Part shown: piece after piece, positions 1 to 64,000 of the stretch
How the letters are laid out: the number at the start of each line of letters is the position of its first letter
Position numbering within the stretch: position 1 is the first letter of the stretch
IMG/VR virus record: IMGVR_UViG_3300023179_004149
Coordinates: 1-64,000 of that record
Reading direction: 5' to 3' (one strand)
Length of the DNA: 64,000 bases
Program-made: the position numbers and the translations under genes
The notes under the pieces: model-generated
Told to the model about the DNA's origin: nothing
Seen by the model: only the letters and a program-made list of their open reading frames with translations
Databases searched by the model: none

Positions 1-308
1 CCGATCAGTTTGCACTGAATCTTGATTTTGGCATAATTTGGTAGATCAACCATACGATAGTGCGTCATCCAGGGAAACATATCACTGGACATACGGTAAA
101 CCATAATACCATTATATAGGTTATACTTCAAAATACGCAAACAATCCGTGAGATTTTGTTGTATCAGTTCAGATACATAAGGTAACCCCTTACTTTCAAA
201 GGTTTTTTTAACCATACCACGATTAACGGTAACGTGATTTTGTTTGGTAACACCCTCGTTTATACCCATTGATATACAGCAATACCCAATATTCTGACTC
301 ATTTGCAT
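1..308 (-). CDS. uvsE: UV damage repair endonuclease (UvsE/UvdE family), 5' part only; runs off the window start
   Basis: Manual translation gives MQMSQNIGYCCISMG...NRGMVKKTFESKGLPYVSELIQQNLTDCLRILKYN...YRMSSDMFPW, matching the UvdE N-terminal motifs. Not in the ORF track. Confidence 0.85.
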   Translation of the reverse strand, partial: MQMSQNIGYCCISMGINEGVTKQNHVTVNRGMVKKTFESKGLPYVSELIQQNLTDCLRILKYNLYNGIMVYRMSSDMFPWMTHYRMVDLPNYAKIKIQCKLI

Positions 309-385
309 TTTTTGACAAAAGTAGATAAAATAACGACACCAACAAAATTTTTTTCGGGTTTTGACTATTTATAATAAAAAAGACT

Positions 386-856
386 ATGGAAAACATTAAA
401 TTCTCACAAGGGGCTGTTGATTTAATAGCGAAATTTGAAGGTTTTAGGTCAAAACCTTATCTTGACTCGGTAAATATCCCAACTATTGGGTACGGTACAA
501 CGTTTTATGAAAACGGTAAAAAAGTAACAATGAACGATGCTCCGATCACAGAACCAAGAGCTAAAGAAATCTTGTTAAATTATTTAAATAATCATATGTT
601 ACCTGAATTTAAAAAAAGTATTAAGGTTCAACTTGAACAACATCAGATTGATGCTCTCGCTTGTTTGGTTTATAATATAGGTAACGGCGCTTTCAAAAAT
701 TCAAGCGTGTTAAAAAACATAAATGAAAACATTAAATCGGGTGAGATGTTCGAGAAAAACTGGAAAGCCTGGAATAAAGGGGGTGGTAAAGTTCTTCAAG
801 GTTTAGTGAACCGTAGAGAAGGCGAGTATAAGTATTTTACAAAAGGTGTTTTATAA
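386..856 (+). CDS. Phage lysozyme/endolysin (GH24)
   Basis: FEG-x8-D-x5-TIGYG catalytic motif, YNIG, and C-terminal GLVNRREGE. Confidence 0.92.
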   Translation: MENIKFSQGAVDLIAKFEGFRSKPYLDSVNIPTIGYGTTFYENGKKVTMNDAPITEPRAKEILLNYLNNHMLPEFKKSIKVQLEQHQIDALACLVYNIGNGAFKNSSVLKNINENIKSGEMFEKNWKAWNKGGGKVLQGLVNRREGEYKYFTKGVL

Positions 857-858
857 TG

Positions 859-886
859 AATAAGCCAGGTTTAAACCTGGCTTATT
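859..886. terminator. Bidirectional intrinsic terminator between convergent genes
   Basis: Inverted repeat AATAAGCCAGGTTT/AAACCTGGCTTATT with A/T-rich flanks. Confidence 0.75.
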
Positions 887-1410
887 TTATTTTGTATCTT
901 ACCTTGATACACATGATATAACGTAAACTTATATTCGGGTTCGTCTTCGAAAATTTGTTTTGCGTTGTACAGGTGTTTCAGATCATCATCATAAAATTCA
1001 AAAATCTTATAATCGGGAAACTGGTTGTGTAAAATATCCCAAATTCTTTCACCCTTTTCCTTATGGTCTTTCTTATAAGAATAGGCATCAAATGTGATAT
1101 TGTGCTTAACCAGCACGTTTTTAATTGCCTCTGAGTTCTGAGGTATTCGGTTTGTCAGGAGAACAACCTTTGTATCGGGATCAGCGGCACACTTTTGGTA
1201 TTCGGCATAAATTTCCTGGTTTGGGTGAATATCGAACACATTCAAATCCAAACTCTCATTCCTACCCCACCAACCTTTATGTGGATATGGTTTACCCATT
1301 TTTTCGGTCCAAATTTGCTTTCCTGGGTCTGGATGAGGCGAATCCATTAAACAGCCATCAAAATCAAAAAAGATAATTTTTTTGGCACCTTTCTGTGTAT
1401 TTTCTGTCAT
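871..1410 (-). CDS. HAD-superfamily phosphatase, Swiss Army Knife RNA-repair-like type
   Basis: FFDFDGCL motif I, GWW..NESL, LLTNR motif II, FYDDD motif IV. Confidence 0.75.
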   Translation of the reverse strand: MTENTQKGAKKIIFFDFDGCLMDSPHPDPGKQIWTEKMGKPYPHKGWWGRNESLDLNVFDIHPNQEIYAEYQKCAADPDTKVVLLTNRIPQNSEAIKNVLVKHNITFDAYSYKKDHKEKGERIWDILHNQFPDYKIFEFYDDDLKHLYNAKQIFEDEPEYKFTLYHVYQGKIQNKISQV

Positions 1411-2579
1411 TGTGTTTCCCCTTTTAAATATTTAATAATCTCAGCCTTATTGTTGCTGATTTCGTCACTATAGATGGCGCCGATGATACTCATCAAGGCT
1501 TTACCCACTTCCTGACCCTTATAACCCATTTCCATCAAATCGTTACCGTTAACAGTAAGTTTAGAGATTGATGCTGGATATTTGTTGGTCATGAAGTCAT
1601 CCATAACATCATTTAGGTGACTTTGCACAAACTTACTAAAAAATATTGAGGGGGCCAACTTATTTAGTTGAAAATATATCCATCTTTGTTTTATTACATC
1701 ATCGCCTGGTAAATTAGCGTACAAATAAGACAAAGCCCCTATTTCTTTCGTAACCTTATCTTCGCCCTTCATTATATTCTTAAAGTACTGGTCTGGTTGG
1801 TCAACGATACCTTTAATCAGCCAGAATATAAATTCACTCATCCTGGTAACGTAATCAAAGGGCTCAAAATCACCCACAAACCCAGTACCAAAAATACCTC
1901 TGAATAAACCACTCTTATCCAACAAAACAGCACCAACATGTGGGTTACCTTTGTTTACTATCTTATCAAATTCGATCAAAATCCTTTCTTTTGATATTTC
2001 AGATATTTTATCTGCGTTTCTTTCGATCAATTCAAACGTTCTTGGTTCAATTGTAAAATCGAACCTTGAAGCTTGCGCCACACATCTTAACATTCGTAAT
2101 GGATCATCGATGAATGATCGAGTTGATGTTGCCGATATAATTTTATTTTTGATATCAGCTAATCCATTGAACGGGTCAATTAATTTATTATTAATCATAT
2201 CATAAGCCATTGAGTTTAATTTTGTATCACGCCGCTCCAGATCCCTTTCAATAGGTAGTGTGTGGTCAACATTAATATCAAACCCTTTATAACCACCAAG
2301 ACCATTAACGCTTTCTTTTCTTGGTAAGGCAATATCAATTTCTTCACTATTAACACTATCGGTAAATTTTATAATACCAAAAGATTCACCAACAACATCC
2401 ACCTTTCCGTATTTAGATAATATATTTTTTAATTCATTTACCTCAATGCCTGATATAACAATATCTAAATCTTTAGACGGTTTATTCAGATAAAAATCTC
2501 TAACCGCACCCCCAACGATATATATTTTACCTCCCCTATTTTGTATAGCATCGGTAAAAGGTAATTTAATGTTCACCAT
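1407..2579 (-). CDS. cca: tRNA nucleotidyltransferase (CCA-adding enzyme, class II)
   Basis: VGGAVRD, DLD, RRD..NSMAY, DPFNG..D, DDPLRMLR, ERI..EFDK. Confidence 0.9.
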   Translation of the reverse strand: MVNIKLPFTDAIQNRGGKIYIVGGAVRDFYLNKPSKDLDIVISGIEVNELKNILSKYGKVDVVGESFGIIKFTDSVNSEEIDIALPRKESVNGLGGYKGFDINVDHTLPIERDLERRDTKLNSMAYDMINNKLIDPFNGLADIKNKIISATSTRSFIDDPLRMLRCVAQASRFDFTIEPRTFELIERNADKISEISKERILIEFDKIVNKGNPHVGAVLLDKSGLFRGIFGTGFVGDFEPFDYVTRMSEFIFWLIKGIVDQPDQYFKNIMKGEDKVTKEIGALSYLYANLPGDDVIKQRWIYFQLNKLAPSIFFSKFVQSHLNDVMDDFMTNKYPASISKLTVNGNDLMEMGYKGQEVGKALMSIIGAIYSDEISNNKAEIIKYLKGETQ

Positions 2580-2648
2580 AAAATATATTATTTATTACGT
2601 TTAAAACTATTTCCCTATTTTTTAATAACACGAAAAATACGCAAAGGA

Positions 2649-3077
2649 TCATTTTTTTTGGTCTATCTGTTTTACTTCGGTTATAACCCCAGTCAAAACA
2701 AAATCGGTTTCATATGGTTTCCAATCAGTTATCAGGTTTGACATCTGTGGTTTACCACCCTCGGCCTTGTTTACGGCCAGGGTAATGTGTGGTTTACGCT
2801 TTTCAGAATAAGTACCCTTAACCCCAACAGCCAGAGCCATATTGCTCATCCCCAAATCAGTAATAACCAAACGAGCCGTTTTACCCACCAATTCAGAACG
2901 CATTGGTTCAGCCAACGCACCCATCTTTATGGTCATACGATGGGCGATCCATTCCCAACCCTCTGGTATCTCTCCACTCCAACTATAAAATTCTTGTCTT
3001 AGCTTTTCCCTTGATATTGAATCAAGTACAACCGCTGTGTATGAAACTTTCTGCATATTAAAATAAATATTTCTCAA
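2649..3077 (-). CDS. 2H phosphoesterase-like protein (tRNA-ligase CPDase-like)
   Basis: SYTAVVL, AHRMTI and PHITLAV; the second HxT motif is intact, the first reads R-M-T. Confidence 0.7.
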   Translation of the reverse strand: MRNIYFNMQKVSYTAVVLDSISREKLRQEFYSWSGEIPEGWEWIAHRMTIKMGALAEPMRSELVGKTARLVITDLGMSNMALAVGVKGTYSEKRKPHITLAVNKAEGGKPQMSNLITDWKPYETDFVLTGVITEVKQIDQKK

Positions 3078-3125
3078 AGGTATGGAATTTTTTCGAGAAA
3101 ATATTTATTTTTGTAAAAAAAACTT

Positions 3126-3425
3126 ATGGAAGCAGAAATAACAAACTTAATGGAGTGGTGTAAATACCAAAATTTAAGGATAAAACAGAATGATGAGGTT
3201 TTTTTCATCAACGAAAGAGTTTTGGTTAAACCTGGTTTTATAATCAATAACAAAATCTTTGTTGATATACCAGATGAGTTTGAAATGACCGAGAAATACC
3301 TTCAAATTCGTAAAGATTTCTCAAAATCATACGGAACCCTGATTATTCTACCAAAATCCGTATTGGCTAACATAATGGATATCTCAAAAATTGATATCCA
3401 AACTAAGTTTAACATTAGGTTTTAA
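3126..3425 (+). CDS. Hypothetical protein
   Basis: ORF in a tightly packed four-gene plus-strand run. Confidence 0.6.
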   Translation: MEAEITNLMEWCKYQNLRIKQNDEVFFINERVLVKPGFIINNKIFVDIPDEFEMTEKYLQIRKDFSKSYGTLIILPKSVLANIMDISKIDIQTKFNIRF

Positions 3426-3844
3426 TGGAAATATTATATTGCAATTATATTACATTAACCCCAAATTTAAGGAAATTGCTTTATTTTTCGGAAATAACCG
3501 ATTTTCCGACAGATTTTCGTTACTGTATGAATTACTATGAGTTTCATTACTTGGTTCATTTTACTAGAGATCAGAATCACTTATTTAGTAATTTGAATGA
3601 TGCTTTTTTCAATAAACTATCAACACATAAAGATAAACTATCCCTATGTGGGTTAATAAATGTGAACACAAACACATTTATCCCGACGGAACTAATATAC
3701 CAACTTGATAACGGTGAATTAGGGTTATATATTAGGAAGAGTATTCTATCCACATTCAACGACCATGGTGTTGAGTTAAGTTTGAACTACAAAGGTATTG
3801 AAAAGAAAGTAACCCCAAAGAAAGCCGTATTCAAAATCGGGTAA
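3425..3844 (+). CDS. Hypothetical protein
   Basis: Start overlaps the previous stop codon. Confidence 0.6.
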   Translation: MEILYCNYITLTPNLRKLLYFSEITDFPTDFRYCMNYYEFHYLVHFTRDQNHLFSNLNDAFFNKLSTHKDKLSLCGLINVNTNTFIPTELIYQLDNGELGLYIRKSILSTFNDHGVELSLNYKGIEKKVTPKKAVFKIG

Positions 3845-4091
3845 CTTGACTTTATTGGTTATTTTTCTTATAATTGTACCTTATGGAAAATTTAACTAAA
3901 CTATCGAAAATAAGTGATAACATTGACCGATTGCGTCAATACAACATAAGCCCAGATTTAATTGGGGAATATGAAAAGTTTTTACTGAATGCTAATCTCA
4001 CAGATAATGAGATTGGTGGACTTAATAAAATAATCGAACGTATGATATCACAACACTACGTTAACAAACTATTAATGCAAACATTATAGAT

Positions 4092-4481
4092 ATGACGCTA
4101 AAAGATGTAACCTTAATAACCGCAAACAATAATCACTATCTTACGGTAGACGAGATAACCGAACGTTGTTTGTATTGCGTTAACGGTGAACAATATGAAG
4201 ATTTGTATTCGAATACACTCGATCAAAAGGTTGATTGGGTTAAAGGCATTATAGCTGGTCCAAATCAAATTGGTTTGGTGTTTGAACGAGAATTATCTGG
4301 TGGTCTGTGTTTGCTCTCACCATTTAATGGCTATTATTTGGCTGAGATAGAAAAAAATAACGGTTCCTGTAAAATTGAACTACAGGAACCGTCACATCAC
4401 AATAAAAATGATATCCACCCCAAAGATATCAAAATTGAACCAGTATTGGTTGATAATAAAGTAGTCATTCACCTCGCTTAG
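4092..4481 (+). CDS. Hypothetical protein
   Basis: 129 aa ORF with AT-rich codon usage. Confidence 0.55.
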   Translation: MTLKDVTLITANNNHYLTVDEITERCLYCVNGEQYEDLYSNTLDQKVDWVKGIIAGPNQIGLVFERELSGGLCLLSPFNGYYLAEIEKNNGSCKIELQEPSHHNKNDIHPKDIKIEPVLVDNKVVIHLA

Positions 4482-4626
4482 AGAATTTGCGTAAGAAGTA
4501 ATAGCACAAAAAGAACGTGGCCGATATAAGATAAAATATAATGTCGGTTATCCAGTACGATCCTCTCCACTTCATGATTCGGGCAAACAATCCATCGTAA
4601 CCAAAAAGTAGAAATCTCGAGTAAAA
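4465..4626 (-). pseudogene. Start-less diverged copy of the 3' two-thirds of the 5575-5790 membrane gene
   Basis: Translates FGYDGLFARIMKWRGSYWITDIIFYLISATFFLCYYFLRK, versus FGYDGLFALIMQSTGSYWITDLIFYLISVLFFTLHYFLRK in the intact gene. Confidence 0.85.
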
Positions 4627-4628
4627 TT

Positions 4629-5525
4629 TTAAATACCATCTTCAATTATTTTTTCAATATTTTCATAATCAATATATGAAATACGTATTAATTTAGGTGA
4701 GCCAGGTTGTGAACAAAACTCATTTTTTATTTTATCCTTCAACATCATTTCTTCATAATTTTTACTATATATTGTGTTCGGTATAAAATGTTGTTTACCA
4801 TCATATTCTATGCAAATATTCTGTTCAATTAAGAAGAAATCAAATGGTAATGGTTTTTTATATCTACATTCGAGGAATCTTTTTTGTTGAGTGTAGATTA
4901 TTGAATTATTATCAAGAAATTTTTTGATTTTTTCTTCCCCTTTAGATAATTTACAATTAGGGCATCCGATACCTTTAACATGATCATTGGGCCGCTGTTC
5001 AAACGGGCCATGATCTTTACATATAATTTTTATTTTAGTCTTAGTGTTTATATAAACAACATCAGAATAATCATATTTACTACCATGTTTCAATACGGCT
5101 TTATTAATAAATGATTCGTTATTATCTAATTTGGATTTTTTAATGGTTAATAACCCACAATCGGGGCAACCACAACCATTTATATGAACGGCTGGCTTTT
5201 GAATGAAAATGCCATGAATAGGGCACTTTATAATAACGGGTGTTCTATTATTAACATAATTACAGTCGGTATAAGTATATTTATTCTGGTGTATGATGTT
5301 AGCCTTATCAATGAATGATTGTGTTGTTAATTTGACACCACCCTTACATGTCGGACAACCAGTTTTTAATCTAATGTGATTATCTGGGGTTACAAAAAAT
5401 GAACCATGTTCTGAGCACACCAACTCAACCTTAGTTCTTGCATTTTTGTAATCAATTTGCGAATAATTGTATTTATTACCATGTACATTATTTGCTTGAT
5501 GAATGAATTTTTCGGATTTGTTCAT
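4629..5525 (-). mobile_element. Free-standing homing-endonuclease-like gene (three Zn-ribbon repeats plus PD-(D/E)XK/Vsr-like nuclease domain)
   Basis: Repeated C..HG.F...P..H..G.GCP.C; C-terminal PFDFFL...ICIEYDGKQH; likely start MNKSEKF after a TATTTATA motif. Confidence 0.8.
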
Positions 5526-5574
5526 AAAACCATTTACTATAAATAGTATGGGAAATCGTAAAATCAGCACTTGG

Positions 5575-5790
5575 TTACGATTTTCGTAAGAAATAATGTA
5601 ATGTAAAGAAAAGTACCGAAATAAGGTAAAAAATTAAATCCGTAATCCAATAAGAACCTGTCGATTGCATTATTAGAGCGAATAGTCCGTCGTAACCAAA
5701 AGGTAAGAAAAAACTCCCGAAAAATAAAGATATTGTGGCTAACCGCTCCCTCGAACGAAGGATTGTTTTTATTCTGTTTATTAGGGTCAC
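5575..5790 (-). CDS. Small membrane protein
   Basis: Two hydrophobic segments; coding status supported by the diverged duplicate at 4465-4626. Confidence 0.75.
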   Translation of the reverse strand: MTLINRIKTILRSRERLATISLFFGSFFLPFGYDGLFALIMQSTGSYWITDLIFYLISVLFFTLHYFLRKS

Positions 5791-5912
5791 CGTCCATATT
5801 TTAAGTTTAAATAATTATGCTTCATAACCTGGGTTTAGGTTATTGCGTTCTATATAAATATCTTGCGGATAATCAAAATTATAAAAGGTCAGAAAATTCT
5901 GACCTTTCTTTT

Positions 5913-6530
5913 TTACTCTGTAAATAGCTTGCTGTTGAGATTATGAATCTTCTTAAAGAAACGATGTAATCTTTCAATCTCGGCTACATTAACTTCACCA
6001 TCGTTTTCGATAACAACATCACAATACATCATCTTCTCATCTTGCGGCATCTGGTTCTTTATCTTTGCCATGATTTGCGTTTCATCGTGGCCCAAGTCCC
6101 TGGCTCTGATCCTGGCCATTCTAACCTCAGAACCAGCATTAACACCAATCATGAAATCAACCAGGTCATCCATATTATATTCAAAGAATATGGCTGATTC
6201 AACAAGGACATATGATTTGTACCAGTACTTATCGTAAAAAGCAAGAATGTCATTCTTTAGATAAGGATCAAAGATTAAAGCGAGATCAACTTTTTTCACC
6301 TTATCATTGAATATAACATCAGCAACATATTTGCGATTGTATTCATTGTTTTCATCAAACACATTCGGCCCCAGAAACTCAATAAGTTTTACCCTCAGCT
6401 CTTTGTTTTCTTTGATGAGAGTTTTTAACCTATCATCCATGACATATGTCGGAACATCCAGTTTTTCAAACTCTTTCAATATGGTTGTTTTACCAACCCC
6501 CATGTTTCCCGTAACGCCAATCTTAATCAT
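5913..6530 (-). CDS. coaE: Dephospho-CoA kinase
   Basis: IGVTGNMGVGKTT P-loop, ESAIFFE, R...RD, Q......K..CD.VIENDG. Confidence 0.9.
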   Translation of the reverse strand: MIKIGVTGNMGVGKTTILKEFEKLDVPTYVMDDRLKTLIKENKELRVKLIEFLGPNVFDENNEYNRKYVADVIFNDKVKKVDLALIFDPYLKNDILAFYDKYWYKSYVLVESAIFFEYNMDDLVDFMIGVNAGSEVRMARIRARDLGHDETQIMAKIKNQMPQDEKMMYCDVVIENDGEVNVAEIERLHRFFKKIHNLNSKLFTE

Positions 6531-6553
6531 ATGTTAATTTTTATAAAAAAAAT

Positions 6554-6845
6554 TTAATCCAAATATTTAACAAAATCGGCATTCTCAAATCTTTCAACGC
6601 CACTGGCATCAAGAGCTTCAATATAAACCATAGGTGATGTACCCATTTCGAGCATACAGATGTTCTTATAACCATTTTCTTTGGTTATTTCGGTGTTTGA
6701 TTCATTGATTACTTCACTCATCTTGGAAGTCACCTTTTCGATCTTATTTTGGCCAGGGATTACATTACCCCATTGGACATGCGGATCACCAAATTCCTCA
6801 ACGCAGAACTTGCGCCCACTCTTCATGTAAACAAAATACCGTCTG
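6554..6845 (-). CDS. Hypothetical protein
   Basis: ORF from MSNRRYFV. Confidence 0.6.
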
Positions 6846-7339
6846 TTACTCATAACGTTTCTTTTTTTTCTTCTCCAGGCGATTATCAAAATCTTTTAAA
6901 AACGACTCTGGAATTATTATATTTCTATTCTTAAACTCATCAAGGATTTCTTCACGTGTGAAGCACCAATCAGCGATACCATCTGTCCACTGATCAAGCC
7001 ATAATCCCCAACTTTTTTTACCTATTATTACAGATCTTAAGATGTTCGGATGTCGTGATGTTATTACTTTACCACCTTTGAAGTGGCCATCATCATACAA
7101 CCTGAAACCCTCTTTACAATCAACGCCATTGGGGTCATATTTTACTTGTACGTCCTCACCACAAAATGTGAGTATCCCCGATCTGTTACTTCTTAAGAAG
7201 AAGCTGAATTTTTCATTGAAACCCTCAGAGAATTTTCTGAGTTTGCGCTGATGTCTTGTTCCTATACGACCAGATATTTCTTTTAATACCTGGTCTTTTG
7301 TGCGACCAGCGTGGTTTCTCCCTTACATGTGTTTTCCAT
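6846..7339 (-). pseudogene. Hypothetical gene with an apparent frameshift near its 5' end
   Basis: The frame of the 6846-7100 ORF stays open to about 7320, but the nearest ATG (7339, MENTCK) is in another frame. Confidence 0.45.
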
Positions 7340-7368
7340 CTTTTTGTTTTTTACTGGTTAAATAATAA

Positions 7369-7560
7369 AATTAACACCCGTAGCCTCGATTCTGTTCTAT
7401 CCTACCATCTATCTTTGCCTTAACCCATCCTCATAGGGAAACCGACACCCTCGGATTGTTTAAGTTGCAGCTTCTTTGGTATAACGATTGTTTAGATCTC
7501 CCAAATTAGGTTTTGCTGTCGAGAACTTCCTCTGTTTCCAGCGGTAGGTCGATGTTAATT
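7369..7560 (-). ncRNA. rnpB: Miniature RNase P RNA (about 192 nt)
   Basis: P1 AAUUAACAUC/GGUGUUAAUU; P2 CCUACC/GGUAGG; P3 CUG-GAAA-CAG; P4 GAGGAAGUUCUCGA with ACAGAAUCGAGGCUA; P5 CAGC/GCUG followed by CAA; P15 CUUAA/UUAAG with GGU; AGAUAGAUG before the P2 3' strand. Confidence 0.85.
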
Positions 7561-7649
7561 TTAGTAAAATCCAAATGATTGGTAAGTATTGGCGGAGCCC
7601 GTTGTATTACAAGTCGCTATTCTATTACCTTTCAAAATTAAATTAAGTG

Positions 7650-7669
7650 TGGAGCGTGTGGGTAACGAA
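7650..7669 (-). pseudogene. 3' remnant of a tRNA, probably tRNA-Ala
   Basis: TTCGTTA-CCCAC-ACGCTCC-A reads as T loop, T-stem 3' strand and acceptor 3' strand with U70 and A73; the rest is missing next to an endonuclease gene. Confidence 0.5.
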
Positions 7670-7707
7670 AAGTGAATTTTTAGTGAAAACCATACTATTT
7701 ATTAAAT

Positions 7708-8382
7708 ATGACACCACTTTATACACAAATTGAGTTTGATTCAGCCAAATCGCAGACCAAGTTACCTTGTAAATGCGAATATTGTACCAATACGTTCCAT
7801 AAACCAAAAAAAGAAATAGTCTACGAATTAAAAAATAATCGTGGTGCTATTCGTTTTTGTTCAATACGATGTTGTAATCATAATAGCAAGGGAATTAAAC
7901 AATTAGTATTATGTGATCAATGCAATACGCAATTTGAAAAACACACTTCTCAAATTAAAAAATCTAAGAACAATTTTTGTTCGAGATCATGTTCTGTTAC
8001 ATACAATAATAAACATAAAACCACTGGTAATAGGCGTTCTAAGCTCGAAATTTGGCTCGAAGAGCAACTAACAACACTTTATCCTAATCTTATTATAGAT
8101 TATAATAAAAAGGATGCCATTGGCTCTGAACTTGATATTTATATCCCATCACTTAACCTGGCTTTTGAATTGAATGGGATTTTTCATTATGAACCCATAT
8201 ACGGTTTAGATAAACTAAACCAAATTCAAAACAATGATAATAATAAATTCCAATACTGTTTAAAATATGGAATATCTTTATGCATTATTGATACATCAGA
8301 TCAAAAATATTTTAAAAAGATAACATCTAAAAAATATTTAGATATTATTATTGATATTATAAATCAAAGAACTTCTTATTAA
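7708..8382 (+). mobile_element. Free-standing endonuclease gene (Zn-finger repeats plus PD-(D/E)XK-like domain)
   Basis: CEYC/FCS.RC, CDQC/FCSRSC; ELDIYIPSLNLAFELNGIFHY; antisense to the tRNA cluster. Confidence 0.75.
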
Positions 8383-8444
8383 CCTCTTATCCAGTATTAC
8401 CTGTTTCCAATAACAACCAAGTGGGGTGGGTTAACTTTATTATC

Positions 8445-8516
8445 TATTGATGAAGGGAATCGAACCCTCGTTTTCAGATCGAAAATCTGACGTGCTAACC
8501 GTTGCACCACACCGAC
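8445..8516 (-). tRNA. tRNA-Glu(TTC), imperfect acceptor stem
   Basis: TCAGA-TTTTCGA-TCTGA anticodon arm; GAGGG-TTCGATT-CCCTT T arm. Confidence 0.8.
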
Positions 8517-8580
8517 ATTTGCTGTCTTTTCCAGCCGTCACTAACGTTCTTATTTCCTTCGTTGGGCGTTATCACCAACC

Positions 8581-8671
8581 TGGCGGAGAGTTACGGGATC
8601 GAACCGTATCCAGTTTTCACCGAATGTCATACTTAGCAGGTAGACCCCATCACCGTTTGGGTAAACTCTCC
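8581..8671 (-). tRNA. tRNA-Ser(GCT)
   Basis: GGAGAGT acceptor, CTGCTAA loop, long variable arm, encoded CCA. Confidence 0.88.
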
Positions 8672-8677
8672 ATTTTT

Positions 8678-8893
8678 TTACATGATCCAACGTTGCATGA
8701 GCTTCGCTTCCATCTGTATTCCGAAATCAGCATCACCCATGTCTTCAACTGGTATCTCAAATTGTACAAACACCGAACCTAATTCAGCATCTTCAATTGT
8801 AGTGGAGTAATACGCCTTACCTTTTCTGATATACTGAAAATCAGCTGTTGGTTTTTGCTTATACAAAGCTTTCTTAATGTCGTTCTTTTCCAT
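8678..8893 (-). CDS. Small hypothetical protein inside the tRNA cluster
   Basis: MEKNDIKKALYKQKP...; fills the gap between two tRNA genes. Confidence 0.6.
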   Translation of the reverse strand: MEKNDIKKALYKQKPTADFQYIRKGKAYYSTTIEDAELGSVFVQFEIPVEDMGDADFGIQMEAKLMQRWIM

Positions 8894-8907
8894 GTTCACT
8901 TTTAGTT

Positions 8908-8982
8908 TGGCACGGGTAGAGGATCTCGAAACCCCATCTGCGGTTTTGGAGACCGCCATTCTTGCCTTTGAACTATACCCGT
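8908..8982 (-). tRNA. tRNA-Trp(CCA)
   Basis: GCGGT-CTCCAAA-ACCGC anticodon arm; encoded CCA. Confidence 0.9.
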
Positions 8983-8993
8983 ATGTTTTACTT

Positions 8994-9085
8994 TGGCGGA
9001 GAAGGGGGGACTCGAACCCACAAGCCGTCTTTCGACGACACGGCTGTTTTCAAGACAGCTGCATTACCAATTATGCTACCTCTCC
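8994..9085 (-). tRNA. tRNA-Ser(TGA)
   Basis: GCTGT-CTTGAAA-ACAGC; long variable arm; encoded CCA. Confidence 0.92.
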
Positions 9086-9162
9086 ATTGTTCGTTAATCA
9101 TTTAGCCAATGTCTCCATTGTTACCAGTCATCACTACGTGGAAGTAGATTAACATGATGACC

Positions 9163-9237
9163 TCGAGTGGACAGGATTCGAACCTGCAACCTCACCGCTC
9201 CAGACGGCGTATTCTGCTCTTATTGAAATACCACTCG
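9163..9237 (-). tRNA. tRNA-Pro(TGG) with atypical C33
   Basis: CGAGTGG/CCACTCG acceptor; CGCCG-TCTGGAG-CGGTG. Confidence 0.8.
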
Positions 9238-9350
9238 TTTTAAGTATCTCTGGTATTTAACGTTTTATAATTGAAACGTTCAAAATGAACCATAAGCTAT
9301 GGTAGCTTGATAGCGGTATCCAGAATAACCGTCAATTTTTTGATACTTTG

Positions 9351-9423
9351 TCGAAAATGTGCGATTCGAACGCCCCTACAGACTCCCAAAGTCCGTGTGC
9401 AACCTGGCTACACTTCATTCTCG
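9351..9423 (-). tRNA. tRNA-Pro(TGG), second copy
   Basis: CGGAC-TTTGGGA-GTCTG; TTCGAAT T loop. Confidence 0.82.
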
Positions 9424-9515
9424 TATTTTCTTATTGTGTTATCACTAACACCTGAATTTCTACGCTTCGCTGGTTATACACCGCTTCTATGAAATTCTAA
9501 CAATCTGTCGCTGCG

Positions 9516-9597
9516 TGGGCGCAAGAGGACTCGAACCTCTGAACTCAAAAGAGGGGTGGGTTACAGCCACCTGCAATTGCCGCTATGCGATACACCC
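9516..9597 (-). tRNA. tRNA-Tyr(GTA)
   Basis: GGTGG-CTGTAAC-CCACC; long variable arm. Confidence 0.92.
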
Positions 9598-9602
9598 AAA
9601 TT

Positions 9603-9640
9603 AAAAAACCCCAGATACTTTCGTAACCTGGGGTTTCTAT
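9603..9640 (-). terminator. Attenuator terminator 1
   Basis: AAACCCCAG...CTGGGGTTTTTT directly before the first tRNA of cluster 1. Confidence 0.85.
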
Positions 9641-9653
9641 CTTTTTTACTCTT

Positions 9654-9773
9654 TTATGCTCCTGTATCTGATACATTAACATTTCGAGTATAGAAACCCC
9701 TTCCGTGTTCATACGCTGGGTATGACGGTTCATAACTTGATGCTGACCAGGATGTTAATACTGAGTTTCTCAT
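9654..9773 (-). CDS. Leader peptide 1 (39 aa, MRNSVLTSWSASSYEPSYPAYEHGRGFYTRNVNVSDTGA)
   Basis: Manual translation; S/W/Y/E/P-rich core; contains an 11-nt perfect complement of the terminator left arm. Confidence 0.8.
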   Translation of the reverse strand: MRNSVLTSWSASSYEPSYPAYEHGRGFYTRNVNVSDTGA

Positions 9774-9806
9774 TTTATTTTCTTTTTATTTTTTTTTATA
9801 AAAATC

Positions 9807-9855
9807 AGGATGTTTTTGTATTTCGTACCAGAAATTAAATTGCTGAACACATCCT
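9807..9855 (-). ncRNA. CAGCAA-box RNA, short form
   Basis: AGGATGT-GTTCAGCAA...ACATCCT terminal stem. Confidence 0.5.
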
Positions 9856-9873
9856 CTGTTTATATAATTATTG

Positions 9874-9905
9874 CAAAAGTAAGCAAAGTTCTCGAAACTA
9901 CCAAA
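9874..9905 (-). promoter_or_regulatory. Bacteroidota-type primary-sigma promoter (representative of at least 14 copies)
   Basis: TTTG (-33), 20 nt spacer, TACTTTTG (-7, consensus TAnnTTTG). Confidence 0.8.
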
Positions 9906-10059
9906 TTTTTTTGAACTTTTTTTATTTGGGTTATTTTGTTTCGTTTTCCTCTCAATTACAGTACAAAAGTAAGAAAGGTTTCTAAATAAAACAAGCGCTT
10001 TTTGAAATATTTTTTATTTTTATTCGTTTTCGACAATATTTATCAATAAATACATTACT

Positions 10060-10305
10060 ATGAAAAAGTTTTTTATGGATCTTATATCAGGTTCAAGTGA
10101 AACATCAAGCAAAAGGTTTGCTTCTTTATTTACTTTATTTAACATTATAGTTCTGGCTTATCTTGCTGCTTGGAAAAATAACTGGGTTACACCTGAACAT
10201 ATGTTTGATGGTCTTTGTCTTATCACTGGTGGTGGTTTAGGACTTACAGTTATCGAAAAAGTATTTTCTAAAAAGAATAAAGAAGAGGGAACGTCAGAAC
10301 AGTAA
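10060..10305 (+). CDS. Small two-TM membrane protein (possible holin)
   Basis: Two hydrophobic helices and a charged C-terminus. Confidence 0.5.
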   Translation: MKKFFMDLISGSSETSSKRFASLFTLFNIIVLAYLAAWKNNWVTPEHMFDGLCLITGGGLGLTVIEKVFSKKNKEEGTSEQ

Positions 10306-10976
10306 TGAAAGTTTTTAATTCCATACTAACAATAGCATTAAACGAAGGATTAATTCGCACAGAAGAAATTAATAATACCATTAAGATATTACGTAATTCT
10401 TATCCAGACGCTCAAATAACGAGGTATATGGAGAGCATTGAAATTAGTCTTTTAACTGATAATTTAGATCGTTCAAAAATTGAATCATTTTTGAAGTTGA
10501 TAAACAATTTGGGTTGGTATCCGTCAGGTTATTACGCTAAGTCAGAATGGCAAAAGTTCACAAGAGATGGTTTTATTCGAGACATACAAAATTTTAGAAG
10601 GGTAGATCTGATAATTGAAAAGAAATATGACCGAGAATTCAAGAAACAAGATATATTTTACCATGCCACTAAATTGAAGTACGCTCATAAAATAGAAAAG
10701 ATAGGATTAACACCAAGAGCAAAATCCAAAAAAGGCTATCATCCTGAAAGAATTTACCTCGCTATATCATACGATGCGGCATACGATATTCTTGGTTTGT
10801 TATACGATCATGATGAATATTCGGACCCGAATTGGGTTATTTATGAGATTGATGTAAGTAATATACCTAACTTTAAAACAATGGTCGACCCCAACTTTGA
10901 TGGGGGTGTTTATACAACACAAAACATACCACCATCAGCGATAAAACGATTTAAAATTTTAGATCTTTCAAAATAA
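10305..10976 (+). CDS. ADP-ribosyltransferase-fold protein (Tpt1/KptA-like C-terminal domain)
   Basis: FYHAT...IEKIGLTPR, RIYLA, IYEID, YTTQNIPP. Confidence 0.55.
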   Translation: MKVFNSILTIALNEGLIRTEEINNTIKILRNSYPDAQITRYMESIEISLLTDNLDRSKIESFLKLINNLGWYPSGYYAKSEWQKFTRDGFIRDIQNFRRVDLIIEKKYDREFKKQDIFYHATKLKYAHKIEKIGLTPRAKSKKGYHPERIYLAISYDAAYDILGLLYDHDEYSDPNWVIYEIDVSNIPNFKTMVDPNFDGGVYTTQNIPPSAIKRFKILDLSK

Positions 10977-11311
10977 TTAATCGAATATATCAAGTTTTTG
11001 ACCCTCGTAAGTGGTTATGCTGGATCCATCAACAAAGTATATCTTGGTTTCACTCCGATCCCTGGTAGCTGGCCACAAAATCTATTCGGTGCTGGTATTG
11101 ATTCGAGGTAAATATTTCTGTTCAGTGGAAATCTCATGTACAGTTTTTTTTATTAGGTTTTTAATTTTTGGTCTAGTTCTCAAATCATCATAATAATCCT
11201 GATAAGTCTTAGCTTCCGTGGATTTACCTTCATCTTTACAGTTTTTTATTAACTGTATAAGCCGATCTAAGTTAGACATAATATTGTATTCGTGTATGTT
11301 GTGTTCACAAC

Positions 11312-11593
11312 TCATTTCCAACTTATTTTATATTCCAGTGTGCTAAACTCAGCATCTGGTCTACATGGTTTGTGTTCAACCTTAAACCCATCTTCTATAA
11401 GAATACTCTTAACCTGATCGTTGACGGATGAGGTTGCTACCATTATGTAGAAGTGACCATCGTTTGCGGCTTGTTCTATTTTCTTATAAACCTTATTGGC
11501 GTGTGATTTCAACACTGTCTCGGCTATGTGTTTAGCTTCTTCTGCGTTCATATTATAAATATTAGTATTTTGAAAATTTGATAGTATCACCAA
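11312..11593 (-). CDS. Hypothetical protein
   Basis: ORF in a packed minus-strand run. Confidence 0.55.
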   Translation of the reverse strand: MVILSNFQNTNIYNMNAEEAKHIAETVLKSHANKVYKKIEQAANDGHFYIMVATSSVNDQVKSILIEDGFKVEHKPCRPDAEFSTLEYKISWK

Positions 11594-11834
11594 TTTCTTT
11601 GTTTTTGGTTGGTGATGTAATAGTTACATCACAATCCGTGTGGAAATGATATAACGGGTACGGTTCAGAAACCGAAGTTTGAGGTACTAACCATACACTA
11701 TCCACCACGCACCTAAAATAAGGTGCTTTTGTGTCATTGCATGATGTAAAAGAGAGCATCACCCACAGAGCAGCGGCCAGTACGAATAAACCGAATAAAT
11801 ACGGCCATAATCTTAAAATGGTTTTTAGTTTCAC
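11562..11834 (-). CDS. Hypothetical membrane/lipoprotein
   Basis: N-terminal hydrophobic stretch followed by FTSC. Confidence 0.55.
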   Translation of the reverse strand: MKLKTILRLWPYLFGLFVLAAALWVMLSFTSCNDTKAPYFRCVVDSVWLVPQTSVSEPYPLYHFHTDCDVTITSPTKNKEIGDTIKFSKY

Positions 11835-11838
11835 GGTC

Positions 11839-12315
11839 TTAGTTCATTATTTCGTTACGTACCAACATAAGGGCCGAACCAAGAAGATTGGTTCCTCTCC
11901 ATGCTGATGGGTCTAAACTGAGGGGATCATTCTCACCCCTTTCAATACCCCAGATAAAGTCAACTGGTGATGCTTCCACCAGTGTTCTGGTACCTGTGTT
12001 AATCAGCTGTTGTCCCAGGTCTTTATTCTGCGTGAATTTGGCGTAGTTACCCTTATAAACGATGGCAAGGCAATGACGCTTCCATATGGCATCATCATAA
12101 CCCTTAACCCTTCTTCCGAGAGCTTTATGATCAGCTGGGTTGGTGACCAACATAACCTCAGCGGCTATTTCTTTATCGCCGAATAACAATGCTTTCTGAT
12201 GCATCATATATTGTTCAGCCGACGAATAAGTTACACCATCAATTATAAAAACGGATGGTTCCCACTGACTAAAAACACCATCCCAAAATAGCACATATTT
12301 GTCTGTAATTTTCAT
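11839..12315 (-). CDS. NADAR (YbiA-like) family hydrolase
   Basis: FSQW, SAEQYMM.QKA.LFGD, KALGR.V, KFTQN, LVEASP.D.IWGI, G.NLLG.ALM.VR. Confidence 0.92.
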   Translation of the reverse strand: MKITDKYVLFWDGVFSQWEPSVFIIDGVTYSSAEQYMMHQKALLFGDKEIAAEVMLVTNPADHKALGRRVKGYDDAIWKRHCLAIVYKGNYAKFTQNKDLGQQLINTGTRTLVEASPVDFIWGIERGENDPLSLDPSAWRGTNLLGSALMLVRNEIMN

Positions 12316-12318
12316 ATC

Positions 12319-12720
12319 TTAGTTATTTTCTGATTTAATGTCTGCGATAATCATATCGATGAATAGCGGTGTGTTCCCAGCCAGGATGAAATTATTTAGT
12401 TTATCGAATGAAACCCAGAAATATTCTGAGTGTTCACGTTCTGATAAAATAACTGGCGGGATCGAATCTATTGTTGTGTAGTAACAACTAACCATAAATT
12501 CACCACTACCAGATAGACACTCGCCCACATATATTAGATCAGATACTTTTATTCCAGTTTCTTCAAACGTTTCTCTGATGGCACCTTCGAGTGTAGTTTC
12601 ATCTAGTTCGACTTTACCACCTGGTATACACCATCCGTTTGATTTACCCACTCGGTATTGTCTTTTCAGTAATAAGATCCTATCACCGACAACGATACCG
12701 CAAACAGCTGATTTTTTCAT
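12319..12720 (-). CDS. NUDIX hydrolase
   Basis: Nudix box PGGKVELDETTLEGAIRETFEETG; likely start MKKSAVCG just after a promoter. Confidence 0.88.
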   Translation of the reverse strand: MKKSAVCGIVVGDRILLLKRQYRVGKSNGWCIPGGKVELDETTLEGAIRETFEETGIKVSDLIYVGECLSGSGEFMVSCYYTTIDSIPPVILSEREHSEYFWVSFDKLNNFILAGNTPLFIDMIIADIKSENN

Positions 12721-12803
12721 TTCTTTTTGTTTAGGATACAAAAGTAAGAATTTTTTTTGACATAACCAAATAAAAATGGGATAACTTTCGTTATCCCATT
12801 GCG

Positions 12804-12877
12804 TTGTCCTGGTGAGAGTTGAACTCACTACCTTCACCTTATCAGGGTGACAATCTAAACCGTTGATATACAGGACA
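12804..12877 (-). tRNA. tRNA-Ile(GAT)
   Basis: TCACC-CTGATAA-GGTGA. Confidence 0.9.
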
Positions 12878-13000
12878 AAATAAGGTCATTGTTACAACAT
12901 CTCTCACCCACTTTCTTGGCAGGGTATCCATCATGCGTTCCGTTAACCGATGTATAATTTTATAGCCCTTGACGGAACAAGCTGGGCAACCAATTTTTTG

Positions 13001-13072
13001 GGGTCAAGCACGGTATCGATCCGAGTTCTCCTGATTCACAGTCAGGCACATCACCTTAATGCTTCAAGACCC
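13001..13072 (-). tRNA. tRNA-His(GTG)
   Basis: CCTGA-CTGTGAA-TCAGG; G-1:C73 possible; A54-type T loop. Confidence 0.85.
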
Positions 13073-13080
13073 ATGTGTTG

Positions 13081-13153
13081 TAGCCTTATGGTGAATCGAA
13101 CACCAGTTGTCGTCTTGTAAGGACGATGCACTAAACCACTGTGCTATAAGGCT
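13081..13153 (-). tRNA. tRNA-Val(TAC)
   Basis: TCGTC-CTTACAA-GACGA. Confidence 0.9.
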
Positions 13154-13160
13154 ATTAATG

Positions 13161-13232
13161 TTGTGAGTACGAGGTTCGAACTCGTATGACGAATGTATAA
13201 GATTCGCAGCCTAACCATTAGCTGAACTCACA
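13161..13232 (-). tRNA. tRNA-Ile(TAT)
   Basis: CGAAT-CTTATAC-ATTCG; TGTGAGT/ACTCACA acceptor. Confidence 0.82.
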
Positions 13233-13315
13233 ATAATTCTGTCTTTCCAGATGTCAAATATACTATTGACTTGTCAATACTTTAATATTGACGCTTACCG
13301 CATATTAGGGTTAGG

Positions 13316-13387
13316 TGCGCCTTGCTGGTATCGATCCAGCCCCCGCAGCTTAAAAGGCTGCTGCCTACACCTGTTTGCCAAAAGCGC
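13316..13387 (-). tRNA. tRNA-Lys(TTT)
   Basis: GCAGC-CTTTTAA-GCTGC. Confidence 0.88.
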
Positions 13388-13390
13388 ATT

Positions 13391-13840
13391 TTATTGTTCC
13401 AACCATTTATACCAACCTTGTTGTTTAGCTGTTCGCCTATGGTGACAGTTAGCACATCTGGTTTCGCATTTTTTTAATTCTTTCTCTATGGTACCCCAAA
13501 CAGTGGAATATACCATATTTGAAATCACACCCTTTTTATCAACACCATCCATATGATCCGACTGGAGAACTATGGGGTCAGTTTCACCACAAACAACACA
13601 AGGATGATCTAAATAATGCTGATACAATTTTCTCCTATTCTCTTCAATTTCAGCTTTCCTTCGTTTTCTAATCACCGCTTTATGGTGGTTGGTATTTTCT
13701 GAATAATATTGTTTTGATCGTTCATTACTACATTTTCTACAAATATTATTATATCCGTCTTTTTTACCCTTATTTTTATTAAATTCGGATATTTTTTTCT
13801 CGTCTTTGCACTTAGTGCATATTTTCTTATTTTCTTCCAT
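13391..13840 (-). mobile_element. HNH endonuclease gene inserted in the tRNA cluster
   Basis: CTKC...CRKC Zn motif; CVVCGE...LQSDH...CANCHHRRT HNH core. Confidence 0.85.
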
Positions 13841-13881
13841 AATAATAAATATAAGGAAAAAACTTTTAAAATAAACACTGG

Positions 13882-13919
13882 TTAAAAGTGTGGTGCTCTA
13901 CCGATTAAGCTACGAGACC
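13882..13919 (-). pseudogene. 5' half of a tRNA-Lys(TTT), cut just after the anticodon loop
   Basis: GGTCTCG-TA-GCTTAATCGGTAGAGC-A-CCACA-CTTTTAA, then unrelated sequence leading into the HNH gene. Confidence 0.8.
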
Positions 13920-13926
13920 ATTAAAG

Positions 13927-13999
13927 TAGCTCCGAAGGGACTTGAACCCCCAACCCGCTGAGTAAGAATCAGCTGCTCTGCCAATTAAGCTACGAAGCT
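13927..13999 (-). tRNA. tRNA-Lys(CTT)
   Basis: GCTGA-TTCTTAC-TCAGC. Confidence 0.88.
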
Positions 14000-14003
14000 A
14001 TGT

Positions 14004-14041
14004 AAAACTAAAAATGCTCCAGGGTTCACCTGGAGCATTTG
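14004..14041 (-). terminator. Attenuator terminator 2
   Basis: AAATGCTCCAGG/CCTGGAGCATTT 12-bp stem plus T-tract directly before tRNA-Lys(CTT). Confidence 0.85.
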
Positions 14042-14064
14042 CTAAATTTTATTCTTAAACCCTG

Positions 14065-14145
14065 TTAAGAATTAGACAAATAGTCACCAGGCATAGTTTT
14101 AGCTATGACGTGTTTAATATGCTTTATAATGACTAACTGTTTCAT
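14065..14145 (-). CDS. Leader peptide 2 (26 aa, MKQLVIIKHIKHVIAKTMPGDYLSNS)
   Basis: Manual translation; V/I/K/H core; 3' part complementary to the terminator left arm. Confidence 0.8.
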   Translation of the reverse strand: MKQLVIIKHIKHVIAKTMPGDYLSNS

Positions 14146-14247
14146 CTTATTGATTGTTTATGTTGTTTTAAAATTGTTCTCTTTAATAATTATTACAAAA
14201 GTACGAAAAGTTCTTGATTTTGCAAAGTTTTTTTCAAATATTTTTTT

Positions 14248-14907
14248 TTAATATCCGTAATATATCATTACGTTCTTTTTCCAGTTAAATGTCTTATAAA
14301 TGTTTATAAGCCCAAATATACCGTACTCATACTTCCAACTGGTTGTAATGGTATCACCATGTTCTAAACTAAACGGTGGTAATCCACACCACTCCATATT
14401 CATTGACTTAACATGATTTATCATTTCAATAATAGCTGTCTGTTCTTCGCCAGTTAATTTGGTTCCATCAAAAGTATATTTTGTAAACGGCTCCGAACTC
14501 CAATGGTATTCACTCTCAATTGACTTAAGAAATTCAGACGATCTTTCTTTTTCTCGAGAAAACGGTGCCACCATCACTTGATAGTACTTCTTTATTCTTT
14601 CCTGATAGGTCGAAATCACATAAGCCAGAAACTCTTTAGTCACAATATAAAAATCATATTCATCGTAACGAGCCATTAACTCCTTATTCTTAAAAAATCT
14701 TTTTAATGATTTTTTTGGTGGTTCAAACCCATCGTATTTACCAAATTCATACAACTCAGTACCATACTCATATACGCCTTTATACCAATCATCGTCAGAA
14801 ACATGTTCCTTATTAGGATAATGGTCTTTAAGTTGTTCAAAAGACATTGACTTGATTTTATTGTACTCTCGTTTAGGCATCGAGCCTATGTATGTTCTAT
14901 AACCCAT
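14248..14907 (-). CDS. Hypothetical protein
   Basis: 219 aa ORF. Confidence 0.7.
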   Translation of the reverse strand: MGYRTYIGSMPKREYNKIKSMSFEQLKDHYPNKEHVSDDDWYKGVYEYGTELYEFGKYDGFEPPKKSLKRFFKNKELMARYDEYDFYIVTKEFLAYVISTYQERIKKYYQVMVAPFSREKERSSEFLKSIESEYHWSSEPFTKYTFDGTKLTGEEQTAIIEMINHVKSMNMEWCGLPPFSLEHGDTITTSWKYEYGIFGLINIYKTFNWKKNVMIYYGY

Positions 14908-14954
14908 TAAATATTACAGCTTTAAACCGACTCACTTTTTTTGTAAAAATATTT

Positions 14955-15539
14955 TTAGTAAGCTAATAGCTCATCAGCGGAGAGTATTTCAGCGTAAAAA
15001 TCTATAGCTACGGTACCCTTACTATGGGGTTCTATTTCAGAACCTCTGTATTTAACACCAGTAAAAAATACCTCACCCCTTATTTCTTTTGTGATAAACT
15101 CAAAATCGTTGATGTTGAACTTATCATTTTCGTCAACATCCAGTTCGACATTGATAAAGTTACCCTTTTCTTCTTGGAAGCAAACCAAATAATCACCAGG
15201 TTCTATTTTACTCTCATCAACAACAACCGTCTCTGATTTTCTTAGTTCGCTGAGTGAGTAATCTTTGGTTTTGTATGTGTGTTCTTCATCACCGAACTTT
15301 ATTACGACTTCAATATTGTAATAAGCACCGTATGTATGATCAATATTATCATTTTCATACCATGGGCCAATGAATTGGTCATCGGTTAATTCTTGGTTAT
15401 CGTCATAGAATCCAACATGATCTATTAACTCAGCGTCGTATTTTTGTTTCCAAAAAGTCGCTTGTTCATTAGTTAGTTTACCTATGGTGTGTTCACGACC
15501 GTAACCATCAATAATAACTGATACCTTTTTCGTAGCCAT
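14955..15539 (-). CDS. Hypothetical acidic protein
   Basis: 194 aa ORF. Confidence 0.7.
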   Translation of the reverse strand: MATKKVSVIIDGYGREHTIGKLTNEQATFWKQKYDAELIDHVGFYDDNQELTDDQFIGPWYENDNIDHTYGAYYNIEVVIKFGDEEHTYKTKDYSLSELRKSETVVVDESKIEPGDYLVCFQEEKGNFINVELDVDENDKFNINDFEFITKEIRGEVFFTGVKYRGSEIEPHSKGTVAIDFYAEILSADELLAY

Positions 15540-15871
15540 TACATTAAGGTTGAGCCAGATAAACCATCTAATTCGATCTTATCGCCCCTCATTGGTGGCA
15601 TAATCATTGCTGATGATTCAACACCCATGATCCTAACGGGTTCCAGGTTGGTTATGAATGGTAATGTAATAAACATTAAATCATTCACATTTTCTAGTCT
15701 GTTGCCGATATTTGTCATAACGGTTCTTTCGTCACCCTCGCTGAAGAATACGGTAAGTTTAAGCATCTTATCGCTATTTGGCATCCTTTCAACTGATTGG
15801 ATTGTACCCAACTTTATCTCTAGTTGTTTTTCTAATTGGAGATACGTCTCTATATTAATTTTCTTTTTCAT
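15539..15871 (-). CDS. Stand-alone tRNA-binding OB-fold protein (Trbp111/CsaA/MetRS C-terminal-like)
   Basis: LEIKLGTIQSVERMPNSDKMLKLTV...ERTVMTNI...ITNLEP..IMGVESSAMI. Confidence 0.85.
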   Translation of the reverse strand: MKKKINIETYLQLEKQLEIKLGTIQSVERMPNSDKMLKLTVFFSEGDERTVMTNIGNRLENVNDLMFITLPFITNLEPVRIMGVESSAMIMPPMRGDKIELDGLSGSTLM

Positions 15872-16062
15872 CTTTCTCGTTAAAATACTGTTTTAATTCG
15901 TCAATGGTACAGTCCAATCGATATGATATCATATCTTTGGACATGGATAAAAGATAATTTTTAACATCTGTTAAAAAAGATATCATCTCTTCTTTCCACT
16001 CTTCAGTACCGACAATATGTTTTGTCTTCATCTTTATAGTTTTATATCTATAAATATCAGAG

Positions 16063-16135
16063 TGATTCCAGTGGGGATCGAACCCACACCTAATTGATTT
16101 AGAGTCAACTATACTGCCGATTATACTATGGAACC
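16063..16135 (-). tRNA. Amber suppressor tRNA (CTA)
   Basis: GTTGA-CTCTAAA-TCAAT anticodon arm; complete cloverleaf, short variable loop, A73. Confidence 0.85.
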
Positions 16136-16260
16136 GTTAAAACGCGCACTATGGGTTAAATGCGCACTCACCCAAAAATGATATATAGTTCACGGACATA
16201 ATTCCGCTGGGTTTTCACCGTTAGAACTGGATATCAACCATTCTTATTGTGACGTTTTAG

Positions 16261-16334
16261 AGGACAAGGATAGGATCGAACTACCGTTTGAGACTTTGCA
16301 GGTCCCCGCCTAATAACCACTCGGCCACTTGTCC
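16261..16334 (-). tRNA. tRNA-Cys(GCA)
   Basis: GGGAC-CTGCAAA-GTCTC; U73. Confidence 0.88.
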
Positions 16335-16705
16335 AGTTATTGGTACCAACTTACGGGTCGGCAACCAATGTCTTTACTTTGTTTTATTCCAATTTTTCCA
16401 GTGGGTTGGCGGCTCCCATAATTCCTCTGGTTTATAATTGTAAGGTGTCACCGATGGGTTCAAAAAACGATCTACTTTTTTACTATTAATAAGTAAGTAA
16501 AAACCCTCAAAAAAGTAACGTACCATAAACATTCTACAACCCATTAGTACCGCTAAACCGATAATTTTTAATAGTATCATTTTCTCTGTTTTTAAATTAG
16601 AATACAAAAGTAAGAAAGGTTTTTGAATTAAACAAGTTTTAATGATCCATCTGGAAACCGTCTTTGGTTCATATGGTTCAAACATTTTTTTATCCATAGG
16701 TATTT

Positions 16706-17149
16706 TTACCTATAAATAGCGATGGAATTAGAAATTAAACCATAACATTGACTAAAATCAAAATCTGAATGCAATTCGGGATTAATATAAACACAACCTT
16801 TAATAGGTTTTTGTCCCCAAATGACATTATACCATTTGCTTGTCCTGGCTATCGGATCTTTGTCGATAAAGAAATAATTCAATTTAGTACCCATAGGATC
16901 CAAATCGTAAAACCTGTCAATGATTGTTAGATCATGACATTGCAACCATAACTTATGGTGGTGTTTCTCTAACCAATCGATATCCAACTTGTATTCAGGT
17001 TTGTAGGTACCCAAATAGAGTTGATTGTCCTGGAGCCAAAGGTCGACTTTAACATCAAACCCTTGGTTGATTGCTTGTTCAATATGTTCTGGTTTATTGT
17101 CATTATCGGTTAATCCAAAAAGATTACCAGCGTTTGATATTAGTTTCAT
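16706..17149 (-). CDS. Glycerophosphodiester phosphodiesterase-like protein, catalytic motifs degenerate
   Basis: ISNAGN, GFDVKVDLW and LYLGTY align to the usual IAHRGN, GYDVEIDV and LYLGHD. Confidence 0.55.
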   Translation of the reverse strand: MKLISNAGNLFGLTDNDNKPEHIEQAINQGFDVKVDLWLQDNQLYLGTYKPEYKLDIDWLEKHHHKLWLQCHDLTIIDRFYDLDPMGTKLNYFFIDKDPIARTSKWYNVIWGQKPIKGCVYINPELHSDFDFSQCYGLISNSIAIYR

Positions 17150-17601
17150 TATTTATTTCTTTTTTCGTTTTCAGTTTCGTCTGGTGTTAATAACCCACGA
17201 CCATATTTTTCAATCCTATCTTTATACCTGTTTTTCACACGTTCACCGATAGGTACTGGGTTACCTTCTTCATCGATACGCACAAACTTAATATTTGTCT
17301 GAGTTACGACTTCCTGAATACCAGTATATACGTTATGTTTACGTACCTCAATATAAAGTGTTAGTGATGTGGTACCAAACTCTTTAACCTCACCATAAAC
17401 TTTGATCAGGTTACCGACTTTTACTGGTTTTTTAAACAAGAGTTCATCAATTTTTAATGTTACAACTCTTGGATTGTCACATATTTGCATGGCGTATGCC
17501 GCTGATGCGTCGTCAATGAGGGACATAATATCACCACCGAACATGTTGTCGTGTATGCCGATATTTTTTCCTTTGCTGATATAGGTAGTTATGAGTTCCA
17601 T
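17149..17601 (-). CDS. Acyl-CoA thioesterase (hotdog fold, YciA-like)
   Basis: NMFGGDIMSLIDDAS, VVTLKID.L.FKKPVKVG, G.TS, FVRIDEEGNPVP. Confidence 0.88.
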   Translation of the reverse strand: MELITTYISKGKNIGIHDNMFGGDIMSLIDDASAAYAMQICDNPRVVTLKIDELLFKKPVKVGNLIKVYGEVKEFGTTSLTLYIEVRKHNVYTGIQEVVTQTNIKFVRIDEEGNPVPIGERVKNRYKDRIEKYGRGLLTPDETENEKRNK

Positions 17602-17971
17602 GTTAACTATGTTGTTTTACAAAACGATCAGCCATTTCATATGTAAGATCACCATATAATCCAGCTATGTGAAGTGGATTTGTATTCGCTTCCCTATTAC
17701 TATTTACGTGATTGATAACGGGTTCGGGTAGTTTAGCTAACACCCTTTCAGCCACAACCAACTCACCGTTCTTTACTTTGATGATTTTTTTCAGTCCTTT
17801 ATACGTAGATACTAATTCTACGTCAGTGAACTTTTTAAAATTGATTCTCCTTTTCATACCGCAAAAGTAAGAAAAGTTTTTGATCACACCAAATAAAAAA
17901 TGGGATTCTTTTGGAATCCCATTCTGGTCAAACGCTTTTCAGCGTCGATCTCAAGATACTATCTTGAGAGA

Positions 17972-18385
17972 TGGTGGAGGTAGGGGCATCGAAGCCCCGT
18001 GTCAAGTAATAGCAAATTAACTTTCATTCACATGTTTATCAACTTTTTCTAAAGGTGAAAAATAAATGGAACTCTATTTGTCGGGGTAACATACCGTGGT
18101 ATGTTGCGCTGTCGTCAATACCGAATCCATTGTCCTGGGTATTGCAACATTTAAACCCCCTCACGCTTTGCAGATTTTAGCGACTGTTGTCGATAACCCC
18201 GAAGGATTAAGCGAATGCAGGTTCTGCAACCTCAACAGGCTGACCGTTGAGAACGATGTCTCCGTCAGCGGTAATATAGCTTGCGCCATTTAACTGTTCA
18301 CATAGGTTATTTAAGTGTTTCCAATGCTAACACTACATGCATCAAATTAAAGAACTAATTTACCGATCAAAACCTGGTTACCCCC
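17972..18385 (-). ncRNA. ssrA: tmRNA with a 26-aa tag (GASYITADGDIVLNGQPVEVAEPAFA*, 18287-18207)
   Basis: 5' GGGGGTAACCAGGTTTTGAT; 3' GACACGGGGCTTCGATGCCCCTACCTCCACCA with G3:U70; UUAAAU just before the GGC resume codon. Confidence 0.9.
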
Positions 18386-18469
18386 AAATTAAAATTATTT
18401 GTTAATTTCTTAGTCACCATCACTGGTGTGCAGTAGCCACTACGTGCAAGTGAATTAACTTCGGCTACT

Positions 18470-18554
18470 TACCTCAGATGGGAGTCGAACCCACACGACC
18501 CTTACGGGTCACAGGTTTTTAAGACCTGCATGTCTACCATTCCATCACCGAGGC
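18470..18554 (-). tRNA. tRNA-Leu(TAA)
   Basis: CAGGT-CTTAAAA-ACCTG; long variable arm. Confidence 0.9.
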
Positions 18555-18614
18555 AGGTGTTTTATAAATAGAGTACAAAAGTAGTAAAACTTTTTGAATC
18601 CTCCAAATGTTTTT

Positions 18615-19202
18615 TTAAGAAAACTTCAAACTTTCTTTTAGGTGGTTTGCAAACTCTCTATTATACAAAGGCGCATTTTCTTTTTTAACATAGTATGTTT
18701 TAAAGTTAACCACACCCTCAGCACATTCTTCACCAGGGATACACAATTGATATTTTATAGCATACAATATCGGTTCGTGTGTATCATATTCCATAACCCT
18801 ATAATTAAGGTTATTTGACTTTATGAGATCATCAACGATTTCTCGTGTTGCCAAAAAATAATAATCCGAATATATTTTATTGTCAACGAACTCAACGCCT
18901 TTTAAAATAATGTCGCCATTATTTGCGATGTGTTCTGTATGATCCATAAAGATCTTTACAGCTCGTATCTTACCGTTAGCGTCACGTTTAACAGAATACT
19001 GCTTATAAGGCTCAATATCGACGTTAAAACCTGGATTGATCTCTTTTACAGCTGACTTAATTTCATCCAAATTTTGGGCTATTATGTACTCGCTATTAAG
19101 TTTATCGGTCTCGGTTATAAAATTCGCCGTTTTGTCCGTAACGCTGGCTTTTATATCACCATCAAGGTCAATATAAAAATCGTTTAACTCATTAATTTCC
19201 AT
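18615..19202 (-). CDS. Hypothetical protein
   Basis: 195 aa ORF. Confidence 0.65.
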   Translation of the reverse strand: MEINELNDFYIDLDGDIKASVTDKTANFITETDKLNSEYIIAQNLDEIKSAVKEINPGFNVDIEPYKQYSVKRDANGKIRAVKIFMDHTEHIANNGDIILKGVEFVDNKIYSDYYFLATREIVDDLIKSNNLNYRVMEYDTHEPILYAIKYQLCIPGEECAEGVVNFKTYYVKKENAPLYNREFANHLKESLKFS

Positions 19203-19413
19203 TATTCAAATCTTTAAATGAGGCCCAGGTTATCCACCCTGTACCGTTACCAAAGTTATGTGTTCTGTTATTATAGAACAGAACTTTACACATTTCGGTC
19301 TTTTCATCAACCTCAAGCACTTTACAACTTGTATTCAATTTTGATGAATTATATTCTTTAGGTGTTTCTGGTTTCATTTTACAAAAATAATAAAAGAACT
19401 TCAAAAAAACAAG

Positions 19414-19484
19414 TACTCCTATTCCGTAACGATCAGAATTCTCATGAGTCAAAGTCATGCGCATCACCTTAATGCTTTAGGAGT
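19414..19484 (-). tRNA. tRNA-Gln(TTG)
   Basis: ACTCCTA/TAGGAGT acceptor; CATGA-CTTTGAC-TCATG; A54-type T loop. Confidence 0.85.
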
Positions 19485-19490
19485 ATATAG

Positions 19491-19561
19491 TAGTGCCTAA
19501 TGGATTCGAACCATTGATACAACTTTCAGAGAGTTGAGTGTTACCGCTACACTAAAGCACT
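19491..19561 (-). tRNA. tRNA-Gln(CTG)
   Basis: CAACT-CTCTGAA-AGTTG. Confidence 0.88.
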
Positions 19562-19567
19562 ATTTTG

Positions 19568-19624
19568 TAGTCCCCGAAGGATTCGAACCCTCACCAAGTA
19601 TGCTTACCGTTACACCAGAGAACC
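19568..19624 (-). ncRNA. Anticodon-armless tRNA-like RNA (57 nt)
   Basis: Acceptor, D arm and T arm intact; D and T arms joined by only ACTTGGT. Confidence 0.65.
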
Positions 19625-19724
19625 ATAGCCACGTAAATCGGATTCCATACCGATATCTTATACCCTCCGTAGGTAGTGTGCAATTTACTCACGTCTGAGT
19701 ATGGATCTTACACTTTTACGCTTG

Positions 19725-19798
19725 TACCCCTAACGGGATTCGAACCCGTAAACTTCTGGGTCTAAACCAGACGACTTTCCCATTTTGCCCACAGGGGT
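19725..19798 (-). tRNA. tRNA with TAG anticodon (Leu) and short variable loop
   Basis: TCTGG-TTTAGAC-CCAGA; 5-nt variable region. Confidence 0.78.
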
Positions 19799-19805
19799 GT
19801 GTTTG

Positions 19806-19887
19806 TGATCGAAGAGAGACTCGAACTCTCAAACCCGAAGGTATGGGTTTCTTAGACCCACGTGTATACCAATTCCACCATTCGACC
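19806..19887 (-). tRNA. tRNA-Leu(AAG)
   Basis: TGGGT-CTAAGAA-ACCCA; long variable arm. Confidence 0.85.
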
Positions 19888-19893
19888 TTATTG

Positions 19894-19967
19894 TGACTTC
19901 TTTTGGATTCGAACCAAAAATCTGAACTTTCGTAGAGTCCTATGCTTATCCGTTGCACCAAGAAGCC
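19894..19967 (-). tRNA. tRNA-Arg(ACG)
   Basis: GGACT-CTACGAA-AGTTC. Confidence 0.88.
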
Positions 19968-20009
19968 AAAAAAAGAAAAAACCCCCAGTCGCTTTGCGTC
20001 CAGGGGCTA
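19968..20009 (-). terminator. Attenuator terminator 3
   Basis: GCCCCTGG...CTGGGGGT plus a long T-tract abutting tRNA-Arg. Confidence 0.85.
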
Positions 20010-20036
20010 AATATTTTTGCTTATCTCTTTTAATTG

Positions 20037-20138
20037 TTAATAACAATCATCATCTTCATAACAAGCAATACTCGCCCCTTCTCTTAGTTGTAAGAGTTGT
20101 AACTGGCGTTGACGTAATATGTTAGTTATGTTTTTCAT
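20037..20138 (-). CDS. Leader peptide 3 (33 aa, MKNITNILRQRQLQLLQLREGASIACYEDDDCY)
   Basis: Manual translation; 12 consecutive L/R/Q codons; AGGGGCGAGTATT pairs with the terminator left arm. Confidence 0.82.
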   Translation of the reverse strand: MKNITNILRQRQLQLLQLREGASIACYEDDDCY

Positions 20139-20172
20139 TTTATATAAATAGTTTAGTTTTTTACAAAAGTTA

Positions 20173-20273
20173 CAATTCATCGGATTATTTTAGAAAATCC
20201 CCGTGGGGACTTTTGGAGTTGAACCAAATTTACAAATTTAACCAAAGTAGTTGCTGGAAATAATCCCGAATTG
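20173..20273 (-). ncRNA. CAGCAA-box RNA with an internal T-loop-like hairpin
   Basis: CAATTCGGGATTATT-TCCAGCAA...TTGG-TTCAACT-CCAA...AATAATCCGATGAATTG. Confidence 0.6.
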
Positions 20274-20340
20274 TTTTACAAAAGTAAGAAGAGTTTTTGA
20301 ATTAAACAAGTCTTTTTAAAAGTTTTTTCAGATATTTTTT

Positions 20341-20961
20341 TTACCACATGCGATTTCTCATTGCGGCCCTATCTTGTATATCAAATAAAGTAAGGTTCCC
20401 ACTTTTATCGTAGCCCAGGTTTCCGTAATTAACATCTGGTGTTCTTATACCCAATTGGGTACATGATCTATAAATTGTTGCGAGATCATCCATGAATTTT
20501 ATTGTTTCTGGTGTCAAAGGCCCTTCTGAACCATCATATTCGTCCTCATCAAATGAGCCCGTTTGTGATATATCGAGTCCTTGGGTTGTTAATATCATCT
20601 CAACGGTTTGAAAAATATCTTCTATCGATGAATCGGTATCGAGTTCTTCCATCACAATATAATAAAGTTTAGGTTTTTCATCACGATACCAACCTCGTGT
20701 ATATATTTTTACTAAACCAGGTAATTGGTGATTTTTAACTTGACTGGCGAGATAGAATTCATTTTCGGAATTTGTAATCTTAAGGACCGTGCCATTGCCG
20801 AGTGAATAAGCATTACCGTATTCACCTTGACCAATCCAATCAACCGAATTGAATTCTATACCTTCATCTCTTAAAAACGTTATTAAATCGTCTTGATCAA
20901 CACTTTCGATCAAAGCAATCATGGTTTTTATTTTTTTGAGTGCCTCGTTTAACTTATTCAT
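20341..20961 (-). CDS. Protein-kinase-like (PKL fold) protein
   Basis: IGQGEYG Gly loop, VLK, YYIVMEEL, D..YGN, LFD. Confidence 0.7.
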   Translation of the reverse strand: MNKLNEALKKIKTMIALIESVDQDDLITFLRDEGIEFNSVDWIGQGEYGNAYSLGNGTVLKITNSENEFYLASQVKNHQLPGLVKIYTRGWYRDEKPKLYYIVMEELDTDSSIEDIFQTVEMILTTQGLDISQTGSFDEDEYDGSEGPLTPETIKFMDDLATIYRSCTQLGIRTPDVNYGNLGYDKSGNLTLFDIQDRAAMRNRMW

Positions 20962-20981
20962 ACTAATAAATATTTATAGTT

Positions 20982-21410
20982 ATGCAAGAATTACTTAACG
21001 AAATAAATAATATTAAAAAATGGATGGTTATATTAGGTGAAAATCTAATAACGGAAGACACTATTATTTTGATGCACAATACCGATAAGTCACCTTATTT
21101 CGGATCAAGATTTGGACAAGATGTTGAACCCGCAGGTTATTACGCCACAAAATATGAGGGGTTTTTAAATGATGGTTGGGAAATTGTTGAGTTGACTTAC
21201 AATAATCCATTAATTGTACCCGTCACGGATGATACGTTGGTTTCATGGAAATATGATTTATCGAATAAATATAAAGCCAAAAAACAAAACCTAAGTAAAA
21301 AATTACTTAGGTTAGGTTATGACGTTATTATAACTCGTTACCCCAATAACGAGACGGGAGAAATTATCGTTTTGGACACAAGTAAACTTAAAAAATTAAA
21401 AACCAGGTAA
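20982..21410 (+). CDS. Hypothetical protein (possible ART-like fold)
   Basis: LMHNT, GYYAT, NPLI and GYD.II motifs; weak. Confidence 0.5.
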   Translation: MQELLNEINNIKKWMVILGENLITEDTIILMHNTDKSPYFGSRFGQDVEPAGYYATKYEGFLNDGWEIVELTYNNPLIVPVTDDTLVSWKYDLSNKYKAKKQNLSKKLLRLGYDVIITRYPNNETGEIIVLDTSKLKKLKTR

Positions 21411-21420
21411 ATTACCTGGT

Positions 21421-21903
21421 TTATTTGTTTTTGTTGTTTATAAACTGTAGAATATCTTTTTTGGTTATTGTTGTTGCCTCTTTAGGGGTTTCTTTTTTAA
21501 CCGCCTCTTTCACTGGTTCCTTTTTTTCAGGTACTTTAGTTGCCTCGGTTAACGTAATTGTATTCATACTTATCGTTGGCTTTTTAAATTCCTGTTCCTG
21601 GATGGTTGCCACAACCTTTTTATCGGCACCAACCACAAAATCAGATGTCCATGGTTCAAAATGCATGTCATCGGCAATAACTTCAAGTCTTAACATTCCG
21701 ATGGAACCCTCATTCAAAACACCTTTTAATTTCGGTAATTCAAATTCGCATAATCCATCCTCATATATTTTCCCTTTGAACAAATAATTCATTTCATTTG
21801 TTTCAAGGATCACACGAGCTTGTGATTTAAGCAATGATGTACCTTCAACCTGGAGATTGCACTGAAATTTGTTGATTTTATCGGTGAATAATTTATAACT
21901 CAT
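21421..21903 (-). CDS. Hypothetical protein
   Basis: 160 aa ORF. Confidence 0.65.
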   Translation of the reverse strand: MSYKLFTDKINKFQCNLQVEGTSLLKSQARVILETNEMNYLFKGKIYEDGLCEFELPKLKGVLNEGSIGMLRLEVIADDMHFEPWTSDFVVGADKKVVATIQEQEFKKPTISMNTITLTEATKVPEKKEPVKEAVKKETPKEATTITKKDILQFINNKNK

Positions 21904-22220
21904 ATTTTAGCAATTACTTTTATTTGTCTTAATTCTTTAATAAATAGTTTAATGTCACGCATTGTTACATCTATTTCCTCTTTTTTTACTTTTTTTTCGT
22001 CTGTTGTATATAAATATCCGTTTTCTTTAATTCTTACCATTAATTTTATTACGGTTTCCTTTTCGTCTTTATTTAAGACCTCCCAAACGTTTCTTCTTAG
22101 TTTACCTCGACCACGGGTTTTGAGAATTTTGGCAATGACACACCCTTCCTTCCATGTTATTTCTAACTCGCTCCATTTATAATTTCCCCCGCTCCAGGAG
22201 ATGCATTCATATTGTGCCAT
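21900..22220 (-). CDS. Hypothetical protein
   Basis: 106 aa ORF, 4-bp overlap with the next gene. Confidence 0.6.
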   Translation of the reverse strand: MAQYECISWSGGNYKWSELEITWKEGCVIAKILKTRGRGKLRRNVWEVLNKDEKETVIKLMVRIKENGYLYTTDEKKVKKEEIDVTMRDIKLFIKELRQIKVIAKI

Positions 22221-22275
22221 ATTTATAATAAATATTCCTTTATTTTAGAAAGGAAATACTTAAATTTTATACGCA

Positions 22276-23871
22276 ATGAATATTTCAGATTTTCTAATAA
22301 AAGACTCATATGATTATGTCTTACAATCGGATTTAACCACGGGTGTTGTTTACCGAATTGGTGGTGATGTTCCAGTAAACCCAACATTTGCGTCTGGTTT
22401 AACGGTTAATGAAAATTTTACATATAAAGATGGTTCGGAACAAAATGGTTATGTATTAACTTCTGACGCTGACGGTAAAGCTTCCTGGAAATCAGTTAGT
22501 GGTGCGGTTAGTGGTAGTAACGGTACATCTGGTAGCTCTGGTGAAAGTGGTTCATCTGGTAGCTCAGGATCTTCTGGTAGTAATGGTGAAAGTGGTTCAT
22601 CTGGTTCATCGGGGTCATCAGGGTCATCAGGTACTTCAGGAACAAGTGGTATAAATGGTATTTCGGGTGGGGCGATTTATTACTTCAATCAATCCGTAAC
22701 CCAAACCCCATATAATGAATTTTCAACATTATCAACCACCGCATCTCAACAAACATCTACAGTCACTATTGCAAAGGGTGCAACATCAACAATTAATTCA
22801 TATTTAACCCCATCAAATATACCAAACGTATCGGTTATTCCGCCAGGTATTTGGTCATTTTATCTGCACACATATAAAGAAGACAGTAACTCATCATTTG
22901 AAATTTTTTGTCGGGTTTATTCAAAAGCTATAGATGGAACTGAAACTTTATTATTTGAAACAGATCCCGCACCAGTAACGAGTATTTCACCAAATCCATC
23001 AATGGTATTAACCGATGTGTATCAGCCAGGGTATTCTATCAATACAACTGATAGAATCATAGTTAAAGTAAGTGCAACCAATACATCTAATCAATCACAC
23101 TCAATTACATTTGTAACAGAAGGTACTGTTCATTATTCTTATGGACAAACAACATTAGGTATTTTTGGTAACTCTGGTTCATCTGGTTCATCTGGTTCAT
23201 CGGGATCATCTGGTTCATCTGGTTCATCGGGATTATCGGGATCATCTGGTTCATCTGGTTCATCGGGATTATCGGGTTCATCTGGTTCATCGGGATTATC
23301 GGGTTCATCTGGTTCATCGGGATTATCGGGATCATCTGGTTCATCTGGTTCATCGGGATTATCGGGATTATCGGGATCATCTGGTTCATCGGGATTATCG
23401 GGATCATCTGGTTCATCGGGATTATCGGGATCATCTGGTTCATCGGGATTATCGGGATCATCTGGCTTAAGTGGTACATCTGGTAGCTCAGGCACATCAC
23501 CAGATATAACGAACGCTAAAATAGGTACTATAACATTTATAGCTGATGGAAGTGGTGGTGTTATTACCACTGGTAGTAAAGGGTATATAACAATACCATA
23601 TAATGGAACACTTTTATCTTGGTATTTATTTGCTGACCAGTCTGGTTCTATATCAATAGATATTAAAAAATGCAATTATAGTACGTTTCCAACCACTACA
23701 AGTATTGTAGCTGGAAATTATCCAAATTTAACGAATCAACAAAAAAACACGGATTCAACATTAACTGGATGGGATACATCATTAAACAGTGGGGATATTC
23801 TTGAATTTGTTATAAATTCAACAATTAGTGTTAGCCACACAACATTACAATTAACAATACAAAAAGCATAA
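22276..23871 (+). CDS. Ser/Gly-repeat virion fibre-like protein
   Basis: Two (SGS/SGL)n tracts separating beta-rich domains. Confidence 0.7.
   Translation: MNISDFLIKDSYDYVLQSDLTTGVVYRIGGDVPVNPTFASGLTVNENFTYKDGSEQNGYVLTSDADGKASWKSVSGAVSGSNGTSGSSGESGSSGSSGSSGSNGESGSSGSSGSSGSSGTSGTSGINGISGGAIYYFNQSVTQTPYNEFSTLSTTASQQTSTVTIAKGATSTINSYLTPSNIPNVSVIPPGIWSFYLHTYKEDSNSSFEIFCRVYSKAIDGTETLLFETDPAPVTSISPNPSMVLTDVYQPGYSINTTDRIIVKVSATNTSNQSHSITFVTEGTVHYSYGQTTLGIFGNSGSSGSSGSSGSSGSSGSSGLSGSSGSSGSSGLSGSSGSSGLSGSSGSSGLSGSSGSSGSSGLSGLSGSSGSSGLSGSSGSSGLSGSSGSSGLSGSSGLSGTSGSSGTSPDITNAKIGTITFIADGSGGVITTGSKGYITIPYNGTLLSWYLFADQSGSISIDIKKCNYSTFPTTTSIVAGNYPNLTNQQKNTDSTLTGWDTSLNSGDILEFVINSTISVSHTTLQLTIQKA
23173..23490 (+). 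repeat. Tandem 9-nt coding repeat (TCTGGTTCA / TCGGGATTA / TCGGGATCA)
   Basis: Directly visible; encodes SGS/SGL units. Confidence 0.9.
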
Positions 23872-23875
23872 AATT

Positions 23876-24115
23876 ATGACTTACAAAATTATTAACGCAA
23901 CACAATATGGTGATTCAATTAATACAGTCGTTGAATTAACAATTGATAATCAGACATCTCAAGTTACGATTGCGCATTTTCGACCAAACTCAGTAACTGA
24001 AATTTATCAAAATATTGAAAACAGAATGATGAGTGAACAGGCCGCATTACTAGCAACGGCAACATGTGGTAACATAATAAATAATATAAAAATTGGTGAA
24101 ATCGTAACAGTATAA
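23876..24115 (+). CDS. Small protein, possible fibre assembly chaperone
   Basis: Sits between two structural genes. Confidence 0.5.
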   Translation: MTYKIINATQYGDSINTVVELTIDNQTSQVTIAHFRPNSVTEIYQNIENRMMSEQAALLATATCGNIINNIKIGEIVTV

Positions 24116-25698
24116 TGGCCACAAAGTACTTTGTAAATGGTGGCGGTGGAGCGTGGAATAACACGTTATCTTGGTCATTAAGTAGTGGTGGTGGTGGTGG
24201 TGCTGGCGTACCAACAGCATCGGATGATGTGATTTTAAATGCGAATAGCCCCGCTTGTACTGTATCAACAACGGCGGGTGTTTGTTTATCGTTTACCGCA
24301 ACCAATTACACATCATTATTAACCGCCAATGTTAACATTACGGTTTCGGGAAATTTAACATTTGGATCGGCAATGACGTTCGCTGGTACTGGTACTATAA
24401 TTGTTAATGCAACAGCTACGTTAACAAGTAACGGTGTTACTGTGGGGTTACCATTAACATTAATTTCGGGTGTATCTACGACCTGGACTTTGGGTGATAA
24501 TTTTACAATGAATAAATTATTCCAGACACAAGGTTCAACAGGTGGTTTAACATACACTATTAACGGTAACATATTAACCTTATTAGCTGGCGCTTCATTT
24601 AATGGTGGTAGCGGATCATCCGCCACCATCACAAATGGTACAACAAATATTGTTATTGCGGGTACTGGTACGTATACTATTGGTAATGGCTCATTGCGAA
24701 ATAATGTAACTATCAACGCCCCAGGACAGATTTTAACCTTTCCAACATGGGTATATAATACAGGAACGCTAACATATACGGCTGGTACTATTAACGGCAC
24801 ACCGACTTGGACTTTTAATGGTTCAGTAACATTAGATACGAGTTCAACGACTATATATGATATGCCTGTTTTAGTTAATATTAGTGCGGCAACGGTCGTT
24901 CTTACGTTACTTAGTGATTTTCGCACATCACGTGGCCTTACATTAGCGGCTGGTGGTAACCTTACAATTAATAATTTTTCTTTTTATATTAGTGGTGGTG
25001 TATTTACACCAAACTCATCAGTATCTGGTACGGCAACAATTATTTTAGGTGGTGTCAATGGTGCCAGCACCGTAACTTGGTCTGGTTCGTCAAGCGTTAG
25101 AACAAATATTACAATTAATACACCTGGTACGGTTACGATATCGGGCACTATTTTATATAGTACGGGTACCTTTACTTATACAGCTGGGGTAGTCAATACG
25201 GTTGGTTCAACAATTAATATTGGTGCAGCAACAACATTTAATACGGTGGGTATGTCGTTTAATAATATTACATTAACTGCGGCCATTACATTAACACTTA
25301 ATTCAACCTTATCAGTAAGCGGCACATTAACTTGGGGTGCTTTATCACAAACATTTACAGGAACAGCGGGATTTAATGTTGGGTCGTTAGTCGTATCAGC
25401 CGTTAACGGTAATTCAGTAACACTTTTAAGTGGTGTTGAATACATCGTTAATAATAATTTTTCAATAGCGTCCACATCAACAAATAGATGGACATTAAAA
25501 TCAAGTAACTCTGGTGTACAAACTATATTTACATTAAAACCTGCGGCATCACAATTAAGTTCATTTGTTACCACCACTGATATTAACAGTAGTAACGGAC
25601 AAACAATTTGGTGCTGGAATATATCGCAAACTAACACAACTAATTGGTATAGTTTGGTACCATCCGCAATGCAAAATTCAGCGATTTATATAACTTAA
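24115..25698 (+). CDS. Thr/Gly-rich beta-solenoid virion or adhesin-like protein
   Basis: GGGAWNN..SWS..SGG..GA.VPT..DDV start and recurring TLTYTAG/GTFTYTAG units. Confidence 0.65.
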   Translation: MATKYFVNGGGGAWNNTLSWSLSSGGGGGAGVPTASDDVILNANSPACTVSTTAGVCLSFTATNYTSLLTANVNITVSGNLTFGSAMTFAGTGTIIVNATATLTSNGVTVGLPLTLISGVSTTWTLGDNFTMNKLFQTQGSTGGLTYTINGNILTLLAGASFNGGSGSSATITNGTTNIVIAGTGTYTIGNGSLRNNVTINAPGQILTFPTWVYNTGTLTYTAGTINGTPTWTFNGSVTLDTSSTTIYDMPVLVNISAATVVLTLLSDFRTSRGLTLAAGGNLTINNFSFYISGGVFTPNSSVSGTATIILGGVNGASTVTWSGSSSVRTNITINTPGTVTISGTILYSTGTFTYTAGVVNTVGSTINIGAATTFNTVGMSFNNITLTAAITLTLNSTLSVSGTLTWGALSQTFTGTAGFNVGSLVVSAVNGNSVTLLSGVEYIVNNNFSIASTSTNRWTLKSSNSGVQTIFTLKPAASQLSSFVTTTDINSSNGQTIWCWNISQTNTTNWYSLVPSAMQNSAIYIT

Positions 25699-25725
25699 AA
25701 AGACCCCAATTTTGGGGTCTTTATT

Positions 25726-26763
25726 TTATTTATTAAATCTATTTAAGGCGTTTGTGCTAATTTGTATTGTTTTTACACACCCAATAAAATCACAAAGTGT
25801 TTTAGAATTTGTATAACTCATAGCAGAACAAAGATAATGTTGAAAATTCTCACACCAGCCTGGTATAGTGTATTCAACTTTTTGATATTTTACAATACCT
25901 TCCGAAGTTTTTATTTTTTTATTTCCCCAGAATTTTTGTACCTCCTTGGTACTCATACCACGATACTTTTTATAAAGAACACCTTGATTCATAAGGTGTA
26001 TCATCGATTCGGTATTATATTCACTTACTGGTAAATAATTATTATTATCTAATACATAATTTTCACCAGCGCTTTCTAATGCTTTATTAAAAATAGAACC
26101 AAGCATAACATAATCAGCACCCAGTGCCAGAGCCTTAATTATGTCAGAATATTTTTTCATACCACCATCAGCAACAATCTTAGCTGGGTTCGTCAAGTTT
26201 AATGATTTGTCATAACATTCTTTGATCAATGAAGCCATCGGATAACCAACACCTGTTTGTTGTGTTGTTAAACAACAACCACCATTACCAATACCCACGC
26301 GAATATAATCAGCACCAGCTTGTGATAAAATGGTATATGTGTCTGGGTTAGCAATATTACCGACCATTAATTGTAGTCTTTCCCCATATATTTTTTTGGA
26401 TTCCAATACCGCATCACGTACAGCTGGCATATGGCCATTTGCAACGTCAATTAAGGCGTAAAACTTTTCACCCTTAATATGATCTTCACCCAGGAATATA
26501 GACCGAAAATCGGTCAGAGAATAGGAGTAAAAGATATCCTCATTCAAAGAGTAATGATGCGGCGTGATAGTACTTTCTCTCGGTAGACAAGCCTTTACAC
26601 CAGCATCAACAAATGATTGGATATTACTCCTGTTAACAACGGTATCCATTGGTGCGGCAAATAATGGTAATTTACTACCATAGTATGGATTTACCTCAGA
26701 ACGAGAATTAATATTGGTTATATCAGCTGGTACTATTAAAATATCATCAAAATCGTATGTCAT
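25726..26763 (-). CDS. IMP dehydrogenase / GMP reductase family enzyme
   Basis: APMDTV, IDVANGH, MVGNIA, RVGIGNGGCCLT, IVADGG, KALALGADYVMLG, YRGMST, SEG; no CBS domains. Confidence 0.88.
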   Translation of the reverse strand: MTYDFDDILIVPADITNINSRSEVNPYYGSKLPLFAAPMDTVVNRSNIQSFVDAGVKACLPRESTITPHHYSLNEDIFYSYSLTDFRSIFLGEDHIKGEKFYALIDVANGHMPAVRDAVLESKKIYGERLQLMVGNIANPDTYTILSQAGADYIRVGIGNGGCCLTTQQTGVGYPMASLIKECYDKSLNLTNPAKIVADGGMKKYSDIIKALALGADYVMLGSIFNKALESAGENYVLDNNNYLPVSEYNTESMIHLMNQGVLYKKYRGMSTKEVQKFWGNKKIKTSEGIVKYQKVEYTIPGWCENFQHYLCSAMSYTNSKTLCDFIGCVKTIQISTNALNRFNK

Positions 26764-27329
26764 TCGTATTTAATATTTAAAAAATCAAAAGTTTTTTTGT
26801 TAAATTCTCCAAATGTTCCTTCGGTAAGTGTTTTAGGTGTTACCCATTTAACAACATGTGGTTCGTCATAATTGATCTCACCGTCAACAAATGCCGTATA
26901 TACGGCACAGGGTTTCATACCACTCTTATCAATACAATCGTGTATCATTTGGAATTTAAGATTAACCAAATCGAGTCCTGTTTCTTCCTTTACTTCGCGC
27001 ACAATAGCCTCAACCGTTGTTTCACCTGGTTCTATTTTACCACCAGGTAGACCGAAGTCTTCATGGTTATGCTTTCGAGATACACCAAGTAATGTACCAT
27101 CATCACCTGGTATTATTGCACATACTGAAAAAGGTATATCCGTATAACCTGGTAAGTCAATAAACCTCTCGAAGTTTTCAGAAAAATCATTTTTTTCCCT
27201 AACCCATATTCTGCCGTCGATAACAGATTCGTACACGACACAATCGATCCAGATTTGACCGATCTTCATTTTGGATTCGTGTAATACTTTGTATTCACCT
27301 TTTGTCTTTAGGTGTCTATATCTTTCCAT
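26760..27329 (-). CDS. DUF1653-like N-terminal domain fused to a NUDIX hydrolase
   Basis: YRHLK...Y.V...VVYES...IWVR; GLPGGKIEPGETTVEAIVREVKEETG. Confidence 0.8.
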   Translation of the reverse strand: MERYRHLKTKGEYKVLHESKMKIGQIWIDCVVYESVIDGRIWVREKNDFSENFERFIDLPGYTDIPFSVCAIIPGDDGTLLGVSRKHNHEDFGLPGGKIEPGETTVEAIVREVKEETGLDLVNLKFQMIHDCIDKSGMKPCAVYTAFVDGEINYDEPHVVKWVTPKTLTEGTFGEFNKKTFDFLNIKYE

Positions 27330-27698
27330 AAGAATACAAAACTAATAAATTGTTTTGGTATAAACAAATATTGGTGAATAAATATGTTTGTGTCCAGCCA
27401 CATCTGAATAGCCGCACTTTCAGCGTAGTTTAATGGATCCAGTAACAGCCTTAACCCACTGGTTTCACAAACAAATAGAGTACCAACAGAGGGTTCCAAG
27501 ATCTTAACCCCAAAGTTATGTTGGTATTTCAACGGTTAATTACTCCGCTTACTTTAAGAGTTCGTGATTAGCTCACGCATTAAATTAAAAGGAATAGAGG
27601 CTGTTTGGTGCGCATTAGTGGTGTCTCTTCAAACTGTATAAGTCTGTCAACCAAACCTTAGACATTTCACCTATCTATCGCTTTTACGCATATTCCTA

Positions 27699-27773
27699 TG
27701 GAGCGGTGGGGAGAAATTGAATCTCCGTCCTTGCGTTGGAAGCGCAATATAATAGCCACTATACGACCACCGC
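27699..27773 (-). tRNA. tRNA-Gly(TCC)
   Basis: TTGCG-CTTCCAA-CGCAA; U73; encoded CCA. Confidence 0.88.
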
Positions 27774-28213
27774 ATTAAGTTCCTGGGCAACCATATGATA
27801 CAAGCGCTTGTACTGATTGGGAACGCCGTTACGTTATAACATCCTAAGATTTATAAGAGGCTTGACGGCCCACCTTATTTTTAATCCCCACGAACATACA
27901 TCCATTCACATAGATGACCCAGGATTTGAACCTGCAAAGTCCGTTTATGTATTCCTACCACACCTTCCGCTGGGACAGGGATAATTTTAAAAGTAAAGAA
28001 CTTTACCCATTCTTCATGAGCGGTTTGGCATAACCGCAGGGGAATCCTTAAACCATCCATTCATTTTTTAAAAGGGAATGGAACCTTTCAGGGTAACCCC
28101 TATCCTCACTACCATCCATTTTTAGGAAAATGGAAAACCAATATTCAACTCGATTGCGATAATACCAGGAATTGCCTCCATTATCAATATTAACCAATTC
28201 GAGTTTTTTATCT

Positions 28214-28564
28214 TTAACCCACAGAAATTTGTAAACGATAAAGCTGTGACTCATTTCTATCATTAAGAACACGTAATCTTACTACGAGTTCTTCAAGAAG
28301 ATTAATATAACTTATCATCTCCTTATTGTTATTATCAGCGTTATCTGGACGACTTTTATCAAGCAAATCAGGTTCATAACCAATTATACGATTAAGCTGA
28401 TTTTTAACAGAATAATGTAAATCATACCCGCGTTCTACTTCTTCCTGAAGTCTAGCAAGTAACCCATAAAGTGTTGGCATTTCATCTACCGCGTTTACCT
28501 TGTTACAAGGTAAGTGTGGTTCGTTCTTAGCGAATCCAGAATTTGTATGTGTTTTTGTATTCAT
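28214..28564 (-). CDS. Hypothetical protein
   Basis: 116 aa ORF. Confidence 0.55.
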   Translation of the reverse strand: MNTKTHTNSGFAKNEPHLPCNKVNAVDEMPTLYGLLARLQEEVERGYDLHYSVKNQLNRIIGYEPDLLDKSRPDNADNNNKEMISYINLLEELVVRLRVLNDRNESQLYRLQISVG

Positions 28565-28580
28565 ATTAATAAATTAATTG

Positions 28581-28651
28581 AGTAGATAATGAGAATCGAA
28601 CTCACCTCTCCGCCATGGCAAGGCGGTATAATACCGATATACTATATCTAC
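28581..28651 (-). tRNA. tRNA-Gly(GCC)
   Basis: CCGCC-TTGCCAT-GGCGG; U73. Confidence 0.85.
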
Positions 28652-28889
28652 AAATGAGGCGATTATTCGGTACGCCTCGATTCCCTATCCACCCATTTGC
28701 GGTGGCTCCAGCGGCATCTGTTTTTTTTAAACCTTTCTACTAATCGTTTGTCTATACGACCAGGTTCATTCAGACACGGTAGTGTCAACTCTGACGAGAA
28801 CGCCATGTGCAGCGTTAATAATTGATTGATTTTTCATTTTGCTCAACCAAGAAAACACGGTGACTTTTAGTGAGTTTCCCCTCTCATTG

Positions 28890-29010
28890 TTGGGCACGAG
28901 GGAATTGAACCCCCACCTCTCGCTTATGATGCAAATTGTCGTTAAATGTGCTGAATTAAATCCCTACGGATTGTCCGATGTTTAACGTGCTACCATTACA
29001 CTAATGCCCA
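28890..29010 (-). ncRNA. tRNA-like RNA with a large insertion carrying a CAGCA box
   Basis: TGGGCAT/GTGCCCA acceptor, D arm and T arm intact; insertion with AATCC-GTAG-GGATT hairpin then TTCAGCA; residual CAT loop. Confidence 0.7.
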
Positions 29011-29021
29011 ATATTTTTTCG

Positions 29022-29093
29022 AGGACACACTCAGAACCGACCTGAGAACTCATGCTTACAAGGCAAGTATTTTTCCAGCTAAACTATGCGTCC
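29022..29093 (-). tRNA. tRNA-Thr(TGT), atypical T loop
   Basis: CTTGC-CTTGTAA-GCATG; CTCAG-GTCGGTT-CTGAG. Confidence 0.7.
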
Positions 29094-29235
29094 AATTCAA
29101 CTTTTAAATTATCCCCAGAGTTGCAACTGTGCTGGAATACGATCCAGAGGTTTAGTGGCTGGTAACGTAATATACCTTAACCAGACTTTCCTATCTTCGA
29201 TCCATGATGGTCGACCATCAGAGGGCTTTTGTTAG

Positions 29236-29309
29236 TTGCGAAAGGAGGATTCGAACCTCCGACCTCACAGGTTATGAGCCTGGCGAGCTGGCCTCTGCTC
29301 TATTTCGCA
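29236..29309 (-). tRNA. tRNA-Met(CAT), initiator-like
   Basis: CCAGG-CTCATAA-CCTG; fMet-like D arm. Confidence 0.85.
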
Positions 29310-29338
29310 ATGTTTACCTTTAGGAACAAAAAGTTCCA

Positions 29339-29414
29339 TGGTTGCGGGTAATGGATTCGAACCATTGATCTCCTGGTTATGAGCCAGACGGGATGACCAC
29401 TTCCCTAACCCGCA
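29339..29414 (-). tRNA. tRNA-Met(CAT), initiator-like, second copy
   Basis: TCTGG-CTCATAA-CCAGG; encoded CCA. Confidence 0.87.
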
Positions 29415-29514
29415 ATGTATATCTTTTAACAAAAACTTTTTTGTATCAGTAAAGCTCATCGCTTTAATGTTAAAAATTAAGTTTACTGTTTGCATATATA
29501 ATATGCATCCGCTT

Positions 29515-29599
29515 TGGCGGTCTCGATGGGATTCGAACCCATGATCTTCGCCGTGACGCGTTACAGGGCGACAGGGACGACCAACTCCCCTACAAGACC
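29515..29599 (-). tRNA. tRNA-Asp-like gene with a 7-nt insertion in the anticodon loop
   Basis: TCGCC-CTGTAACGCGTCAC-GGCGA; G73; encoded CCA. Confidence 0.75.
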
Positions 29600-29737
29600 A
29601 TTTTAGTTAATACATAGAACTCTTGTTGGTATTTCTGTTATTTAACCAACTTACCCCAAGCTAACAGTTGCTATTGAGTTCCGCCAGAGGCTACGGCATA
29701 TGTATTAACCGTGAGTAGGGTACCAAGTTACTCACTT

Positions 29738-29813
29738 TGGTAGCGCTGGATGGATTCAAACCATCGGCCTTCCCTTTAGAAGAGGGACGCTCTTTTCACT
29801 GAGCTACAGCGCC
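29738..29813 (-). tRNA. tRNA-Arg(TCT)
   Basis: TCCCT-CTTCTAA-AGGGA; encoded CCA. Confidence 0.9.
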
Positions 29814-30045
29814 ATATGGTTATTTAATTCTAACCCTTTCAACCGATTCAATCTCAGCATCTCCTTTAATGAGTGCTTCGAGTGTACCTTTTCTGTAGGA
29901 TAAAGAATTGTTATTCATTATCTGGTAAGAATCGCAGATGATTGTATCTCCGTTCATCAATGTGATTTTGTATTTCATATCGTTTTTGTTTTTTACAAAG
30001 ATAAATCAAGTTTTTGAAACCACCAAATTTTTGTTTAAAAGTTTC

Positions 30046-30151
30046 AGGATGTTTTTTGTTTTTTGTTTTTATTTCAGACGGGGCTCGAACCCGTGACCCA
30101 AGGCTCTAACCAACTGAGCTACCAAAATGGATTAATTGCGGAACACATCCT
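30046..30151 (-). ncRNA. CAGCAA-box RNA variant (CCGCAA) enclosing tRNA D and T arms with no anticodon arm
   Basis: AGGATGT-GTTCCGCAA...GCTCAGTTGGTTAGAGC-CTTGGGTC-ACGGG-TTCGAGC-CCCGT...ACATCCT. Confidence 0.7.
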
Positions 30152-30167
30152 CCAAACTTTTAAATTG

Positions 30168-30238
30168 CGGTCTATCTCGGTTACGATCCGAGCACTTCTG
30201 TTAGACAGACAGATATGATACCAATTCACCAATAGACC
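30168..30238 (-). tRNA. tRNA-Asp(GTC)
   Basis: TCTGT-CTGTCTA-ACAGA; G73. Confidence 0.85.
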
Positions 30239-30253
30239 AAATACTTTAATAAG

Positions 30254-30378
30254 TCCCGACAAGAGGACTCGAACCTCTACCTTTTTCGTTTAAAGAAATT
30301 GTTTTTAGATAATGACTTGCTGTAACCATCCACTCTGGATGACTCTGTTTTTTAATGCTACCATTACACCATGTCGGA
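30254..30378 (-). ncRNA. tRNA-like RNA with a large insertion carrying a CAGCAA box
   Basis: TCCGACA/TGTCGGG acceptor, D arm and T arm intact; insertion CATCCA-GAG-TGGATG-GTTACAGCAA. Confidence 0.72.
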
Positions 30379-30479
30379 ATTTTTAAAATGAAAAACGAGT
30401 AATTGACTCTATGCCTCAAACGTCAATGTTCCGACCATTGTACCGTGTTCACCCATGAGTGGGTCGTTTTTCAAATTAG

Positions 30480-30550
30480 CGGGGCTGCCTGGGAACGATC
30501 CAAGTTCTGCAAGTTAACAGCTTGCTGCATCACCTTAATGCTTCAGCCCC
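30480..30550 (-). tRNA. tRNA-Asn(GTT)
   Basis: GCAAG-CTGTTAA-CTTGC; G73. Confidence 0.87.
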
Positions 30551-30581
30551 GTATTCACCAATATGTCAAAGATCACTTAAG

Positions 30582-30654
30582 TGGTGCCCCTCGGTTTCGA
30601 TCCGACCCCCCAAGATTTTCAGTCTTGTGCTTCCACCAGGTTAGCTTGGGCACC
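30582..30654 (-). tRNA. tRNA-Phe(GAA), divergent copy
   Basis: CAAGA-CTGAAAA-TCTTG. Confidence 0.82.
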
Positions 30655-30758
30655 ATAAAACCACTCTATTTGTACTGTTATACCATCATCTAAGCCAACC
30701 TCAGTGTGGATTTCATACATAACCTCTGTTCAGTGATTCATTTCTGAATTAGAGTGGT

Positions 30759-30834
30759 TGGTGGCACGGCCACGAGTTGAACGTGGGACACCCAGATTTT
30801 CAGTCTGGTGCTCTACCAACTGAGCTACCGCGCC
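30759..30834 (-). tRNA. tRNA-Phe(GAA)
   Basis: CCAGA-CTGAAAA-TCTGG; encoded CCA. Confidence 0.92.
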
Positions 30835-30849
30835 ATTTTATTTGTATTA

Positions 30850-30930
30850 CAATTCATCGGAATGGGTCTTTTAGCTTGAATCATTAAGAGTGAATTGCTT
30901 GTAGAGTTTGCTGTAATCATTCCCGAATTG
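30850..30930 (-). ncRNA. CAGCAA-box RNA
   Basis: CAATTCGGGAATG-ATTACAGCAA...CATTCCGATGAATTG; same terminal stem as 20173-20273. Confidence 0.6.
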
Positions 30931-31237
30931 TTTTACAAAAGTAAGAAGAGTTTTTCAATTTTCCAAATCTTTTTTGAGATTTTTTTATTTGTAAACTACT
31001 CCGTTTTTTTCTTCTTGTTTAAGAGCTTCAATCTCAGATACCAGGTAATTGAATTCTGTCTCTGACATTTGTTTTTTTTCTTTGGTTGATAAGCGACTGT
31101 ATTTATACTCAATCCCTTTCCAGTTTTCTTCAAGCATCTTTAGCAAAGCTAACCAGACATGCCAATTTAGTTTTTTCATTTGTTTCAGTGTTGTGTTTGC
31201 AAAAGTAAGAATTATTTTTGAAACCACCAAATTTATT

Positions 31238-32245
31238 TTAAATGAAACCAATTTCCTCAATATCTTTAGTCAATTGCAGAACTTTAGCTTTTTGTCCGTT
31301 TCTGTATTTATTCCATGCGGTCATTACCAGTAACACAATTTCTTTTTGAGAAAGGATATTACCCTTTTTCATATCTTTGTTATGTTTATTTAACGCCAAT
31401 CTTCTTCTAAGAGCGTATATTGGTGAGTCATCTTCTAAGTTAGAACCGCACGCTAACTTATTCATGAAGTAAACAGCATCCTCAGACGATATTTCGGCCA
31501 TTACATAATGTAATGCACTAAATAAAGCTGGCGGCATAAATTTACAAATTTTATAGTTACGAACACCATAAGTAGCCGCCTCTTGAAGTTTTTCGATGTC
31601 GTTAGAAACTTGCTCAGTTCCTTCTGTATTGGTCATTACTCGTTTTGATGATCCGATGTCCGAATACCTACCCTTTTTAAAACAATTCAAAAGTTTGGTC
31701 ATACCAATTACTGCGGTATGGTTTTTAAGACCTCTTAAAGATTCGTTAGTGTTACTTGCGATAATAATCGCATCACTTAACGTTCTCGTTTTACCCTGAT
31801 CCATTTTTGTGAAATCTTTATCTTCCACACCTTGAACAATCACAGTATCAAAATATTCAGCACCGCTTTGCAAAAAAGCATAAATTCTATTACGACCATC
31901 AACAAGTTTATAATCGAGACTGAATTTAAGGGCTTCACCAGTTAAACCCCAATCACCATTATTAAATGATGTAACATAGTTTTTTATCGATGTTTCGTAT
32001 AATCTCCTATTAACAAAACCAGTTCGTAACATTAGTTTAGCCATACTACGATCAACCCTTAAAACCCCAGTACGCAATTTTTGATCGACACCAGTGGTTG
32101 GTAATCCAGATATAAAACTAACTAAAGTTAGTTTTTCATCTGGGAGTAATTCCTCGTATATTTCTTCACCGAGTTTAGGTTTTTTTGCTTTCTTGTTTTT
32201 TGCTTCGACTTCCTGAATTGTTGCTTCTGTAAAATTACTTACCAT
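31238..32245 (-). CDS. ParB/Srx-like N-terminal domain protein
   Basis: NRRL......Y......G.W...GE...F.....LVDGRNRI.A. Confidence 0.6.
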   Translation of the reverse strand: MVSNFTEATIQEVEAKNKKAKKPKLGEEIYEELLPDEKLTLVSFISGLPTTGVDQKLRTGVLRVDRSMAKLMLRTGFVNRRLYETSIKNYVTSFNNGDWGLTGEALKFSLDYKLVDGRNRIYAFLQSGAEYFDTVIVQGVEDKDFTKMDQGKTRTLSDAIIIASNTNESLRGLKNHTAVIGMTKLLNCFKKGRYSDIGSSKRVMTNTEGTEQVSNDIEKLQEAATYGVRNYKICKFMPPALFSALHYVMAEISSEDAVYFMNKLACGSNLEDDSPIYALRRRLALNKHNKDMKKGNILSQKEIVLLVMTAWNKYRNGQKAKVLQLTKDIEEIGFI

Positions 32246-32303
32246 GGGATTATTTATTTTTTAACAAAAGTAAGAATTATTTTCGAAACCACCAAATATT
32301 TTA

Positions 32304-32335
32304 ATAAAAAAACCTGAACTTTTTGGGTTCAGGCT
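32304..32335 (-). terminator. Attenuator terminator 4
   Basis: GCCTGAAC/GTTCAGGT stem plus T7. Confidence 0.8.
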
Positions 32336-32366
32336 CTTTTTGATATTGTTATTTGGTATTGACAAC

Positions 32367-32441
32367 TTAACAAAGAAAGCCCTGGCCGAAATCTCTATTT
32401 CTGCCGAAGAATCTGTCCATCGTATTTATTATCTGTTTCAT
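32367..32441 (-). CDS. Leader peptide 4 (24 aa, MKQIINTMDRFFGRNRDFGQGFLC)
   Basis: Manual translation; N/T/M/D/R/F/G core; CAGGGCTTTCTTTG pairs with the terminator left arm. Confidence 0.75.
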   Translation of the reverse strand: MKQIINTMDRFFGRNRDFGQGFLC

Positions 32442-32558
32442 TGAATTTGTGTGATTTTATATAAATATACGCAATTTTTGAAAAAACCAAGTCTTTCTAA
32501 AAAATTTTTTATTTTGTACTGTTGAAAGATAGTATGTGGATAATCGTAAACAATAATC

Positions 32559-33041
32559 TTAACGAGCTTCACGGTCAGCCGCATACGTGCTGGCCCATGC
32601 GAATGGTTTACCAACCGCAGCGTAGCCTTTACTCATCGCATAACCAATACTAGAATCGTATAATTGGTTTGATACTTCTTCTGGTTTTGAGTTATAGTCG
32701 ACATGAATTGAGATGTTAATACCTAGATCTTTCAATTCATCAGCTACTTCAACTGAGTATTCAATTTCTTCCCACAATCTACGGCTGTTTGACCCATCTT
32801 GTAAAGCTCTTTTACCTTTAGATGTGGCTTTGTTGTCAATATTAATCTTTTTCGATATAACATGAGCTCCTTTACCTTGTTCATACAAACAAACGGTAAC
32901 AGCATATACTATGACAGCACCATGTACCTGAGAATCACAACCGATCCATATTTGGGTTTCAGACTTATCTACAAGCCATTTTTCCACATAATCCTTTAAG
33001 TCGTCAATTATTACACCTTGATGGGTTTTGAACTTTGCCAT
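32559..33041 (-). CDS. RNase H-like YkuK/DUF458 family protein
   Basis: IWIGCDSQ, G.GAH, RL.EE...S, IHVDYN, KP.AWAST.AAD. Confidence 0.8.
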   Translation of the reverse strand: MAKFKTHQGVIIDDLKDYVEKWLVDKSETQIWIGCDSQVHGAVIVYAVTVCLYEQGKGAHVISKKINIDNKATSKGKRALQDGSNSRRLWEEIEYSVEVADELKDLGINISIHVDYNSKPEEVSNQLYDSSIGYAMSKGYAAVGKPFAWASTYAADREAR

Positions 33042-33240
33042 ACAATTTTTTTGCAAAAGTAATTAATTAATGCGAGAAAACCAAATGTTTTTAATAATTT
33101 ATCTCCACATATTATTTTTATTTTTTATAAGATATTCACCATTAACAATTAATTCGGTTTTTTTATTTTGATATTTAAAACGTTCGATGGTTTCTAACGC
33201 TTTTAAATACTGCTTATTAGTTATTATTTTTGACATATAT

Positions 33241-34839
33241 TTACTCTATTTTAAATGTAGTAAAACCTATATTATTATTTACATCCCTGACGAAAGTAAT
33301 ATGTTGGGCGCGTCCATCATTATGAATGATAACGTGTGATTGTAACCAGGAGCTTGCACCTTTGTTATAACCCATTCTCAATTTTGTTGATGTTCCAACA
33401 GCTAAAGCACCATCTTTTCTACCTGGTGTGTGATAGTGACCGACAATAATCTTTGTATTCAATGTTCTAAACTGTTGTAATGAACCTTTTGAACCGTTAG
33501 TTCCCATATCGCCGTGCTGACCGAGTTCCCAGTTTTTAACCCTATACGATTCATCACGACCTAATGTTTTATATGCTGGATATTTTTGATTAATGATTTC
33601 AGGTATTACACCTTTAATATTTTCTGGGTCTTTCTCGTATTGTTCGAGTAACATGGCACTATAATTCATATATAGTTTTGAATTCTTACTAGTGGGTTGT
33701 TTTTTCCAGTCTTCATTTTTTAACCACCTATCTAGGAAATCATCGTGATTACTTCTAACAATCACAACGTTTTTAAATTTACTAAAAACAGCTAAACCAG
33801 CAATCATCGTATCTATTTCACGTTGAAGTGAATTCTGGTTGTGTACTTCTTTTGAATATTGTACAAACGGATCTTTCATCTCATGATGGTTGATTGAAAA
33901 CCCATCAAAGACATCATGTAATACGACGTGTTCTGGTTCTATCTTATCCAACAAATTAAGTGTTGTGTCGATCACATCCTGGTCGTGATTACCATAGTGT
34001 AAATCACCTAGCACAATAGCAGCAACAGAATCAATTTTTTTAACCACACCATCTTGAACGTTATAACAAAGATCCGTAAAAGAACCGTGTTTATCATCAG
34101 CCGTCACCTGGCGAACATAGAACGTTTCTTTATCTTTAATTTCAACGATGACGAAACCATATGTGTGATGGAATTCACCTTTTTTACCCGATTTCGAATC
34201 GGTATAATTCATTTTAGTTACCGCACCAGTGGTCAACATCATCTTTGGTTTATTACCTTTAAGTACGGGTATCATTTCCATTTGAACTTTCGGTGATCCA
34301 AATATTGATGAATTAATACCGCTCATACCTTGTAAACCAGACATTGGGTTTGTTGCTGTTGGTTGTATCTTAACGTCAGACATTATAGACAAATATTTGT
34401 GAATATTATGTCTTCCAGCATCCATATATTTTTCAACCTCTTCCACCCAATAATCCTGATCAGAATCTTCAAATACCGAGGTCGGATTTTTATATCTACC
34501 AAGCATTATATGAATATCAGCATCGATATGTTTAGCATAAGCTTCAATATTTTTATAAAATCCTGAGTGTACGGGTGTTGCGTTTTGGGCCCATGTGACA
34601 ATAAAACGAGATTTTGTTTTATCGTGTTCCCTTAATTTAGCCGCTTCATATTGTTCTGAAATGACTTCCATTTTTTCTTTAAAACCGAGTTTTTCGGAAC
34701 ACCATTTCCTTACTGTTCTTTCCGAACGACCAAAGAACGTCATCAGAGTTTTCATTCTCTCATCCCATGATAAATCTTTATTCCAATAGATCTCTTTGGC
34801 TTTGACTATTTGATCTTGTGTTAGCTCATTAAACTTCAT
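33241..34839 (-). CDS. Calcineurin-like metallophosphoesterase with an N-terminal HTH-like region
   Basis: LGDLHYG, LHDVFDG, SNHDD, QHGD, GHYHTP. Confidence 0.7.
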   Translation of the reverse strand: MKFNELTQDQIVKAKEIYWNKDLSWDERMKTLMTFFGRSERTVRKWCSEKLGFKEKMEVISEQYEAAKLREHDKTKSRFIVTWAQNATPVHSGFYKNIEAYAKHIDADIHIMLGRYKNPTSVFEDSDQDYWVEEVEKYMDAGRHNIHKYLSIMSDVKIQPTATNPMSGLQGMSGINSSIFGSPKVQMEMIPVLKGNKPKMMLTTGAVTKMNYTDSKSGKKGEFHHTYGFVIVEIKDKETFYVRQVTADDKHGSFTDLCYNVQDGVVKKIDSVAAIVLGDLHYGNHDQDVIDTTLNLLDKIEPEHVVLHDVFDGFSINHHEMKDPFVQYSKEVHNQNSLQREIDTMIAGLAVFSKFKNVVIVRSNHDDFLDRWLKNEDWKKQPTSKNSKLYMNYSAMLLEQYEKDPENIKGVIPEIINQKYPAYKTLGRDESYRVKNWELGQHGDMGTNGSKGSLQQFRTLNTKIIVGHYHTPGRKDGALAVGTSTKLRMGYNKGASSWLQSHVIIHNDGRAQHITFVRDVNNNIGFTTFKIE

Positions 34840-35228
34840 ATCAATTTGTTTGTTTTTTTAAATTCGTTTAGCGTTTCGATTGATTGGTCGAATGCATCAA
34901 TGGCCAATTGATGATCATCAATTTTCCCGTTTATGATAGCCAATTGTTCTTCAAAATCACGTATCATTAGATTACGATCTTCGATATTAGTCATGGTTTT
35001 TAAATGTTCTATAATAGGCTCTTTTGTCGATTTAATAAAATCGTTCTGCATACGCATTATATCCGCGCGGATCATCGACATAGTTGTGTGATTTACGTAT
35101 ACTTTTTGTTCCAAAAAACGTCTTTTTCTATCCAAATCTGTTTCTGGAACCAACTTAGAAACATCAACCATTCTTTTTTTTAATATCTCTAATAAGTATC
35201 TGGTGATTTCGTATAGTATCTTATTCAT
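34836..35228 (-). CDS. Hypothetical coiled-coil protein
   Basis: ORF overlapping the next start. Confidence 0.55.
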   Translation of the reverse strand: MNKILYEITRYLLEILKKRMVDVSKLVPETDLDRKRRFLEQKVYVNHTTMSMIRADIMRMQNDFIKSTKEPIIEHLKTMTNIEDRNLMIRDFEEQLAIINGKIDDHQLAIDAFDQSIETLNEFKKTNKLI

Positions 35229-35708
35229 ATACCACAATAGTAGTCAAATAATTTCATAGTGTCAAGATATGAAAAAACCCCAGGACAACCTGGGGTTTTA
35301 CTTTCAAATTTTCTTAACTTCATAGACCGATCCGTGAGTTGAATTCTTCTCAAAGATTAATCTCATTCTGTTAGCCTCATCCTCAGATGAGAACTCCATA
35401 ATTTCTGAGTGGTTATCTACTAAGATAACTGGGCGGATAATATCAACACCCTGGGCATCTTCGCCCATTTTGATTTGTTTTACGATAACGTACATATATT
35501 CTAATTTTTAAATTTTCTTAATACAACTGATATAACTTCAGATTCTTCTAATGAAAATACACCTTTTGCTTGAGCATACCTTAATGCCGAATGAATGGTC
35601 AATAACATGTCTTGTGATGATTTTTCATTCAACCTATTAATGTAGGTTTCATATTCATCAATATCATTATAAGCCAATATACCGAATAATACACCCAATG
35701 GTTGATTA

Positions 35709-36428
35709 TTAGTCTCCGATTTGTTCTGCTCCATATTCATAATATTGATTTATTGATAACAAGTTAAATTGCGTGATATCATGTACCATATGTTTTTCAG
35801 CATGGAAATGACCGTAAAACCAATTCTGAATGTAATTACCGTTCTTTATGAGTATATCGTACATCCTGGCAATGGATTCACGTTCATGCCTTAGCTCATC
35901 AAGTAATGTTGGGTCGTTAGCCGCGAATGAATAAACCAATTTGTTGAATTCTGTTGGGTAACAGAATATTGGCGAACTATGCGTTGCCACAACATCAATA
36001 CCATACATAGTCATCAACTTTTTTTCATCCAGAACAAAAATTTCGTCGGGCCACCAGCTTTTACCTTCAGGTCTATGCAATCTATCAATAGATACGGCAC
36101 CACCCACAAGTAAGACTCGTTTACCTTCAATCTCAATAACACTATAGTCTGGCATCAACTTGATGTTGCTCCAGTAATTCTCATATGTGCCAGTGAAATA
36201 CTGAGGGTCATCGTGATTACCGCGTAACACATACAACGTAATGTTGGATTCGGCCAGAATTGTATTAAGATAATCCATGTTTTGGATGAATTGCCCTGGT
36301 ATACCGAAGTCAAATCCCGCACCGAAATCACCTATCTGTATGAGATTAATTTTCTTTTTTCCCTCATTTTTGCGGCAAAACTTCTCGACACTATAAAAAT
36401 CTCCGTGAATATCCCCTAAGAAATGCAT
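35709..36428 (-). CDS. Calcineurin-like metallophosphoesterase
   Basis: GDIHG, GDFG, RGNHD, THSSP, GHFH. Confidence 0.9.
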   Translation of the reverse strand: MHFLGDIHGDFYSVEKFCRKNEGKKKINLIQIGDFGAGFDFGIPGQFIQNMDYLNTILAESNITLYVLRGNHDDPQYFTGTYENYWSNIKLMPDYSVIEIEGKRVLLVGGAVSIDRLHRPEGKSWWPDEIFVLDEKKLMTMYGIDVVATHSSPIFCYPTEFNKLVYSFAANDPTLLDELRHERESIARMYDILIKNGNYIQNWFYGHFHAEKHMVHDITQFNLLSINQYYEYGAEQIGD

Positions 36429-36482
36429 AGTTATTTATTTTGTACAAAAGTACGAAACTTTTCCGAATAAACAAATATTTTT

Positions 36483-37667
36483 TTACCAAACAACCCTACG
36501 AACTCTACCATCCAAAAAAGCTTTATAGTTAGGGCCTCTTAATATTAAGATTTCATTACCTTCTCTCTTAAATTTAAAGATACCAGCCGCCTCCGCAGAG
36601 TCCAATAACGTCTGTAAATATCCTTGTTTGTGCTTAAGATTGTTCTGTTCAAAGAAGTCATCCAAAATAGGTTTTTTTGCTGTAGAAATAAAGCTAATAA
36701 GGTCAAGAATGATTTTGTTTTTGTTTGGTGTGCTGAATGAATACGAAAATGATGGGTTATCTGTTTTCCAGAACACAAAGCGCTCTCTGAATGGGTCTAA
36801 CTGAATTACGTTTGTATCCACATATTTCTTCAATAATGAGAACATTGTCTTCCTAAAGAACTTTTCAGCGGAGTGATAGTCCGTTGGGATTCTATAAATT
36901 TCAAAGAACGTTTCAAGAAACTTTTTACCACCCCTGTCTTTAACTTCAACAATAATTTTATTGGTATCTTTTGGAAAGATAATTGTTTCAATTAGTATTC
37001 TTTCTTCTTCTATACTTTCCCAAATTATTGACAACTTATCATCTTTCTTGAGTGTTTTTACAGCTTTCCATTTACCAATATCAGTGGTTAATTTATAACC
37101 GTTAAATTTACTTTCAAATATGGATTTTAGAACCATATCAACCTTTCTTGGGTTTTGTGTTTTTTCTTTTTTTGCAACAGTGGGTAAGTGTGGGGTCTTA
37201 TGTCGCCCTGGTTCTTGGTTGATTGGTGTTTGTGATGCTACGTTGTTTAGTGATGGGGTAACTGATGATTGTGCTGGTACTGATGGTTTAGGTTGTCGAC
37301 CTATTTCCTGGTCGATTTCATTGAATAATTCTTCCAATGAAACATAAGGTTTTCTTTTAAGCGGGACATTCACTTCATAACCGTCATACACATCTGTGGA
37401 GGTTATATCAGTATTCTCATTGACGGTATAACCGAAATCGTTCACAATTTCGTCAATTCGTTCAAAAACGAATTCATTTAAGTATTCGTTTATTGTTGGA
37501 TATGTTGTGAATTCATCAGTCACATCAACTATTTCATCTAACGTTAATATTTCCGTATACATACCAGTATCACCGTCTAATTTTAGATTTAGACGGTTAT
37601 TAACCCGAACACCTTCTGAGATAATGTTACTTATTAGTTTTTTTCTATATAAATCCGCTTTAGTCAT
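36483..37667 (-). CDS. Hypothetical protein
   Basis: 394 aa ORF after a TATTTATA motif. Confidence 0.7.
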   Translation of the reverse strand: MTKADLYRKKLISNIISEGVRVNNRLNLKLDGDTGMYTEILTLDEIVDVTDEFTTYPTINEYLNEFVFERIDEIVNDFGYTVNENTDITSTDVYDGYEVNVPLKRKPYVSLEELFNEIDQEIGRQPKPSVPAQSSVTPSLNNVASQTPINQEPGRHKTPHLPTVAKKEKTQNPRKVDMVLKSIFESKFNGYKLTTDIGKWKAVKTLKKDDKLSIIWESIEEERILIETIIFPKDTNKIIVEVKDRGGKKFLETFFEIYRIPTDYHSAEKFFRKTMFSLLKKYVDTNVIQLDPFRERFVFWKTDNPSFSYSFSTPNKNKIILDLISFISTAKKPILDDFFEQNNLKHKQGYLQTLLDSAEAAGIFKFKREGNEILILRGPNYKAFLDGRVRRVVW

Positions 37668-37925
37668 GAAAAAACTTTATTATAAATAGTTACAAAATCA
37701 GCTTTATACTATCGTTTTAAACTTTTAATATTGTATTATGAAAATAGTAATTAAAGAAAGAAAACAAGCCAACCTCATCTACTTGATGGATGAGGTTGGT
37801 TTATCACCTTTATCGGCTAATATCGTATCTAAGGAAGAGACAAAAGTATTTGTTACCAAGCTCCTTAATTCCAACACAAAGATTAACAAAGTTGAGACTA
37901 TGAAAATGACAGATTTAGATCTGTT

Positions 37926-39605
37926 TTAACCATATTTAATTATACACACATGGCCGTTACTATTCTGGTTCATCTCATTTATCAACGACGCAGGTATTGA
38001 TGTGTCATCAATACAAATCGCCTCAATTGTTGGAATCTTACTCAGTTTAGCTGGTATAGATATGAGATTTTTATTTGAATGTATATCAAATAAAAATAAC
38101 GGACAATCAGCAATATCATCTGCAACAGATCGAATATCACATGACGATGCTGTCAATCTGTCTAATTTTTTCAGTTTACCCAGGTTTTTCGGTAATACTT
38201 TAAGGTTTTTGTTAAAATCAATCACCAATTCTTGCAAGTTTTCGTTACCCGATAAATCACCAATTTGAGTTATATCACAACCAGCACAATCAAGGCTTAG
38301 TAGATTTTTAAGTTCGGAAATCCAAGATGGTATTTCTTTTATTTCTGGGTTATTTCTAAACTTGAGGTATTTTAGGTTTGTAAGGTTCTTAATTGACTCA
38401 GGTAGATAGGTCAATTTACATTCGGTTAGATCCAATTTTTCCAATGAAGTTATTTGACCAATATCTTTGAGATATTCCGTCTCAACGATATGACCGCTGA
38501 AATCCATTGAAGTGGGTTTAGATTCTTTAAAAATTTTGATAATTTCATCACCGAAACCGAGCACCAAAAGATACTTAATTTCATCTATTTGACGTAACGA
38601 CTTTTGTCTTCTTTTTGGTAATGCGGTCTTAACAAGATATGACTTAAAGAAACTCTTAACATCAATATTATCATGTAAAAACTTATTAATGTTAATTCTT
38701 TTATCGTTAGCATCCATAAACTGATCATCCTCAAAATGGAACTGTAGTCTGTATTCTGGATGTGTCTTAATTGATTTCTTTGAACCATACCCTTTACGTA
38801 TCAGTACGAACAACTCGCCACGGCCATGATAACTGTCAAACATATTACCCCAACGAGTACCCGACGTACACCAGGTGGTGTATTTACCAAACTCAACGTT
38901 TGCTTCCTTGTTATGAGTTATTACTATAACCCACTTATCATTTTCATAAACGAGTTCAGCTGAACCCTCATCGTTCGGCGGGTTTTTACCGTATTCAACA
39001 AAGTTATGAACACACTTCAATTCCTTATGATCAAGAGTATGTACCGAATCATCACCCACATCATTAATCATATATGGTTTAACCATATCAAGGAATTTTG
39101 TTAGGGTTTTGTATTGGTTAATGTCACGTCTATCAACGTGAAGTACGTTTGTTTTCTTAAGAAATGAGAATACCTCGAGCGCTTCTTTACCTTTAGTAAT
39201 AAGGTCTTCATAGAAGTTGTTTATTTCAGATGAACTAAACACGTTATCACTATAACCATCACGAATTGAAACCCTATCTTTTAAATGTTGGCTGAACATA
39301 TTCAATAACCAACTAACATATTCTTTGTTATCGGTTGGGTCACAATCAACCAAGAAATAAAATAATTTTTCATATTGTTTTTTGTATTTAAGTGAGTCTG
39401 GTTGAAACGAAAGAGTAAAACCCATGAAGTTATTATCATAGAACATATCCAACATATCAGGTTCTCCCGTTTCTCGGTTATCTGATTTTATCGGAGATTT
39501 CTGTGGTAACGGTAGTAATATTCGTTTTTCAATACCTTTTTGATAATCAAGTTTAAATTTATCAAAAAGAAACTCAAGCCTGGTCTTTTTGGTTGAAGTA
39601 TTCAT
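37926..39605 (-). CDS. Protein with a central T-W-C-T domain and C-terminal leucine-rich repeats
   Basis: LxxLxLxxNxLxxLP repeats (LEKLDLTECKLTYLPESIKNLTNLKYL and following). Confidence 0.8.
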   Translation of the reverse strand: MNTSTKKTRLEFLFDKFKLDYQKGIEKRILLPLPQKSPIKSDNRETGEPDMLDMFYDNNFMGFTLSFQPDSLKYKKQYEKLFYFLVDCDPTDNKEYVSWLLNMFSQHLKDRVSIRDGYSDNVFSSSEINNFYEDLITKGKEALEVFSFLKKTNVLHVDRRDINQYKTLTKFLDMVKPYMINDVGDDSVHTLDHKELKCVHNFVEYGKNPPNDEGSAELVYENDKWVIVITHNKEANVEFGKYTTWCTSGTRWGNMFDSYHGRGELFVLIRKGYGSKKSIKTHPEYRLQFHFEDDQFMDANDKRININKFLHDNIDVKSFFKSYLVKTALPKRRQKSLRQIDEIKYLLVLGFGDEIIKIFKESKPTSMDFSGHIVETEYLKDIGQITSLEKLDLTECKLTYLPESIKNLTNLKYLKFRNNPEIKEIPSWISELKNLLSLDCAGCDITQIGDLSGNENLQELVIDFNKNLKVLPKNLGKLKKLDRLTASSCDIRSVADDIADCPLFLFDIHSNKNLISIPAKLSKIPTIEAICIDDTSIPASLINEMNQNSNGHVCIIKYG

Positions 39606-39647
39606 ATAATTTACCTTTTATAGCAAAAGTAAGAAATAAAAACGAAA

Positions 39648-40091
39648 TTACAAAATAGATGACTCAAATAAATTTTTTCCAGCTGGTTGTGTCTTAATAA
39701 ACTTTTTTACTATAGCGCCCGCCTTAGCGTTTGCCTCATCCTCAATTTCGCCACCAACATCTTGAACGGGGTATTCAATTCTATCTTCCTCATGTTGTAA
39801 CTGGTGCACTAATTCATGAGCCACACTTCTTAATATATCACCAAGCATCCGACCTTTACCGTAAACCATAACCACCTTACCATCATCCAAGTAATAAGCT
39901 GTCGTTTTTATACCATTCTTTTCTCTGTCTGATACTATGTGACAATGAAATTTTTCATGCAAACCCAATTCGTCAATACAAAAGTTTAAAAATTGTTTTG
40001 TGGTTGCTATTTTATTGTTATCAAAATTTAAATCATCACCGTCGATAGTGAGATCAAATTTAGACTTGGTTAATACTTCAAATAATTTCAT
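39648..40091 (-). CDS. Putative zincin metallopeptidase
   Basis: AHELVH (HExxH) and downstream EDEANA. Confidence 0.65.
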   Translation of the reverse strand: MKLFEVLTKSKFDLTIDGDDLNFDNNKIATTKQFLNFCIDELGLHEKFHCHIVSDREKNGIKTTAYYLDDGKVVMVYGKGRMLGDILRSVAHELVHQLQHEEDRIEYPVQDVGGEIEDEANAKAGAIVKKFIKTQPAGKNLFESSIL

Positions 40092-40337
40092 ATTTTTTTC
40101 AAGTTTTTTAAACCTAATATATAATCAATAATGATATCATTATCTGTGTTTAAATTATCTAATATGTCATTATCAACGTTTATATATTCATCTAATATAT
40201 GTTTATCGTCTTTTGTAAGCAACGATAGCTCAAATGCCGCTGATTTGGTGTCTAAACCATAAGCTATTAATTTAAGCTCAGCTTTAGTTACATCATAACC
40301 ATTAATATTAACCGTAATTATATCTACAACCATCTTA

Positions 40338-41921
40338 TTAAGTTTTATTTATTATTATATAGTTTACCAAACTAGTTTCACCCGTGTCTTGTGATAATAT
40401 ATTAAATGATGTATTACCAACTGAAATCTTATATGTTAAATCAGATATGGTTGGTAACGGAGTTGTTGTGCTATAATTAACTCTAGTTAAAAACACCAAA
40501 TTACCACTTATCATAGTCTTAGTAACCGTTGCCGTACCACCACTTAAATATATTTGCCCCTGATTAGCTGGTGATATTGTTGTACCAGTGTTAATTACCG
40601 TGTTTGATTTTATTTTAATTGTGTTACCGTTAGATGTTAGTTCCAAATTACCAGTTATTTGTACCTTTGAACCGCTACCAGTGTCACCACTAGAGCCAAC
40701 TAATACCACGCCATTAAAATAATTCTTTGTTAGTGAACCTGTTTGGTAATAACTATAAGCATTTATATTATTTGTTTGATCTTCAATAGATCGATAACTA
40801 CTTAATAAACTAGTTAATGTTGGTTCAATTAATATTGAACGTTTTGAACCAGTTGGCGAACCAGATTCATCTATAATTATATTTAATTTAGTTAATGTCC
40901 AATCAGCTGTTCCTCCAGATGGATTAATTGGTGTCTCATTAAACGTTGAAAATTTAGCAAGAACATATCTTGTTGTTGCCGTTGTTGTTACTGAAGAGCC
41001 GTTTTGTATTAATATTCTTAATGACCCATTTGACGATGATGTTGTTCTAATATACCTTAAATTATCAAAACCATATATATAATTAAAATTAATAAAATTG
41101 ACATGGTTTTGATTATTTCTAATACTTATATAGTTTAGTGTTGACCTAATACCAAATGAAATATTATCATACGCACCAGGTGCGGTACCATCATATGAAT
41201 CAACAATAAACCCTCTAGTACTACCGCCAATATAAGTATTTAAAAATGCTATGGCTGGACTAGTAATGCCAGATGTCACACCTGTTAAACCATAACCATT
41301 CATTCTGGTCGTTCCTCTGTAATTATCCGTTAAATCAAACGAAATCTTTTTGTTAGGGTTGTTACTATCATATGCCACCAATTTAACATCATAATTATCC
41401 AAAGTACCTCCTGTCATAGTATATCCGAAAGTATTACCAGACGATAACCACAATGTGTTTGGTGTAAAACCATTTGAACCGTAAATACCCGTTAAACCCA
41501 CCGACCCAGAACGTCCTGAGGTCCCTGATGTCCCTGACGTTCCTGATGTTGACGACCAACCCGAAGATCCATTAACACCATAAAAACCCGATGACCCAGA
41601 TGTTCCAGCTAAACCAGCACTACCAGCTGTACCGCTCGAACTAAACCCATAAAAATTCTCGGTTGAACTAACCGTTTCCCATAAGACAATATTACCATTA
41701 GTTCGGGTAAATTCGTTATTATTTAAAGCGTATGCTAATTTATCGTGTGTTGTAACACATCTATATAATTCAAACTCACCCCCAGATTCTTTATATATAA
41801 CAAATTGACCCGCCACATAATCACCGAGAGCCCACTTGTTCTTGGTTAAATAACGAAAATTACCATCCAAATCCTCAAACGATAATGGTTTTGATGTGTC
41901 TGACCTTAATATTATACTCAT
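40338..41921 (-). CDS. Tail-fibre-like virion protein with SGTSG linker (paralogue A)
   Basis: N-terminal LRSDTSKPLSFEDLDGNF, SGT repeats, beta-rich body. Confidence 0.7.
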   Translation of the reverse strand: MSIILRSDTSKPLSFEDLDGNFRYLTKNKWALGDYVAGQFVIYKESGGEFELYRCVTTHDKLAYALNNNEFTRTNGNIVLWETVSSTENFYGFSSSGTAGSAGLAGTSGSSGFYGVNGSSGWSSTSGTSGTSGTSGRSGSVGLTGIYGSNGFTPNTLWLSSGNTFGYTMTGGTLDNYDVKLVAYDSNNPNKKISFDLTDNYRGTTRMNGYGLTGVTSGITSPAIAFLNTYIGGSTRGFIVDSYDGTAPGAYDNISFGIRSTLNYISIRNNQNHVNFINFNYIYGFDNLRYIRTTSSSNGSLRILIQNGSSVTTTATTRYVLAKFSTFNETPINPSGGTADWTLTKLNIIIDESGSPTGSKRSILIEPTLTSLLSSYRSIEDQTNNINAYSYYQTGSLTKNYFNGVVLVGSSGDTGSGSKVQITGNLELTSNGNTIKIKSNTVINTGTTISPANQGQIYLSGGTATVTKTMISGNLVFLTRVNYSTTTPLPTISDLTYKISVGNTSFNILSQDTGETSLVNYIIINKT

Positions 41922-41923
41922 TT

Positions 41924-43450
41924 TTATATCTTATCTATTATTAAGTAATTAACATTATTATTATCAGAAGGATCTGTTGAGTTAATAGTAATACTCACAC
42001 CAGGTACATATGTATATGTTAAAATACCCATCGGTGGTATAGCATCATTATATGTTAAATATATTAATGGATTAGTTAAATTTGGGTTATTAAAAGTAAT
42101 AGTGGCTGTACCTGATGTTAATATTACCGTACCAATAGTTGATAACGTGGGGTCACTCCCCTTTATTTTAATTGTGTTACCGTTAGATGTTAGTTCCAAA
42201 TTACCAGTTATTTGTACCTTTGAACCGCTACCAGTGTCACCACTAGAGCCAATTAACACTGTACCATTAAAATAATTCTTTGTTAATGAACCTGTTTGAT
42301 AATAACTATAAGCATTTATATTATTTGTTCGATCTTCAATTGATCGATAACTACTTAATAAACTGGTTAATGTTGGTTCGATTAATATTGAACGTTTTGT
42401 TCCTGTTGGTGGATTACCAAAAACATCATTACTTTCATTTATGGGTAATGCAAACCTTAATAAGGACCAATTGGCAGTTCCACCTGTGGGTGAAATAGTA
42501 CTAATAGAACCAAATTCAGTCAATACTGCTTGCATTGACGTACTATTATAGGAAGTACCTGATGCGAAGGATATTGTTAACCCCGTGTTAACAGTACCAT
42601 TAATTAAGTATTGTAAATTATCGAAACCAAATATAGCGCCCGATCCAGTTAGTGAACCGCTTGGGTTATACTCAAGATTTAAATTACCATTTTCTCTAAA
42701 TCTTAAATACCTACTAGTGCCTGTTAATATACCGATACAAAAAGAATCACTTGACCCAGGTAATGAAGTTTGATAATTATCTAGTAAAAAACCTCGCGGT
42801 TCATCGTTCTCAGTTCTTGCAAAAACAACACCAGGGCTCGTATAGCCCGAACCACTACTATTACCATATAATGTAACTGTACCTTTATTAAGATCACTAA
42901 GTAACAACCTTGGTAAACCATTACGTACTAATAAGACATCTCTATTATCCAAAGTACCACCTGTCATTATCGTACCGTAAGTATTACCACTCGATTCCCA
43001 CGGTCTTAGTGGTGTTGAACCTGATGTACCTGAGCTACCCGAGGATCCAGAAGATCCCGATGAACCCGATGTACCCGATGTACCATTACCACCCGATGAA
43101 CCCGATGTACCCGATGTACCAGATGAACCAGATGTCCCAGAAGATCCAGAAAGACCAGAAGATCCGTCTATACCAGAAGACCCCGAAGTTCCCGAATTTG
43201 GGTTAGCACCTATTTTTAACCACAAAACAGTATTGTTATATGTTGTAGCAAACACACCATAAGGGTATACTTCTCGTTCATGTGTTGTCTCACAACGATA
43301 TAAAAATATACCATTATTTTCATTATTAATGATATATTGACCCCTTTCATAGGAACCTAATGACCAATATTTAATATCTAAATAAGTAAAATTGTTATCT
43401 AATTCTTTATGTGTTAAAGGTCTATCAATATCACTTCTTAATGTTATAGA
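41924..43450 (-). CDS. Tail-fibre-like virion protein with SGSSG linker (paralogue B)
   Basis: N-terminal LRSDIDRPLTHKELDNNF; shares a near-identical block with paralogue A. Confidence 0.7.
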   Translation of the reverse strand, partial: SITLRSDIDRPLTHKELDNNFTYLDIKYWSLGSYERGQYIINNENNGIFLYRCETTHEREVYPYGVFATTYNNTVLWLKIGANPNSGTSGSSGIDGSSGLSGSSGTSGSSGTSGTSGSSGGNGTSGTSGSSGSSGSSGSSGTSGSTPLRPWESSGNTYGTIMTGGTLDNRDVLLVRNGLPRLLLSDLNKGTVTLYGNSSGSGYTSPGVVFARTENDEPRGFLLDNYQTSLPGSSDSFCIGILTGTSRYLRFRENGNLNLEYNPSGSLTGSGAIFGFDNLQYLINGTVNTGLTISFASGTSYNSTSMQAVLTEFGSISTISPTGGTANWSLLRFALPINESNDVFGNPPTGTKRSILIEPTLTSLLSSYRSIEDRTNNINAYSYYQTGSLTKNYFNGTVLIGSSGDTGSGSKVQITGNLELTSNGNTIKIKGSDPTLSTIGTVILTSGTATITFNNPNLTNPLIYLTYNDAIPPMGILTYTYVPGVSITINSTDPSDNNNVNYLIIDKI

Positions 43451-43539
43451 CATAATTTCTTTTAGTATAAATATCACCCATAAAAAATAAAAACCACTAT
43501 ATAGTGGTTTTTATTTTTAAAAAGAAATAGCATAAATAA

Positions 43540-44205
43540 CTACCTTTTCTTTCTTTCAAGAACGGCATCAATCATTCCGTAATCTTTTGCTTCTGCCGCA
43601 ACCATCCAGTAATCTCTTTCTGAATCTTTGTATACTTTGTCGTATTCTTGACCAGAATGTTTTGAAATAATCTGATAAAGTTCGGTTTTCAATTTACCAA
43701 TTTCTCTCGCTGTAATTTCAATATCTGTCGCTTGACCCTCAGCACCCCCTAATGGTTGGTGAATCATAACTCTTGAGTGCGGTAAAGCGTATCTTTTGTT
43801 TTTTGCACCAGCGCAAAGTAATACCGCAGCCATTGAAGCGGCTAAACCTGTGCACAGTGTTGATACTTCTGGTTTAATGTACTGCATGGTATCATAAATA
43901 CCCAAACCAGCGTAAACGCTACCACCTGGTGAGTTAACATAGATTTGAATACCTTTGTCAGCTTCAACCGATTCCAAATACAACAATTGCGCCTCAATTA
44001 TGTTTGAAACACGATCATCTATTTGGGTTCCGAGGAAGATAATCCTTTCCATCATTAAACGCGAAAATACGTCCATTGAGGCCACATTCAATTCACGTTC
44101 TTCAATAATGTAAGGTGTTAATGAGCTCGTGTAGTTATGTAGGGTCATGCTATTAATGCCCATGTGTTTCGTTGCGTAGTTCTTAAAATCTTTTCCGATA
44201 TTCAT
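43540..44205 (-). CDS. clpP: ATP-dependent Clp protease proteolytic subunit
   Basis: DVFSRL..ERIIFLG, YVNSPGG, GLAASMAA (Ser), RVMIHQP (His), RDYWM (Asp). Confidence 0.96.
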   Translation of the reverse strand: MNIGKDFKNYATKHMGINSMTLHNYTSSLTPYIIEERELNVASMDVFSRLMMERIIFLGTQIDDRVSNIIEAQLLYLESVEADKGIQIYVNSPGGSVYAGLGIYDTMQYIKPEVSTLCTGLAASMAAVLLCAGAKNKRYALPHSRVMIHQPLGGAEGQATDIEITAREIGKLKTELYQIISKHSGQEYDKVYKDSERDYWMVAAEAKDYGMIDAVLERKKR

Positions 44206-44236
44206 TAGTGATTAATTTTGTACAAAAATAATCATT

Positions 44237-45937
44237 TTAATTGGTATAAACAAGAAAATCCTCAGCTTTTAATTTAAAATTATCGAATAAATACTTTTCA
44301 AAGTACGCCTTAGAATAGATCTGTTCCAGAAAAATCCGATTATTGTCTATTTCATTTGTCATAAACGCCTTAATATTTTTTATTATATGTGAGTTGTCAA
44401 TCCGCCCAGGTTCAGAATGTTCATAGGGGTTTCTAACACCCCATTCAATTCCAGATGTCCAGAATTTAAATATAATCTGATTTTGATTATCTCTTATAGC
44501 AAATAAAGCTGATGGACTATTTAAAGCGTATGCTTTTTCGTAGGTTTGTACTTCATAAGATGAAGTACAAACTATGTTAGTTGATTTTTTAGGTTGACTA
44601 TTTTGCAAAATTAGTAAATTATACCCTTCTGGTAATATTTTTCTTAATCTGACAACAAATAAATTATTAAGTTTAAATGTACCAGTTTCACTCCTGGCGA
44701 CACATAAAGCGTCATAAATTCGTTGATAATCATAGAGATTATCCCAATATTCAGCTGGATGTGTTATTTTGAGTTTTATACTAAACATCTCAAAATACGA
44801 CAAGGCTTTAAAAACCCTAAAACATTTGTTCAGATTTGTTATGTGATTATAATATGCTAAAACCTCACTTATGTTAAAACCATAATAATCAATCATCCGA
44901 TGAACAAACATAGGTACTTTACCATTACCAAATTCACGTTTAAAATCATGGTAATGGTTCGGTGTTATTAACTCGAGCTCTTTATATTTTGATGCTGGTA
45001 TGTTGTATCGTTTTATGAAATCCAATAAACCGACGCGGATACCTGGTAAATTAAAACAATATGAAAGCCCCCTTCCCGTTTTCACGTATTCAGCATGGTG
45101 ATTATTAAATGCTTTAATGGTGTGTAATGTCAGTTCATCTTTAATAATCATTAAAAGATCATTATCCTTAATATCGTAATGATGTTTTATGTAATCATAT
45201 ACTGATCGATTATAGAAACATTTCTTATTACATTTGTAAATAAACTCAAATATTGGTAAGTTTTCGTAATTTAAATCCTTGATACCAGATTTGAAAAGGT
45301 AATTCAAGAACGGAAATGATGGTAAGGAATGCACTAATTTTGGGTCGTAAAAAGACTGAGAAAGAGGTGGTAAATATTCATTGAAAAAATCTTTATACCC
45401 CATCAGCGGTTTATAACCAAGTAACTCATATAGTTTTTCAACAGCTTTAACTGAGTTATTATTAACAATGAAATACTTAGTAATTAACCCTTTTAAGTCT
45501 TCGGTTATTATGTTTTTTCTAATCGTATAATAGTACTTGCGCTTTTTATATATTTTTCTGTAAATTGAAAATTCGCCTGTGGTTTTATTAATTGTTAGGG
45601 AAAAATGTTCGTGCTGTGTAATCTTGAATTTAAGACGTACAAGGTTTTTAACTGGTACCGTTCGTTTAGCCATAATAAAGGCTTTGAGTGATACTGTATT
45701 TTTGGTTATGTTTTCTGATACCACATAAGTAGAACGATAAAAGGAAGCGGGATTGTTTTCACTCATCGCTTTCTTAAATTCGATTTCATCAGTCGGTAAC
45801 CAATACATTTGATCTGTCGCCGATTTAACCTCAAAACCATCAAAAGGTGATAAATCACTTTTAGATTCTTTCGGCTTAATAAGTTTGTAGTTATAATATT
45901 CTTCATCCACATGTATGTAATGTACGATATGCTCCAT
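44237..45937 (-). CDS. Hypothetical protein
   Basis: Large ORF with no recognised motif. Confidence 0.7.
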   Translation of the reverse strand: MEHIVHYIHVDEEYYNYKLIKPKESKSDLSPFDGFEVKSATDQMYWLPTDEIEFKKAMSENNPASFYRSTYVVSENITKNTVSLKAFIMAKRTVPVKNLVRLKFKITQHEHFSLTINKTTGEFSIYRKIYKKRKYYYTIRKNIITEDLKGLITKYFIVNNNSVKAVEKLYELLGYKPLMGYKDFFNEYLPPLSQSFYDPKLVHSLPSFPFLNYLFKSGIKDLNYENLPIFEFIYKCNKKCFYNRSVYDYIKHHYDIKDNDLLMIIKDELTLHTIKAFNNHHAEYVKTGRGLSYCFNLPGIRVGLLDFIKRYNIPASKYKELELITPNHYHDFKREFGNGKVPMFVHRMIDYYGFNISEVLAYYNHITNLNKCFRVFKALSYFEMFSIKLKITHPAEYWDNLYDYQRIYDALCVARSETGTFKLNNLFVVRLRKILPEGYNLLILQNSQPKKSTNIVCTSSYEVQTYEKAYALNSPSALFAIRDNQNQIIFKFWTSGIEWGVRNPYEHSEPGRIDNSHIIKNIKAFMTNEIDNNRIFLEQIYSKAYFEKYLFDNFKLKAEDFLVYTN

Positions 45938-46012
45938 AATCAGAAAAATTGATTCGCACAAAACTATGAAATAAAAACCATAAAAACAAAAATCGGGAGA
46001 ATATTCTCCCGA

Positions 46013-46384
46013 TTATTTTACATCAATTTTTAAGCTTTCCGTTTTCTGTTCCTTTAGGGGTACTTTTATTCTTAATAAACCATTTGTCATCGCCGCTTCA
46101 ACCTTACCCAGATCATATTTGTCTGTTAATTGGTATGAGTAGCGATAATCCTGGTATCGTTTAAGATACCCATCTGGCTTATTTAATTTGGTTTTGATGG
46201 TAAGTGTTTTACCCATAACTTCCAATTCGATTTCGTTTTTACTTAATCCAGGTAAAGGGATCTCCACAGAAAAGTCTTGATCTTTAGTAGTGTATGATTC
46301 CATATCATACGAATTCAGTAATTCATCAACCATCTTGATGAAGTCCATTGTGTTTGTTCTGAATGGTGTTCTAATCATGTTCAT
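46013..46384 (-). CDS. Small heat-shock protein (Hsp20)
   Basis: VEIPLPGLSKNEIELEV, A.MTNGLLRIKVP, C-terminal I-x-V. Confidence 0.88.
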   Translation of the reverse strand: MNMIRTPFRTNTMDFIKMVDELLNSYDMESYTTKDQDFSVEIPLPGLSKNEIELEVMGKTLTIKTKLNKPDGYLKRYQDYRYSYQLTDKYDLGKVEAAMTNGLLRIKVPLKEQKTESLKIDVK

Positions 46385-46495
46385 AATATTTAGTTTTATT
46401 CTGAATAAAGCACATTATGTGCCAAACGATATTTATGTTATTATGACATGACATAAATAAAAAAGGCTGACATCATGTCAGCCTTAAATGTTAAC

Positions 46496-46554
46496 TGAGT
46501 GGCTTTTTTATTTTAAATCAATTTAAATAAGTAGAAGATTGCTGTAACCACTCA
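46496..46554 (-). ncRNA. CAGCAA-box RNA, short form
   Basis: TGAGTGGTT-ACAGCAA...AGCCACTCA. Confidence 0.55.
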
Positions 46555-46580
46555 CATTATTTTGTAAAATAAGAAAAGAA

Positions 46581-46781
46581 ACCAGGTATCATCGGAATCG
46601 TATGTCTTTTGGTTACCCAGGCGACAAACCCTGACGATTTTCTTAGAAACCCACGTCACCGAGAATCAGCGCCTACCCAGACGGAGCATAACGCATAACA
46701 GTTTATTGGGGTCGATGGCTTTCCTGTTGCATAATTGAATTTTTAAGTTTCAGTTTGCTGCAAGTATTCCCGATACCTGGT
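46581..46781 (-). ncRNA. CAGCAA-box RNA, long form, 15 nt downstream of the Ro60-like gene
   Basis: ACCAGGTATCGGGAAT-ACTTGCAGCAA...ATTCCGATGATACCTGGT terminal stem. Confidence 0.65.
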
Positions 46782-46795
46782 ATCTTACTTCTATT

Positions 46796-47839
46796 TTAGA
46801 TAGTAACAGCTTCGTAACGAGCGCTATGTACTGTTTTGTTCATGATAGTCACGGGTGACATGTCTTCGCCTGTCAAAAGCGACTTTAAAATTGTCACACT
46901 AAATCCACTGATTAACGCCGTACCATTATCAGTTACTTGAACTGGGTAGTTACCCACATTACGGCTCTGGATGTTCCAGAACACAATTTTTGGTATTGCG
47001 TAACCAGCGTTTTCATACTCTTTCTTAATCATCTCAAGAGCTGTGCCATTACCACTGCGACAAGCCTTGTTGAACTCCATATCCGACATGATAAGGATTG
47101 TGGTTGGCATTTCTGATTCTGGCAAGTTATTAGACTTAGCTTTGTTCAGAACCACACTGAATACCGACTCTAGGTTTGTTGACATACCCCATTCGGCACT
47201 AGAGAGTTGGTTGTATCTGTCAGATAAGTTACCGTTAAGGTACTGTAACTGCGGTCTTTCAGAGAAGGTGATAAACGCGTTCTTGAACGGGCCTTCGTTC
47301 TTTTCAGAGATGTAAAGACCAAGCGAGATACATACATCCATACATGTAACGTTCGCATTTTTACCAGCTGGTGAACTCATTGAGCCCGATACGTCACATA
47401 CTGGAAGTAAACGCTCATTACTATTTTCCATATAGTTTGGAATGGCAGACCATTGCTTGTTAGCCATGGCCTGATCACCAAATCTCAATGTCTTTATTAC
47501 ATCGTATGGGTACACAGCACTCACGTTCACCTTAGTGTCACCAGTCTTGTACTTTGTGAAACGGTCAGAATCATGCTTACCGAAAGCTTTTGTGTAACGT
47601 GACATCGCTACCGATGGTACGTGTTCATAGGTGATTGAACCCCACTCGTTCTGACACATAGCGGTTTCAACAACCTTTGTGTTTTCCACAAGCATCTTAC
47701 GATACTGTTTTGGTGTCAACTTCATAAAGCGTTCTAGGGCAATAGCTTCCTTACCCTTACGTGGCATCCACTTAGAACACGTCTGTGATTTGAATTTAAT
47801 ACCCTCAAGTAATACTTTTAATGTGTTTTTTGCTGTCAT
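46796..47839 (-). CDS. DUF2828/TROVE-like vWA protein, C-terminal part of a split gene
   Basis: KWMPR, YRK, VET.MC...W, VPS.AM..Y..AF..HD, MIDAS DVSGSM, LILSDMEF-like IMSDMEF, IVFWN. Confidence 0.82.
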   Translation of the reverse strand: MTAKNTLKVLLEGIKFKSQTCSKWMPRKGKEAIALERFMKLTPKQYRKMLVENTKVVETAMCQNEWGSITYEHVPSVAMSRYTKAFGKHDSDRFTKYKTGDTKVNVSAVYPYDVIKTLRFGDQAMANKQWSAIPNYMENSNERLLPVCDVSGSMSSPAGKNANVTCMDVCISLGLYISEKNEGPFKNAFITFSERPQLQYLNGNLSDRYNQLSSAEWGMSTNLESVFSVVLNKAKSNNLPESEMPTTILIMSDMEFNKACRSGNGTALEMIKKEYENAGYAIPKIVFWNIQSRNVGNYPVQVTDNGTALISGFSVTILKSLLTGEDMSPVTIMNKTVHSARYEAVTI

Positions 47840-47954
47840 AACTCTTATTTTTTTACAGAATTACTAATATTTTTTCAATTTTCCAGGACTTTTAAGAAAA
47901 GTCTTACTATTTATTATTGCAAGGCATCCACTTAATGTGGATTATTTTTTTTTT

Positions 47955-48782
47955 ATGGAAACCATACCCTTTACTTACAAACTTATTTTTAAACCAACTG
48001 GTCAATATTATTACGGTGTTAGATTCGCCAAAGGTTGTCAACCATCTGATTTATGGAATAAATATTTTTCATCATCAAAACACATCCATAAACTAATCAA
48101 AGAATATGGTTTAACCGCTTTTGATTATAAAATAATGAAAACATTTACTAATAAACAAGACGCTATTAATCACGAACATAATGTTTTAGTTAGGGTTAAA
48201 GCCGATAAAAACGGTAAATTCATTAATAAATCGATATTAAAATGTTCATTTTCAAATGAAGGTTTAATTGCTATTCATCATAATGAATTAGATTTTGAGT
48301 GTTTTCATTCGCCAATGTTACCTATACCGATTGGTTGGTCAGCTGGTATATCCTCCAAACACAAAAGAACACAATCAATTATCCGTAAGGGTAAACCCGC
48401 ACATAACAAAGGTAAAAAATGTAAACCAACTGGTACATGTTCAACTCAACGTAAACAAAACATTTCAAAATCCAGATTAGAAACACCTAAAATTATTTGT
48501 GAACATTGTGGTAAAACCACTGACCCAGGTAATTTCAAACGTTTTCATGGTGAGAATTGCAAATTAAATCCAAATGTTGACCAAAATAAAATAAAAGAAC
48601 TATCAATTAAAAATAAATTATCTTACGAAAAACAAATTAAAAATGGTACTTTTAATAAACCAAAACCAAAAACAGGTTTATTTATTTGCCCATATTGTGA
48701 AAAATCTGGTACTAACTATGGTGCTATGCAACGACATCACTTTTATAAGTGTCCAAAATTTTTTGACAATCTTCCTCACTAA
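47955..48782 (+). mobile_element. GIY-YIG-like homing endonuclease with NUMOD3-like and Zn-ribbon tail
   Basis: FTYKL...YYYGVR...YFSSS; KGKPAHNKGK; CEHCGK...KRFHGENC; CPYC. Confidence 0.8.
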
Positions 48783-49227
48783 GAGTGTCTAAACTATCAA
48801 GAATAATTCTGGCTTTCTCACCAGCCCTTAAGGCATCAGCAATAAGCTGCTTAGCTTCGGTATCGAAACGAGTACCGAAAAGTACCAAAAGGTCATCCCA
48901 ACGACCATATTCTGGAATAAGGGAAAGGTTCTTACCAAGAGCATCTGCGTGGTTGTCCACCAAATACCGCATGATATCACGGAAGATCTGGCGTTCACCA
49001 GCACCACCACGAACGTCACGAACCCAGAATAAGGTTCTCATGGCCGTAAGCGCATCCTCATTAAAGGCTTTTGAGAAGCTGCTTATCAACCTCTGCTTAT
49101 CCAAACCCCTCATAGCGCCGATTGTGAAGAATAAATCGACACATGCTTTTAATGTTGACGAATTTGTCATCATACCATTTTCGGTACGGTTGTCCTTTGT
49201 GCGCAACGCATTTACAAGTGTGTTCAT
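48724..49227 (-). CDS. DUF2828/TROVE-like protein, N-terminal part of a split gene
   Basis: TENG, CVDLFF, RDVRGGAGER, IPEYGRWDDL. Confidence 0.82.
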   Translation of the reverse strand: MNTLVNALRTKDNRTENGMMTNSSTLKACVDLFFTIGAMRGLDKQRLISSFSKAFNEDALTAMRTLFWVRDVRGGAGERQIFRDIMRYLVDNHADALGKNLSLIPEYGRWDDLLVLFGTRFDTEAKQLIADALRAGEKARIILDSLDTLSEEDCQKILDTYKSDVVA

Positions 49228-50173
49228 AAAAAATGTTATTTTACCGTTTTTTAAATTTCGATTACAAAAGTAAAAAGAAGTTCTCAAACCACCAAATTTT
49301 TTTTTGGTTTTATCGTTTTACTGATTCATTTTGCTAAAAGTCGTACAAAAGTACGCACAAACTTTGGTTTTGTCAAGCCCCAGGATTACTTTTTTTCATA
49401 TTTTTTATATTATCGTGTAATCCTAGTAGAATATCATCATGTTCGTTCATCGCTGTTGGCACCACAATTCCTTTTTGAATAAGGGAATCCAACGCTTCTT
49501 CTTTTGATTTGCGTCTAGATTCGGTAATTGCGTCTTCAAACTCCTCGTCTGTCAACATAAACTCACCGTATGTATTTAAATTATTTTCAATTTTAGGTAA
49601 TAATTCCTCATAAAGGAATTCTTTCTCAAGAAAAGGATCCCCTTGAGAGAAAAGACCATCATTTTCTAATTCAGTTATTAATTCGTTTGTTAGTGCAATT
49701 GCTTCATTTCTCATAAAACAATAGTAAACAAAAAGAATCAATTAACCAAATCTAATTTGTCTGTAATCTTCATAATATCCCTGATCAGGTGGTTAGTCCA
49801 TGTTGGGGTTTTATCATAAAACTTTTTTATAATACCGTATTGTATTTTATTAAAGTAAGCTATTTCATTTGGTGTATCTTCGAATATTTTGTTGTTGGCA
49901 TAGTCGAAGAATAACTCACCTATTTCACAATGGAATAGCCCCTCTTTGTTGGGTACACTGTCGATGCTTAAATATAGGTGTCTATTATCTGGTGATATAA
50001 AGTAGATTTTAAGTTTTATTGTTTCATAATCATACTGTTTAAACCTGTACATGTGCAGGTCAAAAAGGTATTTTACCCTTTTATCAAAATTTTGCATCTT
50101 TTTACCATTTAGAAACTATTTATATTAGACTTATATAACAATAAAAGGTAACAATTATAAATATAGAGCAACT

Positions 50174-50605
50174 ATGGAAAGGAAAAAAATAATACTAACA
50201 CAAAGACAGATTGAACTCCTTGCTGAGAACGAGTTAGAACGTATGAAAGATGGTGACGATAGTGGAGATAGGATAACACCACATATCGAAAAAATGATTG
50301 GTGATGACCCTTCTGATAGAGAAATAGAATACCCCTCGGCTGGCGACATTGAAGCAATAAAAACTGGCCAAAACACCGACGATGATGAAGATAGTGAAGA
50401 GAATAAAATCGATCCTGTTGATATGGTGTCGCCACCACAAGAATTGTTAGAATATTTAGATAAGATTGACGAAGCTAAGTCAATTTTGAGTAAAGTGGCA
50501 GCTAAAGAAGAAAACGAAAACATTAAAAATAGAATTTATGCCCACTATGAGAAAGCCCAGAAACTAGCGTTCGAGTTGATAAAAGAATTTGGTATTGTTC
50601 ATTAA
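50174..50605 (+). CDS. Hypothetical acidic protein
   Basis: ORF after a TATTTATA motif. Confidence 0.65.
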   Translation: MERKKIILTQRQIELLAENELERMKDGDDSGDRITPHIEKMIGDDPSDREIEYPSAGDIEAIKTGQNTDDDEDSEENKIDPVDMVSPPQELLEYLDKIDEAKSILSKVAAKEENENIKNRIYAHYEKAQKLAFELIKEFGIVH

Positions 50606-50685
50606 AGTTATATTATTGTTATTTTTATTCATTTAAGGGGCGGTAAAAACCGCCCTTTATTTATTTCAGGTATTTACTAAACTTA

Positions 50686-51321
50686 ATGAATATGTACGAG
50701 ATTATTTTATACAACAATGGTAAACGTGTTCGTAAAATCAACAGTTATGTAAAATACAGTAACGCTATCAAAAAATACGATTTTTTGCTTAAATCTAACA
50801 ACGTATTCTTCCCCAAAGAAAAATTATGGGACGGTAGCAAAACTGATTATGAATTGGTTTTAACCGCCCCAGCAAAAAATCGTGGGAAAGAATATATAAG
50901 GAATGAATTCGGTGCAATGGTAAAAATTAAAACCAAAGGTGATTTTGTTATCAAAAAAATAAATAAGTATGCTATTGAGGACGCTTTCAAAGATCGAATT
51001 TCGGGTAAAAAATACACCTTTAAAACACTTATAAAGGAGCTTCTCAAGAATCAAAGTTTAACCTATGTTATATTAGTAATTAGTAATAAAGTCGTGATTG
51101 AAAGGTTTGAAAATGACGATGTAAATGTATTAATCCTAAAAAACCAGGAAGCCTCATATCTTTTATCTGAAACCATTAAATCGTTTAATCTCACTAACGG
51201 GGTAATTAATTTTATCTATTTCCAGGATCCCTCTCTAGATACTAAACTAAGAATTTATGATAGATTAGAAGAAGAATTCAAAATCAGCAGAGATTACATG
51301 CAGAAAGTTAGTACGCATTAA
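50686..51321 (+). CDS. Hypothetical protein
   Basis: 211 aa ORF. Confidence 0.65.
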   Translation: MNMYEIILYNNGKRVRKINSYVKYSNAIKKYDFLLKSNNVFFPKEKLWDGSKTDYELVLTAPAKNRGKEYIRNEFGAMVKIKTKGDFVIKKINKYAIEDAFKDRISGKKYTFKTLIKELLKNQSLTYVILVISNKVVIERFENDDVNVLILKNQEASYLLSETIKSFNLTNGVINFIYFQDPSLDTKLRIYDRLEEEFKISRDYMQKVSTH

Positions 51322-51744
51322 ACTGAGCGCAAAATGAATAAAACCTTATCGAGCTCCACTTGAAACACAGGTTGTGGTTTATACGATGATAATGTCGGGT
51401 CTTTCATTTTGTAAACCTCTTCTTGTAATTTATTATGGTCTGGTTTAGTGAGATATAAAATTATTTCGGCTTTCGGTACACCCCTATCGATTCCTTTAGT
51501 AATTTTAAATAACTTCTCTACTGTCATAGCGCACCTAATATTTTTCTTATTTTGGTTGTTAATTTGACGAAAAAAGACGGTTCTGGTTTTTTATAACTTT
51601 CAATGTTATTGACCATTTCACCCAACCCTGATTTCATTTCCTTAATAAACTTTTCTTTATGTGTTTTAATTTCAATCATATCTCTACTGATCTCACGATC
51701 ATACAATGATTTGACCTTTAAATAATTTCTCTCTTTATTATCCA

Positions 51745-52350
51745 TTACTTATAAATATAAATTGTGAAATCCTGATTACCGTAGTAATCAGTTATTAATT
51801 TTGTCTTTGTGTATATTGAAGATATTTCAGAATAAAATTCATCGGGATTAAAACTACTCACCCAAATTAGATCCAGAAATTCTTTTGTTAAGAAATTAAT
51901 AGCAACACCTTTATTGCATAACTCATACGCCTTAGCAATAGCCTCTAAAATCTCGTTTTTAGGCATCATAACAGTAAATACGCCAGAACCTAAGACATAG
52001 TCAAAAGACTCGCTTAAATCGAATATTTCACCACATATAAAGCGTAAACTTCTCCTAATTTGGTTGCAACTATCAACGTATCGTTCATTTATATCTAACC
52101 CAGTGTAGTTCCTAAGATTATAATCAGGAATCTCAGTAAATAAATAATCGGTTAGGTGACCCAACCCACACCCGAAGTCAAGAATGGTACTGTCTTTATC
52201 AACACCAATATCACATAATACTTTGAACCTGGTGTATTGCGCTTCTTTCGTTGACCAAGCCACGTTTTGTGACTCAAAAAAATTATTCTGATGTAGTTGA
52301 TAATGTTCAGTATAAAAGTTATTAATGTAAGTTTTAAAGCTCGTCTTTGA
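51745..52350 (-). CDS. Class I SAM-dependent methyltransferase
   Basis: ILDFGCGLG, YTGLDI, FDYVLGSGVF. Confidence 0.85.
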   Translation of the reverse strand, partial: SKTSFKTYINNFYTEHYQLHQNNFFESQNVAWSTKEAQYTRFKVLCDIGVDKDSTILDFGCGLGHLTDYLFTEIPDYNLRNYTGLDINERYVDSCNQIRRSLRFICGEIFDLSESFDYVLGSGVFTVMMPKNEILEAIAKAYELCNKGVAINFLTKEFLDLIWVSSFNPDEFYSEISSIYTKTKLITDYYGNQDFTIYIYK

Positions 52351-52660
52351 CATTTTTCTCAAGATTTAACTGTACAAGATAAAGTAACCATATAACACCT
52401 GAAATTAAAGAGGCGTCAAATAAACGAAACCATATTAAATTGGTATTACCACCTATTATATCATAGGTAATTGAGTAATCAAAAAAGATGCTGGATAATA
52501 AACCAACCCAAAAACCAGAACACATCATACAATGTATGAGATTATATACGAACTCAACTCGACCTTTAAAAAATTCCCTAACGGGTTTCATTATTTTGCT
52601 TTGAACTATAAGCATAGTTACCCCGTAACAAGCAAAAATATACAATACAACGTTACTCAT
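52334..52660 (-). CDS. DUF1360-like membrane protein
   Basis: P.R......LI.CMMC.GFWV and hydrophobic helices. Confidence 0.6.
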   Translation of the reverse strand: MSNVVLYIFACYGVTMLIVQSKIMKPVREFFKGRVEFVYNLIHCMMCSGFWVGLLSSIFFDYSITYDIIGGNTNLIWFRLFDASLISGVIWLLYLVQLNLEKNVKDEL

Positions 52661-53311
52661 CTTCTACCTCTTGTTGTTCTTGTGGTTTTGTTAATGACAG
52701 TGGTGTTTCAAACCCAATTTCTTTTAATTGATCATACGACATGGTTACGAACATTCTCTTCAAATCATTTACTTTCTGGTTGAATAACTTTTGCTTCTTT
52801 TCGATTTCTAGATTGTATTCAATTATCCTAACCAACGCCTGGTATAGTTCCTCAAACGACATAGTATCGCTAAAGATGATATAATAACTCGGACCATTAC
52901 CAGGGTCTTCTTTTTGTTTCTTTAATTTATATTGTGTGATCTCGGTTTCACCGAGATCAGGGAAAACCCAATCTTTATTAAACCAAAAGTCTATTATTTT
53001 GGTTTCCTTACTTACACGTAAACCAAATACATTTTCTGGGTATTTTTCAAATGCGTCGTTTATATTCATATATTAATACCTTTAAATATTGTCATTAATA
53101 AAAATGAAAGAGCTAAACCAAGATAGATTAGCTCTTTCCTAGTTATGGTGTATTTTTCCACTTCTGGTTTATTTAGATGTCTGCTAAATAAAAACATATG
53201 TCTACCCGTTATAAAGAGAGACATAAAAAATAGAATGAACATCGATTTATCGATGATTGATGTAATTATATTCATAACTTTTATACAAAAGTAAAAAAAA
53301 AACTAACAATA

Positions 53312-53785
53312 TCAAGAACCTTTCATGAAATATTTGTTCATTATCTTGTATATCTCAACAAAAAGATCATATTCTGATTTGGTTTTATTTTTCACCAGCG
53401 AAAAAGTATTATACCAAAATTCAAATATTTTGTCAGGTAATAACTTACTTTTATCACCATTCCTATAGAATATATCATTAAAGTAATTTAAATAATAGTA
53501 ATAGTGTTCACCAGTACTCGCTATTAATATATTTTCTTTTTTAAAATTCTCTATGTTTTTATTCCAACACCAATTAAAATGTGCTTTTTGGTCATCACAT
53601 GTTATGATAACATCATCTCCAAGGTAGGTATCGTGAACCAAATACGATAATGAAATTATAAAATCACAATACAATTCGGCTCTTTCGGGCATCACTTTAT
53701 TAATGTTATTCAAATATATTATTTGTTCATTATTCATCGGTTTTGAAAAATACTCCACAAATCGCCCTATTGGTTCTCTTGCCAT
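53312..53785 (-). CDS. Hypothetical protein
   Basis: 157 aa ORF. Confidence 0.6.
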   Translation of the reverse strand: MAREPIGRFVEYFSKPMNNEQIIYLNNINKVMPERAELYCDFIISLSYLVHDTYLGDDVIITCDDQKAHFNWCWNKNIENFKKENILIASTGEHYYYYLNYFNDIFYRNGDKSKLLPDKIFEFWYNTFSLVKNKTKSEYDLFVEIYKIMNKYFMKGS

Positions 53786-53860
53786 ATCGTAAATTCATTT
53801 ATAATAAATAAGGGGCTCCTAGATAAGAGCCCCCAGTATATTATACCTAAATAAAAGAAA

Positions 53861-55345
53861 TTAAATAAATTTTTTCTTACTTATACTTTGATAAAGTATA
53901 TTATCTTCACTCAAAGTTGTTTTCTTATTTTCGTTTAATTGTATATCTTCATACACAAACATTTTTTTCATTCTTTCAATCTCTTTGTCAACATTTTCAT
54001 TGGTTAAATCACCGCCACCGCTTATTTTCTTTCCATCTTTTGGTTTACCTGAAATACTTGTTTGCTCATACGGTGTTTTAGTAACTCTAATTGGGTTTGC
54101 TTTGTAGAAGTCATCCCTTTCACCCTGGTTAGCCTGTGATGCGTTCCAAATAGCTTCACCAACACGCTTAGTTGATTCATGATCAACATTTGCCTCTTTA
54201 CCAAATTTTGCCTCATCACGCTTTCTTGAATGACCAGTTTTAACTTCCATCTCAACCCTATCTTTGTATGATTGTGGTACTTCGTTTTGGAAATCGAGAT
54301 TTAGACTATTAAACGCACCAAGACGCTTTTCTTCAACACCCTTTTGGAAATCGCTTTCCATATCTGGTGAGAATTTCACGTTTATCTTTTCTTCTGTTTT
54401 CTCTTCCTTGGTTTTCTGTGAATTCTTGGCATTTTTAACTTCGGTATTACCGTTCTTATTTGCGTTGTTCTTGTTGTCGATATCTATATTTTTACCTTTT
54501 ACTGGCTTGAATGTAGGTAACATATCTTCATTTATAGATTCGTCTTCGTCCGCACCTGGTTCCATACTATTATCGTCTTGAATTTCACCAGATAAGAAAT
54601 CAAATACCTGATCGATACTTTCTTTAGCTGTTGATATATGATCTTGTGCCCAATCATGACCCGCGTCCAATACTTGTTCAATTTCGTTATGATCCATTGA
54701 TAGTAATTGTTCACATTGAGCTTTGATTTGTTCTAAATCAGCAAAGAACATATAACGCCCGTTATGATCATCCTCATTACCCATAGTATCACCTTCGTCA
54801 TCTGTTTCTTCCATTTTTTCAAATGTTTCTGGGTCTCTACCTTGCTTATTAGCTGTGGCGTAATAGACATTAGTACCTCTTTTTTTTCCATACTGATCTT
54901 TCATCTTACCCATTACTTCTTTGTCGTACTCATCCATTTCAGATTTATGAGAACCTCTCAATATTTCAAAATCCTGAGCGTCAATAACACCATTATGGTT
55001 TCTATCGAGTTTCTTTTGACCACCATATAACTTTTCGTTAAGCCATTCTTGCATTGTGATACCGCATTCGCTCGTATTACCCGCACATGACTTATACATC
55101 TCTGATAGAACTTCGTCATCTTCCATCATCATTTCACACATTGATGAGTGGTCTTCACCCTCACTTAATTCGTTAGGTAAAAAACCCTCCAGTGCTAATA
55201 CTTCATAAAGACAAGATGACATATTGTCATCATGCATCATTTCGGTCATATAATTTCTCATTTCCGAAATATCGATGTTTTTTAATTCCCTCATTTCTGA
55301 TATATTTTGTTTGTTTATTAATTCGATTGATTCGTCTAGTTTCAT
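53861..55345 (-). CDS. Acidic Met/Glu-rich hypothetical protein with one EF-hand-like loop
   Basis: DRNHNGVIDAQD. Confidence 0.65.
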   Translation of the reverse strand: MKLDESIELINKQNISEMRELKNIDISEMRNYMTEMMHDDNMSSCLYEVLALEGFLPNELSEGEDHSSMCEMMMEDDEVLSEMYKSCAGNTSECGITMQEWLNEKLYGGQKKLDRNHNGVIDAQDFEILRGSHKSEMDEYDKEVMGKMKDQYGKKRGTNVYYATANKQGRDPETFEKMEETDDEGDTMGNEDDHNGRYMFFADLEQIKAQCEQLLSMDHNEIEQVLDAGHDWAQDHISTAKESIDQVFDFLSGEIQDDNSMEPGADEDESINEDMLPTFKPVKGKNIDIDNKNNANKNGNTEVKNAKNSQKTKEEKTEEKINVKFSPDMESDFQKGVEEKRLGAFNSLNLDFQNEVPQSYKDRVEMEVKTGHSRKRDEAKFGKEANVDHESTKRVGEAIWNASQANQGERDDFYKANPIRVTKTPYEQTSISGKPKDGKKISGGGDLTNENVDKEIERMKKMFVYEDIQLNENKKTTLSEDNILYQSISKKKFI

Positions 55346-55830
55346 TGGTATAAAAATTTTTCTCTTATTAATTTAGCGATATATTCAGGGTTTTTACCAG
55401 TTTCTTTTGCAACCTCTGAAACATATTGATAACAATGCTCACACATATGTTCTTTAGTCTCACCAATTAATTTAACTGGTTTATCAACTGAACCCTGAGA
55501 ACAATATGGGAACGCCAGGCACTTTGGTTCTATCTTAACCAATCTACCACCATTCCAAGATGGTTTTTTACTCATATCGTTACCAAACCACTCTTGTAGA
55601 TTTTGTTCGGTAACAGGTGAACCATCAATTGAATACAAATATTCGTTAGATTCACTTAAGGGCGTTTTAACAACTTTATAGCTTGGTGATACTCTACTAT
55701 AGAACTTTCTTTTTGACACCATACCTAAAGGCCCAACATAACCACCAGCGCTGCCAATAGTTGTTACTTCGTCAACGTTAGCTAATTTAAGTTTCTCAAT
55801 AACCTTATCTACCATGTGTTTATTATCCAT
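55342..55830 (-). CDS. Hypothetical protein
   Basis: 162 aa ORF. Confidence 0.6.
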   Translation of the reverse strand: MDNKHMVDKVIEKLKLANVDEVTTIGSAGGYVGPLGMVSKRKFYSRVSPSYKVVKTPLSESNEYLYSIDGSPVTEQNLQEWFGNDMSKKPSWNGGRLVKIEPKCLAFPYCSQGSVDKPVKLIGETKEHMCEHCYQYVSEVAKETGKNPEYIAKLIREKFLYQ

Positions 55831-56195
55831 TAGTTCGGGGAGTTTTTTAAATCACTTGACCAAAAATTTCTTCTCGTCCATAAGTTTTTATATAATTGAA
55901 TGAGTACATTCTTAGTTAAATCAACCAGGTACTTCTCATTCTCTTTATCATTTTTTAATTTTTTTCTAATGATATCAGAAACCTTAGTTTCAAATTCAGG
56001 AGAACGATTATTCTCCAAAAAGTCTTTAATTTCTTTCTTAACCATAGATTTAATGTCACTCCTATCAGTCGGCGTTAACGATTCGTTTATAAGACCAGCA
56101 TCCATTTCGGTAATAACCTCACCAAAATAACCCTTTAATTGCGACTCTGTAACCTTTACTTTCATAATGTTATTCCTCTATATAAATATTATATT

Positions 56196-57002
56196 TTATC
56201 TCAGTGTTATATAATAACCAAAACTAATATTTGGTGTAACTATTATTTTTCCGTTATTTATTCCAACACCGACAGGATTTAAATTAAGACTCCAACCAGT
56301 TTTAAATTTGCTTTTTTTAACAAAAGGTTCTGGGTCTTTATTAGGTGTAAATGGCTTATCCAATATCTCAGCGTTTCTAAAATTTATTTTTAATAAAGAT
56401 TCTGGTATTGGGTCACCCAATGACCCATCACTTTTGACATAGAAAGGAACAATTTTAGTTCTTGTATATTTTGTTACCTGGTCTTCATATTGCGATATTA
56501 CCATGCTAAAATTAAGTTTAAAATCCTTTATATCTGTGTTTTCGGGTATAACCATAATTCGATTATTGGTTGTATCAAATTTAAACCAAGAAACGCCGTT
56601 AATAGTTCTAACTGGGTCTTCGCTGGTGAATTGTAACCCGTAAGATTGTCTTGGTGTATCAATCAATAGGTTATTTGGAACTACAACGTCTTTTCCCACA
56701 TATACTGGTCTGGTAACCGTGATCATTTTAGATTTAATATTGTTTAAAGAATCAATTTTTACCAGGGCTTGATGCATATGACTATCTACGTTAGCCAATT
56801 GTTCCTTGGTAACTCTTAATTGAATCGCGCTATCAGACATTGCCGCCATATTTTGTTCGGCGATATGTTGAGTTGTCGCAAGTTGATCTTTAATGTTTCT
56901 TGTTACCGAACACTGCTGTAACCACATACATAGAAATAATATCATTAAGGCTCCGCTTATGAATTGTATGTTTTTCTTAATTGTTTGAAATATTGCTAAC
57001 AT
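56196..57002 (-). CDS. Membrane-anchored coiled-coil protein
   Basis: N-terminal TM, coiled coil, beta-rich C-terminus. Confidence 0.6.
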   Translation of the reverse strand: MLAIFQTIKKNIQFISGALMILFLCMWLQQCSVTRNIKDQLATTQHIAEQNMAAMSDSAIQLRVTKEQLANVDSHMHQALVKIDSLNNIKSKMITVTRPVYVGKDVVVPNNLLIDTPRQSYGLQFTSEDPVRTINGVSWFKFDTTNNRIMVIPENTDIKDFKLNFSMVISQYEDQVTKYTRTKIVPFYVKSDGSLGDPIPESLLKINFRNAEILDKPFTPNKDPEPFVKKSKFKTGWSLNLNPVGVGINNGKIIVTPNISFGYYITLR

Positions 57003-57505
57003 ATTATATATTTCCTTGTGTTGATGTAATTAATGCTGTTTTCCCGACCTGTGGATCGTTAAATGTGCGTGATATTGTTTGAATTAAATTAGAGAAATCA
57101 GGTGTGATATCTAATCTACCCGCCACCATTTCAAAATATGGGCTCTCTTCATCCGTGTCAAAAGTAATTGATTTTATAGCATTCATAGCTGGGTTTTTCA
57201 AAGTATCACTCGTGATGTTAATCTTTTCATCTTCAATGGTTATATTAACAGTATCCATCAACAACCCAGTTGATTTGATAAAAACACCAACAGCCGCTTT
57301 TACATTATTTTTAATTTCATCACGAACATTTCCATTTATAAAACCAACAGTTGTTATGTCATCAAATTGTATTTTTTCACCTGATGGTGTTTGGCGAGTT
57401 TGTTGCTGATTTGGTTGTTCCATTGACATAGATTGCTGATATCTCGTCGTATCTTCCTTGATGGTTCTTATCTTTCCGAGCATGTTCCTTATTTGATCAT
57501 ACTCA

Positions 57506-58114
57506 TTAATTAATTTTTTCATTTTCTTTGTTTAATACTTTTGTTAATCTTTCAAAATCAAAAGCGGGTGTTAGATCGAAGTGTAGTTTACTAAAGTTAC
57601 TTCGGTTTATTATACCTTTATAATTCTTAATTGCACTTATAACATTATTTCCAATGAATTTTTTATTAATAGAGTGCTCTTTACATAAATAGTCTATTAA
57701 TTCAATTAAAGACAAAAATTGTTTATCTGAATACTCAGCCCAGAACCTTTTACCGCGCCAGGGCATTTCCATAACCGAATCATCATACCTAACACCCCTC
57801 CAATCTTTAAAAAACTTATCAAAATCAACCCACCCCACATTCTCTAACGAAATAACAATAGCCTGGCGATCTAAACTATCGTTATCCAATATTTTTGATG
57901 TGTATCTCGAATCAAAATGTTGATACATCAACCCCGACCTATTTATTGTAAAAGCTGGCACTTTGTCGTATTTGCCACCATACCTTAATTTTAATTTATT
58001 AAAATGATCTTCTGCTGGTAATGACGTATTAATTAGTACGATTTTTTCTTTAACGGTATCATATAATCTAATATTATCGTTCTCAATAATATAATCATTA
58101 TTTAACCTCACCAT
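57506..58114 (-). CDS. N-acetylmuramoyl-L-alanine amidase (Amidase_2)-like protein lacking the Zn-binding His residues
   Basis: KIVLINT, FTINRSG..YQ.FD, AIVISLEN, IINRSN...DLTP. Confidence 0.55.
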   Translation of the reverse strand: MVRLNNDYIIENDNIRLYDTVKEKIVLINTSLPAEDHFNKLKLRYGGKYDKVPAFTINRSGLMYQHFDSRYTSKILDNDSLDRQAIVISLENVGWVDFDKFFKDWRGVRYDDSVMEMPWRGKRFWAEYSDKQFLSLIELIDYLCKEHSINKKFIGNNVISAIKNYKGIINRSNFSKLHFDLTPAFDFERLTKVLNKENEKIN

Positions 58115-58826
58115 TTACAAAAACCTTTATGTTGTCGAGGATCTTCATTTTTGGATCGTCCTCTTTATTTTTTTCAACAATTTGCTCTTGTTCTTTATCA
58201 TCAACCATATCTAGATGTTTTACGGTATTCGGATAGGCTAACGCTGTTGGCCCATCCTCATCTTGCTCCGCTTTAATAATTTCATCGTGATTCTGTTTGG
58301 TTTCTTTAAGTTCAATGATGTCAACCACTTCTTCCTTAGTTTTATTTACCTGGGTGATTTCGGTGGGTGTTGCGGTTATTGAGACCACTTCCTCTGGTTT
58401 AATATAATCAACCAGGGATTTAATAAAACCAAGTGCCACAAGTGGTAATATAGCACCAGAAACAAGCGATAAAATACGTTTTTGTTCAATCACATCACTA
58501 TCAACCAAACCAAATAATTCAATCCAACTCTGATAGTTGATCAAGTGAGTATACGCATAATATGTGTTACCCATAGCTTGCATAAGTGTTAAAATAAAGA
58601 ATAAACCCCATACAATACCCTTATTCATCTTCTTAAGGGCTATGATAGAAGCTAACGATGCGGCGGCGCCAACTTCAAAAGCTATCGCCAGGGTTGTGGC
58701 CAACCAATCTGGATTAGATAGTTTAAAGAAATCAATTACGTGTATCGTGGATATTAATGAAACTAAAATATATAATGTAACAAACGTACCAATTATAAAA
58801 TTCTTAGTTATGTTCTCTTTATTCAT
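58098..58826 (-). CDS. Multi-pass membrane protein
   Basis: Four hydrophobic helices and an acidic tail. Confidence 0.65.
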   Translation of the reverse strand: MNKENITKNFIIGTFVTLYILVSLISTIHVIDFFKLSNPDWLATTLAIAFEVGAAASLASIIALKKMNKGIVWGLFFILTLMQAMGNTYYAYTHLINYQSWIELFGLVDSDVIEQKRILSLVSGAILPLVALGFIKSLVDYIKPEEVVSITATPTEITQVNKTKEEVVDIIELKETKQNHDEIIKAEQDEDGPTALAYPNTVKHLDMVDDKEQEQIVEKNKEDDPKMKILDNIKVFVNGEVK

Positions 58827-59166
58827 AAATTAATTAATGTAACAATTCAACTCATAACGACCATTACCCATACCGTAGATTTGGATATGTAACATTTTAC
58901 GTTGTTCAATGTTGTTTTTATATAATGTGATATCAAATTTATTTGTTTTACCCTCATCAGGTTTACTTGGCCCCAAACCAATTTTACTACCAACTTCTTC
59001 TTCATTTGTTTCATAACCTCTTTTGAGTGCATAGGTTAGTGCTGTATTTACGGCGGAAGTGTAACTACCATGGTACACTTCGTAATCAGTTTTCAAATTA
59101 GCCATTTCATTCATTTCAGTACCAGCGGATAAATTTTTAATACGCTCATCTGCTTGTGCAATGAGA

Positions 59167-60693
59167 TTATTTAGTTTTTGTAAATGTTCCATTATATGTT
59201 GTTTTGAAGTCCACAATTATGTTTTTAATAGAGGTAAGTGATTCACTTAATTCATCTGGGGTTTTTGTCACATCGGGCGCATATTTTTCAATTTGCCTAA
59301 TAATGAACATGGATACATCCCTAATGATATTTTGATATTTCTTTAATTTTTCTTTGTTTTGTTTCCAGAGTGCCAGATAATTAATGGAGTGTTGTATCGG
59401 GAAATCATATGTTTTCAATACCGTATACGCTACCGATTCAGCGTGTAATTCTCTTTCGTCACTACTGTTTTGCCTACCAACATATAACTTACCATCAGCT
59501 ACACGTTTATTTTTTTCATGGTGCATTAATTCGTGAGCCATTTCATGAATAAATGTTGCTAATAAAGAAACACCCGCCGAATTTGTTAGTAACTGAATAT
59601 GCCCACCTTTACTTACACCCCTCGCACCCCCAAGATCATCTGTTTGTGAAATAGTTATATTATTATCTTCAGCAAATCGTTTTAATGCTTCGATCATAAT
59701 TGATGACTTTTCATCCTCAGTATCGTCAGTGCTAAACCATTGTGGTGGCTCTGGTGCGTTTATTTGTTCCATTCCAGGTATCGGCTCAACATTCGTATTG
59801 TCGTATATTGGAACCTCATTAAATACCTTTGTTACCTGATATTCGACATATCCTTTGCTATTGGCCCAGTTCCAGAAAGCATTATATTTTTGAGGTGGTA
59901 TTGGGTTTTTCATGTCTTGAATAACAAAACCAACTTCTTTTGCAAATTCTTTTGGTGAATTAGGGTGTGATGTTATGATTTTTTTAACATTAGCCGCTAA
60001 TGAACCCGTGTTACCTGGTTTCAAAATGAATATTTTTCTCGCATTTTCTTTTGGTTTGTAACCCCTACCATACCAATAAGGCTGGGATCCAAATTCATTA
60101 GCCCCCTTTATCAATCGACTTTGTAACCATATTAAGAATACATTACCGAAACTATAAGGATATTTACCCGTTTCGAGTATATATGCCTTAGCCGCCCTAT
60201 TAAATGATGCAATATCTTCTAATAACTTATCATTATCTAAACTATCACCAAGTTGATCGAGATAATCGTCAACAATATCTTTTGTTATTTTACCAGAACG
60301 ATTCTTGATAAACTCATAAGCACCTTTTACATCTTCAAGATATTCTTTGATCTTTTCATATAGTTCAATATCGCCAAATGATTTAATCTCTGGGGTTTCG
60401 GAGTCTCGTTCAAAACCGAGATGTTTATTTGCAGCGGCAACCGCATCAGTAGCTAATTTGAATATCTGGTCTTCGGTCTTAAATCGATCATTCCAGTACC
60501 AATACCCGTTAGCACTATCCCATATACCACCATGTTGCTTTAGTATAGCCTTAGTATGATAAGTTTCATCGGAAGCTTTTTTAGGATCGGGATTAGTAGA
60601 TACAACAATTATTCTCTTTTGCCCATATTGGTCTTTGTCTACTCTCCTAAGATCCAAATCCTCATTGGTTGGTAAATTTTTAACTTCAAGCAT
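59167..60693 (-). CDS. ArdC-like ssDNA-binding domain plus zincin metallopeptidase domain
   Basis: YSFGN..LI..Q...W...G; HEMAHELMH; ELHAESVAY; YL..W. Confidence 0.72.
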   Translation of the reverse strand: MLEVKNLPTNEDLDLRRVDKDQYGQKRIIVVSTNPDPKKASDETYHTKAILKQHGGIWDSANGYWYWNDRFKTEDQIFKLATDAVAAANKHLGFERDSETPEIKSFGDIELYEKIKEYLEDVKGAYEFIKNRSGKITKDIVDDYLDQLGDSLDNDKLLEDIASFNRAAKAYILETGKYPYSFGNVFLIWLQSRLIKGANEFGSQPYWYGRGYKPKENARKIFILKPGNTGSLAANVKKIITSHPNSPKEFAKEVGFVIQDMKNPIPPQKYNAFWNWANSKGYVEYQVTKVFNEVPIYDNTNVEPIPGMEQINAPEPPQWFSTDDTEDEKSSIMIEALKRFAEDNNITISQTDDLGGARGVSKGGHIQLLTNSAGVSLLATFIHEMAHELMHHEKNKRVADGKLYVGRQNSSDERELHAESVAYTVLKTYDFPIQHSINYLALWKQNKEKLKKYQNIIRDVSMFIIRQIEKYAPDVTKTPDELSESLTSIKNIIVDFKTTYNGTFTKTK

Positions 60694-61022
60694 GTTATTT
60701 GGTATTTTGGATACTCTTTATTTCAGCCTCGATCTGGTTTTGTCTTTGTACATCGAGAATTTTTCTATCTGTGGCCTGGATCATCCTAAGCTCAGATCTT
60801 AAACCTTCTATCTTGATCTCGTTCTTTAATTGTGTGGACATACTATCATTAGCCCGTCTAACACTAATGATTTCTTTCTTAATTGATTTCATGTTACTGC
60901 TCTGGTTACAATTCTGCACGGTCAGTAAAAACATGAAAGCGACCACCAAAAGGTAGCCACTTTCATTAAAAAAAATTTTTATTTTTTTCATAGGTTTTCT
61001 TTAACAATAAATATAGCTGAAA

Positions 61023-61814
61023 TTACAATAATTCGAATAACCCAGCGCAATTATACCTTAGCTTTTTGATAGCTTTTTCTTTGATTTGTCTAACCCTTTC
61101 TTTGGTTAACTCTAAATCATCTGAGATATCTTGAAGCGTTAGCGGTTCACCGTCTAAACCAAAATACTTGATAATAACATATTTTTCAGACTCATTTAAC
61201 TTGTTTAACAAAGCTTTTAATTTCAATATGAGCTTTGTTCTGTCGTCTGGGAACAATAAGTCAACCCTCTCACAACTTTCATCTTGGATGATGTCATAGA
61301 ATGAGCTACCCTCATCATCAATTGGTTGGTCAAGTTGGCCAACAGTTGGCAACATAAGTGCCGCATGTGGGTCTATATCGGTAGTTTCTGGTTGCATGGC
61401 TTTCTTGAACTCGTTTAATTCGTTAATTTTATTAACTGGTAAACGAATAGCTCTTGAATTTTCATGTAACGACTGGAGGATGCTCTGTCTTACCCACCAT
61501 ACAGCGTATGATAGGAACCTAACATCTGTTTGGTTATAATCGTACCTTTCTGCGGCTTTTATAAGGCCATAATTACCCTCGGAGATAAGGTCAGTTAAAT
61601 CTAAACCCTGGCCAATGTATTGTTTTGCCATGGTTATTACAAATCTAAGATTAGAATAAATCAGTCTATCTTTTGACTTCTGACAACCTGATTTGATCAG
61701 CTGAATCAAATTAAACTCCTCTTCTCTGGTTAATGTTGAGTACTTCCTAACATCTTGTAAGTATGTAATAATTTCTCTCTGGTCAATCCAGTGCGCTGTG
61801 TTTTGTTTAGTCAT
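61023..61814 (-). CDS. RNA polymerase sigma-70 family factor (RpoD/RpoS-like)
   Basis: LI.SNLRFVI..AKQY, DLISEGN.GLIKAAERYD, FLSYAVWW.RQSI, TKERVRQIKEKAIKKLR. Confidence 0.93.
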   Translation of the reverse strand: MTKQNTAHWIDQREIITYLQDVRKYSTLTREEEFNLIQLIKSGCQKSKDRLIYSNLRFVITMAKQYIGQGLDLTDLISEGNYGLIKAAERYDYNQTDVRFLSYAVWWVRQSILQSLHENSRAIRLPVNKINELNEFKKAMQPETTDIDPHAALMLPTVGQLDQPIDDEGSSFYDIIQDESCERVDLLFPDDRTKLILKLKALLNKLNESEKYVIIKYFGLDGEPLTLQDISDDLELTKERVRQIKEKAIKKLRYNCAGLFELL

Positions 61815-62436
61815 TTTTTGCGTATTTTTTTAGTATCTGTTTTTCCCTATCTGTAAGACTTTCCATACCATGGTCTTTAATTTTATCCAGTATCGGATTG
61901 ATATCATCCATGCTTATTTTATATTCTTCGTCTTGGTGAGTTGGGTTATTATCTAATAGTCCTTTCTCTTCCTGAATTAAAGCCATCTGTTGGTTTACAA
62001 ACTCTAACATCTCAGACCTCATCTGGTTCACAGATATGATAAAGTTTTGTACTTTCTCCAGTACTTCATTGGTTGTAAACTTAAAATAGTTTAAATCATA
62101 CAGGTGATTATAATGAGTACTTGATAATCCCTTAGCGAAATTATTGTCATTCACGTCGAATAACATGTAGCTATCAACATAGCCAACATACACACGGTTA
62201 AATATGTCTCTGATTTCTTTGATCTTTTTTGTGCTGGTAAAGCGTACTATTATTACAGACTGACCCATGCTAAATCTAACAAGGGAATCGGAATTAATAA
62301 CAGCGGATATACCGTGCCTAAAATTCTCTGGGTATCTACCCAAAAAGAATAACATATACTCTCGCTTACGGGACTTAGTAAGTTTCATCATATTTTCCCA
62401 AATATGATACTTTAATTTAAAAAGTAGAAAATCCAT
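61807..62436 (-). CDS. Hypothetical protein with a DUF6576-like C-terminus
   Basis: INPILDKI...GMESLTDREKQIL. Confidence 0.6.
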   Translation of the reverse strand: MDFLLFKLKYHIWENMMKLTKSRKREYMLFFLGRYPENFRHGISAVINSDSLVRFSMGQSVIIVRFTSTKKIKEIRDIFNRVYVGYVDSYMLFDVNDNNFAKGLSSTHYNHLYDLNYFKFTTNEVLEKVQNFIISVNQMRSEMLEFVNQQMALIQEEKGLLDNNPTHQDEEYKISMDDINPILDKIKDHGMESLTDREKQILKKYAKND

Positions 62437-64000
62437 TATATCGTGTCTATTAATGTTGAGATGTTATTTTCCTTTTTAACAAGAATTCTGTGGTCGGCCC
62501 AATCTTGAATCAATGGATTATGACTGATAATCCAAATGTGTTCAAAGAACTGTTTGAGTTTTTCAAAAAACAGACCGACTTTTTCAAGGTTCTGGTTGGA
62601 TACTTTTCCAGTAACTTCATCAAACACTATGATATTAGGTTTTGGTAATGAACATACTTTACTCAACACACATCTTAGTGCTAGAGAACTTACAGTTTTT
62701 TCATACCCCGATCCCGCATTAATTGGTTTTTCAACACCTGTTTCGCTATCTACCATCCAGAACTCAACCTCACCCTTTTCATTCATGCGCATCTCAAGAA
62801 CAAACTCACAACTATCAGCAAGAAGTATTTTAAGATGGCTATTAATGAGTGGTATCATAGTACTTAACACCATTTTAGAAATACCATTCTTACCGTAAAT
62901 ATCCAAGTAAACCTTAAAAATGTGGTCTATCATTTCTTCGTTCTTCAACTCTTTGAGTAGTGCGTTATAACCCTCTATTTTACCATTAGCGGTCAGAATA
63001 TCTCTATCTGTTCCGTTTATTTGTAAAGATACGGTTTCTTTTTCTTCGTTCAAAGAATTCAAAGAGAATTTTATTTTTTGAATATCAGTATCTATTAACT
63101 GGTTCTTCTCAACCCTACTCTTTATATCTCTATAGTTCTTTAACTTCTCATTACCACGGATTAAGCTATCCTGATACGCTTTCAACTCTAAACGGCTTTT
63201 CTCAATTAATAAATTGTTCCTGTTATATAAATCCCAGGCTACTTTTGCTTTATCAAGACCCTCTATCTTAGTATTGGCTATTTTTATAATCTCTTGTGTT
63301 GTTTCAAGAGATTCGTTTTTCTCTTTGAGTGACGTTTCGTTTTTCTCGATTTCATCACTATGATCAACGTTGTCCAGTGCCCTTTTACAAGTCTGGCAAA
63401 TCTCACTATTCTTCAACATATCGATAGTGGCTTCAATCGTATGTATTTCCAGTTTGGTTTTTATCTCTCGTTCTGTATAATCTCGAAGCTCTCCTTTGAG
63501 AGTACCGTATAAATCAATATCATACTCAATTTTAGGTTCTGGCATAGCGTCGATAAGGTTTCTGATACTCTCTTCCTTATCTTTGATAAGAGATTCGAGT
63601 TTCTGTATACCAGTGATGATGTTTTCTTCGCTCGATTTGTATAATTCGGTATCGATATCGTTATATCGAGTTTTATATAATTTTTCTGATTCATCTGTCA
63701 ATTCGGTTATTTTGGTTTTTAGTTCGTTAAGTTTTGAGTTTAAACCAACTAACATACCTTGGTATTGTTTAATATGATCTTCTTCAAGCGTAATTTTAGC
63801 CATAATTTCTTGGCTATTGTTATAGTAAAGCTTTGATTTCTCTTTCCATTCTGTATATTTTTTCTTGGCTATCTTTTCTTTCTCACGGAAAAATTCAAGA
63901 CCTATAAACCTGGTTAATATCCTACCGCGCTCAGTTGGTTTGGTTTTAATTAAATCATCCAGATTATCACCCGTTGTTAAGATCGTAATCAAGAAATCAT
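62436..64000 (-). CDS. SbcC/Rad50-like recombination ATPase (gp46-like), 3' part; starts outside the window
   Basis: Zn hook CQTC, signature GSGYEK, Walker B IVFDE, H-loop ISH. Confidence 0.9.
   Translation of the reverse strand, partial: DFLITILTTGDNLDDLIKTKPTERGRILTRFIGLEFFREKEKIAKKKYTEWKEKSKLYYNNSQEIMAKITLEEDHIKQYQGMLVGLNSKLNELKTKITELTDESEKLYKTRYNDIDTELYKSSEENIITGIQKLESLIKDKEESIRNLIDAMPEPKIEYDIDLYGTLKGELRDYTEREIKTKLEIHTIEATIDMLKNSEICQTCKRALDNVDHSDEIEKNETSLKEKNESLETTQEIIKIANTKIEGLDKAKVAWDLYNRNNLLIEKSRLELKAYQDSLIRGNEKLKNYRDIKSRVEKNQLIDTDIQKIKFSLNSLNEEKETVSLQINGTDRDILTANGKIEGYNALLKELKNEEMIDHIFKVYLDIYGKNGISKMVLSTMIPLINSHLKILLADSCEFVLEMRMNEKGEVEFWMVDSETGVEKPINAGSGYEKTVSSLALRCVLSKVCSLPKPNIIVFDEVTGKVSNQNLEKVGLFFEKLKQFFEHIWIISHNPLIQDWADHRILVKKENNISTLIDTI

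What the first reader, a model, noticed from the sequence alone, without database searches (positions are those of the whole stretch)
4465..5790. Endonuclease insertion that supplied a recoded replacement 3' end of its target gene
An intact 71-aa membrane gene lies upstream of the endonuclease and a start-less copy of its last ~50 codons lies downstream. The protein is clearly conserved while most third positions differ. Established: intron-less homing elements can repair the disrupted gene by carrying a cleavage-resistant duplicate. Inference: the downstream piece is the original allele, and the cut site lies near the FGYDG codons.
Basis: partly seen in the sequence, partly recalled or inferred. 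Interest (0 to 1): 0.6.

Follow-up and report, generated by a model that had tools for sequence, protein, structure and literature searches.

The report
Homing endonuclease cassette carrying replacement gene end
A selfish endonuclease gene in a 321-kb environmental phage sits inside a small membrane-protein gene and keeps that gene working by bringing its own differently spelled copy of the gene's last two thirds; a near-identical relative without the element shows that the leftover piece downstream is the original gene end.

Summary

**Layout, all on the minus strand**
- 5790..5575: an intact 71-aa two-helix membrane gene.
- 5525..4629: a 298-aa endonuclease gene with three zinc-finger repeats and a Vsr-fold nuclease domain.
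- 4614..4465: a start-less copy of the membrane gene's last 49 codons.

**The two copies**
- They share about 70-77% of their residues.
- About 60% of third codon positions differ, and synonymous sites are saturated.

**The decisive relative**
- L173 is a syntenic contig without the endonuclease. It holds one intact gene.
- Its first 71 nt match the front part of close relative L011 at 71/71.
- Its last 150 nt match L011's leftover piece at 150/150.
- So L011 equals the empty site plus a cassette of about 1.1 kb. The cassette is 1105 nt in the window (5719..4615).
- The insertion point lies between codons 24 and 28, 9 nt upstream of the FGYDG codons.

**Signs of mobility**
- The cassette is 98.5% identical between the window and L011, while the adjoining flanks differ by 7-17% (8-11% next to the junctions).
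- About 165 other related loci have one copy and no endonuclease.

**Not tested**
Cleavage of the empty site and resistance of the recoded copy are inferred only.

**Standing**
This kind of element is known from fungal mitochondria. Gene fragments beside such nucleases have been noted in phages.

The parts
5575..5790 (-). Working 71-aa two-helix membrane gene (GTG start, TAA stop). It is a hybrid of a resident front part and a cassette-borne end.
   Evidence: ORF list. Twelve homologues of 66-106 aa in the protein database and 200+ confirmed stretches in viral and metagenome contigs. The third-position bias shows this is the coding frame.
5720..5790 (-). Resident front part of the gene: codons 1-23 and the first two bases of codon 24.
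   Evidence: It is collinear with the empty-site allele L173:174-244. L011 matches at 71/71 and the window at 63/71.
4615..5719 (-). The inserted cassette, 1105 nt. In order: replacement gene end, spacer, endonuclease gene, 14-nt tail.
   Evidence: This stretch is absent from the empty site L173. It is 98.5% identical between the window and L011 (16 differences in 1092 nt), against 7-17% divergence in the adjoining flanks.
5575..5719 (-). Cassette-borne replacement 3' end of the gene (codons 24-71 plus the stop), spelled differently from the resident end.
   Evidence: Against the native allele of L173, codons 24-70 keep 36/47 residues while 30/47 third positions differ, and Ser26 is AGT instead of TCC. 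It is 82.7% identical in DNA to the endonuclease-linked gene of L003 but only about 68-69% to the remnants.
4629..5525 (-). Free-standing homing-endonuclease gene, 298 aa from the ATG at 5525. It has three DUF723/DUF4379 treble-clef zinc-finger repeats and a C-terminal Vsr-like nuclease domain.
   Evidence: PHROG 559/681/9084 and Pfam DUF4379/DUF723 hits. 3371 homologues, many named very-short-patch-repair endonuclease. The model has pLDDT 89.6. Residues 193-298 match Vsr 1cw0 at Z 11.2 and I-Bth0305I 3r3p at Z 9.6. It is single copy in the genome. dN/dS against L011 is about 0.3.
4615..4628 (-). A 14-nt tail of the cassette between the endonuclease stop codon and the point where resident sequence resumes. 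This is the non-homologous right junction.
   Evidence: The tail is identical in the window and L011 and is absent from L173.
4465..4614 (-). Displaced resident 3' end of the gene (native codons 28-76 plus the TGA stop). It has no start and is decaying in the window.
   Evidence: L011's copy is 150/150 identical to the intact gene of L173, while the window's has 12 differences. Three of these hit conserved positions: P30L and T44R, where 107 of 108 aligned relatives carry P or T and the last is gapped, and L39R, where R is never seen.
4092..4481 (+). Convergent 129-aa gene whose last 17 nt overlap the end of the remnant. It marks the resident right flank.
   Evidence: The same convergent overlap with the intact gene is seen in the empty-site relative L173 (388..777 against 174..404). 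Its dS between the window and L011 is 0.97, against 0.037 for the endonuclease gene.
4357..4395 (-). Terminator-like hairpin (16-bp stem followed by a T run) about 70 nt downstream of the remnant's stop. It is possibly the original terminator of the membrane gene.
   Evidence: A consensus scan found 3 such sites in the region against 0.6 expected. The function is not shown.

Best explanation
A free-standing homing-endonuclease cassette of about 1.1 kb is inserted inside a small phage membrane-protein gene, between codons 24 and 28.

**What the cassette holds, in order.**
- Its own allele of the gene's codons 24-71, with a stop codon.
- A 49-nt spacer.
- A Vsr-fold (EDxHD-type) endonuclease gene with three zinc-finger repeats.
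- A 14-nt tail.

**What the insertion does to the gene.** The carried allele joins in frame to the resident front part, so the 71-aa protein is still made. The resident end (codons 28-76) is pushed downstream without a start codon and decays.

**Shown here.**
- The empty site exists in nature.
- It is identical to the flanks of the filled site in L011.
- The same cassette, with the same junctions, sits in two flank backgrounds that differ 5-10 times more than the cassette does.

**Inferred.**
- The endonuclease cuts the uninterrupted resident allele at or near codons 24-28.
- The break is repaired from a cassette-bearing co-infecting phage. Homology is supplied on one side by the front part and on the other by the remnant.
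- The cassette-bearing genome is immune. At one junction the site is respelled (9 of 14 nt differ), and at the other its left half is missing.
For: **Before/after pair.**
- L173 has the window's gene order but no endonuclease and one intact gene.
- L173 1-244 equals L011's left flank plus front part (243/244).
- L173 255-453 equals L011's remnant plus downstream sequence (199/199).
- The 10 nt at L173 245-254 occur in neither copy of the filled allele.

**Two allele classes.**
- The endonuclease-linked ends of the window, L011 and L003 are 83-99% identical to each other.
- They are 68-69% identical to the remnant/native class.

**The divergence arose under selection.** pS is 0.84-0.92 and pN 0.16-0.23. 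This rules out a fresh in-place duplication.

**The cassette is younger than its flanks.**
- Synonymous divergence between the window and L011 is 0.031-0.037 in the cassette.
- It is 0.15-0.20 in the left flank, 0.18 in the remnant and 0.97 in the 129-aa gene.
- Fisher p ranges from 1e-3 to 8e-22.

**Remnant decay.** The window's remnant carries P30L, L39R and T44R at positions that are invariant or never R in 108 relatives.

**The endonuclease looks intact.**
- All zinc ligands and the conserved D229, E240, H246 and D264 are present.
- The nuclease domain has a Vsr fold, Z 11.2 and 9.6.
- dN/dS is about 0.3.

**No splicing element.** No intron family was found, and the gene has its own stop codon before the endonuclease.

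**Family norm.** About 165 other loci have one copy and no endonuclease.
Against: - No cleavage or homing was tested, so the endonuclease may be a passenger of ordinary recombination.
- The cut site is unknown. Free-standing T4 endonucleases often cut hundreds of bp from their gene (PMC2988022).
- The first difference between the two remnants lies only 7 nt from the right junction. A simple homing transfer between the window and L011 lineages therefore needs either a very short conversion tract or a later mutation there.
- The left edge of the low-divergence block is soft. The left flank is 94-97% identical, and the variable stretch at 5744..5768 encodes a poorly conserved N-terminal tail.
- L003 shares the leader, the whole gene and a related endonuclease (57% aa identity) in a different neighbourhood. 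The unit that first moved may therefore have held the whole gene.
- A protein tree on 46 columns puts the two copies as sisters, so the donor was a fairly close relative and was not identified.
Confidence: 0.85

Rival explanations
1. The cassette reached this place by general or illegitimate recombination between co-infecting phages. The endonuclease is inactive or played no part, and is just a passenger at a mosaic boundary.
For: No activity was tested. Phage genomes here are clearly mosaic. For example, L173 and L011 are identical up to L173:453 and then 12% different. The window-L011 identity drops sharply on the right of the element.
Against: The same junctions, to the base, occur in two flank backgrounds. 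The endonuclease ORF is intact with conserved catalytic and zinc residues and a dN/dS of about 0.3. The low-divergence block coincides with the cassette. The respelling is densest exactly at the junction, 9 of 14 nt.
Confidence: 0.1
2. The filled state is ancestral, and L173 lost the cassette by deletion.
For: Polarity cannot be read from two sequences alone. The two copies are homologous and could in principle recombine.
Against: Recombination between the two copies would give a chimera with a cassette-type front of the C part. L173 is remnant-type from nt 255 on, and it holds 10 nt (245-254) present in neither copy. About 165 other relatives have the single-copy state. The L173 gene keeps every conserved family residue.
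Confidence: 0.03
3. These are old tandem paralogues of the membrane gene. The endonuclease landed between them and clipped the head of the second copy.
For: Synonymous sites between the copies are saturated while the protein is conserved, as for two long-lived working genes. The short protein tree puts the two copies as sisters.
Against: The closest element-free relative has one gene, made of the front part plus the remnant-type end. No locus out of about 165 has two copies.
Confidence: 0.02
4. The downstream piece is still a working small gene, translated from the TTG at 4590 into a 41-aa one-helix peptide.
For: The TTG-started ORF exists in both the window and L011. dN/dS between the two remnants is about 0.28 on 12 changes.
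Against: The window's copy has three radical changes at invariant or near-invariant family positions. The low dN/dS is expected anyway if most of the divergence predates insertion. The L011 copy is simply identical to the intact native gene.
Confidence: 0.03

Closest known systems
Mobile endonuclease ORFs (mORFs) of fungal mitochondria that carry a foreign C-terminal gene end: Allomyces macrogynus atp6 (Paquin et al. 1994, as described in PMC3630166), and Glomus atp6, atp9, cox2 and nad3 (PMC3630166)
   Same: The architecture is the same: resident front of the gene, then an in-frame foreign C-terminal part, then the endonuclease ORF, then the displaced native C-terminal part. The inserted and native ends are similar in protein but 64-81% identical in DNA there, against about 69% here. 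The native end matches the element-free relative.
   Different: The host is a tailed phage, not a mitochondrion. The nuclease is Vsr-fold with zinc fingers, not LAGLIDADG or GIY-YIG. The carried end has its own stop codon, and the endonuclease is a separate ORF 49 nt downstream rather than fused in frame.
I-Bth0305I and the EDxHD (Vsr-like) homing endonuclease family, which includes phage Hef (PMC3239194)
   Same: The C-terminal catalytic domain has the Vsr fold (Z 9.6 to 3r3p, 11.2 to Vsr) with conserved acidic and His residues. The family includes free-standing phage members.
   Different: I-Bth0305I is intron-encoded and binds DNA through NUMOD/helix-turn-helix repeats. This protein has three DUF723/DUF4379 treble-clef zinc-finger repeats and is not in an intron. 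There was no detectable sequence match to the solved chain by phmmer.
Intronless homing of free-standing T4-type endonucleases such as SegF, SegB and MobE (PMC2988022)
   Same: In both, a free-standing endonuclease gene spreads with flanking DNA by double-strand-break repair between co-infecting phages, and flanking markers are co-converted.
   Different: T4 elements sit between genes, or they split a gene into two working halves. Here the element sits inside a gene and restores it with a carried duplicate end. The 2010 review never uses a word beginning 'duplicat'.
HEG islands of ICP1-like vibriophages, which have fragments of essential genes next to nucleases (PMC10055350)
   Same: Short gene fragments with DNA homology to full-length neighbours lie beside homing endonuclease genes. 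The authors propose that these fragments serve as recombination substrates. Nucleases sit at boundaries of genetic exchange, as seen here on the right side.
   Different: Here a matched empty site defines the junctions to within 10 nt. It also shows directly that the fragment is the displaced resident end of a gene whose working end came with the nuclease.

Membership tests
EDxHD / Vsr-like homing endonucleases | Catalytic domain with the Vsr (very short patch repair) endonuclease fold | tested here: met
   The AlphaFold model has pLDDT 89.6. Residues 193-298 match 1cw0 at Z 11.2 (rmsd 2.1 A, 99 aligned), 1vsr at Z 10.2 and 3r3p at Z 9.6. Foldseek gives probability 1.00 for the same chains.
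EDxHD / Vsr-like homing endonucleases | Conserved composite acidic/His motif (E, D, H, D) in the catalytic domain | tested here: inconclusive
   D229, E240, H246 and D264 are invariant or nearly so in a 40-sequence alignment, and all are present here. They were not mapped residue by residue onto the I-Bth0305I active site.
EDxHD / Vsr-like homing endonucleases | N-terminal NUMOD / helix-turn-helix DNA-binding repeats, as in the prototype | tested here: not met
   The N-terminal 190 residues are three DUF723/DUF4379 treble-clef zinc-finger repeats. The DNA-binding module therefore differs from the prototype's.
EDxHD / Vsr-like homing endonucleases | Site-specific double-strand cleavage of the element-free allele | not testable with these tools
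   This needs the expressed protein and substrates L173:174-404, window:5575-5790 and window:4465-4660.
Free-standing (intronless) homing endonuclease gene | Not embedded in a self-splicing intron or an intein | tested here: met
   The endonuclease is a separate ORF with its own start and stop, and the host gene ends in TAA 49 nt before it. No Rfam intron family was found in 4200..6100 at E up to 1.
Free-standing (intronless) homing endonuclease gene | Presence/absence polymorphism at the same site among close relatives, with identical flanks | tested here: met
   L173 is the empty site, and L011 and the window are filled. The flanks of L011 match L173 at 243/244 and 199/199.
Endonuclease cassettes carrying a replacement gene end (mORF-type hybrid genes) | An in-frame carried C-terminal part upstream of the endonuclease ORF, with the native C-terminal part displaced downstream without a start | tested here: met
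Endonuclease cassettes carrying a replacement gene end (mORF-type hybrid genes) | The displaced part, not the carried part, matches the gene of element-free relatives | tested here: met
   L011's remnant matches L173 at 150/150 and the window's at 138/150. The carried end is about 69% identical in DNA.
Endonuclease cassettes carrying a replacement gene end (mORF-type hybrid genes) | The carried end makes the hybrid gene resistant to the element's own nuclease | not testable with these tools
   Only the sequence difference is shown: 9 of 14 nt differ at the junction, and 30 of 47 third positions.

The most novel reading that the evidence does not exclude
Carrying a respelled copy of the target gene's end may be a working third strategy for phage homing endonucleases, besides living in introns or inteins and living between genes. 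Under this reading the duplicate both repairs the interrupted gene and immunises the carrier. The displaced resident end is kept as the downstream homology arm for the next round of homing. This would let such elements invade the interior of short genes.
Probability: 0.45. Interest if true: 0.6.

Novelty: new member of a known kind. Interest (0 to 1): 0.5.

Why it matters
This is a clean natural before-and-after pair for an endonuclease insertion in an uncultured 321-kb phage.
- It fixes the insertion point to a 10-nt window.
- It gives the exact empty-site, hybrid and remnant sequences needed for a cleavage test.
- It shows that the hybrid-gene trick known from fungal mitochondria also operates in phages, here with a Vsr-fold nuclease.

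There is also a practical lesson. Gene callers annotated the overlapping wrong frame of this gene, and this hid the close relatives from protein searches.

Tried and rejected
**Searches for close or element-free relatives**
- The phage record collection held no close relative. Only short 69-70% matches to the endonuclease gene turned up.
- The first protein search with the 71-aa gene found only distant relatives. Callers had annotated the overlapping frame in the close relatives.
- Searching with that other frame is what found the empty site.
No read-level test for empty/filled polymorphism was made, and I did not try another route to reads.

**Function of the membrane protein**
- Pfam, NCBIfam and PHROGs gave nothing.
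- The ESM Atlas gave only unnamed clusters below 0.9.
- Its function stays unknown.

**RNA structure and splicing**
- A hairpin between the gene and the endonuclease start, which might have hidden the start site, is not supported. The fold z-score is -0.6.
- No intron or other Rfam family was found at the locus.

**Endonuclease sequence**
- phmmer against solved structures found no nuclease. Only fold comparison did.

**Phylogeny**
- A tree of the 46 shared columns puts the two copies as sisters and cannot name a donor.
- Identity to distant relatives is slightly higher for the working copy. That reflects decay of the remnant, not origin.

**Genetic code**
- I checked for an alternative code because a TAG-reading tRNA is present. 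Reading TAG through barely lengthens ORFs, so table 11 was kept.

**Corrected along the way**
- The apparent extension of homology of the remnant to 4632 was dropped once L173 showed that resident sequence resumes at 4614.

**Not used**
- The big representative search and complex prediction, because nothing rested on them.

Full report
**Setting.**
- The window is the first 64 kb of a 320,934-bp viral record, judged complete. The contig is Ga0214923_10000005.
- It is AT-rich (34.6% G+C) and holds 31 tRNA genes in the window.
- No close relative is in the deposited phage records.

**What is at 4465..5790 (minus strand).**
- Downstream of a dephospho-CoA-kinase-like gene (6530..5913, Pfam CoaE) lies a 71-aa ORF at 5790..5575 with a GTG start.
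- Next comes a 298-aa ORF (5525..4629 from its ATG).
- Then comes an open frame without an ATG or GTG head, ending in TGA at 4465.
- That frame aligns to residues 22-70 of the 71-aa protein at 71% identity. The own-genome six-frame search gives E = 5e-16.
- Differences fall 11/13/29 on codon positions 1/2/3. Synonymous sites are saturated (pS 0.84) while pN is 0.23.

**The gene.**
- It has no Pfam, NCBIfam or PHROG family and no Atlas lead.
- It does have a conserved family of small proteins with two hydrophobic helices. Twelve clusters turned up in the protein database. Pattern scans confirmed 120 stretches in viral contigs and 102 in metagenome contigs (80 loci kept from each), many on contigs of 250-370 kb.
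- Gene callers chose an overlapping 77-aa ATG frame (5797..5564) for the window's lineage. The third-position pattern and the family alignment show that the GTG frame is the real one.

**The endonuclease.**
- PHROG families 559, 681 and 9084 and Pfam DUF4379/DUF723 match it.
- It has 3371 homologues at E below 1e-10, several named very-short-patch-repair endonuclease by their source.
- A 40-sequence alignment keeps all Cys/His zinc ligands of three repeats, plus D229, E240, H246 and D264.
- The predicted structure has pLDDT 89.6. It shows three small beta-hairpin/helix repeats and a C-terminal domain (residues 193-298).
- That domain superposes on Vsr (1cw0, Z 11.2, 2.1 A over 99 residues; 1vsr, Z 10.2) and on the catalytic domain of I-Bth0305I (3r3p, Z 9.6).
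- I-Bth0305I is the prototype of the EDxHD homing family, which also holds free-standing phage members such as Hef (PMC3239194).
- The DNA-binding part differs from the prototype: zinc fingers instead of NUMOD/HTH.
- The gene is single copy in this genome and is not in an intron.

**Relatives with the element.**
- IMGVR_UViG_3300017917_002458 (L010/L011/L012) is about 90% identical overall and has the same three parts.
- L003 is a 1.9-kb contig from another neighbourhood. It has the gene followed at the same spacing by a related endonuclease (57% aa identity) and ends inside it.

**Relatives without the element.**
- In about 160 further loci the gene is single and no homologue of this endonuclease lies within 4-5 kb. 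None of these is close.

**The decisive relative.**
- I searched with the mis-called overlapping frame. This found L173 (ENA ERZ27292209, contig k141_206836).
- L173 has the window's gene order: the membrane gene convergent with and overlapping the 129-aa gene, then the 71-, 139- and 99-aa genes.
- It has no endonuclease and one intact 76-aa gene.
- Base by base:
  - L173 1-244 equals L011's left flank and front part (243/244; the 71 nt of the front part match at 71/71).
  - L173 255-453 equals L011's remnant and what follows it (199/199; the 150 nt of the remnant match at 150/150).
  - The 10 nt at L173 245-254 occur in neither copy of the filled allele.
- Hence L011 is an L173-like genome plus the cassette, and the downstream piece is the original gene end.
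- In window coordinates:
  - 5790..5720 is the resident front part.
  - 5719..4615 is the cassette (1105 nt).
  - 4614..4465 is the resident end.
- The insertion point lies between codons 24 and 28, 9 nt upstream of the FGYDG codons.
- L174-L176, and a place for which no DNA was available, are further single-copy, endonuclease-free relatives.

**The carried end is another allele, not a fresh copy.**
- Against the native allele, codons 24-70 keep 36/47 residues while 30/47 third positions differ.
- Ser26 is AGT instead of TCC.
- 9 of the 14 nt just after the junction differ.
- In 127 shared columns, the endonuclease-linked ends of the window, L011 and L003 are 83-99% identical to one another and 68-69% identical to the remnants.

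**The cassette is younger than its surroundings.**
- Between the window and L011 there are 16 differences in 1092 nt of cassette.
- This compares with 7/66 in the front part, 12/168 in the remnant frame, 47/806 on the left and 98/759 on the right.
- Synonymous divergence:

| Segment | dS, window vs L011 |
|---|---|
| carried gene end | 0.031 |
| endonuclease gene | 0.037 |
| front part of the gene | 0.20 |
| kinase gene | 0.15 |
| remnant | 0.18 |
| 129-aa gene | 0.97 |

- Fisher tests of the cassette against the left flank, the remnant and the 129-aa gene give p = 1e-3, 5e-3 and 8e-22.
- The same junctions in two flank backgrounds, together with a much younger cassette, fit repeated site-specific transfer.

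**Decay of the displaced end.**
- The window's remnant has P30L and T44R. At both positions 107 of 108 aligned relatives carry P or T, and the last is gapped.
- It also has L39R, where R is never seen.
- L011's remnant is still identical to the intact native gene. Its insertion is therefore very recent.

**Mechanism.**

Shown:
- the architecture;
- the empty site;
- the identity of the flanks;
- the two allele classes;
- the youth of the cassette;
- an intact nuclease gene under purifying selection (dN/dS about 0.3).

Inferred from what is established for homing endonucleases (PMC2988022, PMC3239194) and for fungal mORF hybrids (PMC3630166):
- The enzyme cuts the uninterrupted native allele at or near codons 24-28.
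- Repair copies the cassette from a co-infecting carrier, using the front part and the remnant as homology arms.
- The carrier is immune because the site is respelled at one junction and halved at the other. A site lying wholly inside the remnant would leave the carrier cleavable, which argues for a site that spans the junction.
- The very first event needed one non-homologous join, the 14-nt tail next to native nt 255.

**Open points.**
- The cut site and the resistance are untested.
- The first remnant difference between the window and L011 is only 7 nt from the junction.
- The left edge of the young block is soft.
- L003 shares the leader and the whole gene with the window, so the original donor unit may have been the whole gene plus the endonuclease.
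- The donor is not identified. The short tree puts the two copies as sisters.

**Comparison and novelty.**
- The architecture matches the mORF-borne foreign C-terminal ends of fungal mitochondrial genes. These were first described for Allomyces atp6 and later for Glomus atp6, atp9, cox2 and nad3 (PMC3630166).
- In phages, a 2010 review of T4-type elements describes intergenic residence and split genes but no duplicates (PMC2988022).
- A 2023 study of ICP1-like phages notes gene fragments beside nucleases and suggests they serve as recombination substrates (PMC10055350).
- This locus is therefore a new, unusually well-resolved member of a known kind, in a new host type and with a Vsr-fold nuclease.

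Noticed in passing
window 16062..16135 (-) and 29515..29599 (-): The window holds 31 tRNA genes. One has anticodon CTA and would read TAG (ARAGORN labels it Pyl). Another has an 8-nt anticodon loop (tgta). Only 2 of 54 long ORFs end in TAG, and reading TAG through adds little ORF length. Whether TAG is suppressed at some stage of infection is open.
   Followed up: partly
window 5797..5564 (-), and L003:1229-1447: An ATG-started 77-aa ORF overlaps the real GTG-started gene in another frame. It is what gene callers annotated in this lineage, which hides close relatives from protein searches. In L003 a T-run one base shorter fuses the ATG frame to the real frame. That could be a sequencing error or a real frameshift; this was not resolved.
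   Followed up: partly
L011:3386-3469 and L173:1-50, against window about 5917: The relatives L011 and L173 carry a tRNA-Cys gene between the kinase-like gene and the membrane gene. The window lacks these 97 nt there and has a tRNA-Cys at 16260..16334 instead.
   Followed up: partly
L173:454 onwards (about window 4415), inside the 129-aa gene 4092..4481: L173 and L011 are identical for 199 nt to the right of the insertion point and then about 12% different. This is a second recombination boundary, inside the convergent gene. The window-L011 dS of that gene is 0.97, far above its neighbours.
   Followed up: partly
window 5883..5908 (both strands) and 4395..4357 (-): A two-way terminator-like hairpin lies between the kinase-like gene and the membrane gene. 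A 16-bp terminator-like hairpin lies about 70 nt past the remnant's stop, inside the convergent gene. There is no terminator-like site between the membrane gene and the endonuclease gene.
   Followed up: no
window 5862..5755 and L003:1163-1270: The 66-nt leader and the first 36 nt of the gene are nearly identical between the window and L003 (the 36 nt at 100%), although the upstream genes differ. The next 25 nt are highly variable in all comparisons. This could be a conserved start or regulatory region, or part of the mobile unit.
   Followed up: no
window 5913..6530 (-): The phage encodes a dephospho-CoA-kinase-like protein (Pfam CoaE, E = 3.6e-28).
   Followed up: no

What the first reader, a model, noticed from the sequence alone, without database searches (positions are those of the whole stretch)
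7369..7560. Phage-encoded miniature RNase P RNA with a collapsed specificity domain
All catalytic-domain landmarks can be placed (P1, P2, a GAAA-capped P3, P4 with bulged U, P5, P15 with GGU, and the conserved 3' junction). Only about 43 nt lie between the P5 strands, where bacterial RNAs carry P7-P14, and there is no P18. At about 192 nt it is roughly half the size of typical bacterial RNase P RNA. No rnpA protein gene is visible in the window. Inference: a ribozyme tuned to process the atypical phage tRNAs, borrowing the host protein.
Basis: partly seen in the sequence, partly recalled or inferred. Interest (0 to 1): 0.8.

Follow-up and report, generated by a model that had tools for sequence, protein, structure and literature searches.

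The report
Phage-encoded miniature RNase P RNA
A 320-kb freshwater phage, like over a hundred other viral contigs, carries inside its tRNA gene cluster a half-size version of the RNase P ribozyme that trims tRNA precursors; no such phage gene turned up in Rfam 15 or the papers I could search.

Summary
On the minus strand at window 7366-7563 lies a 198-nt RNA with the full topology of a bacterial type-A RNase P catalytic domain: P1, P2, GNRA-capped P3, the P4 pseudoknot with a bulged U, P5, P15 with the GGU loop, and J2/4 ACAGAA. P18 is absent, and only 43 nt replace P7-P14. It belongs to a family of more than 100 viral contigs. Across 63 distinct members, 96% of proposed pairs form (29-39% in slid controls) and 40 of 48 pairs show compensatory changes. 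All 675 neighbouring tRNA genes lie on the same strand, often within a few bases of the RNA. Every core segment has the same length as in E. coli M1 RNA. Rfam's RNase P models miss the window copy, but the archaeal model matches three family members at exactly their coordinates (E down to 4e-11), below the curated cut-off. Neither this phage nor five other near-complete genomes encode RnpA. Catalysis, use of the host protein and any tuning to odd tRNAs remain untested. I found no prior description. I class it as a new variant of a known kind, of high interest.

The parts
7366..7563 (-).
   Evidence: R2 covariance model: 190 bits, E 1e-55, full length. It is the only copy in the 320,934-bp genome.
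7551..7563 (-). P1 5' strand; pairs with 7366-7378
   Evidence: All 10 P1 pairs tested show compensatory changes, and 91.5% of cells pair across 63 members.
7366..7378 (-). P1 3' strand
   Evidence: helix 1.
7542..7548 (-). P2 5' strand (CCUACCG); pairs with 7401-7407; ends in an invariant G.U
   Evidence: 98.4% of cells pair and 6 of 7 pairs are compensatory. The G.U is present in 63/63 members. E. coli has the same 7 bp with the same terminal G19.U335.
7401..7407 (-). P2 3' strand (UGGUAGG)
7532..7541 (-). P3: 3-bp stem with a GAAA tetraloop (CUG-GAAA-CAG)
   Evidence: The stem covaries among members (CUG/CAG, CAG/CUG, CGG/CCG) under GNRA loops. P3 is much longer in L002, L007, L024 and L028.
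7519..7531 (-). J3/4 (AGGA) and the P4 5' strand (AGU-U-CUCGA), equivalent to CR-I. The bulged U is at 7524.
   Evidence: AGGA and U40 are invariant in 63/63. P4 pairs in 100% of cells and 4 pairs are compensatory. The 3 bp-U-5 bp geometry equals that of E. coli A66-G74 with U69.
7382..7389 (-). P4 3' strand (UCGAGGCU), part of CR-V
   Evidence: It has the same 8-nt length as E. coli 353-360.
7390..7400 (-). J2/4, 11 nt, ending in ACAGAA
   Evidence: It has the same 11-nt length as E. coli 342-352, and the last 6 nt are identical. ACAGAA is present in all 63 members, but it was fixed by both search patterns.
7515..7518 (-). P5 5' strand (CAGC); pairs with 7468-7471
   Evidence: 100% of cells pair and all 4 pairs are compensatory.
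7468..7471 (-). P5 3' strand (GCUG)
7509..7513 (-). P6 pseudoknot, 5' strand (AAACC); pairs with 7439-7443
   Evidence: Per-sequence test: mean best-helix score 5.38, against 3.28 +/- 0.12 when the loops are permuted among members (maximum 3.63 in 500 permutations). At least 17 different complementary sequence pairs occur.
7439..7443 (-). P6 pseudoknot, 3' strand (GGUUU), in the P17 loop
7475..7505 (-). Reduced specificity domain. A P7-like helix (7501-7505 with 7475-7479) encloses GAG, a small hairpin (7486-7498, GAU-CUAAACA-AUC) and GUUAUA.
   Evidence: The P7-like helix pairs in 95.8% of cells and all 4 pairs are compensatory. GAG is present in 50/63 members. The hairpin stem covaries and is a site of expansion: the segment between the P5 strands measures 41-127 nt.
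7465..7467 (-). J5/15 (CAA), equivalent to E. coli C247 A248 A249
   Evidence: A98 and A99 are invariant in 63/63, and no search pattern fixed them. The correspondence with E. coli is shown.
7419..7464 (-). P15-P16-P17 arm. P15 is 7462-7464 with 7419-7421. The internal loop has AAACA (7457-7461) opposite GGGUU (7422-7426), with the GGU at 7423-7425. P16 is 7453-7456 with 7427-7430. P17 is 7448-7450 with 7436-7438.
   Evidence: P15, P16 and P17 pair in 93-97% of cells and have compensatory pairs. GGU is present in all 63 members, but G140 and U141 were fixed by the second search pattern. The 5-nt/5-nt loop matches E. coli AAAUA/GGGUA.
7408..7418 (-). Linker from P15 to P2 (GCAA-AGAUAGA). This corresponds to E. 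coli J15/18 plus J18/2 with the P18 hairpin precisely absent.
   Evidence: E. coli has GC-UU-[P18]-U-AGAUGAA at this place. nhmmer's best hit for this module in the rnpB locus falls on the homologous site (E = 0.013).

Best explanation
This is a phage-encoded RNase P RNA. It descends from the bacterial type-A ribozyme and is reduced to the catalytic domain plus a 43-nt stump of the specificity domain.

Shown:
- It folds into the RNase P core: P1-P2-P3, the P4 and P6 pseudoknots, P5, and P15-P16-P17 with the GGU loop.
- That core covaries across a family of more than 100 viral contigs.
- The gene lies in the phage's tRNA array on the tRNA strand.

Inferred:
- It is transcribed with, or next to, the tRNAs. 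In many relatives its own ends would be released by tRNA 3' and 5' processing.
- It binds pre-tRNA acceptor ends through J5/15 (the A248 equivalent) and, where a CCA is present, through the L15 GGU.
- It cleaves the 5' leader at the P4 active site.
- It probably works with the host's RnpA protein, because the phages encode none.
- With no T-loop-reading S-domain and no P18, substrate choice would rest on the acceptor stem and 3' end.
- The benefit would be extra tRNA 5'-maturation capacity, or capacity independent of the host, for a phage that brings 31 tRNAs and its own CCA-adding enzyme.
For: 1. Structure and covariation. On 63 distinct members, 96.2% of cells pair, against 29-39% with slid partners. 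40 of 48 pairs show changes on both sides. The covariation score is 0.742, against 0.118 or less in controls. P4 and P5 pair in 100% of cells (also on the MAFFT seed alignment). P6 is supported by the permutation test.

2. Correspondence with real M1 RNA. Segment lengths are identical for P2 (7 bp, with the same terminal G.U), J3/4+P4 (14 nt), P5 (4 bp), both sides of L15 (5 and 5 nt), J18/2 (8 nt), J2/4 (11 nt) and the P4 3' strand (8 nt). The strings GAGGAA, GCAA, AAA-A/GGGU, AGAU and ACAGAA are shared.

3. Residues that matter for catalysis or substrate contact are invariant in 63/63 although no search pattern fixed them: J3/4 AGGA, the bulged U, A98/A99, A105 and G139 of the L15 GGU. G140 and U141 are also present in all members, but the second search pattern fixed them.

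4. Curated-model support. RF00373 aligns members L016, L060 and L088 over their exact coordinates (E = 3.9e-11, 4.2e-8 and 1.2e-4). It skips its own S-domain positions. The same three are members by R2, as is the window copy (190 bits).

5. Context. All 675 tRNAs in the loci are on the RNA's strand and none on the other. 26 of 63 members have a tRNA within 10 nt. In the window, the PF01743 CCA-adding-family gene is about 5 kb downstream on the same strand.

6. Biochemical plausibility. An isolated E. coli C-domain cleaves substrates. Its efficiency depends on a P6-type interaction, and P18 adds nothing once the S-domain is gone (PMC5839562). This matches what the phage RNA keeps and what it has lost.

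7. Possible expression. An aquatic metatranscriptome holds a stand-alone 180-nt contig covering 7385-7560 at about 93% identity. One end falls at the predicted 5' end.
Against: - No activity data exist.
- The window copy and its nearest relatives get no hit from any Rfam RNase P model even at E <= 10. The three hits on other members are below the curated gathering score (28-49 bits against 84).
- The phage model does not significantly find E. coli rnpB.
- P4 departs from the bacterial consensus: A67-U359 becomes G-C, and G68-C358 becomes U.G or C-G.
- Only 7 of 28 tRNAs encode the CCA that the GGU would pair with.
- The metatranscriptome evidence is one low-depth contig from a relative, and DNA carry-over is not excluded.
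- In the window the RNA is 880 nt from the nearest tRNA, with an opposite-strand ORF between them, and I found no convincing promoter.
Confidence: 0.78

Rival explanations
1. It is an RNase P-derived decoy or regulator. The RNA keeps the fold but does not cleave. It titrates the host's RnpA protein, or pre-tRNA 3' ends, to skew tRNA maturation toward the phage or to shut down host translation.
For: No RnpA gene occurs in any of the six near-complete genomes checked, so the RNA must either work alone or engage the host protein. P4 departs from the bacterial consensus. The only earlier viral RNase P-like RNA, from camelpox virus, was inactive in vitro (PMC3001073).
Against: A protein sponge would not need the bulged U, J2/4 ACAGAA, the A248 equivalent or the GGU to be kept across 63 divergent sequences. 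It would also not need the P6 pseudoknot that supports C-domain catalysis (PMC5839562). Placement inside the phage's own tRNA arrays argues for helping tRNA maturation rather than blocking it.
Confidence: 0.1
2. It is an active ribozyme with a changed main substrate. Without an S-domain, it would cleave something other than ordinary pre-tRNAs, for example tmRNA precursors, tRNA-like elements, phage or host mRNAs, or only the junctions of its own array in cis.
For: Loss of the T-loop-reading domain relaxes substrate recognition. This is established for C-domain constructs (PMC5839562). Phage tmRNA genes lie beside the RNA in L088 and L075. L047 and L062 carry a tRNA/tmRNA-like domain inside the RNA's own S-domain hairpin. 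Bacterial RNase P is known to process tmRNA and other non-tRNA substrates (PMC4919922, section 5.4).
Against: The dominant and universal neighbours are ordinary tRNAs with canonical T-loops. Nothing in the sequence points to a guide function.
Confidence: 0.1
3. It is a chance resemblance, or a decaying fragment of a captured host rnpB gene with no function.
For: The fold is no more stable than shuffled sequence (z = -0.25). No Rfam model hits the window copy.
Against: More than 100 viral contigs carry it. Sequences range from 39 to 63% GC, yet 96% of pairs form with abundant compensatory change. The position and strand relative to tRNAs are invariant.
Confidence: 0.01

Closest known systems
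Bacterial type-A RNase P RNA (Rfam RF00010; E. coli M1 RNA, rnpB)
   Same: The order and topology of the catalytic domain are the same: P1, P2, P3, P4 pseudoknot with a bulged U, P5, P6 pseudoknot, and P15-P16-P17 with a 5/5-nt internal loop carrying GGU. J5/15 GCAA, J18/2 AGAU-AAU and J2/4 ...ACAGAA are shared. Every core segment has the same length as in M1 RNA.
   Different: The phage RNA is 198 nt, against the typical 340-420 nt (PMC4919922). P7-P14 are reduced to a P7-like helix plus one small hairpin (43 nt). P18 is absent. P3 is cut to 3 bp plus a tetraloop. CR-I reads GAGGAAGUUC/GAGGAAGCUC instead of GAGGAAAGUCC. The gene is carried by phages and has no partner rnpA gene. RF00010 does not detect it.
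Pyrobaculum minimal RNase P RNA ('type T' or 'type P'; Rfam RF02357; Lai et al. 2010, as cited in PMC4919922)
   Same: It is a natural RNase P RNA that keeps the catalytic domain and lacks nearly the whole specificity domain. Its size is similar, about 200 nt.
   Different: That RNA is archaeal, chromosomal, the cell's only RNase P RNA, and works with archaeal proteins. The phage RNA is bacterial type-A in design (P6, P16/P17, L15 GGU loop) and keeps a conserved P7-like stump. RF02357 gives no hit.
Archaeal type-A RNase P RNA (Rfam RF00373)
   Same: It lacks P18 and P13/P14 (PMC4919922). It is the only curated model that recognises family members (L016, E = 3.9e-11; L060; L088). The alignment runs end to end through P1-P5, P15/16, J2/4 and P4.
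   Different: The scores of 28-49 bits are below the gathering score of 84. The S-domain part of the model is skipped. The window copy itself is not hit. The hosts are phages found in bacterial-type environments.
Engineered C-domain-only constructs (E. coli 'CP RPR', Mao et al. 2018, PMC5839562)
   Same: They have the same parts list: a type-A C-domain without the S-domain, active in trans, dependent on a P6-type pairing and indifferent to P18.
   Different: Those are laboratory deletions with reduced efficiency. The phage RNAs are natural, conserved, and keep a small structured S-domain remnant.
Orthopoxvirus (camelpox) RNase P-like RNA (discussed in PMC3001073)
   Same: It is a virus-encoded RNA proposed to resemble RNase P RNA.
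   Different: It comes from a eukaryotic virus, has only partial secondary-structure similarity, and showed no pre-tRNA cleavage in vitro. The phage family has the complete, covarying catalytic core and sits in tRNA arrays.

Membership tests
RNase P RNA, catalytic (C) domain, bacterial type A | P4 long-range pseudoknot with a single bulged U, formed by CR-I (GAGGAAAGUCC-like) and CR-V (ACAGAA-N-...GGCUUA-like) | tested here: met
   3 bp, bulged U40, 5 bp, the same geometry as E. coli 66-74/353-360. P4 pairs in 100% of cells across 63 members, and 4 pairs are compensatory. Two base pairs next to the bulge differ in sequence from the consensus.
RNase P RNA, catalytic (C) domain, bacterial type A | The P1-P2-P3 stack in the canonical strand order (P1, P2, P3, P4 5', ..., P2 3', P4 3', P1 3') | tested here: met
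   P1, P2 and P3 pair in 91.5%, 98.4% and 98.4% of cells and have many compensatory pairs. P2 is 7 bp ending in G.U, as in E. coli.
RNase P RNA, catalytic (C) domain, bacterial type A | J5/15 adenosines (E. coli A248/A249) directly after P5 | tested here: met
   GCAA directly follows P5, as in E. coli 246-249. A98 and A99 are invariant in 63/63. The role of A248 is described in PMC10465520.
RNase P RNA, catalytic (C) domain, bacterial type A | P15/P16 internal loop with GGU on its 3' side (the 3'-RCCA binding site) | tested here: met
   AAACA opposite GGGUU, against E. coli AAAUA opposite GGGUA. GGU is present in 63/63 members, partly because the second pattern fixed it. P15 and P16 covary.
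RNase P RNA, catalytic (C) domain, bacterial type A | P6 pseudoknot between the strand 3' of P5 and the P17 loop | tested here: met
   5-8 contiguous pairs in most members, using at least 17 different sequences. Observed mean helix score 5.38, against 3.28 +/- 0.12 after permutation.
Full-length bacterial RNase P RNA (RF00010/RF00011) | Specificity domain P7-P14 with the conserved CR-II/CR-III modules that read the tRNA T- and D-loops | tested here: not met
   Only 43 nt lie between the P5 strands (family range 41-127 nt). They form a P7-like helix, GAG, one small hairpin and GUU-NNN-A.
Full-length bacterial RNase P RNA (RF00010/RF00011) | P18 hairpin between P15 and P2 | tested here: not met
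   An 11-nt linker (GCAA-AGAUAGA) occupies the place where E. coli has GC-UU-[P18]-U-AGAUGAA.
Full-length bacterial RNase P RNA (RF00010/RF00011) | Score at or above the Rfam gathering threshold | tested here: not met
   No RNase P family hit on the window at gathering level or at E <= 10. RF00010 finds nothing at the locus in the own genome.
RNase P clan (Rfam CL00002) | Statistically significant covariance-model match over the full element | tested here: inconclusive
   RF00373 matches members L016 (E = 3.9e-11), L060 (4.2e-8) and L088 (1.2e-4) at exactly the family coordinates. It does not match the window copy or its nearest relatives. The link to the window copy runs through model R2 (190 bits).
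Pyrobaculum-type minimal RNase P RNA (RF02357) | Match to the type-T covariance model | tested here: not met
   No match at E <= 10 in the own genome.
RNase P (enzyme) | Endonucleolytic removal of the pre-tRNA 5' leader, leaving a 5'-phosphate at +1 | not testable with these tools
   This needs an in-vitro cleavage assay or genetic complementation.
Bacterial RNase P holoenzyme | Partner protein RnpA (PF00825) | tested here: not met
   The protein is not encoded in this genome or in five other genomes of 358-494 kb that are 95-100% complete. Whether the host's RnpA is used cannot be tested here.

The most novel reading that the evidence does not exclude
These phages carry a working, self-sufficient tRNA 5'-maturation ribozyme. 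It would be a natural bacterial-type RNase P made of the catalytic domain only. It would act without the T-loop-reading domain and perhaps without any phage protein, making maturation of the phage's own tRNA set independent of host RNase P, for example during host shut-off or under tRNA-directed defence. Some relatives carry 85-150-nt inserts in the S-domain hairpin, including a tRNA/tmRNA-like domain. That raises the possibility of RNase P RNAs that hold a substrate-like module in cis, or that are cut into two base-paired pieces.
Probability: 0.3. Interest if true: 0.95.

Novelty: new variant of a known kind. Interest (0 to 1): 0.86.

Why it matters
RNase P RNA is one of the few universal ribozymes, and it has been treated as a cellular and organellar gene.

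- If the family is active, viruses would join the list of RNase P RNA carriers.
- It would provide more than 100 natural sequences of a bacterial-type enzyme with only the catalytic domain. Such forms have so far been known only from laboratory deletions and from one archaeal lineage.
- That natural experiment would show which parts of the ribozyme are truly needed. P6 and the L15 GGU are kept, while P18 and P8-P14 are lost.
- It would help explain how phages with large tRNA arrays mature their tRNAs.
- At about 200 nt, it would be a compact scaffold for structural and engineering work.
- It exposes a gap in annotation: current Rfam models miss these genes, so they go unannotated in phage genomes.

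Tried and rejected
- Thermodynamic test: the MFE is no better than shuffled sequence on either strand. This test is uninformative for this RNA.
- blastn of the locus against 50,697 GenBank phage records found no match.
- My first structure string nested P2 with P4 wrongly, because P4 is a pseudoknot. Model R1 and the helix 2 and 6 counts are artefacts and should be ignored. I corrected this.
- My first 3'-module pattern had a mis-counted spacer and returned only 3 loci. I corrected it.
- Reciprocal search of the E. coli rnpB locus with the phage model R2 gave only a 3.8-bit, E = 0.31 match on the 3' end of rnpB. nhmmer with the 3' module gave E = 0.013 at the correct site, and the 5' module gave nothing. 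These sequence-only and global-CM tests are too weak to bridge about 180 nt of extra domains.
- I tested the idea that the 'half' hits (L047, L054, L059, L062) contain an ordinary tRNA gene inside the S-domain hairpin. ARAGORN calls none there. Rfam gives only sub-threshold tmRNA matches in L062. This is left open.
- The promoter and terminator scan around the gene found 1 promoter-like site against 1.8 expected, and that site overlaps P1. It is uninformative.
- Eight literature searches found no description of a phage-encoded RNase P RNA. The library lacks most subscription journals, so prior publication cannot be excluded.
Full report
WHAT IS THERE. The window is the first 64 kb of a 320,934-bp IMG/VR virus record judged complete, from lake or freshwater metagenomes. 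It holds 31 tRNA genes, all on the minus strand, between 8444 and 30834.

The finding lies on that same strand. Read as window:7366-7563:- (198 nt; positions below count in this frame, and window coordinate = 7564 - position), the sequence lays out as follows:
- P1: 1-13/186-198.
- P2: 16-22/157-163.
- P3: CUG-GAAA-CAG, 23-32.
- J3/4: AGGA.
- P4: 37-39 and 41-45 with 175-182, with a bulged U.
- P5: 46-49/93-96.
- 43 nt between the P5 strands.
- J5/15: CAA.
- A P15-P16-P17 arm, 100-145.
- An 11-nt linker.
- J2/4: ends in ACAGAA.

IS IT MORE THAN CHANCE? Folding energy alone says nothing (z = -0.25). Comparative data decide the question.
- A split 21-base pattern found 34 viral loci, of which 33 are plainly the same RNA.
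- A second pattern, built only from the 3' module so that CR-I is free, found 99 stretches.
- A covariance model (R2) built from 19 non-redundant members scores the window copy at 190 bits. It finds a hit in each of the 54 newly fetched loci.
- On the 63 distinct full-length members (A3), 96.2% of cells form standard pairs, against 29-39% when partners are slid by 1-3 columns. 40 of 48 pairs show changes on both sides. The covariation score is 0.742, against 0.118 or less in the controls. P4 and P5 pair in every sequence.
- The MAFFT-only seed alignment, which was not fitted to any structure, gives the same picture: 92.6% against 30-42%.
- MAFFT and the model do not align P6 well, so I tested it per sequence. 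The best helix between the strand after P5 and the P17 loop averages 5.38, against 3.28 +/- 0.12 when the loops are permuted among members. At least 17 different complementary pairs of sequences occur.

One caveat applies. GAGGAAGTTC, ACAGAAT and GCTA were fixed by the first pattern. GGT, GC, AGA, AT, ACAGAA and GGCT were fixed by the second. Invariance at those positions is therefore partly built in. The inner P4 pairs, P1, P2, P3, P5, P6, P15-P17, J3/4, the bulged U, A98/A99 and A105 were free in at least one of the two searches.

IS IT RNase P? I took the real E. coli rnpB sequence from NC_000913.3 and compared it segment by segment. The lengths are identical for:
- P2: 7 bp, ending in the same G.U (E. 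coli G19.U335).
- GAGGAA plus the P4 5' strand: 14 nt.
- P5: 4 bp.
- GCAA after P5, which contains A248/A249.
- The two sides of the L15 loop: AAAUA/GGGUA against AAACA/GGGUU.
- J18/2: 8 nt.
- J2/4: 11 nt, with ACAGAA identical.
- The P4 3' strand: 8 nt, and the following A.

P18 is excised cleanly: GC-UU-[P18]-U-AGAUGAA becomes GCAA-AGAUAGA.

Members that read GAGGAAGCUC pair C39 with G180, where the window has U39.G180. So the bulged base is U40, and P4 has the E. coli geometry of 3 bp, U, 5 bp. The E. coli pairs A67-U359 and G68-C358 are replaced by G-C and U.G (or C-G).

Formal tests gave mixed results.
- Rfam's RNase P models give nothing on the window at the gathering level or at E <= 10.
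- R2 does not significantly find E. coli rnpB.
- nhmmer with the 3' module has its best hit in the rnpB locus on the homologous site, but only at E = 0.013.
- Decisive support came from GC-richer members. RF00373 (archaeal RNase P, clan CL00002) matches L016:3344-3548 (48.9 bits, E = 3.9e-11), L060:1055-1314 (E = 4.2e-8) and L088:2169-2377 (E = 1.2e-4). These are exactly the family coordinates.
- The L016 alignment runs through P1/P2, P3, CR-I, P5, GCAA, P15/16, the J18/2-like strand, ACAGAA, the P4 3' strand and P1, while skipping the model's S-domain.
- These scores are below the curated cut-off of 84 bits. The window's nearest relatives are not hit.

Membership in the RNase P clan for the window copy therefore rests on three things: the chain window -> R2 family -> RF00373, the structural correspondence with M1 RNA, and the covariation.

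THE REDUCED S-DOMAIN. Between the P5 strands, after the P6 strand, lies a P7-like helix (all 4 pairs compensatory). It encloses GAG (50/63 members), a small hairpin with a 3-5-bp covarying stem and often a tetraloop, and GUU-NNN-A. The window's GAU-CUAAACA-AUC has the same loop as L006's GGC-CUAAACA-GCC, with a compensated stem.

This hairpin is an expansion site.
- L043's catalytic domain is almost identical to the window's, and it has an insert of about 85 nt there.
- L074, L078 and L052 reach about 310 nt.
- L047 and L062 carry an insert of roughly 135-155 nt. It begins GGGGCAU and ends with a T-arm and ...CCACCA.

No CR-II/CR-III-like modules are present, so the T-loop-reading function of a normal S-domain is not expected. 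The conserved stump may still dock somewhere, but that is inference.

CONTEXT. In the 63 loci, ARAGORN finds 675 tRNA genes, every one on the RNA's strand.
- 57 loci contain tRNAs.
- 26 have a tRNA within 10 nt of one end of the RNA, and 7 have one at both ends. In L021, for example, the neighbouring tRNAs end at 11057 and start at 11262 around an RNA at 11059-11260.
- For these members, the RNA's ends would be produced by the same 3' and 5' processing events that release the tRNAs. This is inference.
- In the window, the RNA is the last element of the array region, 880 nt from tRNA-Glu. An opposite-strand ORF with no Pfam match lies between them (7708-8382).
- A PF01743 (CCA-adding-enzyme family) gene lies at 2136-2525 on the same strand. 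This fits the finding that only 7 of 28 tRNAs encode CCA.
- No RnpA-family protein is encoded in this genome or in five other near-complete genomes of 358-494 kb that carry the RNA.
- In one genome per 185,579 prokaryotic species, the 3'-module pattern found nine places. Five or six are real members, all on short MAG contigs and none in an isolate genome. The family therefore looks viral.

EXPRESSION. Only DNA runs hold the locus as such. One aquatic metatranscriptome contains a single 180-nt contig covering 7385-7560, with 11 substitutions and 2 indels (a relative). It ends at the predicted 5' end and includes none of the flanks. This is suggestive only.

HOW IT MOST LIKELY WORKS. Shown: the fold, its conservation, its kinship with RNase P, and its linkage to tRNA arrays.

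Inferred: it is an active RNase P RNA that removes 5' leaders from the phage's pre-tRNAs.
- It would use the P4 core, the A248-equivalent contact to position -1 (PMC10465520) and the GGU/CCA pairing. The last point is established knowledge for type-A RNAs.
- It would most probably act with the host's RnpA.
- Laboratory work on the E. coli C-domain shows this parts list is sufficient. The isolated C-domain is active, depends on a P6-type pairing and is indifferent to P18 (PMC5839562).

I put this explanation at about 0.78. The rivals are a non-catalytic decoy for RnpA (about 0.1), an active ribozyme with a different main substrate (about 0.1), and chance or a pseudogene (about 0.01). The decoy idea is disfavoured because residues needed for catalysis and substrate contact, not only for protein binding, are invariant.

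Four tRNAs have A54, one has G54 and one is a 57-nt truncated form, but the large majority are canonical.

COMPARISON AND NOVELTY.
- The closest family by design is bacterial type-A RNase P RNA. The RNA meets all the C-domain criteria and fails the S-domain, P18 and Rfam-threshold criteria.
- The closest in degree of reduction is the Pyrobaculum minimal RNA (PMC4919922). That RNA is archaeal and is not matched.
- The only viral precedent I found is the camelpox RNase P-like RNA, which was inactive in vitro (PMC3001073).
- Rfam 15 has no family for this RNA, and eight full-text searches found no description. The library does not cover most subscription journals.

I class it as a new variant of a known kind, with high interest.

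Noticed in passing
L047:338-690 (-), L062:~215-679 (+); also L054 and L059: Some family members carry an insert of roughly 135-155 nt in the small S-domain hairpin. In L047 and L062 it starts GGGGCAU and ends with a T-arm plus ...CCACCA, giving a 7-bp acceptor-like stem with G3.U. It looks like a tRNA/tmRNA-like domain embedded in the RNase P RNA. ARAGORN calls nothing there, and Rfam gives only sub-threshold tmRNA hits (21.7 and 14 bits, against a gathering score of 47).
   Followed up: partly
L043:1614-1895 (+); L074, L078, L052: L043's catalytic domain is almost identical to the window's, and it has an insert of about 85 nt in the same hairpin (282 nt in total). L074, L078 and L052 reach 308-323 nt. 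The hairpin is a hot spot for expansion. The inserts draw no Rfam hit.
   Followed up: partly
L088:1020-1390 (+) and L075:1261-1644 (-): Phage-encoded tmRNA genes (119 and 97 bits, above the gathering score) lie within about 1-1.5 kb of the miniature RNase P RNA, on the same strand. tmRNA precursors are known RNase P substrates.
   Followed up: no
window 16062-16135 (-); also L006:8568-8641 and L018:5497-5648: tRNAs with anticodon CUA, which ARAGORN labels 'Pyl', are amber-suppressor tRNAs. They may indicate TAG reassignment or read-through in these phages.
   Followed up: no
window 29515-29599 (-): A tRNA that ARAGORN reads with a four-base anticodon (tgta) in an enlarged loop. Rfam scores it at 50.9 bits.
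   Followed up: no
window 19568-19624 (-): A 57-nt tRNA-like hit (Rfam 32.9 bits) sits between two tRNA-Gln/Leu genes, and ARAGORN does not call it. It has a canonical T-arm but is too short to hold all the arms.
   Followed up: partly
window 30582-30654, 30480-30550, 13316-13387, 13001-13071 (A54) and 29022-29093 (G54), all (-): Five tRNAs have A or G in place of U at T-loop position 54, and they score lower against the Rfam tRNA model. Only 7 of the 28 tRNA hits encode a 3' CCA.
   Followed up: partly
window 2136-2525 (-), within a 394-aa open frame: A protein of the CCA-adding-enzyme / poly(A) polymerase family (PF01743, 85 bits) lies on the tRNA strand, about 5 kb from the RNase P RNA. A CoaE-like dephospho-CoA kinase lies at 5913-6530 (-).
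   Followed up: partly
window 4629-5570 (-) and 7708-8382 (+): Cys-rich ORFs are scattered among the tRNA genes. The first has a treble-clef zinc-finger domain (DUF4379), and the second has no Pfam match. They look like homing-endonuclease-type genes, and 7708-8382 separates the RNase P RNA from the tRNA array.
   Followed up: no
L002:7539-7803 (+): This member has a 64-nt P3 in place of the usual 10 nt. It lies flush between tRNA-Asn (ends at 7538) and tRNA-Ala (starts at 7805).
   Followed up: no
run X1, record 2: The lake sample that holds this phage also holds a 149-nt contig from a second, different family member. Its P16/P17 region resembles that of L035.
   Followed up: no

Follow-up and report, generated by a model that had tools for sequence, protein, structure and literature searches.

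The first 64,000 nucleotides of IMG/VR record IMGVR_UViG_3300023179_004149, an uncultured jumbo phage, constitute the window analyzed here, and contain four clusters of tRNA genes on the minus strand. Upstream of each cluster we identified a short ORF that follows a Bacteroidota-type promoter and ends 20-33 nt before an intrinsic terminator. These four ORFs had been proposed in an earlier note to be codon-matched leader peptides, and we confirmed that they exist. Promoters of the form TTTG-N17-23-TAnnTTTG are enriched in the sequence, with 19 matches against 5.85 expected, 18 of them on the minus strand. One tRNA gene, encoding tRNA-His, was missed by ARAGORN but was found by Rfam (38.3 bits), and its fold shows the anticodon GUG. 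One correction is that leader 4 is not directly upstream of its cluster, since a 335-aa ORF, a small ORF and three further promoters (about 1.5 kb in all) lie between its terminator and tRNA-Phe.

Table. Features of the leader regions and tRNA clusters in the 64-kb window.
Coordinates	Strand	Feature	Details
9874..9905	-	Promoter of leader 1	Bacteroidota type, TTTG...TACTTTTG
9654..9773	-	Leader ORF 1 (39 aa)	Peptide core SWSASSYEPSYPAYE; codon core 9752-9708 codes S W Y E P (plus Ala)
9690..9701	-	Segment 2 of leader 1	Pairs with AUAGAAACCCC at the terminator's left arm; duplex -17.2 kcal/mol, p 0.017 vs shuffles
9600..9636	-	Intrinsic terminator 1	Stem 9633-9609, then a T tract; tRNA-Tyr starts 12 nt after it
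8444..9597	-	tRNA cluster 1	Tyr Pro Pro Ser(TGA) Trp Ser(GCT) Glu
14196..14226	-	Promoter of leader 2	
14065..14145	-	Leader ORF 2 (26 aa)	Peptide core VIIKHIKHVIAK; codon core 14133-14098 codes V I K H
14075..14092	-	Segment 2 of leader 2	Pairs with the terminator's left arm; p 0.027
14003..14040	-	Intrinsic terminator 2	12-bp stem, then a T tract; tRNA-Lys starts 16 nt after it
12803..13999	-	tRNA cluster 2	Lys(CTT), HNH endonuclease ORF, Lys(TTT), Ile(TAT), Val(TAC), His(GTG, 13001-13071), Ile(GAT)
20279..20310	-	Promoter upstream of leader 3	-7 box at 20286-20279; a conserved element of about 100 nt lies between it and the leader
20037..20138	-	Leader ORF 3 (33 aa from the start shared with relatives)	Peptide core LRQRQLQLLQLR; codon core 20117-20082 codes L R Q; a longer in-frame start lies at 20180
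20059..20080	-	Segment 2 of leader 3	GGGGC plus UAUUGCUUGUUAU; forms a long antiterminator with the region up to and including the terminator's left arm
19970..20006	-	Intrinsic terminator 3	tRNA-Arg(ACG) starts 15 nt after it
18469..19967	-	tRNA cluster 3	Arg(ACG) Leu(AAG) Leu(TAG) Gln(CTG) Gln(TTG) ... Leu(TAA)
32462..32490	-	Promoter of leader 4	Variant -7 box TATATTTA, conserved in L002, L003, L067 and L141 (loci in other contigs)
32367..32441	-	Leader ORF 4 (24 aa)	Peptide core NTMDRFFGRNRDFG; codon core 32426-32385 codes N T M D R F G
32372..32383	-	Segment 2 of leader 4	GGGCUUUCUUUG; pairs with CAAAAAGAGCC at the terminator's left arm; helix conserved with compensatory changes in 7 genomes
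32305..32339	-	Intrinsic terminator 4	
30936..32296	-	Stretch between terminator 4 and cluster 4	Promoters at 32296-32265, 31231-31200 and 30967-30936; 335-aa ORF (31238-32245, phrog_5931); small ORF
27699..30834	-	tRNA cluster 4	Phe Phe Asn Asp Arg(TCT) odd-tRNA Met Met Thr Gly(GCC) Gly(TCC)

To ask whether the leaders are matched to the tRNAs, we scanned every stop-free 12-codon window in all six frames of the 64 kb for the amino-acid set of each cluster. The top-scoring window in each case was the leader upstream of that cluster, which was the unique first rank for clusters 2, 3 and 4 (11, 12 and 12 of 12 codons) and tied first for cluster 1 (11 of 12). The match holds at the level of codons, with ATA going with Ile(TAT), AAG with Lys(CTT), TTA/CTA/CTC with Leu(TAA/TAG/AAG), and CAA/CAG with Gln(TTG/CTG). 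The split of Arg codons proposed in the earlier note is real: CGT and CGC precede Arg(ACG) and three AGA codons precede Arg(TCT), and the same holds in relatives, with CGC in L003 and L067 and AGA in the leader-4 family. However, some core codons have no cognate tRNA in the cluster, namely Ala in leaders 1 and 2 of the window, and GTC with Val(TAC). A search of the whole window for a short ORF followed by a terminator returned only 11 candidates, the four leaders among them.

Leaders of this kind are not restricted to the window. In total we found 21 leaders in about 13 phage contigs, including analogous leaders in unrelated phage contigs. Shuffling the pairing of 17 leaders with their clusters gave p <= 1e-5, and for 8 non-homologous leaders the true pairing was the unique best of 40,320 permutations. 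Some tRNA clusters in related contigs (Leu-Arg-Asp-Glu-Met type) have no leader. The stop-to-terminator distance was 20-33 nt in 18 of 18 leaders measured first, and 29, 31 and 39 nt in three added later, while the distance from the terminator to the first tRNA was 12-26 nt in 9 of those 18. The ATG and the frame are conserved in homologues, and the internal indel in the family alignment is 3 nt.

The earlier note had offered as a test that leader codons should change with tRNA content in homologous genomes, and this came out clearly positive. Between the window and the related phage contig 3300042350_004528 (loci L003 and L135), the Glu tRNA has moved from cluster 1 to cluster 4, and Glu codons are lost from leader 1' and gained in leader 4'. 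Likewise, Ser(TGA) has moved to cluster 2, with TCA and TCG gained in leader 2', and Cys and an Ala(UGC)-like tRNA sit in cluster 1', with TGT and five GCN codons appearing in leader 1'. Additionally, the L069 and L075 clusters start with His, and L069 also has Val, and their leaders contain H and V; the L141 cluster has Ser(TGA) and its leader has SS.

We next examined whether the leaders could form alternative RNA structures. When each window leader was folded up to, but not including, the terminator's right arm, the left arm paired with a segment (segment 2) that starts 2-7 nt after the codon core, and masking a ribosome footprint at the stop codon removed or weakened this pairing. With no ribosome, leaders 1, 2 and 4 are predicted to fold into a 1:2 helix plus the terminator. 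For leader 3, however, the unconstrained minimum-energy fold keeps the antiterminator, leaving its default state unclear. The duplex between segment 2 and the left arm was stronger than in dinucleotide shuffles at p <= 0.05 in 15 of 21 leaders (Fisher combined 4e-13), compared with 5.3% of 113 terminators after ordinary ORFs. Two analogous leaders (L086 and L115) show no significant antiterminator. RNAalifold on 7 leader-4 homologues gave a 9-bp 2:3 helix with compensatory changes at 4 pairs when the right arm was left out; with the right arm included it gave a 13-bp terminator that uses the same columns, indicating that the two helices are mutually exclusive.

The sequence-level predictions of a trp/his/ilv-type attenuator that we could test were borne out, supporting the interpretation in the earlier note, whereas the 1:2 alternative is only a fold prediction, made for three of the four leaders. 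We therefore consider it likely, from sequence alone, that these elements are ribosome-mediated transcription attenuators placed in front of phage tRNA operons, sensing up to nine amino acids at once. In the mechanism that we infer, host RNA polymerase starts at the Bacteroidota-type promoter and transcribes the leader ORF of 24-39 codons, which a ribosome translates while the polymerase moves towards the terminator, provided that transcription and translation are coupled closely enough in Bacteroidota. If every codon of the core is decoded quickly, the ribosome would run over segment 2 and sit at the stop codon, inside the would-be antiterminator loop, allowing the terminator hairpin to form so that the tRNAs are not transcribed. 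If any charged tRNA species needed for the core is scarce, the ribosome would stall upstream of segment 2, which would then pair with the terminator's left arm and allow the polymerase to read into the tRNA genes. Because the core contains codons for all or most tRNAs of the operon, the switch would be a multivalent OR gate, and because its output is those same tRNAs, it would also be a negative-feedback loop making each tRNA block on demand. Control of cluster 4 can be at best partial, since the promoters that follow terminator 4 give transcription that bypasses the attenuator, and the close homologues of leader 4 in L002, L003 and L067 are also followed by another promoter before the tRNAs. 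Candidate triggers are a mismatch between phage codon demand and the host tRNA pool, tRNA loss during infection, or host anticodon nucleases; the proposal that host defence is the trigger, rather than plain feedback on the phage's own tRNA output, is an inference. Amino-acid starvation would also trigger the switch, although extra tRNA would not help in that case.

The same architecture could potentially operate with opposite or different logic, in which ribosome stalling favors termination, or the leaders act mainly through Rho or mRNA stability, making the element a timer that shuts the early tRNA units off rather than an on-demand inducer. The last 2-4 core codons are so close to segment 2 that a stall on them should mask it, and the default fold of leader 3 is the antiterminator. 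However, most core codons (8-13 per leader) lie at least 15 nt upstream of segment 2, which is the classical geometry for stall-induced antitermination, the fixed position of the stop codon inside the antiterminator loop fits fast translation leading to termination, and reducing tRNA synthesis when tRNA is short has no obvious benefit. We therefore regard this reading as unlikely. It also appears improbable that the short ORFs encode small functional peptides with their own terminators, the codon match reflecting only local co-adaptation or the translation of these peptides when the neighboring tRNAs are made. Some residues outside the cores are conserved (GFL in the leader-4 family and YVHM in two leader-3 homologues), but the conserved tail residues coincide with segment 2 of the RNA helix, which shows compensatory changes. 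Between homologues the order of residues in the core is scrambled while the composition stays inside the cluster's set, and unrelated peptides in unrelated phages show the same rule.

An untranslated RNA element that reads tRNAs directly by codon-anticodon pairing, like a multi-specifier T-box, would also present cognate triplets next to a terminator/antiterminator switch, but we consider this very doubtful. The cognate triplets are in one reading frame only, begin after the conserved ATG and end at a stop placed 20-33 nt before the terminator, the family's internal indel is a multiple of three, and a permissive Rfam scan of 8000-33500, which lists matches up to E = 1, contained no T-box match. 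Short ORFs are abundant in AT-rich DNA, with 353 ORFs of at least 20 aa in the region, yet chance or a compositional artefact is for practical purposes refuted by the permutation tests, and is further opposed by the six-frame scan, the control terminators and the reciprocal co-variation of leaders and tRNAs.

We found no description of such a switch for tRNA genes or for phages in the literature searched. A more tentative possibility is that several unrelated lineages of tRNA-rich (mostly jumbo) phages carry sensors of decoding capacity, in which multivalent leader peptides detect a shortage of any one of up to nine tRNA species and switch on the matching replacement tRNA operon. These could let the phage answer host tRNA depletion, including anticodon-nuclease defences or infection-induced tRNA decay, without making tRNAs constitutively. 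If so, this would be the first attenuation system known to control tRNA genes, and the first such sensor in a virus.

The tRNA regions of phage T5 and of Bacteroides phage crAss001 also have large tRNA arrays in the early region, interspersed with small ORFs, promoters and HNH endonucleases, and the window's phage carries next to its array an A1-like DNA transfer protein, the protein named after T5 gene A1. Neither T5 nor crAss001 has short ORFs that are codon-matched to the downstream tRNAs and followed by a terminator, and E. coli pheV also lacks this arrangement. T-box riboswitches likewise sense tRNA status and switch between terminator and antiterminator upstream of translation-related genes, but they bind uncharged tRNA directly and are not translated. 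In a pyrBI-type coupling attenuator the leader ORF runs through the terminator hairpin, whereas in all 21 leaders the ORF stops 20-39 nt before the terminator stem. The pheST attenuator of E. coli phenylalanyl-tRNA synthetase, with its pheM leader, appears to be a case of leader-peptide attenuation applied to the translation apparatus through charged tRNA-Phe, although it has a single amino acid, regulates a synthetase rather than tRNA genes, and is chromosomal. Other close systems are the multivalent attenuators of amino-acid operons, such as the E. coli thr leader with Thr and Ile codons and the ilvGMEDA leader with Ile, Val and Leu codons, alongside trp, his, leu and pheA, which probably share a short leader ORF (its translation being inferred in the phage) with a run of regulatory codons, an intrinsic terminator and mutually exclusive 2:3 and 3:4 helices. 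The phage elements do not belong to the Rfam leader families (Thr_leader, His_leader, Leu_leader, Trp_leader) by sequence, the only hit being a sub-threshold Thr_leader match on terminator 4 at 32303-32369 (30.4 bits against a gathering score of 55; E 0.043). They differ from the amino-acid operon attenuators in that the genes that would be regulated are tRNAs rather than biosynthetic enzymes, up to 7-9 amino acids would be sensed at once, and the output would feed back directly on the sensed tRNA pool. They are also phage-borne, use Bacteroidota-type promoters without Shine-Dalgarno sequences, and have segment 2 inside the ORF with the stop codon in the antiterminator loop.

Contig IMGVR_UViG_3300023179_004149 is 320,934 bp long, and the genome has 34.6% G+C. 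It encodes an A1-like DNA transfer protein, whose best GenBank matches are Flavobacterium and Maribacter phages at about 46% identity, a CCA-adding enzyme, several HNH endonucleases, and at least 32 tRNA genes, all on the minus strand. The promoters are of the Bacteroidota type, TTTG-N17-23-TAnnTTTG, with 19 matches against 5.85 expected; no shuffle out of 100 reached 19, and 18 of the 19 matches lie on the minus strand. This points to a Bacteroidota host and explains why no gene here has a Shine-Dalgarno sequence. DNA searches of GenBank phages with leader or tRNA regions gave only isolated tRNA matches and no cultured close relative. Large ORFs with leucine-rich repeats, collagen triple-helix repeats and a K1-lyase C-terminal domain are also present and are probably structural or host-interaction proteins.

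The four short ORFs described in the earlier note are real. On the minus strand each unit reads, in order, promoter, short ATG ORF, hairpin plus T tract, and tRNAs. To avoid choosing the codon cores by eye, we scored every stop-free 12-codon window in all six frames of the 64 kb against the amino-acid set of each tRNA cluster. The best window is the leader upstream of that cluster for clusters 2, 3 and 4 (11, 12 and 12 of 12 codons, each unique), while for cluster 1 it ties for first place at 11 of 12. The match extends to codons: ATA with Ile(TAT) and ATT with Ile(GAT); AAG with Lys(CTT) and AAA with Lys(TTT); TTA, CTA and CTC with Leu(TAA), Leu(TAG) and Leu(AAG); CAA and CAG with Gln(TTG) and Gln(CTG); TCA and AGT with Ser(TGA) and Ser(GCT); and CGT and CGC before Arg(ACG), with AGA x3 before Arg(TCT). 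The His tRNA was missed by ARAGORN but is found by Rfam (38.3 bits), and its anticodon loop reads CU-GUG-AA. A window-wide search for a short ORF followed 12-45 nt later by a terminator returned only 11 candidates, the four leaders among them. The earlier note, which placed each leader upstream of a tRNA cluster, needs one correction: the terminator of leader 4 is followed by a promoter, a 335-aa ORF (phrog_5931, unknown function), a second promoter, a small ORF and a third promoter before tRNA-Phe, a stretch of about 1.5 kb.

Codon cores of the four leaders and the tRNAs encoded downstream
Leader	Codon core	tRNAs downstream
1	SWSASSYEPSYPAYE	Tyr Pro Pro Ser Trp Ser Glu
2	VIIKHIKHVIAK	Lys Lys Ile Val His Ile
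3	LRQRQLQLLQLR	Arg(ACG) Leu Leu Gln Gln Leu
4	NTMDRFFGRNRDFG	Phe Phe Asn Asp Arg(TCT) ? Met Met Thr Gly Gly

A tmRNA-like RNA lies between tRNA clusters; it scores 41.6 bits with Rfam RF00023 (gathering score 47, E 1.3e-13) over the full model length, although a tmRNA search with ARAGORN finds nothing. A suppressor-type tRNA with anticodon CTA, labeled 'Pyl' by ARAGORN, is next to tRNA-Cys. However, TAG ends only 3 of 60 long ORFs and no TAG read-through ORFs are evident in this early region; TAG recoding shows no sign in this window, although late genes elsewhere on the 321-kb contig might be recoded. Of three odd tRNA-like genes, one has a 14-nt anticodon loop and an encoded CCA end, and two are 57-59-nt matches to the tRNA model that appear to lack the anticodon arm. 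HNH or homing endonuclease genes occur in and next to the tRNA clusters, as also seen in the T5 and crAss001 arrays, and the first of those listed splits cluster 2 between the two Lys tRNAs. A near-threshold match to the wcaG RNA motif (39 bits, gathering score 42, E 3.9e-4) is found between the two Gly tRNAs. Finally, a conserved element of about 100 nt directly follows two promoters, with a closing stem (CAATTCGGGA ... TCCGATGAATTG) surrounding a variable hairpin. One copy precedes leader 3 and the other precedes tRNA-Phe, and the same element occurs twice in a related phage (locus L003 of those retrieved from IMG/VR). The tRNA array of this related phage also contains a sub-threshold Y RNA-like (YrlA) match (45.9 bits, gathering score 69).

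Positions of features in the window and in related IMG/VR loci
Feature	Sequence	Position	Strand
A1-like DNA transfer protein	window	33241-34839	
tRNA-His	window	13001-13071	(-)
tmRNA-like RNA	window	17972-18385	(-)
Suppressor-type tRNA (CTA)	window	16062-16135	(-)
Odd tRNA-like genes	window	29515-29599, 30070-30128, 19568-19624	(-)
Conserved element of about 100 nt	window	20160-20278 and 30840-30935	(-)
Conserved element of about 100 nt	L003	about 19990-20100 and 14320-14420	
wcaG RNA motif, near-threshold match	window	28046-28142	(-)
HNH or homing endonuclease genes	window	13391-13840, 4629-5570 (-) and 7708-8382 (+)	
335-aa ORF (phrog_5931)	window	31238-32245	(-)
Large ORFs with repeats and K1-lyase C-terminal domain	window	37926-39605, 40338-41921 (-) and 22276-23871 (+)	
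Sub-threshold tRNA, anticodon UGC (Ala)	L135	13899-13967	(-)
Y RNA-like (YrlA) sub-threshold match	L003	15303-15425	(+)

We next folded each leader up to, but not including, the right arm of the terminator. In all four predicted folds the left arm pairs with a segment ("segment 2") that begins 2-7 nt after the codon core and lies inside the 3′ part of the ORF, with the stop codon falling in the loop of this antiterminator. Masking a ribosome footprint at the stop codon abolishes the pairing in leaders 2 and 4, while in leaders 1 and 3 the footprint fills the loop; masking a ribosome on early or middle core codons leaves the antiterminator intact. With no ribosome, leaders 1, 2 and 4 are predicted to fold into a 1:2 helix plus the terminator, whereas leader 3 keeps its unusually long antiterminator, leaving its default fold unclear. 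We then measured the duplex between segment 2 and the left arm against 300 dinucleotide shuffles for all 21 leaders found and observed that it is significant at p <= 0.05 in 15 of them (Fisher combined 4e-13), with segment 2 always at about nt 52-85 of the ORF. The same test on 113 terminators that follow ordinary ORFs gives 5.3% at p <= 0.05 and a median p of 0.56. The stop-to-terminator distance is 20-33 nt in 18 of the 18 leaders measured first, and three measured later come to 29, 31 and 39 nt. For seven homologues of leader 4, RNAalifold on right-arm-truncated sequences predicts a 9-bp 2:3 helix in which 4 pairs show changes on both sides, and on full sequences it predicts a 13-bp terminator that uses the same left-arm columns.

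Using the A1-like protein, a phrog_1017 protein, the CCA-adding enzyme and a leader-4 DNA pattern as anchors, we retrieved about 140 IMG/VR loci (designated by L numbers); by contrast, the 206-aa and 219-aa ORFs upstream of leaders 3 and 2 have no relatives in IMG/VR apart from the source contig itself. Homologues of leader 4 occur in L002, L003, L067, L069, L075 and L141, homologues of leader 3 in L003 and L067, and homologues of leaders 1 and 2 in L135, which comes from the same contig as L003. Between homologues the residue order in the core is scrambled, but the composition stays within the set of the cluster and follows changes in that set. In the L003/L135 phage the Glu tRNA is in cluster 4 rather than cluster 1, and E is absent from its leader 1 and present in its leader 4. 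Ser(TGA) is in cluster 2 of this phage, and TCA and TCG appear in its leader 2. Cys and a sub-threshold Ala(UGC) tRNA (25.8 bits, between the Pro and Trp tRNAs) are in its cluster 1, and its leader 1 has TGT and five GCN codons, the Ala codons being accounted for by the latter tRNA. In L069 and L075, where the homologous terminator is followed directly by tRNA-His, the clusters start with His, and L069 also has Val; their leaders contain H and V. The L141 cluster has Ser(TGA), and its leader has SS.

Non-homologous leaders in other phage contigs obey the same rule. A T/Y/Q/P/K/G core precedes Pro Pro Gln Tyr Thr Gly Gly Lys (L031, L064, L026-28), MPQPMQDQD precedes Asp Gln Gln Asp Asp Pro Asp Met (L086), VAMAPVVVVPAP, with GTT and GTC codons, precedes Pro Val(GAC) Ala (L115), and LLQQLQLLQL precedes a cluster containing only Gln and Leu tRNAs, with sigma-70-like promoters (L124-126). 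Shuffling which cluster belongs to which leader gives p <= 1e-5 for 17 leaders, and for 8 dissimilar leaders the true pairing is the single best of all 40,320 permutations. However, L086 and L115 lack a significant antiterminator, and not every array has a leader: clusters of the Leu-Arg-Asp-Glu-Met type (L024, L025, L035, L036, L042) and the dispersed tRNAs of L112, L116 and L118 have none.

Start codon, frame, codon core, stop position, terminator and competing helices together make up the anatomy of a classical leader-peptide attenuator, and the test proposed in the earlier note, that leader codons should change with tRNA content in homologous genomes, is passed. We therefore take ribosome-mediated attenuation as the mechanism with fairly high confidence, although this is inferred from sequence without experimental data. 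In this view, fast decoding carries the ribosome over segment 2 to the stop codon and the terminator forms, whereas a stall on any core codon frees segment 2, the antiterminator forms, and the tRNA operon is transcribed. Because the products are the tRNAs being sensed, the circuit is a negative-feedback loop, and because the core lists all or most of the tRNAs of the operon, it is a multivalent OR gate. Leader 4 and its closest homologues are followed by a promoter, so they add regulated transcription on top of a constitutive level. A few core codons lack a cognate tRNA in the cluster: Ala in window leaders 1 and 2, including the GCA and GCG codons that leader 1 keeps although cluster 1 has no Ala tRNA, is plausibly a relic, since the relative still has an Ala-like tRNA there, while GTC does not fit Val(TAC).

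The depletion of the tRNA pool in nature could be caused by a mismatch between phage codon demand and the host tRNA pool, by tRNA decay during infection, or by anticodon-nuclease defence, among which the sequence does not discriminate. Amino-acid starvation would also trip the switch, although extra tRNA would not help then, so tRNA shortage is the more sensible selected signal. Why phages carry tRNA arrays is debated, with codon-usage compensation, replacement of degraded host tRNAs and escape from anticodon nucleases among the proposed reasons, and the regulation of the arrays has hardly been studied. Codon-matched attenuators would mean that the phage measures decoding capacity codon by codon and makes tRNAs on demand, which supports the view that the arrays replace a failing pool. 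Each leader would be a natural reporter of the availability of a defined tRNA set, and since the elements are compact, at about 150 nt, and modular, they could serve as tRNA-availability biosensors. Leader-peptide attenuation would be extended to RNA genes, to viruses, and to hosts that lack Shine-Dalgarno sequences, with a single leader integrating up to nine amino acids.

In full-text literature searches that did not reach older subscription papers, including the 1980s T5 tRNA sequencing papers, we found no description of leader peptides or attenuators in front of phage or any other tRNA genes. The T5 tRNA region and the crAss001 tRNA array contain many small ORFs, but none is codon-matched and followed by a terminator, and the DNA upstream of E. 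coli pheV has no Phe-rich leader ORF. By sequence the elements belong to no Rfam leader family, with no family at threshold on the leaders, and no T-box match appears in the permissive Rfam scan of 8000-33500. They are not of the pyrBI type, because the ORFs end before the terminator. The mechanism appears to match that of the thr and ilvGMEDA leaders, which are multivalent, and of pheST/pheM, which regulates a translation-apparatus gene. Altogether, the observation is confirmed and the interpretation is supported as far as sequence analysis can go: this would be a known kind of regulator, classical attenuation, applied to phage tRNA arrays and present in several uncultured phage lineages.
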